Positions 1 to 33,776 of a stretch of DNA of 33,776 nucleotides are shown in pieces. The DNA is from Chiloscyllium plagiosum (lineage: Eukaryota): positions 77,578,339 to 77,612,114 of the forward strand of contig NC_057718.1 of the NCBI RefSeq assembly GCF_004010195.1, read 5' to 3'. The first letter of the stretch is position 1. Each line of letters starts with the position of its first letter. The notes under the pieces are model-generated. The model was not told where the DNA came from. It ran no database searches and saw only the letters and a program-made list of their open reading frames with translations. A program made the translations under genes and the position numbers.

Positions 1-640
1 TGTTCTCTTTCCCTATTCCTTGAATCTCTATCACGTGGCACGGGTAACAAACCAGAGACAACAACTCTGTTCGTTCTAACTCTGAGCTTCCAACCTAGCT
101 CCCTGAAAGCCTGTCTAACATCCTCGGCACTCCTCCTACCTATGTCGTTGGTGCCAATATGGACCACGACTTCGGGCTGCTCCCCCTCCCCCTCCAGGAC
201 CCGGAAAACACGATCAGAGACATCACGTACCCTTGCACCTGGGAGGCAACATACCAAACGTGAGTCTCTCTCGTTCCCACAAAACCGCCTATCTGTGCCC
301 CGAACTATCGAGTCCCCAATTACTACTGCTCTGCTCTTCTTCACCCTTCCCTTCTGAGTAACGGGGACAGGCTCCGTGCCAGAGACCTGAGCCCCGTTAC
401 TTACCCCTGGTAAGTCGTCCCCCCCACAAGTATCCAAAACGGTATATTTGTTCTTGAGGGGAACGGCCGCAGGGGGTCCCTGCACTGGCTGCTTCCTCCC
501 AGTCCCCCTCACTGTCACCCATCTATCTGCCGCCTTTGGAGTTACTACTTCCCTAAAGCTCCGATCTATGACCCCCTCTGCCTCCCGAATGATCCTAAGT
601 TCATCCAACTCCAGCTCCAGTTCCCTAACTCGGTCTTGGA
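1..640 (-). mobile_element. CR1-clade LINE ORF1 fragment (coiled-coil plus SGNH esterase domain), running off the left window edge
   Basis: The minus strand reads QDRVRELELELDELRIIREAEGVIDRSFREVVTP (coiled coil), AVVIGDSIVRGTDRRFC (GDS block) and VVVHIGTND (GTND block), typical of CR1 ORF1 esterases. Confidence 0.9.
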
Positions 641-643
641 TAT

Positions 644-908
644 GTTTGGTATGTTGCCTCCCAGGTGCAAGGGTACGTGATGTCTCTGATCGTGTTTTCC
701 GGATCCTTAAGGGGAAGGGGGAGCAGCCCGAAGTCGTGGTCCACATTGGCACCAATGACATAGGTAGGAGGAGCGCTGAGGATGTTAGGCAGGCTTTCAG
801 GGAGCTAGGTTGGAAGCTCAAAGTTAGAACGAACAGAGTTGTTGTCTCTGGTTTGTTACCCGTGCCACGTGATAGAGAGTCGAGGAATAGGGAGAGAGAA
901 CAGTTAAA
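644..908 (+). mobile_element. Second, inverted CR1 ORF1 esterase fragment
   Basis: ORF 448..915 C-terminus CCLPGARVRDVSDRV...VVVHIGTNDIG...VVVSGLLPVPR. Bases 644-902 are the reverse complement of 1-259 with 13 mismatches and no indels (hand count). Confidence 0.9.
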
Positions 909-2002
909 TTTTTGATTTGTTTGATTTTAACAAAGTGGTCTCTCACAGAAACATAGGCACATAATGCCATAATTTTTACTTTAATAGTAATGATAAAACA
1001 CAAGTTTATTAACAAAATAAATGAAGACAAAATAGGATAAACCAAACCAGCTACTTATAACATTGAATTCAAGGATTTTAAGGACTAGGTAATAGTATAA
1101 CCTCATTAATTCCAAAACACTCTTCCATAAATGAAAAAAGTAGCTTTTGTATAGTACCCAAAATATAACCCTGGTACAGAATCCAACCTATAGTTTGTAC
1201 AATAATTACACCAGATCCATTTATATAACACCACTTGCAGCTTCAACCTTTAGACTGGAACTGCATATAGCTTCTTCCTGGAGCAATTCCCTGAGCTTCC
1301 ATCTCCTTAGCTTTAGGTAACACTTTCAGGGTTTTGTCCCAACACTTCTGGCCTGGGAATAACACTAAGGTAATTATCACTCTAAGGTAGCCTAGTTTAC
1401 TATATATCCATCACATCTCAGGAACATGGGTCTATACAGCATCCTATTCTAAGGACCTCATAGAACTGATCCACTCAAAGTAAAAGTTGAAACCCAAAGT
1501 TTCTATCACTAAGCAAAGTATGTTTCCCTCAACCTTAAAATAAATCAAGTTCCAGAAATCTATGACAAATCTTGAAGCTCCATTGTTTACCTTGCTGGGT
1601 CACAAAACAACCTGAAATAAAGTTCATTAATGGTACACAAAATCTATTCTATCTAAAGCAATACCTCAAAAACTATTTTGAAATAAATCATCTGTGACTA
1701 CAGCAATACTTGCACGTTAATTATTCACAACTGACACACAGAAAGTCCACTGGTCCACTGACTCAAAAATCAGAAAACCAAACTTGCAATCAATAATATT
1801 AAATAATACATAAACCTCTCAGTTTAGGACATACCTCTCCCAAAGAATTAAAATGTATCTTTAAGAGGTACTTTCATTATGCATCAAAATTCATCTTATC
1901 ACTAATTCTAAAACATGTTAACTCTAATTAAATGATAAAGTCACACAGTCTTTGACATCTGCGCACTTGTTAAAACATCTGCACTGACATTTTCTTTTCC
2001 AG

Positions 2003-2062
2003 GCACATGAACAATTTTCAAATTATGCAGTTGAAGAATCATGCTCCATCAAAATAATGGCG
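2003..2062 (+). CDS. Candidate 60-bp internal exon of an unidentified host gene (AHEQFSNYAVEESCSIKIMA)
   Basis: Branch-like CTGAC at 1984, TTTTCTTTTCCAG acceptor and GCG|GTAAGT donor. Length is a multiple of 3 and only the phase-0 frame is open. The peptide was not recognised. Confidence 0.5.
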
Positions 2063-2112
2063 GTAAGTTCTTGCTGTGAAATGTATTAAGAAAATCAAAC
2101 AATTTGAGAATA

Positions 2113-2284
2113 GGTAAAGACAACATTTGGTGGTTTAATCTGATTGCCAACCTCATGCAAGGGGAGAGGTTACGAAGGTAGAAGCCCTTCATGGTAACCT
2201 TAGCCCGTGCAAGACTTGAACTCGTGCTGTTTGTGTCATTGTGCATCACAAACCAGCTGTCCAGCCAACAGAGCTAACTGACCC
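2113..2284 (-). mobile_element. Degenerate tRNA-derived SINE
   Basis: The minus strand begins GGGTCAGTTAGCTCTGTTGGCTGG (A-box-like), followed by GAGTTCAAGTC (B-box-like). Confidence 0.6.
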
Positions 2285-3467
2285 TTTAAAATAATTGTGA
2301 TCAATATTGAAAATTGTTTTATCAACACTATTGATAATATATATTTCAAAATGATGTAGAGCCAGTAGTTGGTGGGCAAAACTCTCATCACTGCATTAAA
2401 TGCACTGCTTGTGGCTATTCAGATAATGTTTGTTCAGTTTGAAAGAAATGAAGTTCTGTGAAGGACTTTTAAACAGCTTTCAAGTATTGCTTGTTAATGT
2501 TAACAGATTTATGATCTATTCAAAGATTTCCAAATATTATTATAATGTTTGTGAGTTCAGTTTATGATGATACAAGATGCATGGTTTGAGGGGTAAGAAG
2601 AGTGTCTAAGGTGTTGAGGAGAAAAGGGGGCAAGGTGGGTAAGGCGGAGAGGAATTAAGAGAGGGTGAGAAGTGAAGTGAAACATAGAATGCAGGGATAG
2701 CTGAGAGAGGTAAGGGTTGAGAGGCAGCACTAGACTACTAGGCAAGACAGAAGTAATATGCTGAAGAGCTGCCCCCCCAGCGTATCCACTGCTGGTTACT
2801 GTCTTGCTGCTGATTTGAAGCTGAACTGCTGGACTCCCAATCCTGAACCTCATTGTGTCCTCTGCTGCTCCTGTCATGATGCTGTGATGAAGCTGAAGTA
2901 CTGGGCCCCTGCGTCTTGGAGATGCTTTGACAGAAGTGATGCAAATAACGAAATACACAGAAGTCCTTTTTTAGTGTAATACAAGCATAAACTGGTTGTT
3001 TGCCAATTTCTTTTGAAGAAATTATGCAACTTGTATTATAGCTACATCAAAAAGTTTCAAAACTTTCTAGGCCATTGGTGTCATCAATATAGTCACCATA
3101 TAATAGTCCAGTATGCTTTTAAATCTGAGACCTTGTTTTTGTATTTTCTGTCAATGATTTCTATCTTTCTGTGTTCTGATTGCAACACTGAGTGTGTAGC
3201 TAGTGAGAGTATATTGCACCATAAAGTCATGATCATGTTCCAAAACTTTGAAGTACATATGGATGTATTGAACTTTCATTTATAATGTGTTTATTTCAAA
3301 GATATGTAGGCAAACGATGGCTGATGATGTAAATTCTGTGGCTGATTGGAAAGGAGGTCTGGAATGTCACACCTGAGGGAATCAAGATAATTTCAAACAG
3401 CAAACTTCAAAAGGAGAGAGGCAAGTCAAACTGGACTGTGATCTCCTGTGGCTACATGCTGATTACA

Positions 3468-4165
3468 AAGTTAAAAATCACACAACACCAGGTTATAGTC
3501 CAACAGGTTTAATTGGAAGCACTAGCTTTTGGAGCACTGCTCCTTCATCAAGTGGTTGTGGAGAACACAATTGTAAGGCACAGAATTTATAGCAAAAGTT
3601 TACAGTATGATGTAACTGAAATTATACATTGCAAAATACCTTGACTGTTTGTTAAGTCTCTCATCTGTTAGAATGACCATGATAGTTTCACTTCTTTCAT
3701 ATGTAAATTACAAAAACCTTTTTTAAAAGTTACATTCTCAGGTTAACTGTAACAATTGGTATCAGCCAAATAATATGTTGAAGGTGTTAGCCCCCTGTGT
3801 TCCCTGTCTATGCCATAATGTTTAGACTGATTCTAATCTAAAACGTGAGTTAACAGAGTCTTACATGGATTCATGCAGTTTTTGAGCAAAATACAATGTA
3901 AGTCTGCAAGTACAAATTCACTCCACAAACATATATGTATATGTGTGCATTTGGGTTTGTGTGTTATGTGTGTGTGTGTGTGCCTGTCTGTCACACTGTA
4001 AACTTTTGCTATAAATTCTGTGTCTTACAATTGTGTCCTTCACAACCACCTGATGGAGCGGTGCTGCAAAAGCTAGTGCTTCCAATTAAATCTGTTGGAT
4101 TATAACCTGGTGTTGTGTGATTTTTAACTTTATACACCCCAGTCCAACACTGAAATCTCCAAATT
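3468..4165 (+). mobile_element. Non-autonomous Penelope-like fold-back element (family B) with two decayed HHR motifs
   Basis: Inverted arms at about 3468-3610 and 3991-4131, with an unpaired 34-nt tail at 4132-4165. Perfect 12-bp TSD ATGCTGATTACA at 3456-3467 and 4166-4177. HHR-like TGATGAAGGAGCAGTGCTCCAAAAGCTA lies in the left arm (minus strand). Confidence 0.85.
3967..3982. repeat. (TG)n microsatellite inside the PLE
   Basis: TGTGTGTGTGTGTGTG seen directly. Confidence 0.9.
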
Positions 4166-4654
4166 ATGCTGATTACACCCTGCTCACAGCAGAAAGCTAA
4201 CTTCTGCTAATTGTGTACAAATTGCAGACCTTACTCCCCTTTGAAAAGTACACAAGTATAGGGGTTAAAAACTTATGGTCTGTGTGTGCTAATGGGAAAA
4301 GATGTGTTCCATGTGTAGTTAAAATGAAAATAAGTATTTCTCCCTTTATCTCTTTCTCACTCCTTCTCTCTGTTTCTCATATTTTCTCTGTCCTTCTGTC
4401 TTTTTATTTCAAAACCTGAAAGTAAGCAAAATTGTAGTCTCAAGGAAACATGACAAAGGTCTTTCAGCTTGCCTGAAAAGCCAATCTCTTGCCTACTAAT
4501 ATCAGAGACATTGGTATTACTTAACATGACAGTGTCAATATCCCATTGTCTATGCTTTATGGAATTCAGAGACATATCCATTTTTAAAAAAATATTTATC
4601 TTTTTTGGGCTCACCTCTTATTTCTCATGGCTGTGCATATTAACACAAAAAACA

Positions 4655-5455
4655 TGGTGGAGGGAGTGAACGTTGAAGATGTTGAATGGGTTGCTATCAA
4701 GCAAGTTACATTGTCCCGAAGGGTGCCATGTTTCTTGAGGGTTGTTAGAGCAGCACTCATCTCAGCAAGTGGAAACTATTCCATCACACTCCTGACTTGT
4801 GCATTGTAGAATCCAGACATACCTTGATGTGTCATATAGGGAGTGACTCACCACAGAATTCCGTGCCATTGATAGATGTCTTGTTGGCAGAATATTTATA
4901 TGGCTCATTCAATTCACTTTCTAATTAATGGAAACCTCTGGTATGTTGATAGCGAGGAATTCATCTCTGGTAATGTCACTGAATGTCAAGGAGCAAGAAT
5001 TAGATTCTTTATTGTTGGGGATGTTCATTGCCTGGTACTGGTCATCTCAAACCCAAATGTTGTCCCAGTACTAATGAATTTGGACATGCATTGCTTCAGT
5101 ATCTAAGGAGTTGTGAATAGTGCTGAACATCGTGCAATCATCAATGAACATGAAACATCTGATAAACAGAAGGTCCTTGATGAAGGAGCTAAAAGTGTTT
5201 GCACCTTGAACACTACATTGAGAAGTTCTGCATTGGTATCCTGTAACTAATATGATTGTTCTCCAACAATAACACCATCTTACGACTCCAACCAACAGAG
5301 AGTTTATCCTTGACTCCCACTGTTTTTAGATTTTCCAACCCCCAACACTCCATCAAGTGTCAAAGTTAGCCACCGTCACCTCTCTTCCTGAGTTCAGCTC
5401 TTTTCTCCTTGTTTTGACCTGTAATGAGTTAAAATAGTCAGGAGCTGAGTGACTC
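4655..5455 (-). mobile_element. Old degenerate LINE (CR1/L2-group) reverse transcriptase fragment
   Basis: ORF 5071..5295(-) has FSSFIKDL...MFIDDCTMFSTI (decayed INDL...FADD RT motifs). It shares TATTCCATCACACTCCTGA with the copy near 18630. Confidence 0.75.
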
Positions 5456-5810
5456 TGACATTACTGTCTTTCAGTGAATGCTTTGTTAATCTAAAAAGAA
5501 GAAATCAATCTTTGTCCCATTAGACAAACATGAAATCTGCAATTTATCTTGACAATTGTTCTTTGGAGAGCATAAAAATCATATGGCCTTAAATGAAACC
5601 TTAATGACAGAAAAAAGACCTATGTAAATCTTTGAAACTCAAAACAAGAGGAAAACAATTGCATTGTTCTCACAACCTTCACTGCTATCTTATCTTTTCT
5701 GAATGGTATTGGGTGATATGGAGATAATTTTTGTCACCAAACTATCAACGGTGATGGATATCATTCTCTTAATAGTTGCTGTTAAATTCATATTTCTTCC
5801 TCACATTCTC

Positions 5811-6490
5811 TCAAGACCGTTCTCTCCGTAACTACCTGGTCAGGTCCACGCCCCCCTACAACCCAACATCCTGTCCTGGCACCTTCCCCTGCCACTGCAG
5901 GAATTGCAAAACCTGCGCCCACACCACCTCCCTCAACTCCATCCAAGGCCCTAAAGGAGCCTTCCACATCCGTCAAAGTTTTACCTGCACATCCACCAAT
6001 ATCATTTATTGTATCCGTTGCTCCCGATGTGGTCTCCTCTACATTGGGGAGACTGGACACCTCCCCGCAGAGCGCTTTAGGGAACATCTCTGGGACACCC
6101 ACACCAATCAACCACACCGCCCTGTGGCCCAACATTTCAACTCCCGCTCCCACTCTACTGAGGACATGGAGGTCCTGGGCCTCCTTCACCGCCGCTCCCT
6201 CACCACCAAACGCCTGGAGGAAGAACGCCTCATCTTCCGCCTCGGAACACTTCAACCCCAGGGCATCAATGTGGACTTCAACAGCTCCCTCATTTCCCCT
6301 TCCCCCACCTCACCCCAGTTCNNNNNNNNNTCTCTCCACCCTTCAGGCACTCTGCCTATATTCCTGATGAAGGGCTTTTGCCCGAAACGTCGATTTTACT
6401 GCTTCTCGGATGCTGCCTGAACTGTTGTGCTTTTCCAGCACCTCTAATCCAGAATCTGGTTTCCAGCATCTGCAGTCATTGTTTTTACCT
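5811..6490 (+). mobile_element. 5'-truncated Penelope-like element (family A): GIY-YIG endonuclease C-terminus plus pseudo-LTR
   Basis: ORF 5776..6420 reads CHCRNCKTC...FTCTSTNIIYCIRCSRCGLLYIGET...RFREH...PVAQHF...EEERLIFRLGTLQPQGIN, a PLE-type GIY-YIG domain. It is followed by an HHR and a CCAGCATCTGCAGTC tail. Small N gap at 6322-6330. Confidence 0.92.
6361..6395 (+). ncRNA. Minimal type I hammerhead ribozyme, core intact
   Basis: CTGATGA (6364-6370), A, stem II GGGC-TTTT-GCCC, then GAAACGTC with palindromic ACGT as helix III. Predicted cleavage after GUC at 6391. Confidence 0.8.
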
Positions 6491-6496
6491 CAATAG

Positions 6497-7139
6497 TGTA
6501 ACAAAGTTGTTCCTTTAACAACGTTATGCTGTCCTTGGAATTTTCTTTCAGAAAGTTTATAAAAGACACAGACTCACAAAAATCCAGGGTTGAAGGGGTT
6601 CAGGGCCAAGTTGATTATAACTAACAGATACTGCCTCAGGCAGAAGGCTATCAAGTTTTAGAAAAAACACTTGTACAATGAAAGGGGAGTGGCCAGTTCT
6701 CCCAACTCAGTTTTCCTCCGGTTTGGTTTGGTTTGGTTTTAGTAGTAGTGTTGAAAACGTCGCTGGACCCAAAGAAGCAGGTCCAGGCAGAAACTCCTCT
6801 CTCTCTCTGACTTCTCTCTGTAAGGCCCTGGGTTTGATTTTACCTTTTGTGCCAAGCGGTGTTTATGGGGATTGTCACAAGTATTTGGAGCAGCATCATT
6901 AGGTTGGGATAATCTGTTGGGTCTTTAGATAGGTTAAGTCATTCTATACTCTGTTCTCTTTTGTGTGTGTTTCATTCAGTAATCTGGCTCATAAATTCTG
7001 TTTTCTTTAAAACTAAATGGCTTGACTAGCAGCATCACTCTTGGAAAATTTACCTTACACCTGCTTAAAACAACTAGTAAAGTTAGGGTATGGGTTACCT
7101 TCTTGAAATGCTTGAACAGATCTGGCCTAGTCCATAACA
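6497..7139 (+). mobile_element. Solo LTR, 643 bp
   Basis: TGTAAC...ATAACA termini, flanked by 5-bp AATAG (6492-6496) and AACAG (7140-7144), a TSD with one mismatch. No coding content. Strand is tentative. Confidence 0.65.
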
Positions 7140-7514
7140 AACAGTCTTCTAACTTTCTTCTTTGTTAGACTTTGCTGTTCAGGCTACTAATTTGCCCTTT
7201 TATCTCTTTAATTTGGCTTTGCACTGTTCCGGGGTCTGCAACCTGATTTTAAATTGCTTCTGTGGTCCTTGACTTCCTTTACTGTGAGCTACATATGTCA
7301 CTTGTCCACTATGGTAGTATTACTTGATCTGAGCTATAGAACAGAGAACAATGCAGTGCAGAACAGGCCTTTCAGCCAAATTGTTGCACCGACCTGTGAA
7401 CTAAGCTATGTCCATCACCCTCCACTATTCCATCATCTTCCATTTGCTTATCAAAGGACTGTTTAAATGCCCTTAATGTGGCTGAGTTAACTACATTGGC
7501 AGGCACATGCCCTT

Positions 7515-8426
7515 GAGGGGAAAGTGAGGACTGCAGATGCTGGAGATCAGAGCTGAAAATGTGTTGCTGGAAAAGCGCAGCAGGTCAGGCAGCATCCAAG
7601 AAGCAGGAGAATCTATGTTTCGGGCATGAGCCCTTCTTCAAGAATGAGGAAAGTGTGTCCAGCGGGCTAAGATAAAAGGTAGGGAGGAGGGACTTGGGGG
7701 TGGGGCGTTGGAAATGCGATAGGTGGAAGGAGNNNNNNNNNNNNNNNNNNNNNNNNNNNNNNNNNNNNNNNNNNNNNNNNNNNNNNNNNNNNNNNNNNNN
7801 NNNNNNNNNNNNNNNNNNNNNNNNNNNNNNNNNNNNNNNNNNNNNNNNNNNNNNNNNNNNNNNNNNNNNNNNNNNNNNNNNNNNNNNNNNNNNNNNNNNN
7901 NNNNNNNNNNNNNNNNNNNNNNNNNNNNNNNNNNNNNNNNNNNNNNNNNNNNNNNNNNNNNNNNNNNNNNNNNNNNNNNNNNNNNNNNNNNNNNNNNNNN
8001 NNNNNNNNNNNNNNNNNNNNNNNNNNNNNNNNNNNNNNNNNNNNNNNNNNNNNNNNNNNNNNNNNNNNNNNNNNNNNNNNNNNNNNNNNNNNNNNNNNNN
8101 NNNNNNNNNNNNNNNNNNNNNNNNNNNNNNNNNNNNNNNNNNNNNNNNNNNNNNNNNNNNNNNNNNNNNNNNNNNNNNNNNNNNNNGACGGCGGATGATG
8201 CACTGTACATGGAGATTGGTGGGGTGGTAGGTGAGGACCAGTGGGGTTCTGTCCTGGTTGCGATTGTAGGGGCGTGGCTCAAGGGCGGAGGAGCGGGAAG
8301 TGGAGGAGATGCGGTGGAGGGCATCGTTGATCACGTCTGGGGGGAAATTGCGGTCTTTGAAGAAGGAGGCCATCTGGGTTGTACGGTATTGGAACTGGTC
8401 CTCCTGGGAGCAGATGTTACGGTATT
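7515..8426 (-). mobile_element. Penelope-like element (family A) nested in the CR1 3' end, spanning an N gap
   Basis: Perfect 13-bp TSD GGCACATGCCCTT at 7502-7514 and 8427-8439. The minus strand encodes the PLE RT thumb/linker ICSQEDQF...FFKDRNFP...RTPLVLTYHP. Decayed HHR at about 7612-7643. Confidence 0.88.
7733..8186. other. Assembly gap (N run)
   Basis: Continuous N bases. Confidence 1.
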
Positions 8427-9944
8427 GGCACATGCCCTTACCATTCTCTGAGTGAAGAACCTGCCTCTAACATCTGTCTTAAATCTATCACCACCGCCCC
8501 CCCCCCCCCCGCCCACTTCAATTTGCAGCTATCCCCCCTTGTACAAACAGATGTCATCATCTGAGGAAAAAGACTCTCACTGCTTATCCTATCTAATCTT
8601 CTGATCATCTTGTATGTCTCTATTAAATCCTCTCTTAGCCTTCTTCTCTCCAATTAGAACAGATCCAATTCCCTCAGCCTTTCCTCATAAGACGCTTGCT
8701 TCAGACCAGGCAACATCCTGGTAAATCTCCTCTGCACCTTTTCCAATGCTTCCACATCCTTCCTGTAATGAGTCGATCAGAACTGAACACAATACTCCAA
8801 GTGAGGCCACACTAGCGTTTTGTACAGTTGCAGCATGACATCATGGCTCCAGAACCCTATCCCTCTACCAATAAATGAACACACAGTATGCCTTCTTAAC
8901 AGCACTATCAACCTGGGTGGCAACCTTCAAGGATCTATGTACATGGACATCAAGATCCCTCTGCACATCCACACTACCAAGAATCTTTCCATTGACCCAG
9001 TAATCTGTCTTCCTGTTATTCTTTCCAAAGTGATTCTCCTCACATTTATCTGCATTGGACTCCATTTGCCACCTTTCAGCCCAGTTCTGCAGTTGAATCA
9101 AGTCTCCCTGCAACCTGCAACATTTGTCCATACTGTCCACCACTCCACCAACTTTAGTGTCACCTGCAAATTTACCAATCCATCACCTATGCCTACGTCC
9201 AAGTCATTTATAAAAATGACAAACTGCAGTGGAGCCACAACAGATCCTTGCAGCACACCGCTAGTAACCGGACTCCAGGCTGAATATTTTCCATCAGTCA
9301 CTACTCACTGCCTTCTTACAGAAAGCCAGTCTCTAATCCAAAGTGATAAATCACCTTCAATCCCATGCCTTCTCATTTTCTCCAGTAGCCTACCATGTGG
9401 AACAAGGCTTTGCTGAAGTCCATGTACACTACATCAACTGCCCTACCCTCATCCACATGTTTGGTCACCTTCTCAAAAAACTCAGTGAGGTTTGTGAGAC
9501 ACGATCTGCCCTTGATGAATCCATGTTGACTATTTCCAATCAAATTGTTGCTCGCTAGATGATTATAAATCCTATCTCTTACAATCCTTTCCAAACCTTT
9601 TCCTACAACAGACATCAGGGTTATCTTTACTGCCCTTCTTGAACAAGGTCACAACATTTGCAATCCTCCAGTCCTCTGGTACTAAACCTGTAGACAATGA
9701 CGACTCAAAGATCAAGGCCAAAGGCTCAGCCATCTCCTTCCTAGCTATAAGTATCTTCCTTTCTTCTAGCTTTGTCAGTCATTAACTGAACTATTTTATA
9801 AAGTTTTCCCTTGTCTACCAGGCATTTCAAATCTTAGTCATGGAACTCACAATGTCTGTCTGCTCGCTGGCGGAACATCGACTCAGGTCTGCAATCAGGT
9901 ACAATTAACATTTGCATGGTAGGGATGAATACTAAGACAATGGG

Positions 9945-10181
9945 GAGTCAAGAGTGTGGTGTTGGAAAAGCACAGCAGGTCAGGCAGCATCCGAGGAGCA
10001 GGAGAATCGAAATTTCGGGCATAAGCCCTTCATCAGGAATAAGCTGCTTCATTCCTGATGAAGGGCTTATGCCCTAAACTTCAATTCTCCTGTTCCTTGG
10101 ATGCTGCCTGACCTGCTGTGCTTTTCCAGCACCACACTCTCGACTCTGCTCTCCAGCATCTGCAGTCCTCGCTTTCTCCTA
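9945..10181 (+). mobile_element. Near-perfect palindromic mini-PLE (family A) with two opposed HHR motifs
   Basis: Arms 9945-10040 and 10051-10146 are inverted around a 10-nt loop, with an unpaired tail at 10147-10181. Direct repeat CTAAGACAATGGGGAG at 9932-9947 and 10179-10194. Confidence 0.88.
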
Positions 10182-10644
10182 AGACAATGGGGAGGTTAGA
10201 TAGTAGGTCTATCTCCTTTGAGAGCCACTGATGTCCACCAACTGAAGCCTGTAATGCATCATGATATTGTTTTGTACTTAATGCACTCCTCAGCATTAAC
10301 TGTATAGGAGCCAGCACCTTCTACAATAATTAAATGTAATCTTCGTGGAGGAGTGTACATGGTTTCTATATACCCATCTGCACTAAAGCGATGCAGTATT
10401 CTGGCTGCCACAAACAAACATTTAGGATAGCTTAGGGATGAGGAAGATGGAGCATAAATTTTCAGATGCTGCTCTGCATGTGAAGTCAATTATAAGGAGG
10501 ATGATGTCTTAAACCTGATGAATGAAAGATACTACCTTACACACCTTTAAAATGTTCTTCATAGCCACCTCTCTCTACTTTGAGACCAAGAAGAACCCTA
10601 AAAAACTGTTCAAGACCAAGTGTATTTGTTTACTGGAATTGATC

Positions 10645-10975
10645 GCATAGTGGTAAAATTACAGGCCAAGTAAATCAGAAGTCCTTGCTAATTCTGGGTG
10701 CACAGGTTCAAATCCCATCACAGCAGTGCAATTAATTAAATTATTTACTTAATCTGGAATGGAAAGCTTGTTTCAATAATAATGACTGACTGTAAGAACT
10801 CATGTGGTTCACTGCTGTCTATCCTTCTTTGGTCTGGCATACACGTGACTCCAGACCTAAAACAATCTAATTGACTCTTAACTGCCCTGTGAAATAGTCT
10901 AACAAACTACTCAGTTGTGGCAGAGTAGGAATGGGTAACACATGCTGGCCATGACAGCAATGCCTATATATAATA
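10645..10975 (+). mobile_element. Degenerate tRNA-derived SINE
   Basis: GCATAGTGGTAA (A-box-like) and GGTTCAAATCCC (B box). The body GTGACTCCAGACC...TTGACTCTTAACTGCCCT is shared with the copy at 19920-20226. Confidence 0.7.
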
Positions 10976-11209
10976 AGGAAAATAATATATTTTTCCCTGT
11001 GACTTCTAGAAGGTGAAATCCTGTGAACTTGCCAGAATGGTACTTGAGTGTTTGTGTAGTCTTATAAAGTTTCTCAGAAAATTACAAAAGTTCTGTTTGC
11101 AACTCCACCAGAAATGACAATAAACAAACTTACTTCTAATGGTATTATGGTTAGTATTATTTTTATTCTGAGACTGAAAATCACGATTAAGAAAGAATGT
11201 TAGGATAAG

Positions 11210-11519
11210 ACAGGAGCAAATTACTGCAGATGCTGGAATCTGTACTGAAAGCAACAAATGCTGGAGATAACAGTGGGTCAGACAGTATCCAAGGAGAGAG
11301 AGCAAACTAACGTTTTGAATTTAGATAACTCTTCATCAGAGTTGAAGTGTGGAGGGACAACATTTATACTATAGTTTGGGGGAGGGACATGGGGGTAGTG
11401 GATGTAGGGTGCTGGTGGAGAAATCCTCCACCCACTACACCCACACCTGCCCCATCCAAACTATAGCATACATGCTGTCCCCACACTTCAGCTCTGAGGA
11501 AGTGTCATCTAGATTTGAG
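11210..11519 (-). mobile_element. Fold-back mini-PLE (family C) with decayed HHR
   Basis: Perfect 12-bp TSD TGTTAGGATAAG at 11198-11209 and 11520-11531. Internal inverted arms at about 11317-11400 and 11430-11518. The minus strand reads CTGATGAAGAGTTATCTAAATTCAAAACGTTA, with a CCAGCATCTGCAGT tail. Confidence 0.8.
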
Positions 11520-13140
11520 TGTTAGGATAAGCTAGCCACCAAATGCAGTGAAATCCCTTTAATGAGCGTGTGCAGTCACTTGTTTATTAAATCTCCAGGA
11601 AGGTTTTCTGTGTGTTGGTCTTAACGCCTTATACTAAACACAGGTTAAATGCATATTGGAATTTAATAAACCCATCTTAGCAACTTCACAAACACTTTAG
11701 TGTCTAAAGTATTTCTGAAAATTCCTCACGTAACTCAACAGAGGCTGCCCTGACTGCAGTCACTTGGGGATTGTTCCAGAGTAAGCAACAAATATGACAT
11801 TTATTCCCTTTCTCCAGATAGACCTGTGACCCTCAGCTTGTGTCTTACAGATAACTAATCAATAATGAATTTATTTTAATATCATGTATACATTGGATAG
11901 ATTTTCACCTGAAGTCTTTTTTATCAACAAAATTCATTGAATAGAGTGCAGATCAAATGCTTCATTATTATGGAACAGACCATTGGGAACAGCTCACCAT
12001 TGTGGGTAGTGATTTATTTTTCATGTTTAGTGACTTAAAGGAAATGATGGAAAATAATTAACAAAATGTTGGGGTAAAGTATTTTTAATAGGACTGTCAT
12101 ATCTTGTGAAAATAGTAGCTCTGAACATGATTCTTACATGAAATCAATGGCAGAGTCAAACACAAGAGCTTCAAATGCAATATTATACTATATGTAAGAC
12201 TAACAGTGTATTATTAATTTGTTGAGAGGAGTGCAGAGGGTCAAAATCACCCTAACAATCTTGTTTCATGCAGCATTAAAGAAGAGCATTGGGATTTGAT
12301 AGAGCAATAAATTCCTCCATTGTTCAAATTCTTAATAATTAGTAAGTTCCTGCTTCACACTAAAATGTCCAAAAAGAATGTTTTAAACAGTACAGAAATT
12401 ATGTACACACCCAGCTAATGAAACTTGACGCTAGTGATTTTGGAGAAACTTGATGCATGAAGCCAGTCACCAGAAAGAGATAAAACTCATTAATTACAAT
12501 AGTGTGGTGCAGTCAGGCATTGCAATTCGATGTCAGGATCAGCACAATGGCATCCCAAGAATGTGCAACAGTTGAACAGCAGATTAGAAACCATTTGACC
12601 TCCAGAGAATGCTGGTTGGTGCTCATTGCAGTAACACTGAAAAACCTCACTGTGGCATCAAAGCTCCACAGTGAAACAAGACTTGCTGTTGCTACATTGT
12701 TCTCGTCTGCCTGATCCAGCAGCAATGCGTACACACACAGAGGCACACACACCCTTTAAAATAACAGTATGGTACTACATAGCTTGTCCTCTAATTGACC
12801 CCTCTGTGACAGATTGACTGCAGTGAATATTTTTTCATCTTGTCAGCATATGCTGCAAATACTCACTCTAAGCCTCTTAGAGACCCCTTGACCTCTGTTG
12901 TATGAGTTATTTATGGCCCCTTGTGAGTCCAGAAACCTCACAAATACTATTTCTTTAACATGGAGACCATTTTTATATGGTCGCAGATGGCAACATTACA
13001 AAGAGGACTTTACTTAAAAAGAAAACAGCAAAATACTTTATCTTCACCATGATTGCAGTCAACATTCTCTCAGATAGCCAAGAAAATAGATCCACAAAGA
13101 TAATGTTACAGATCAGTACTGTCAATTTTGTCAGCTACTT

Positions 13141-13375
13141 GGAACTCTGGATCAGAAGGTTATAAGATGAATTACTATTCCAGAGACTTCAGCATATGAT
13201 GTAGGCTGATGCATCAATGCAGAGTCTTGTTCTGGCAGAAATGCTATCTTTTACATGAGACATTAGATGGAAACCAAGCCTGCTCTCCCAGGCAGACAGA
13301 AGAGAAGAGCATGAGAGTTCTTCCTGGTGCTCTGGCTTTTCTCCTCAAACTATATCAGTAAAATATATTATTTAC
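13141..13375 (+). mobile_element. Old DeuSINE (SacSINE1/AmnSINE-like) relic; a further piece may lie at about 14036-14130
   Basis: TCAGAAGGTT...CCAGAGACTTCAGCATATGATGTAGGCTGA...GAAGAGCATGAGAGTTCTTCCTGGTG resembles the recalled DeuSINE consensus. Confidence 0.55.
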
Positions 13376-13569
13376 ACATTGACCCACATCTTCTGGTCTC
13401 CAGATAAATGGACCTTACCCTCCATACAAAATTTCTAAAAACTTTAGTTTAAAGTTATTGTTTTTGAGGGTTCCAACAGACCCGGATAGTTATCAGGACA
13501 TACTGGACAACTAAAAACTGGTGTCTGGCAAAACTTCTGGGTAACTGTACAAATGACCACATACAAATG

Positions 13570-13779
13570 GACGGCACGGTGGCGACTGTCTGTGTGGAGT
13601 TTGCACATTCTCCCCGTGTCTGCGTGGGTTTCCTCCGGGTGCTCTGGTTTCCTCCCACAGTGCAAAAATATGCAGGTTAGGTGAATTGGCCGTGCTAAAT
13701 TGCCCATTGTGTTAGGTGAAGGGGTAAATGTAGGGAAATGGGTCTGGGTGGGTTGCTCTTCAGAGGGTCGGTGTGAACT
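13570..13779 (+). mobile_element. HE1-like V-SINE with most of the tRNA head deleted
   Basis: V-domain TGTGTGGAGTTTGCACATTCTCCCCGTGTCTGCGTGGGTTTCCTCCGGGTGCTCTGGTTTCCTCCCACA, with GGCACGGTGGC joined directly to GACTGTCTG. Confidence 0.88.
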
Positions 13780-13784
13780 CCTCT

Positions 13785-13880
13785 TCTCTCTCCGCTGATG
13801 ATGCCAGACCTGTTGTACTAACATTTTCTGTACTACCTGGCAGTCTCCAACATCTGCAGTTCTGTACTTTGCTTTATTTA
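13785..13880 (+). mobile_element. Old PLE 3' tail fragment
   Basis: GATGCCAGACCTG...CTCCAACATCTGCAGT matches the PLE tails elsewhere in the window. Confidence 0.5.
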
Positions 13881-14140
13881 GACACTTAAACTGTGCCTAC
13901 TTATGAAAACAGCAGCTAGTGATGTAAAAAGGAGGTGTGGCTTCCATAAATATTCTCTGTATTGTTCTCTGCACAAGAGTTGCAGGTAAAGGCTATGTAA
14001 CTTTTTATTTTATCTGACAATAGAGATTCTGACTTAAAACGGAAGATTTTGACCATTATCTCATTGTTGTGTGCGGTTCCTAATGAGCATAATTTGGTTA
14101 TAAATTTCAGAAGTAACTTTGTAGGATCAATTGATGACGA

Positions 14141-14447
14141 GGGAGTCTAGACCCAGGGATCTCAGTCTATAATTACAGGAAGGTCACTTAGGAATGAGGT
14201 TTGGAGAAATTTCTTCACTCAAACAGTTGATGAGCCTGTGAATTCTCTACCACAGAAAGTCACTGAGGCCAAAACATTGAATACTTTCAAGAAGGAGTTA
14301 GATATTGTTCTTAAGGCTGAAGGGATCAAGGGATATGGAGAGAAAATGGAAACAGGGGTACTGAGTTGGATAATCAGCTATGATCAAATGCAGAACAAGC
14401 TCCAAGGGCCAAATTGCTTACTCCTGCCCCATTTTCTATGTTTGTAT
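14141..14447 (+). mobile_element. CR1-clade LINE 3' end fragment
   Basis: GAGAAATTTCTTCACTCA; peptide NSLPQKVTEAKTLNTFKKELD...GIKGYGEK; tail ACTCCTGCCCCATTTTCTATG. Confidence 0.85.
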
Positions 14448-14989
14448 CCACATCTCACATGTTGCCTACATTGTCAGGCAGGACAAGTACACCACACAAA
14501 CAGGTTACACAACTCTGAGTGACATATCTACTTCTTTCTTGCAGAACAAGGCTTTGCACAACCGAAGGGTACAGGAGCCAACTAAAAAAGGATGGATATG
14601 TCTACTTATCAAAACTGTCATGGAGGAGATGGCACTGGCCATTATTGAGACATCTTTTGGCAAGTTTTGATGGTATCCTCATAATCAATTATCCTTCCCA
14701 CAACCCACTTTCTCCTTCTATCTCACTATTATACAATTTACAAGCTTCAAATCATGAACCAGTTCCTTCACCTTCCCCCAGATCCTGCAGCATTGCCTTT
14801 GTGTCTCTTCCTTTTAGGTAGCCAAACAGTGCAACATTGTCATGCAATGGGAAAACACCAGAAAGACAACGATGATGATTTCAAAGCATTGTTACTTGAT
14901 TTAATACTTTTAAAAGCTTATATACTGATTCTCTGTATCCTAAAGAAAGTTTAGATGTAGGATCAGCACATGGTGTGAAATCCAGCACA

Positions 14990-15500
14990 TGTGCTACAGT
15001 CAGGGCAAGGGTGGTGCAGGTACCAGATTGCTGGAAGACCAGATCACACACAGGTTCTGCAGCATGGAGAATTCAGACGAGAAATTTGATGTGGTCACCT
15101 GTAGAAGAATTCTGAAGTGCAGGCACAATAATTTGCATGTTTCATTGGGAATCTTAGAAAAAAATCTAAAGGTAATGTCAGACAGCTTGGATGAGTCTGA
15201 CATTAGGAGAAAATGAGGACTGCAGATGCTGGAGATCAGAGGTGAGAGTGTGGTGTTGGAAAAGCTCAGTCAGTCAGGCAGCACCACACTCTCAACTCTG
15301 AGTCTAACATTAACTTGACACAGGGATTTGTGCAAACATATCTCACCCATTTGTGTATGGATGTGGTGGCCACTCCATTCATACTTGCAGTTTCTACTAT
15401 AGCTCAAACCCAGATTGCTATTATGCAAAGTTATTTTTCTGTGACACAACCTTCGACTGCTGCCATCAAGGCTGTGAATTAAAGTTTTCACAGGAGGTCA
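14990..15500 (+). pseudogene. Possible remnant of the Harbinger accessory (second) gene, converging on the transposase
   Basis: ENSDEKFDVVTCRRIL...LKVMSDSLDES continues as NINLTQGFVQ once the PLE at 15206-15298 is removed. It lies tail-to-tail with the transposase pseudogene. The assignment rests on position and recalled similarity only. Confidence 0.4.
15206..15298 (-). mobile_element. 93-bp fold-back mini-PLE (family A), no HHR
   Basis: 14-bp TSD TGAGTCTGACATTA (15192-15205) and TGAGTCTAACATTA (15299-15312). Inverted arms CAGAGGTGAGAGTGTGGTG / CACCACACTCTCAACTCTG, with a tail of about 31 nt. Confidence 0.8.
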
Positions 15501-15949
15501 CAGCTGTCCAGTAAATCCTCCAACAGATCAGTGTGTTTGCCGAACTACAGCTCCAGGGCAACGATCCATGGTATATTCTGAAGGAGGGCCTTCTATGTGC
15601 AGGGCTGCGGTGATATCATCTTCCAAGCTCATTTGCAGTTTTCACCACTGAAAGTCAACAGCCTTCCACCAGTCAGGCTGGAATGGTATTGTGAAAGAGA
15701 ATTAGACACGGTAAGGCAAATGGAAGACAGGCAGTGAGGGAATGCACAGGATCATTAATTGCATTTATACATAATACTTAATTCTTAACTTCAGCTTTAT
15801 TTATTTGATGCTAATATTTATTTTTGCGTTGTGGCCAAGCAGATGCAGTGATAGTGGCAGAGAGAAGGGAAGGTGTGAGACTGTTGGAGAATAGACAGTG
15901 TGGGTTCTGGTTACTGGTATCACTCCAATGACTTCTGCACAGAAAGCCT

Positions 15950-17740
15950 GAGCAGACAGGAGAGGACTAAGTTTTCTCCTCGTTTCTACATCCACTTCTT
16001 CCTGTTCCTCCTCCTCTTCATTCTCCTGTTCCTGTGGTTCACTGTGTTAGTGGTGACAGGATCTGGGCCCTCATGCTGTGAAGTTATGCAGCATGCAGCA
16101 GACCACCATGAATATTGAAATTCATTTTTCTGATTTCTGAAGGACTTCTCCAGAATGATCTAGGCTACAGAAGCATTGTTTCAGCGTGCCAGTGATCTGC
16201 TGTAAAATAGATTTTGAGTCAGTGTAATGACCAGACCCCAAATTCATACAGTTATTGATAAGATATCCAAAATTGTTAAGCTTCTGGGTGAGAAAGGATG
16301 AATTGGTTCCCCTACCTTATTCACCCAGCCCCTTAATGGTTGCAAGTAGATTGATCCAAAAACGTATCCCTCCTTTGTGAATGCCATTTTGTTTTAAAAG
16401 GAGTCAATTTACAAAGTTAACAAAGGAGTGAGTTTATTTGTTACTAAAGAATAAATGATATTGCAACACACATTCACAGATTAAAAATGAGAAGTGAGTC
16501 CAAGAAGGATACAAGTTAAAGGATATACAGATCAATGTTTCAGACATTCATTAAGGGTAGAAAGTGGAAAGTTGATAGTCAAGCCGTTGATTTCAGGATT
16601 CTTGGCCTGGTTGGCTTTGTTTTGTCTTATTTCCTTTATGACGGAGGCTGGCTGGCTGCCCACAAAGCAAGAGAGTCCTTCTTTTGTCCTGTTTCCTTTT
16701 GACTGAGATGCAAGGCTGGCTATTGGATGGTTTTTTAACTGTGACCTTCACAACACACCAGTCCTATGAACCCAAGCCAATACACATGAACACATTAGTC
16801 CACTGGCACACACAAGCACCACAGCTCCCTTTCTTCCCCAAGCACATACAGACTGGGGTTGAACTGATCTTAAGCTATGTTCTTGTGTATTCTTGAAAAG
16901 GGAAGGCATTCTGTTCTGCTTTCTTCTCTTCTATCATGTTCATAATCTGAGATAGGTCCCAAGAAAATACTGTTCAGATTACAGTGGATTTTTCCCCTTT
17001 TAAATCCATTACTTTGAACCTTCCTTATCACCTCATCAGATACAACATTCTGGTGTATCTCTCCAGTGAGTAACTGAATTCATATCCATTGTCACCTTTA
17101 GTGAAAATGAACATGTTCTAATTAAAGTTCAATATATCTATAAGTGATCCAGGATTATGACACATCATCATAACAGGCAGTGTGGCTTTCAGTTTGTGCT
17201 TGCTGTACACATGCATGTGTCTTGCACTAGACCCATCAGCCATGTCATCAGCTGAAAGCCCTTTAATCCAGGAGCAACTCTTCGGCTTGCCATGATTGTT
17301 AAAATGCAGATGGGGCAGTGAATGTTAATAAATTAAGGCATCTAGACTGCTGTCAGAATACCAGGAAATGGCCAGTATAATGTGTTCATACAAAAGTTGT
17401 AATTCCTCTCAGCATGTAATGCCAGTGAAGCAATATGCACACAGCTGATAGCACTATGCATGGTCAGGCATTCTGTAATACTGTAGCTCCACTGCCTTGT
17501 CTCTGGCAAGAAAAAATGATTTGTATTTGGCTCTCTTTGAAGTACGAGCCTTGGTGACCTCTATGCAACAATGGATGACAAACTGTATTACATTGTAAAT
17601 ATCTCCAACTCCAACCGAAAAAGGAATTAGACACATATGTATTAATTGTTATGGTCTCCTTCACAGCCACTGGTAATATGATCCTTGCCTGACTCCGAAG
17701 ATGCCAGATTTCAGTGCAGATATCCTTACTGAACATAAGT
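15950..17740 (-). pseudogene. Decayed PIF/Harbinger (HARBI1-like) DDE transposase split by a solo LTR
   Basis: The minus strand reads FSKDICTEI..LPVAVK, GDIYNVIQFVIHCCIEVT and SAISCVHIA. Across the LTR it reads ESHTASKSILQQITGTLKQCFCSLDHSGEVLQ...VVCCMLHN, followed by an acidic tail. Confidence 0.85.
16223..17175 (-). mobile_element. Solo LTR, 953 bp
   Basis: Termini TGTAATGA / TCATAACA (7 of 8 inverted), 5-bp TSD GTCAG / GGCAG. Removing it restores the Harbinger reading frame. Strand is tentative, from TTTATT at about 16434. Confidence 0.8.
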
Positions 17741-18219
17741 ACAGAAAAACTAGGAACAAGAGCTCACTAAAAGTAATGACTAATAATATTGACAGTATTT
17801 AGCAGCACATTCAAAAACCAAATATAGTTCCTTTGAGCCAAAGGTAGTATGAACTTGTACTTTGGGTGTAAACTTACTGTCTGCCCATGTTAGCTATTCA
17901 TATGGCTGGTCATTGGTAACTCCTTTTGGATATTAACAATATGAGATTCAAAAATAGTGATGCTGTTCAACATCAAAGGGATGATGGTTAGACTCTCCCT
18001 TGTTGGAGATAGGCCTGAAGTGCTGCTTGGATGGTGCAAATGTATTTGCCACTTAACAGCCCACTATTGCAAAACATGGGGTGCCTACATGCATGTCTTT
18101 AACAGCCTTGTAGGATGTCTTCCCCTCTGACACCTCCATATATTTCTGTTCTGGAGCTTTTTTCCAAATAATTTCTAAACATCTCAGGACTTCACCATGG
18201 CCCTGACTTTTTAATTCAG

Positions 18220-18960
18220 TCAGGGGTTGTGTAAGTATTGCCAGCTAGGCAGCATTTATTGCTTCTTTTTAACTGCTCTTGAAGATGGTGGTAAGCTGCC
18301 TTCTTGAACCATTGTACTCCATTTGAAATTCGGGACGGAGTTTCAGGATTTTGACTTGGAGACAGTGATGGACAAGCAACATGTTTCCAAATCAGGATGA
18401 TGAGAGGTTTGAAAAGGGGGTTGCAGTTGCTGGTATTCACAAGTATCTGCTGTTGTTGTCCTCCTAGATACTATTGGTCATAGGTTCCATGCATCAGTGG
18501 TGGAAGAAATTAATTTTTACATTGATATGGTGTCAGTCAAGTAGACTGCTTCATCCTGGATGGTGTCAAGCTTCTTGAGTGTTGTTGAAGCTGCACAAAT
18601 CATAGTAACGTTGGGACGGGGGGTGGGGGCAGTATTCCATCACACTCCTGATGTGTGCCTTGCAGATGACAAAAAGGCATTGTGGAGTCAGGAGGTGAGT
18701 TACTTGTCCTCAATTCTGACAGTTCCAGTTCAGTTTCTGGCAATGGTCACCCCAGGATGTTGATAGTGTGGAATTCAGCTCTGCTCATAACATTGAATGT
18801 CAAAGGACAATGATTAGATTATTTCATGTTAGAGATAGACATGATCTAGCACTTGTGTTGTTGAATGTTACTTACAGCTTGTCAGCCCAAAACTGGATAT
18901 CTTTCCAGATCTTGCTGTATTTCAATACAGACTGCTTTAGCATCTAAGACGTTGTGAATG
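18220..18960 (-). mobile_element. Old degenerate LINE 3' portion (same family as 4655-5455); a smaller piece lies at about 17945-18065
   Basis: GCATTTATTGC...GAAGATGGTGGTAAGCTGCCTTCTTGAACC 3' end. AGCTTCTTGAGTGTTGTT...TATTCCATCACACTCCTGA is shared with the other copies. Confidence 0.7.
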
Positions 18961-19696
18961 GCTTCCCAGGACCTTAGAGACCCCTTTGAGTCAGCTTATC
19001 AAGCAAATATTCAGGTTAAAATCTTCTGTCTTTCAGGCCCAGTCCCTCCCCACTCGATCTCCCCCCACCAGCTACAATCAACTCCCTTTCCCGTGATCAC
19101 TCCCTCCCAATTTTTATACTAAACCTTTCACCACTGGCAATCCTGTCCAGCAGGCAGCCCTCAATTTAGCCAGCTGCAGTGCCAGAAAAGATATCCAATT
19201 AAATCTTGCAATTAAATTCAGCAGTGTCTCTGCATTCTTAATGCTTCTGAGGTCTACCCACTCCCAGCTCACCACCTCACAAACGCTGGTGTTCTTTTTG
19301 TTTGTTAGTTCATGTAAGGGAAGCAATTTTTGCTTCAATTGCTTTGTGTCATCTTTAATTGCAAGCCACTATACACAACATTAGTGTGCTTACCAATGAA
19401 GATCTGGGTTGTTATCAGGAAGACTTTCACTACCCAACAGTAAATGCAGTAAACAACATGTTTAATTACCCTGTGACTTTTCTTGCTATGAGACCCTCTG
19501 CGTAACTGAGGCATTTGCAGACTTAATGCAAAACACGTTCCTGGAAAAATTAACACATTTCCCATTTGTTTTATATCTAACAACAGGGATGTTCATATAA
19601 ACACTCATAATTAAAAAGGACATTTTCTGAGTATACATTAGTGCAGGAAATAAATCTAACTACTCAGAATTCCTGATTTCCTTTGGGAATACTTAC

Positions 19697-19739
19697 CATT
19701 TTATCTGTACTTCCTGTATCCGAAGTAACTTCAATTATC
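19697..19739 (-). CDS. Weak candidate 43-bp exon (IIEVTSDTGSTDKM)
   Basis: The minus strand reads ATATTTTCTAG|GATAATT...AAAATG|GTAAGT with one open frame. The pyrimidine tract is short and the peptide was not recognised. Confidence 0.3.
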
Positions 19740-19919
19740 CTAGAAAATATGCATCCAATTTTAATTAACTATACATGTTGCATTTTTTACTCTGTCACAA
19801 TGCTCACATTAAACACATAGATTCATACAGGAACTAATAAGATCTGCAAAATCCTGATCTCTAAGATTTTTCAAGCTTTATTTCACAGGATTGCTGGAAA
19901 GGTTATCTCTAAGTGTCCA

Positions 19920-20226
19920 TGAACTGAGTGGTTTTACTATGTAATTTCAGAGAACAGTTAAGAATCAATCACCGTGCTGTGAACCTGGAGTCAGATGATG
20001 GCCAGATCTGGGAAGGAAGGCAGATTTCCTTTCCTAAGGGACATTGGTGAACCTAGTAGGATTTAATGACAATCAGTGGTAGCTTCATGGTTACCATGAG
20101 ATTGATTTTCAAGTTTATTTTAGATTTCACTAATTGAAATTAGATTTGAACTCTTGTGCCTAGAGCATTAGTCCAGATCTCACAATTATTACACTAAAGA
20201 TATTAGCACTTCACTGCTGTCTCTCC
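19920..20226 (-). mobile_element. Degenerate tRNA-derived SINE (same family as 10645-10975)
   Basis: CAGTTAAGAATCAA...CTGGAGTCA...GGCAGATTTCCTT...GATTTGAACTC is the reverse complement of the SINE body and B box. Confidence 0.7.
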
Positions 20227-21029
20227 CTAAAATAACTTGAGAATTCTATTATCCAAGATAGCCAAATCCACAAATACTTACCAATAATCAGGGATGTAAG
20301 AGCATGGCTATTGGAACAGTACAAAGTCTTGCATTCAGGAGGACTAGAGAGAGGTGAGCAAACAGGACTGGTGATAGCAAAGGCATCCTTGAGATTCCTG
20401 AAGGAGCATTGCTACTCCTGCTAACTCAAAAGGAATGTTAAACAATGCGAATGTGGCAGCTCTTGCCTGGTTTTCACTGACCAATTTCCCAACACTGGGA
20501 AACCATGCAACATCAATGGATTTTCAATCAATAAAATGTGGAAGCCCAATGTAAATATGTTGATTAAATATCCATGCTCTCTATACAAGGATATTCGGGC
20601 ACTTCATGATAACAGAGGTGGATGAATTCAGGACAGTTTGGGATTGCATTTTCCATATTGGACTCCACAATTTTCATGACCCTGACACAGTGTAAATGGA
20701 GGGGTTAATATTCATAGTTGCCTACTGTAAGCCAGTATCTTAAATATATCTGCTTATTGATGAAAATTTGTAGTTTGAAGCTGTATTCAAAAATTGACTC
20801 AATATTCTCTTTGCTTTGAGCATAACTAATTGCATTTATTAACAATATACAAAGTTTGCATTAATAGAGAAAACATTGCTCGTATTTTACAGGATGAAGT
20901 TGATAGTTAATGGACTCTGGCCTGGGGGCTGTTGAAAATGTAAATGATAAGATTGTTTTTGAGAAAGCTTTCAAAGATGGAGCACAAATTGGAAAAGTGG
21001 AGAGGTATGGCATGGGAGTTCTGTGTTGG

Positions 21030-21115
21030 GAGTGTGGTGCTGGAAAAGCACAGCAGGTCAAGCAGCATCCGAGGAGCAGGAGAATCAACATTTCAGTCAT
21101 AAGCCCTTTTTCAGG
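21030..21115 (-). mobile_element. PLE family A pseudo-LTR fragment with decayed HHR
   Basis: Nearly identical to 9952-10038. Confidence 0.8.
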
Positions 21116-22429
21116 GCGTTCAGTGCACACCAAAGAGTAAACTAAAGGTCCCAGCAGCAGTCATAGTGAACATAAAGACAGGATATTGGAAAAAGCTATA
21201 CTCTGAAAATGCAAGAATGATCAAAGGTGGAGGCTGTGGCAAGCAGTGTGGGATAATGCAGTGGTAGAGTCTATACAAGGATAAGGATTTTAAACTTAGT
21301 GTGTTATGTGACAACGAATCAGTAAGGATTAGTTAGTGCTTAGTAGTGCAGCAAATGTCTATCTGAAAGGAGTAAGAAAGAAATTAGAACAAAGATGAAA
21401 AAGAAATGATTAAGCAGAGAGAGGACAGGAGAAAAAATATAGAATGCACTTGAAGTGAAAATCATTGTCTCCTTCTCTAAAGTTCTCTTTTCTCATTTCA
21501 GATTCTTCTCTTCCTCTGTTTCAGTATATTTCCCTTCTTTACTTCTGTGATAAATACACATCAAGGGGGAAAGAGACAACGGACAGGTGGAGCAGGAAGA
21601 ATAGAGCTGCAGTCAAGATCATTGTGAGACAGAGAAAGGTAAACACTGAAAGAGTGGCAGACAAACAGAGAGAGAAATGGGGTGGGACAGAACAAATATA
21701 TATGAGAGACAAAGAAGAGAGAGAAGAAAGAGGACCGTACTTGTAGAAATATTTATTGACAACACCATCTGAGGGTTTATCAACAAACCATTGCCTTAAA
21801 GTTGCTGCTTTGTAATGCTTTTCCTCCACCTGTTTCAGCTCCATGCTGTTATCAGTGTTGGATTCTGGGGCAGAATCATTCCTGCCTGTTTACATATTGG
21901 CAACAGTATAAGTTGTCATCGGGACTGGGCAATCCCCAATATTAACGCACCGACAGATGAGCTGTTTTAATTGAATGGAAATTATGTGCCCAGTATTATA
22001 ACACCAATGGAAGTTATTTTGGAAAGCTCTGCAGTAGCTTAGAATAATATAAATGAAACATACCTATAGCCAGCAGTGGCCCAAAACTGGCAAAAGTGAT
22101 TTGCTACAGACTTTGCAGCCTACAAAAAAATCTTGCAAGAGAATTACAGAAAACCTTGTCAGAATTTTCTTTAGTTTGCACTTAATAAGAATGAGACTTA
22201 TTTCTAATAGTCGTGGTTTTTGAAATTTAATGATCACTAGTAAGATCTTCATTAAGATTCCTAATGGTTTTGCTTGATTGTAATTTTAATGGAGGATTCG
22301 CAGTGCAAGATGTTAGAATGAAATATCCAGGATTTTTAACATGCCACTCACTCAAAGAATTTGCCAGTCCTACAAATTTTCATGCAAAGATTTCAAACTT
22401 GGACTTTGAATGAGACAAGTCCAGATTTT

Positions 22430-23720
22430 AAAAGATTTTTAAATTTAAAGGGTTTATTCATGGGATGTGGGCATCACAGGCAATCTGGCATTAATCAACT
22501 GTCTTCAGTTGCCAGAGACAAGGCAGTGTTCAACCCCCTGCTTGAATTGTTGCAGAATCTGTGGCGAAGCTGTTCCCAAGTTGCAAGGGAGTTTTCTAGT
22601 GCTGATATAAAAGTAACAATATATTTTCAAGTAGGATAATATGTGTCTGTGAAGAGAACCTGAATGTGATATTGTTCCTGTGCACCTGTTCTTGTTATTG
22701 TTCTGTGCGGAGACTGAGGAGAGTCATAGGTTTGGGGCATGCTGTTAATTAAGCCTTAGTGAATTGATGTGGTAGTCTTGCGCACACTATAGGAGTAGGG
22801 AATAAATGATTAAGTTAATGGCCAGTTGCAATCAAGTGAGCTGCTTTGACCTTGATGGTGTTAAGCTAATCTAGTGTTATTTATCCAGTCAAGTTGAGAA
22901 TGTTCCTTGGCACTCCTCATTTGAGTTTTGAAGTGAGTGAAAGTCTTTGTGGGATGAACCAATTGCTGCAGAATTCCCAGACTCTGAGCTGCTCTTATAA
23001 CCTTCGTATTTTGTCGTTAGTTCGGTTACATTTCTAGACAATGGCGAACATGAGGATACTGAAGGTAGGTGATTCAATAATGTCAATACTACTGAAAGGC
23101 AAGAAAAGGTGGTTAGACTTTCTCTTCTCAGAAATGGTCATTGTCTAGAGTTTGAGCATTGAAAATATACTGATACCTTATGCCAAAATGTCGACTCTCC
23201 TGCTCCTCAGATGCTGCCTGACCTGCTGTGCTTTTCCAGCACCACCCTTTTTGACTCTGACTTCTCCAGCATCTGCAGTCCTCACTTTCTCCTACTTATC
23301 AACCCGAGTTGGATAATGTACAGGTCTTGCTTTTTGCGGACATGAGCTGCTTCATTATTTGAGGAGTTACAAATAGTTGATTCACAAATTGAAGATTCTG
23401 TTATCGTCAATGAAGATCCTGCCTTATGGTCTTATGATATATGATTGATGAAGAAACTCATTAGGGTGAATACACTGCTCTAAGAAGCCACTAAAGTGGA
23501 TTCCTGGGATTAGATGATTAGCCTCCAACAGCCACAACTACTTCAGTTTCTTCTAGGGATGAATTGCCATTGATTACAATTTATTGGGGCTGCTTGATGC
23601 TATATGCAATCAAATGCTGTCTTGAAATCAAAGATAGTCATTCTCATCAAACCTCTTGCTTGGACAAAGGCTATAATGATGCTTGAAGCCAGGTTGCATA
23701 GTTACACCAATTAATTTGGT
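22430..23720 (-). mobile_element. Old degenerate LINE (same family as 4655 and 18220 copies)
   Basis: TTTATTCATGGGATGTGGGCATC 3' end; CAATCAAGTGAGCTGCTTTG and GCAGAATTCCCAGACTCTGA parallel the other copies. Confidence 0.65.
23177..23294 (+). mobile_element. PLE family A 3' tail fragment nested in the old LINE
   Basis: CTTATGCCAAAATGTCGACTCTCCTGCTCC...CCAGCATCTGCAGTCCTCACTTTCTCCTA. Confidence 0.85.
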
Positions 23721-25139
23721 GAGTAGGTTCCTAATATGTACAAGTGAATTTTAATCAGAAGAACATTGCTTTCAATGCTGGGACTGGAAGTGGATGTCAC
23801 TTCTGCTGATGTGTCAGGAGCTGTAATGCATACAATTTTGATGCAAATCATTGCTGCCTGTGGCAGGCATACTTTACATGTGTAATTACGTGATCAGGGT
23901 AGGCAGGAAGTATCCACCTCAACTATGAACTGACTCAATTCCAGGTCAGGCCCGTGAAGGATCCTGTCTTTGCAGGCAGGGAGGACCAAAAGGGAGCCTG
24001 CAGCCAGCTCCTTCACTTGTGTTAAACTTTATTTTAGATTCAAAGAGCAAAGTCTTCCTAGTCTCTGAACTACATGGGCAAATATGAGTCAGCAGGAAAA
24101 TATGGAAAGAGTGGAAAAATTTGATTATTGACAGTGAGAAAGCAATGTCCAATTTTCCACCAAGATATTAACAGTGTGATGAGAACCTTGTTAGTGAGCA
24201 GCAAGAAGCCTATTTGCATGAATTAACATTTCATTATTACCTAATCTCATCTCATTTATAACCAGACAGTGCCAATTTCTGAAATGAATGCCAGAGCAGG
24301 TACCTTGAAGCCTCAGCTTGCTGTTTGTCCCTCTGAGCCTCCATCTTCAACATCTCAAGACATGCTCCATGGGCTGTGACCATGTGCATCCTTCACCCAC
24401 AAAGGCTGACATCAACACCAGCATCTCCATATCATCATGACTCATCTCCAACTCTCTTTAGAATATAGTTCACTACTTCAAAACTGCACTTTGGAATACA
24501 CCCGACAGGGAAATGAGATGAAGCAGTTCATTTCTATCCTGCTGCCAGGCCACTTTGCACTCAGGGACAGGCACCCATCTCATTCATCGGTACAGGGTGC
24601 ACCTCAGGGTGTAGCTTCCTGTCTTAGCTTTGCACTAACTTGGATACTTACTGCATCGCAGTCTTGCCTTGCCCTTTATCAAAACCACATTCAAAACTTA
24701 CAGACTCCCAGTACTTCTATATTGCTTTGCCCTTAAGTACAGACATAAAACTGGATAGCTTTTCATGATAGTCAGCAGTCATCAGTTAAGGGGGTGGACG
24801 TGTTGCTGTATAGCACCACGCTATATCAATGTCAACCTGCAGCTTGTGTCAGTAGCTTATGTGGCAAACATGCTAAATGTGCCTCAACAAAATGGCATGT
24901 GTCAAAGTCTAAGGGAAGTAGTCCTTAGTCAGGTCAAGGGGGACTGTTGTCAGTCTGGGTATCCCACCACAGTCAGTGAAGAGCAGCATCTGATCTCAGC
25001 TGGGGGTTGGATAAAGGCAATCAATTGCTTGGAGGAGTCAGGGCCAAGGGGTCCTATCATTACAGTCCAGGGAGTCGCTAATGGTAAGACTGCAGGTTCA
25101 ATTCAATCAGTCTGGGAATTAGCAGCAAGTCTATTTGAA

Positions 25140-26285
25140 GTCTTAGACCACAGATGTAGGAGCAGAAGTGGACCTTTTGGCCAATCAGGTCTGCTCTGGC
25201 ATTTGATCATGACTGATCACAGACAGCACAGTGACTCAGTGGTTAACATTGTTGCCAGGTTCGATTCCAGCCTGGGGTGACTGTGTGCAATTTACTCAGT
25301 CTTCCCATGTCTGCAAGGGCTTTCACCAGGTGCTCTGATTTCCTCCCATGGTCCAAAGATGTACTGATTAGGAGGATTGACCACTGTTAAAAATTGCCCC
25401 ATAGTATGCAAGCTAGGTGCATTAGGGTTCTGGGGACAGGATGAGTGGGAATAGTTGGTCTGGGTGGGATGCTCTTTGGAAGATCGATGTAGACTTGATG
25501 GACTGAGTAGCCCCTTTCTATGATATGTTTCTCAACCCCATTCTCCTGCCTTCAGTGCCTTACTACTCAAGAACCTATCTATCTCTGCCTTTACAGCCTT
25601 CTGTGGCTATGAGTTCCACAGATTAACAACCCTCTGGCTGAAGAAATTCCCTCTCATCTCAGTTCTAAAGAGTCTTTCTTTCACTCTGAGGCTGTGCCTT
25701 TGGGTAGTAGTCTCTCCTACTAATGGACACTCTATCCAGGCCTCTCAGAATTCTGTAACTTTCATCCGTCAAAACTCCATCAAGTACAGACCCAGAATCC
25801 ACAACTATGCCTCATATAACAAGCTCTTCATTCAACATTCTTGTAAACCTTCTCTAGACACTCTCCAATGCCAGCACATCCTTCCTTTGATATGGGGCCC
25901 AAACCTGCACACAAAATTCCAAATTCAGTCTGATCATAGCCTTATTCAGCTCGAACAATATATCTCTCCTCTTGTAATCTAACCATCTTGAAATGAATAC
26001 TAAAATTTCACTTGTCCTCATAACTGTCAACTGAACCTGTATGTTAATCTGAAGAGAATCCTGAACTTTGACTCCTAATCCCTTTGATCTTCAGATTTCT
26101 GAAGCCTTTCCCCATTTAGAAACTAGTCTGCACTCTATTCTTCCTACCAAACCTTACACTATGCCATATTGTATTCCATCTGCCACTTGCCAATTCTTTT
26201 AGCCTGTCCATTCCCTTCTCATTTCCTCAACACTTTATCTCCTTCCACCAATCTCTGTGTCATCTGCAAACTTAGTAACAATGCT
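25140..26285 (-). mobile_element. Degenerate CR1-clade LINE 3' portion, interrupted by a V-SINE
   Basis: TAGGAGCAGAAGTGGACC tail; CTCTGGCTGAAGAAATTCC. GTGTCATCTGCAAACTT at about 26258-26274 is the minus-strand KFADDT motif. Confidence 0.8.
25222..25520 (+). mobile_element. Degenerate HE1-like V-SINE
   Basis: CAGCACAGTGACTCAGTGGTTAAC head, GGTTCGATTCC B box and V-domain-like GGTGCTCTGATTTCCTCCCATGGTCCAAAGATGT. Confidence 0.8.
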
Positions 26286-27506
26286 TGTTGGAGTCATCCA
26301 TGTCCAGCCGTATTGTGGACTCTGCTAAACCGTCAATGATATGTGATGATAAAGCTGAGTGCTCACATTACTCAGGACCTGTTCTGTTTCTGATATTTCC
26401 ATCATTGATTCACTGGAAATATGATTAATGGATGTAGCTATAACAAAGATTAAGACTGTTATTGCTGTGTTGCAATGAAGGCGCAGAGAAATTGAGGAGG
26501 AACAGCGATGTTAGCAAGTCCGGGACCAGCAGTAACCTCCACCAGCTGCCAAACAGCCTGCACATGAAACGGTCACAGCTGGAGGCCCCTGCAGGATGAG
26601 AAGGTTTTAGACACAGATCCTATTGTCTTCGATGCATTTCTTCCAGATGAGTGAGGCGCAATGCCAGCAGAGACTGAACATGTCACAGACCACCATCTCA
26701 GAACTGGATCAGCTATTGGAGCAGGACCTGCGACATGAAGAGTGGGTGGTCACCCTGGTGGCTGTCGAGGTTACAGCTGCAATAAAGTTTTGTGCAACTT
26801 GCTACTTGCAAGGATCCACTGGAGTCCTGTACGGAGTCACTCAATCCCCAACCCACAAATGTATTAAACTGCTTCATCTCATTTCCCCATAATAAGGTCA
26901 ACGCTGCAGCCCATACTGTTTTCCAGCTTGGAAAACATAGTTGGATTTTCCCAAAGGGCCAGGGCAGTACAAACTGTACACATGTGTTGATAGAACTATA
27001 TCATAAAGCAGCCTACTTCATTAACACTAAAAGGTTCCATTCACTGTACAATCATCTGTGATCGCGACTGCATCTTAGAGTTCTGTGCCAGGTAACCTAG
27101 AACCTGCCAGGGCGCCTTTCACCCTCGAGAATTCTCAGGCTCCTACTTCATTTCAAAGGCCTTGGTTAATGACTGTTATGCAAACCACTGACTGAAGCTG
27201 AAATACGAGGCAACGCATTATTCCACAAGAGTCATGCTGGAGCAGATGATAGGTCTGCTGAAGATGACATTTCAAGCCTGGATTAATCTGACGGGGTGCC
27301 TTTGCAGTATACTTTAGACAGAGTTTGCGTTGCAATCCTATCATGCTATGCTCTGTATAACTGTAGCAGGCAAAAAGGAGATGTCACAGAGACTGAAGCA
27401 GTCTTCCAAGGATGAAGATAAGGATGTTGAGGAGGAAGAATGTGATCTTAAGCATGATAGAGTGCTATGCTATCAGGCAGAACAAGCCAGACAGGATTTC
27501 ATTGGC

Positions 27507-28027
27507 TAGGAGAAGGTGAGGACTGCAGATGCTGGCGATCAGAGCTTAAAAATGTGTTGCTGGAAAAGTGCAGCAGGTCAGGCAGCATCACAGGGACAGG
27601 AGAATCGACGTTTCGGGCATAAGCTCTTCTTCAGGAATGAGGAGGGTGTGCCAAGCAGGCTAAGATAAAAGGTAGGGAGGAGGGACTTGGGGGAGGGGAG
27701 TTGGGAATACGATAGGTGGAAGGAGGTGAAGGTGAGGGTGATAGGCCAGAGAGGGGGTGGGGGAGGAGAGGTTGGGAAGAAGATTGCAGGTCAAGAAGGC
27801 AGTGCTGAGTCTGAGGGTTGGGACTGAGATAAGGTGAGGCGCTCTTCCTCCAGGCGCCTCATCTTCCACCTAGGAACCCTCCAACCACAAGGGATGATTG
27901 CAGATTTCTCCAGCTTTCTCATTTCTTCTCCCCTCACCTTTTCTCAGTCCCAACCCTCAGACTCAGCACCGTAACGTCGATTCTCCTGTTCCTTTGATGC
28001 TGCCTGACCTGCTGCGCTTTTCCAGGG
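27507..28027 (-). mobile_element. Fold-back PLE (family A) with internal deletions and a scrap of GIY-YIG C-terminus
   Basis: TSD TTTCATTGGC at 27497-27506 and 28028-28037. Inverted arms; RLIFHLGTLQPQGM at about 27856-27897 (+). Confidence 0.88.
27604..27637 (-). ncRNA. Minimal hammerhead ribozyme, core intact with one stem II mismatch
   Basis: The minus strand reads CTGAAGA-A-GAGC-TTAT-GCCC-GAAACGTC-GA. Confidence 0.7.
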
Positions 28028-28753
28028 TTTCATTGGCACTTGCTTCCAATAGATGTGAGTTGGGTGAGGTCAACATTCATTGGCTGCAAATTTGTTTGAA
28101 AGAAAAGCAGCCCAAGTTTATTTCGAGGAGCAAATGTAACATTTTTGTTCATCTTTTCTTTGCTTTTTCTGTTTAATAACAGTTAATGTTAACAACTGCT
28201 TGAGGGTTTAACTACATATTATACTCTCACATTGAACATCAGCAAGATGTTATGCTATGCTGGGTGTTAGGGAAAGAATAACCCTCCTTCAGACAGGGTT
28301 TTAACATTAAGGAAGAGTGATCTCTGTAGTTTCATTCTTGCATCTGCAATTACAATGACAAACAGGTGATGATGTCAAAGGCATACATATACAATTGTGA
28401 GATCTAATTTCCAACAAAGTGTAGCCCATGCCACCTATATAGCCTATGAGCTTATTTTATTTTTGTTTCCCTCCCACTATGTGTACTGTGAAGGGCATGT
28501 CCTGGTGGGCAGTGTTTGCACTGGCGCACAGCTGGGCCTAAATATAGTGCTAGTAGCACAAATTCTTTCTGCTGCTGTGGAGTGCTCATTAGCATGCACG
28601 TGGCACTGGGGAAGCACAGCTCATATATAATAGTGAATTATATAATTAATGAATTGTGTGAGAATTCACTTGAGCTCAAGGAGAGATGCTATCTATGAAA
28701 CTTCCAGAAATTGCCGATTTTTATATAATTCAGCCCAGAGCCCTTCATTCCTG

Positions 28754-28889
28754 GTGTGGAGGAGCCAGTGTTGGATTGGGGTGGACAAAGAGAAAAAATC
28801 AAACTACCTGATGAAGGAGCAGTACTCCAAAAGCTAGTGCTTCCAAATAAACCTGTTGGACTATAACCCGGTGTTGTGTGATTTTTTAT
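28754..28889 (-). mobile_element. Mini-PLE (family B) with an inverted segment carrying an HHR that has G12>A
   Basis: CTGATGAAGGAGCAGTACTCCAAAAGCTAGTG at 28808 (+). Flanks CTTCATTCCTG (28743-28753) and CTTCATTCTTG (28890-28900). Confidence 0.8.
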
Positions 28890-28900
28890 CTTCATTCTTG

Positions 28901-29430
28901 TTGACAGCTTCCAGAAAGTAACACTTCTCCTCAACCAAAGCATTTTCTTGGATCCCCCCATCATCTTACCCCGTTCATCCATGGCTGGATACAAAGTGGA
29001 GATGCCAGTGTTGGACTGGAGTGGACAAAGCCACAAATTAAAAGTTATATAATCCGGTGTACCTGTAGTGTTATTTTTGACTGGATACAAAGTATAATAG
29101 CATGGCTCAGCTACTTCTACCAAGACATTCTTGCCCAGGCCATCTGGAAACAGGAGGAGATGCTCTTCTTTAGCAATACAAATAGGAGACACTTCTCCTC
29201 GATCAAGCCAGTCTAAATGGAACTCCGATAGAGGTGTCAGACAGTGGAGAGGTCCATCCAAGGTCTGCATTCGGCCACAGTTCCAGCATGTATGTGCATG
29301 GCTTCTACCCAGGAAAGATAAGCAACTGCAGTGGAAAGGTAGGTCTGTCATATGACCCTTTTGGTCAAAGTCTTGCCATCCATCACTCTCAGCATGGGTT
29401 AGGTAAGGCAATATAAAGAAGAGCAAAGCA
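28901..29430 (-). mobile_element. Possible old L1/Tx1-type ORF2 C-terminal (CCHC) remnant
   Basis: ORF 28689..29426(-) contains CSC...SHAHTCWNC...GKNVLV, resembling the H-x-x-W-x-C knuckle. Highly decayed. Confidence 0.35.
28998..29080 (-). mobile_element. 83-bp mini-PLE (family B tail)
   Basis: GGAGATGCCAGTGTTGGACTGG tail. Perfect 13-bp TSD CTGGATACAAAGT at 28985-28997 and 29081-29093. Confidence 0.8.
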
Positions 29431-31060
29431 TCTGGATCTGCTTCTGGGTATTCCTTCCCCTAGGGATGCAAGGAGTTGTCATAGAGAAGAGTGGAGTTAG
29501 CCCCTTATCCTGGACCTCTTCTCAGGTACTCCCAGGATTTGTAGTTACATGTCATTGCCTCTACTGGTGATCCTAAAGCCACCCACAGGTGGCACTGAGA
29601 AGTATATCACTGTACCCATGCAGGATATCTCTGGTAGTTTGCAACCCAGAGTTCTCAGACCTCCAGATGATATCTGTTAAGGTCATTGCATACTTAGCAG
29701 CCTACCTCCTCATCTGATGCTTATGTCAGCATTGCACCAAGGCATAAGAGAAGTATTAAGACTTTATGAGGGCAAATCACATAGGGTATTGAGACTTTGT
29801 AAACTCATGCACATGGATATATATCATTTCATATTTTGTTTATTTTTCTCTTTCAGTGAACAAATTGCACTGTTATATTTCAAGTTTGGCTGAATAAAGG
29901 GGACCAAGGAATCTCTCACTTGTGAAGTTGACAATGTGATGAACTATTAGGGGTCAGTTACTATTGAATAATAGAGCATGTACTGTGATTTATATCTTCA
30001 GGGCAATACAACATTGCCGAACATGCAGCATCAGTTAGCTTTCCCATAAGAGGCTTGCCAAGAAGATTGATGCTACACATGAGCATGAGGTGTGGTGTTT
30101 ATGCATGTACTTATAAACCTGATATGGGGAAGGATCAAAAACATAGCTCATAACAGCTTCAAGCACTTATGAAGTGCCGCCTTCTCTGATGTAGACTTGT
30201 CATGTATGGTTTGACTTCCTCCCTTGAACATACAGGACCAGAACTGTACAATAATGACTTTGGCAATATGTTTCTTTCCAGTTGGAGAGTCAACAGACTC
30301 CTCAATGGTACCTACAAGGAGATTATGAGCTCAACTTACCAATGACTTGCTATGATCCGTTTGCCACAGTTAAACTTTATCATTGATGACATAACTCTTT
30401 CTACCCTACCTTCAGATAAATTACAAACTACAATCCTTCAAGGCAACATTCACCCTCAAACATAACATGGCACCTCTTTGGCCCTATGTGATCTATGTAG
30501 GTCAGAATGATTTGATTAAGAAATTGAACATCAATAAGTGCTTCATTTCTCATACAACTACAGTCTTCATGAATAACAGCGCATAAGTACACATTTCCCC
30601 TCAGGACAAGAATTTCAAAAGGGAACATAACGTAGAAAAAACATTAATCGTGTTTGCAATCCCGCCCAGTCCCAGGGGAGTCAGCATTTGACTCTATCCT
30701 GATTCACACACATTTCTGGCATTTATCTTTTAAATTCCATTTTATCCATTGGTGTGTTGATCTGATGTCTGCATGGAGTTTTGTGGCAGGAATTCCAGCT
30801 TTAAGCAGCATATTGTGGTTATCATATTTGGCATTGTAGAATAACAACATTACATGAGTAACTGCTGTCAGCTTTTTATCATTAGCTAGATTCCAAAAAA
30901 ACAGAGTTGATTGTTCAGGGATTTGTACTACTCTGACCTAGCACAAGGAATGCTTAAGCATTCATAAAATGGTGGCCTGGATCTTCTGGCCAACAGTGGC
31001 TGCTAATGATGGCAATGAAATATGTGGCATTTCTTTTTAGAACATTGCAGTAATCATCAG

Positions 31061-31181
31061 GAAGGGCCTATGCCTGAAACGTCAATTCTCCTGCTCCTCG
31101 GATGCTGCCTGACCTGCTGTGCTTTTCAAGCACCACACTCTCAACTCTGACTCCAGCATCTGCAGTCCTCACTTTCTCCTA
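31061..31181 (+). mobile_element. PLE family A 3' tail truncated inside the HHR
   Basis: GAAGGGCCTATGCCTGAAACGTC...CCAGCATCTGCAGTCCTCACTTTCTCCTA. Confidence 0.85.
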
Positions 31182-32759
31182 GGTGAGGAGAATGGTATCA
31201 AGAAAATCCTCCACTTTAATGTCACTAGCTCAAGTAACTCCCCTTAAGGCCAGCATGTTCGTGGTGTTATTGAGTATTTTTTGAAGTTGCAAAGGGCTTT
31301 TTCTTAATATTCTAATCTTTGAAAAATGTTTAATGCTTCAATAAGTTGAAGATAATTAACATTTTTTTTCAACAGTTTGAGTTATGGCAAATGTAAATTG
31401 TCCCATGTATTTATTGCAGAGCTATTTAGGCATTAATGCTGAGACAGCTGTCTTTCAACTTTGCTAATTGTTTCTTCTTCTTATGTGATGGAAATGAGGC
31501 AAGCACAAGCCACCATATCTACTTACATCACAGGAAGATATGAAAATCAACTGGGCGTATTTTCAAAACTACAAAGGCTGGTTTGGACAAAGCACAAAGA
31601 CAGCACCATAAGAGATAGAAATCAAACTCATTGGGCCTATGTTTCCAGTGATTACAAGCTGTCCCACTCACAACTTTGACAAAGACAGATCATCAGCAGG
31701 TAATCAATGGGTGAAGAATGAAAAGAGGCTAGTATTAGGCACTCTATATTAAGCAAAATTGGGACCACAGGACTAGCCTCATTGGACAATACCAGGGAAT
31801 GGCAAAAATAAGTGATACAGACAGAAAATTCCAAATCTCTAAAGACAGGAGAGAGGCCCCCGTCTTTTGTATTTACTTTATATACTAAAATTGTGTTGAA
31901 ATGGTGCTTTGTTCCAGGAGATCCAAAAGAGCAGATCAAAGGTTGTGATAACAAGCTGGAGCAGACATATAATTAGAGATCGAGGGTAAACTTTAAAGCT
32001 AATTACAGAACCGGTAAGATAGATTGATATTTATCTCAGGAGGCCTAAGCAATGCAGGATAATGCCTGTAAATATGTTTGTACTAAGGACGATGTAATCA
32101 ATCATGCACAATCATCTTATAAACTTGACTTCTTCAGTGCACAGTAGATTGGAATGGTATCTAAAAATTAGGTACCACGGTGCCTGATTTAGGCATTTTA
32201 TGTCAACCTAACAATTGGAAATGGAGTGCAATGTATATGTGCACTCTTCAAATAGAAACCAGCTTAAAAGTGGATTATGGATGCCAAAACAATTGCCAAG
32301 AGAATGCAAAGCAAGCAGATTATATTTCAGATCAGTGTGCAATGCTGATTTGACACCAACACTGCTATTTTCGATTGCACAGCCAAGAATGTGCCAAACA
32401 CAATGTTGAACATTATTAAAGACCTCCCCACCAGTGTTATTTAAAGCAATCATGAACTACTTACAGTTTAGTTGTAACTGTTACAGCAACTGTCTGTATT
32501 TGGTGTTTCTAATACTTGTATGAAGTTTAAGGACTACAGACAGTGGTCTGGCTTGTCTTGAAATATATTTTTAATGACTTAAAATCTTGTTCTGCAATAA
32601 GTTCCTTCAAGACCCCAGTGCTCTAATTGGCTCCTGCTGGGAATTGAACATGACTGGGAGAATAAGAGAGGCCACACCAAGCAAGACAAGCAACTACAAG
32701 AGGGAGATAGAGAAGGGACATCAGCAGCAACCAATACAAGAGAAGAGTTCACTTCATTA

Positions 32760-33350
32760 TAGGCAGTGTGAATGGAAGCTGCAGCCACATTCACAATCTG
32801 AAATCAGGATAAGGGCCATTTTCTTTGACTGTCAAGGTGATTATGGCTCTTAGATTTTGTTCAATTGGCTCCTTCTAGGCAGCTACAGAAAATATGAGCA
32901 AATATCTCTGAGGCCCTCTATACACAGAGGGGTAGTTCCATCTTGTTGCAGAGATAAGCAGTTGGAATTAATGTAACGATTTGCAAAAGCTGCAGTTTTG
33001 CCACGGTGCAGGGTTCCATTGACTGTCTGCACATTGCTTTTAATGTGCGTCTTGTGAACTGCAAGGGAGTCCACTTCCTCAATGTCTCTCAAGCAGGACA
33101 ACATACAGGTGAATGCCCATTATCCTGACAGTAGTCATGATTAATTCATTTTGCACCAATATTCTGTACCACCTATACTTGACCTACCCCATCAAGTCAA
33201 AGCCTGGATATTGGGTGACAAAGATTATGCACATATGACATGCTTTATTAATCTGGTCAGGAACACACATGCATGTGCATGGCAGGCCTACAGTGATAGC
33301 CATGTTAGCACAAGGAACTTTATAGAACAAACCAGTAGCTTGCATGAGCA
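32760..33350 (+). pseudogene. Third decayed PIF/Harbinger DDE transposase
   Basis: LTVKVIMALRFCSIGSF; VQGSIDCLHIA; QVNAHYPDSSHD*FIL; AWILGDKDY; SHVSTRNFIEQT. All DDE motif regions are recognisable. Confidence 0.85.
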
Positions 33351-33506
33351 ATCCGCCCAAACTCAGGATTCCACTAGAGTAGCATTGCCATACAGTGTTG
33401 GGAACAAACTGACCTTCTAATCAGATTTGTAGGCCTTGGGGACTGGGGGCAAGCAGGCCCCGGAAACAGTACAACTTGTTGTTGAAGGCAGAGGTGGAGG
33501 TTTGTT

Positions 33507-33776
33507 AGAACATAGAACATAGAACATAGAACAATACAGCACAGAACAGGCCCTTCGGCCCACGATGTTGTGCCGAACATTTGTCCGAGCTTAAGCACCC
33601 ATCCATGTACCTATCCAATTGCTGCTTAAAGGTCACCAATGATTCTGACTCTGCCACTCCCACAGGCAGCGCATTCCATGCCCCCACCACTCTGTGGGTA
33701 AAGAACCTACCCCTGACATCCCCCCTATACCTTCCACCCTTCACCTTAAATTTATGTCCCCTTGTAACACTCTGTT
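33507..33776 (-). mobile_element. Young CR1-clade LINE 3' end with (AGAACAT)n tail, running off the right edge
   Basis: AGAACAT x3, then ACAGCACAGAACAGGCCCTTCGGCCC. The minus strand reads RGDVRGRFFTHRVVGAWNALP...FKQQLDRYM. Confidence 0.93.

Follow-up and report, generated by a model that had tools for sequence, protein, structure and literature searches.

The window, by which we mean the whole 33,776-nucleotide stretch of DNA analysed here, contains all seven short insertions of the original prediction at their proposed starts (E1 to E7), with sizes of 83–698 bp and direct repeats flanking each. They belong to family A (E2, E4 and E5), family B (E1, E6 and E7) or family C (E3), and all seven have one layout, in which the tailed 3′ end of a Penelope-like element (PLE) abuts, head-to-head, an inverted copy that lacks the tail. 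The inserts, with their target-site duplications (TSDs) and arms, are as follows.

3456..4177 with TSDs: E1, family B; insert 3468-4165; TSD 3456-3467 / 4166-4177, 12/12
From 3468, minus strand: E1 tail-less arm; decayed hammerhead at 3551
~3989-4165, plus strand: E1 tailed arm; 35-nt tail, hammerhead with a 3-nt deletion
9932..10194 with TSDs: E2, family A; insert 9948-10178; TSD 9932-9947 / 10179-10194, 16/16
9945-10040, minus strand: E2 tail-less arm
~10049-10181, plus strand: E2 tailed arm; tail of 32-35 nt
11195..11531 with TSDs: E3, family C; insert 11210-11519; TSD 11198-11209 / 11520-11531, 12 exact, 15 with 1 mismatch
Minus strand: E3 tailed arm; decayed hammerhead at 11339
Plus strand: E3 tail-less arm; ends within the hammerhead, at microhomology with the target site
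15192..15312 with TSDs: E4, family A; insert 15206-15298; TSD of 14 bp with 1 mismatch; no hammerhead
15205-15283, minus strand: E4 tailed arm; tail-less arm of ~20 nt on the plus strand; the pivot is a 5-nt microhomology
27492..28037 with TSDs: E5, family A; insert 27507-28022; TSD 15 with 1 mismatch, 10 exact
Minus strand: E5 tailed arm; hammerhead at 27634 with one stem II mismatch
28743..28900 with TSDs: E6, family B; insert 28754-28889; TSD 11 with 1 mismatch, 8 exact
28802-28889, plus strand: E6 tail-less arm; on the minus strand, the tail and ~14 nt
28985..29093 with TSDs: E7, family B-related; insert 28998-29080; TSD 13/13; no hammerhead
Within E7: tail on the minus strand and a degenerate tail-less arm

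Each insert has its own TSD, of variable length between 11 and 16 bp (10–16 bp had been predicted); the weakest is that of E6 at 28754, and that of E2 overlaps the ends of the element. As a control, we counted exact shared letters in 2,914 random pairs of 30-nt zones and found at least 12 in none, at least 10 in 2 and at least 8 in 44, a rough comparison because the real search zones were wider (70–90 nt). The tail lies on one side only in all seven inserts. The inverted, 5′-truncated arm is clear in six of them, with arm-to-arm identities of 131/143 (E1), 93/101 (E2), 75/96 (E3) and 53/57 (E5), and one arm being very short in each of E4 and E6. In E7 the predicted structure of a 3′ end plus inverted copy is weak: no match is seen between its two arms (905 of 1,000 shuffles reach the same score), and its right arm matches other family-B copies weakly (1 and 10 of 1,000 shuffles). 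The tail-less arm stops 32–36 nt short in five of the seven, the exceptions being E5 (53 nt) and E3 (~108 nt). Both arms of E2 begin 4–9 nt ahead of the hammerhead core, and the tail-less arm of E6 begins ~5 nt ahead of a decayed hammerhead (28808). In E5, both arms extend into the last part of the GIY-YIG ORF, meeting at an 8-bp palindrome at 27852, with an internal deletion in each arm. Positions 3611-3988 of E1 can only be presumed to be PLE-derived, because the window holds no second copy of them.

The distinctness of the three families stood for B, which has only the architecture and the hammerhead core in common with A and is otherwise unrelated to it (396 of 1,000 shuffles reach its score outside the core), but not for C, which is distantly related to A (62/89; 0 of 1,000 shuffles). 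Five further family-A copies lie in the window, two of them with PLE coding sequence.

5790..6493, plus strand: longer 5′-truncated PLE copy; GIY-YIG/CCHH endonuclease end, tail, hammerhead at 6364
7515-8426 (7502..8439 with TSDs), minus strand: 5′-truncated family-A PLE copy; tail, no inverted arm
21015..21115, minus strand: solo tail-less family-A end; begins at the hammerhead front edge
23177..23294, plus strand: solo tailed family-A end; begins within the hammerhead
31054..31181, plus strand: tailed family-A end; opens with ~10 nt of inverted hammerhead core

The copy at 7515-8426 has a TSD of 13/13 (7502/8427), shares 88.5% identity with E5 across 218 bp, and carries RT-thumb coding sequence across an assembly gap, at 71% to P0001; a search for TSDs of at least 7 bp gave none at the other four copies. 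The GIY-YIG-bearing coding sequence matches P0001 at 84%, and its GIY-YIG domain scored just below the Pfam cut-off (E = 1.8e-4; 22.2 bits against 22.6). The translation of 5779-6321 contains a CX4CxxC linker motif. A CX2-5CxxC motif ahead of GIY-YIG is a feature of the Neptune/Nematis clade (PMC8557442), and the linker thus points to Neptune/Nematis, not Poseidon, as the probable affiliation of the coding copy. Family-A ends run on into RT-thumb and GIY-YIG coding sequence, and the predicted PLE origin is supported. Families B and C have no adjoining ORF within the window, and the window contains no RT core. Altogether, 12 PLE pieces make up ~12% of the window.

Hammerhead-derived motifs occur in five of the seven inserts, and none is fully intact. 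Five carriers of CUGANGA...GAAA had been predicted; a strict search gave seven matches in the window, three of them in PLE copies, and confirmed the motif in E2 (10036, minus strand) and E5 (27634, minus strand), but E1, E3 and E6 retain decayed forms only, and E4 and E7 have none. The sole fully intact minimal hammerhead in the window is that at 6364, inside the GIY-YIG-bearing copy. A relaxed descriptor was unspecific, with 12 of its 21 matches outside PLE copies, a spurious E2 match at 10156 and the E5 motif missed. An Rfam search, which had been proposed as a check, returned no hammerhead match in the window, and its two matches both lay below the gathering score. A mir-980 match at the E2 centre (31.8 bits against a gathering score of 47) was rejected as a reflection of the hairpin. 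Among contigs on E2, 10–14% of depth shows a mutation at the catalytic G of GAAA, within the range of seven other CpG positions (8–26%). The predicted fold of E2 is a single long hairpin (-181 kcal/mol), and the hammerhead is probably unable to fold in the inserts because read-through RNA would form one such hairpin. We infer that the hammerhead is carried along with the PLE end. Minimal hammerheads as monomers did not cleave in vitro, according to PMC4209133.

The junctions of all seven inserts differ from one another, and none of the six within-family pairs in the window shares a junction. The inner ends lie inside the ORF in E5, upstream of the hammerhead in E1 and E3, at its front edge in E2 and E6, and downstream of it in E4 and E7; microhomology or a palindrome marks the pivot in E2, E4, E5 and plausibly E6. 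For a genome-wide view, contigs of three public runs (X1 and X5, organism A; X14, organism B) were aligned to the E2 frame, the one frame among the seven inserts from which this joint evidence comes (the short arm of E4 is too short for listing), and 144,440–180,183 contigs were placed per run. They revealed at least 1,333 distinct joints (15 listed and 1,318 more), a lower bound with some uncounted, and each of the 15 listed joints occurs in at most five contigs per run. Depth at the E2 centre was 0.38%, 0.18% and 0.16% of the depth at 10032 plus 10059 in the three runs, values (0.16–0.38%) that are biased low because hairpin centres are prone to break assembly contigs. Contigs crossing the centre vary in length and letters. 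The left flank of E2 is without depth, and among the 15 joints shown none skips the whole insert. A family-A motif scan of metagenome contigs found 0 loci.

Taken together, the seven inserts are truncated PLE ends, and each was probably formed de novo when it inserted, through the enzyme of a coding PLE, not copied as a unit. One-off products fit best because the seven junctions differ, at least 1,333 joints occur on E2 and depth at the E2 centre is low. The original prediction had held that junctions unique to each copy would mean one-off products, and this is largely what was found; its alternative of stereotyped PLE integration products is supported by the differing junctions and by published architecture. 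PLE inserts are known with an inverted pLTR, a 31-bp tail and an 8–10 bp TSD (PMC3846280), and with an inverted 5′-truncated copy and a 30–40 bp tail (PMC8557442). In PAc, a Poseidon element of the anole (Frangieh et al. 2024, PMC11167929), as in the mechanism proposed below for the inserts, two RT start sites bracket the tail and extension follows nicks on both strands; the hammerhead was dispensable for insertion in vitro, inverted inserts were not reconstituted, and the coding copy of the window differs in having a CX4CxxC linker. In the mechanism we propose, the GIY-YIG domain would nick both strands with a stagger of 11–16 bp, and both nicked 3′ ends would prime cDNA on PLE RNA. One cDNA would start at the outer site and keep the tail, while the other would start at the inner site, 32–36 nt upstream, and lose it. 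Both cDNAs would end early, often close to the hammerhead, and join at microhomology or a short palindrome, and fill-in would yield the TSD. In E3 and E5 the tail-less arm misses the tail boundary, which counts against this explanation, as do the abundant joints described below and the lack of an ORF beside families B and C in the window.

The template might instead have been a short pseudo-LTR RNA that begins just before the hammerhead, in a SINE-like use of the PLE end, and not a long PLE RNA with stalled copying, a possibility that we hold only tentatively. It belongs to the same one-off class and overlaps the preferred explanation. Arms that fit this reading, beginning at most ~10 nt before the hammerhead core, are the two of E2, the long one of E6 and the solo end at 21015, and the largest pile of loose ends on E2 sits at 10040 (1,258–1,667 contigs per run). 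That pile, however, is forced by E2's own end, and mixes longer copies with true ends, because the consensus opens with upstream PLE sequence at an agreement of 0.33–0.34. The arms of E1, E3 and E5 extend well beyond the hammerhead front, and stalling of the RT at the hammerhead stems would yield an identical pattern. It is unlikely that the inverted arm arose by self-priming, through fold-back of a cDNA or antisense RNA, instead of from two nicked strands. This route was proposed in PMC3846280 and would suit the palindromic pivots of E2 and E5, but with simple fold-back the inverted arm would merely repeat the first, whereas in E6, and probably in E1, much more PLE sequence lies in the tail-less arm than in the tailed one.

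One-off formation of the seven inserts leaves the abundant joints to be considered. Among the listed joints on E2, a few reach depths of 300–2,220 against 9–21 in the flanks, mostly in one species, with depth not to be read as copy number. Joint 10008>10099 has a depth of 2,220 in X1, 2,132 in X5 and 0 in X14; joint 10040>10114 has 2,060, in X5 only; both stand at 100–250 times flank depth, and three further listed joints at 300–650. At 10097, one variant accounts for ~30% of the depth in organism A and for 0.3% in organism B. Because joint depth is far above that of the flanks, some fold-back junctions were amplified somehow, and for a minority this may have happened as whole units. That a minority of family-A stubs, distinct from these seven, are self-propagating hairpin mini-elements in one shark species is quite improbable; if true, either a non-autonomous PLE family of recent origin or a satellite carrying the hammerhead would now be arising.

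For the seven loci themselves, the predicted MITE-like family of fold-back mini-elements, self-propagating with PLE protein in trans, is very unlikely. MITEs have symmetric terminal inverted repeats and a fixed short TSD; here TSDs span 11–16 bp, the one-sided tail breaks terminal symmetry, no within-family pair in the window shares its junction, and the E2 centre is rare and variable. Family abundance is very high and a few identical high-depth joints specific to organism A exist, but these joints are not those of E2; non-autonomous PLE derivatives are known (PMC8557442 and bioRxiv 2026.07.22.740005). Retrozyme-like reinsertion of ribozyme-processed circular RNAs, also predicted, is largely refuted and most improbable: the inserts carry hammerhead-derived motifs and animal retrozymes derive from PLE ends (bioRxiv 2026.07.22.740005), but the window has no same-strand tandem hammerhead units, only 7-bp and 16-bp tandems, paired hammerheads are opposite in orientation with none intact in the seven inserts, the predicted RNA is a hairpin, and minimal hammerheads are reported not to cleave as monomers in vitro (PMC4209133).

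The fold-back architecture is not new, because it is already in print. EN+ PLE insertion units (Arkhipova et al. 2013, PMC3846280; Craig et al. 2021, PMC8557442) have in common with the inserts 5′ truncation, an adjacent head-to-head inverted truncated copy, a one-ended 30–40 bp tail, a short TSD and pivot palindromes or microhomology. Unlike those units, the halves here are mostly trimmed to the last 15–350 bp, the TSDs are slightly longer than the 8–10 bp in rotifer (PMC3846280) and the host is apparently a shark. Within its covered sections, the study of metazoan PLE minimal hammerheads (Cervera and De la Pena 2014, PMC4209133) describes the same core, extra nucleotide before stem II and minimal stem III, and solo hammerhead copies from truncated PLEs, as in the window; it reports dual Schistosoma motifs on opposite strands 100–700 bp apart, against less than 20 bp for the E2 pair, and names no shark genome. 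Non-LTR retrozymes (Cervera and De la Pena 2020, PMC7229834; bioRxiv 10.64898/2026.07.22.740005) likewise have a PLE-end origin and type I hammerheads and are reported in one chondrichthyan; they are head-to-tail tandems with a complete hammerhead each, whereas the window inserts are head-to-head and decayed. We found no shark-specific description of fold-back PLE stubs in the literature searched, in line with the original prediction, and nothing on sharks in PMC5055719; the supplements of bioRxiv 2026.07.22.740005 may list chondrichthyan retrozyme families.

As it stands, the finding is a point of annotation: shark genomes are full of PLE stubs, which repeat pipelines may label as MITEs or ribozyme genes. 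How inverted PLE ends form is described as unresolved in published accounts, and the abundance of these stubs could offer a good natural data set on it. Should a few junctions indeed spread as units, the birth of non-autonomous PLE families would be visible.

All seven short fold-back inserts of the original prediction (E1–E7, at 3468, 9945, 11210, 15206, 27507, 28754 and 28998) were recovered by reading the whole window and by a repeat search, and they measure 83–698 bp. They belong to family A (E2, E4, E5 and extra copies), family B (E1, E6, E7) and family C (E3). Direct repeats of 11–16 bp flank all seven, as expected of the separate target-site duplications (TSDs) that had been proposed; these are exact over 12–16 bp in three inserts and over 12 bp in E3, with one mismatch in three others. 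In a rough control, at least 12 exact letters occurred in none of 2,914 random 30-nt zone pairs, and at least 8 in 44. The 3' ends of the Penelope-like element (PLE) point outward in every insert, and the terminal tail is present on one arm only. Six inserts have a clear inverted arm; for the seventh, E7, the evidence is a weak resemblance to other family-B copies. The tail-less arm ends 32–36 nt before the tailed end in E1, E2, E4, E6 and E7, and is 53 nt short in E5 and about 108 nt short in E3, stopping at target-site microhomology. The inner ends differ in every insert: the pivot is a 5-nt microhomology in E4, an 8-bp palindrome in E5, a short hairpin filler in E2 and probably a microhomology in E6.

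The repeat search yielded five more family-A copies in the window. The copy at 5790–6493 codes for the end of a PLE protein, with 84% identity to P0001, a protein attributed by its source to a bamboo shark (3 matches out of 222 candidates), and a GIY-YIG match just below the curated cut-off (Pfam E=1.8e-4). Such protein matches suggest a shark host. It also encodes a CX4CxxC linker, a mark of Neptune/Nematis in the available text of PMC8557442. The copy at 7515–8426 has a 13-bp TSD without inversion, encodes an RT thumb (71% to P0001) and shares its 3' end with E5 (88.5% over 218 bp), which itself contains the last ORF codons. Coding PLEs are therefore the owners of family-A ends, and the short inserts are the shortest members of a graded series of lengths. 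Family C is distantly related to A; family B has only the architecture in common.

The window has two assembly gaps (6322–6330 and 7733–8187), one towards the 3' end of each of these longer PLE copies. At 13797–13875 lies an old, further diverged PLE-like end akin to family A (51/74, 0 of 1,000 shuffles); it directly follows a repeat at 13587–13691, which recurs at 25278–25382 and which we take to be SINE-like. In the family-A end at 10049–10181 and 27507–27640, one frame starts at an ATG and meets no stop up to and across the tail (about 27 codons), as would follow if the ORF began in the pseudo-LTR (pLTR) and tail, as described in the accessible part of PMC3846280.

A 259-bp inverted repeat (1–259 and 644–902, 95%) overlaps a reading frame that weakly matches GDSL esterases (Pfam E=0.002, under the cut-off); the interval 1–902 is probably a CR1/L2-type LINE ORF1 fragment in inverted form, truncated where the window begins, rather than a PLE. 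A decayed coding-like stretch at 26611–27400, presumably resembling a Harbinger-type transposase, immediately precedes E5. Pieces similar to the following feature recur at 25833–25922 and 33519–33776:

8805–9648, minus strand, part of a LINE reverse transcriptase (Pfam RVT_1, E=1.1e-6)

Hammerheads had been claimed in five inserts, which held in part: the strict motif is present in only two of the seven, the cores of E1, E3 and E6 are decayed, and E4 and E7 have no core. The left motif of E2 keeps its core and stem II and has lost its stem III pair, and the motif of E5 has a stem II mismatch. The sole motif in the window intact on all counts, at 6364, lies in the copy at 5790–6493, which the first reading had missed, and an Rfam search of the window found no hammerhead. 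Because the transcript across E2 is predicted to form a single hairpin (-181 and -184 kcal/mol), with only one hammerhead in sense orientation, and because minimal hammerheads did not cleave as monomers in vitro (PMC4209133, in excerpt), ribozyme function of E1–E7 is unlikely. Retrozymes, for their part, are tandem units in the available portions of PMC7229834 and bioRxiv 10.64898/2026.07.22.740005, and no such units were found in the window.

Recurring internal junctions, expected of mobile families, did not appear in the window, where none of the six within-family pairs had a junction in common. Recurrence was then assessed in E2's frame only, by aligning to E2, at 80% likeness, contigs from 4 of 24 public runs: X1 (which may be the source sample) and X5 from organism A, X14 from organism B, and one RNA run. 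Each DNA-type run gave 144,440–180,183 aligned contigs. Relative to the depths at 10032 and 10059 added together, the E2 centre (10044–10046) had a depth of 0.38%, 0.18% and 0.16% in the three DNA-type runs, depth in such alignments being no copy number. Hairpins tend to break assembly contigs. Contigs crossing the centre vary in letters and by 1–2-nt deletions. Joint counting, which is incomplete, gave at least 1,333 distinct joints (15 shown and 1,318 more), with at most five contigs per run per joint among those listed. At the catalytic G of GAAA, mutated letters account for 10–14% of depth; seven other listed CpG positions span 8–26%, so the value fits neutral decay.

Unique junctions would mark the inserts as one-off products, a reading against which several high-depth family-A joints count. 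Against flank depths of 9–21, joint 10008>10099 stood at 2,220 and 2,132 in the two organism-A runs (0 in B), joint 10040>10114 at 2,060 in X5 and at 25 and 9 in the other runs, and joints 10040>10145, 10005>10071 and 9997>10103 at 300–650 in organism A. The E2 junction is not among them. Together with variant 10097 T>C, which makes up 31% and 28% of depth in the organism-A runs against 0.3% in B, these depths show that particular family-A sequences were recently amplified. The flanks would be needed to separate mobility from passive transport within a satellite or a larger repeat; a variable array seems the likelier reading, given that two runs of one species differ, and we consider it improbable that the small set of highly amplified junctions represents a self-propagating family. 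The 10097 variant and joints 10008>10099 and 10040>10114, species- or sample-specific at very high depth, may represent a young subfamily or else a satellite that includes a PLE end.

The protein of the anole element introduces nicks in both strands and extends them, copying begins at two internal sites bounding the tail, and the hammerhead is dispensable for insertion (PMC11167929, in the text available). By analogy, the inverted inserts could arise from a pair of cDNAs, each with its own nick and its own start site, that would extend towards each other, halt early and then be joined, the nick stagger giving the TSD. This scheme would explain the fixed outer ends, the variable inner ends and unequal arms such as those of E6. 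Against it, the same partial text reports start sites that do not differ between the strands, and the accessible part of PMC3846280 favours self-priming as the origin of the inverted arm.

The architecture itself has precedents, as far as the available parts of these sources go. The elements of PMC3846280 have an inverted pLTR, a 31-bp tail, 8–10-bp TSDs and junction palindromes; PMC8557442 and the curation guide PMC8969392 give an inverted 5'-truncated copy with a 30–40-bp tail as typical; and PMC4209133 describes minimal hammerheads, solo and on opposite strands, 100–700 bp apart. A shark genome with PLE expansion is on record (10.1101/443036, in part), and a literature search, distinct from Dfam and Repbase, found no paper devoted to such stubs in sharks. 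E1–E7 are real, abundant and ordinary, an already known kind of PLE insertion product.
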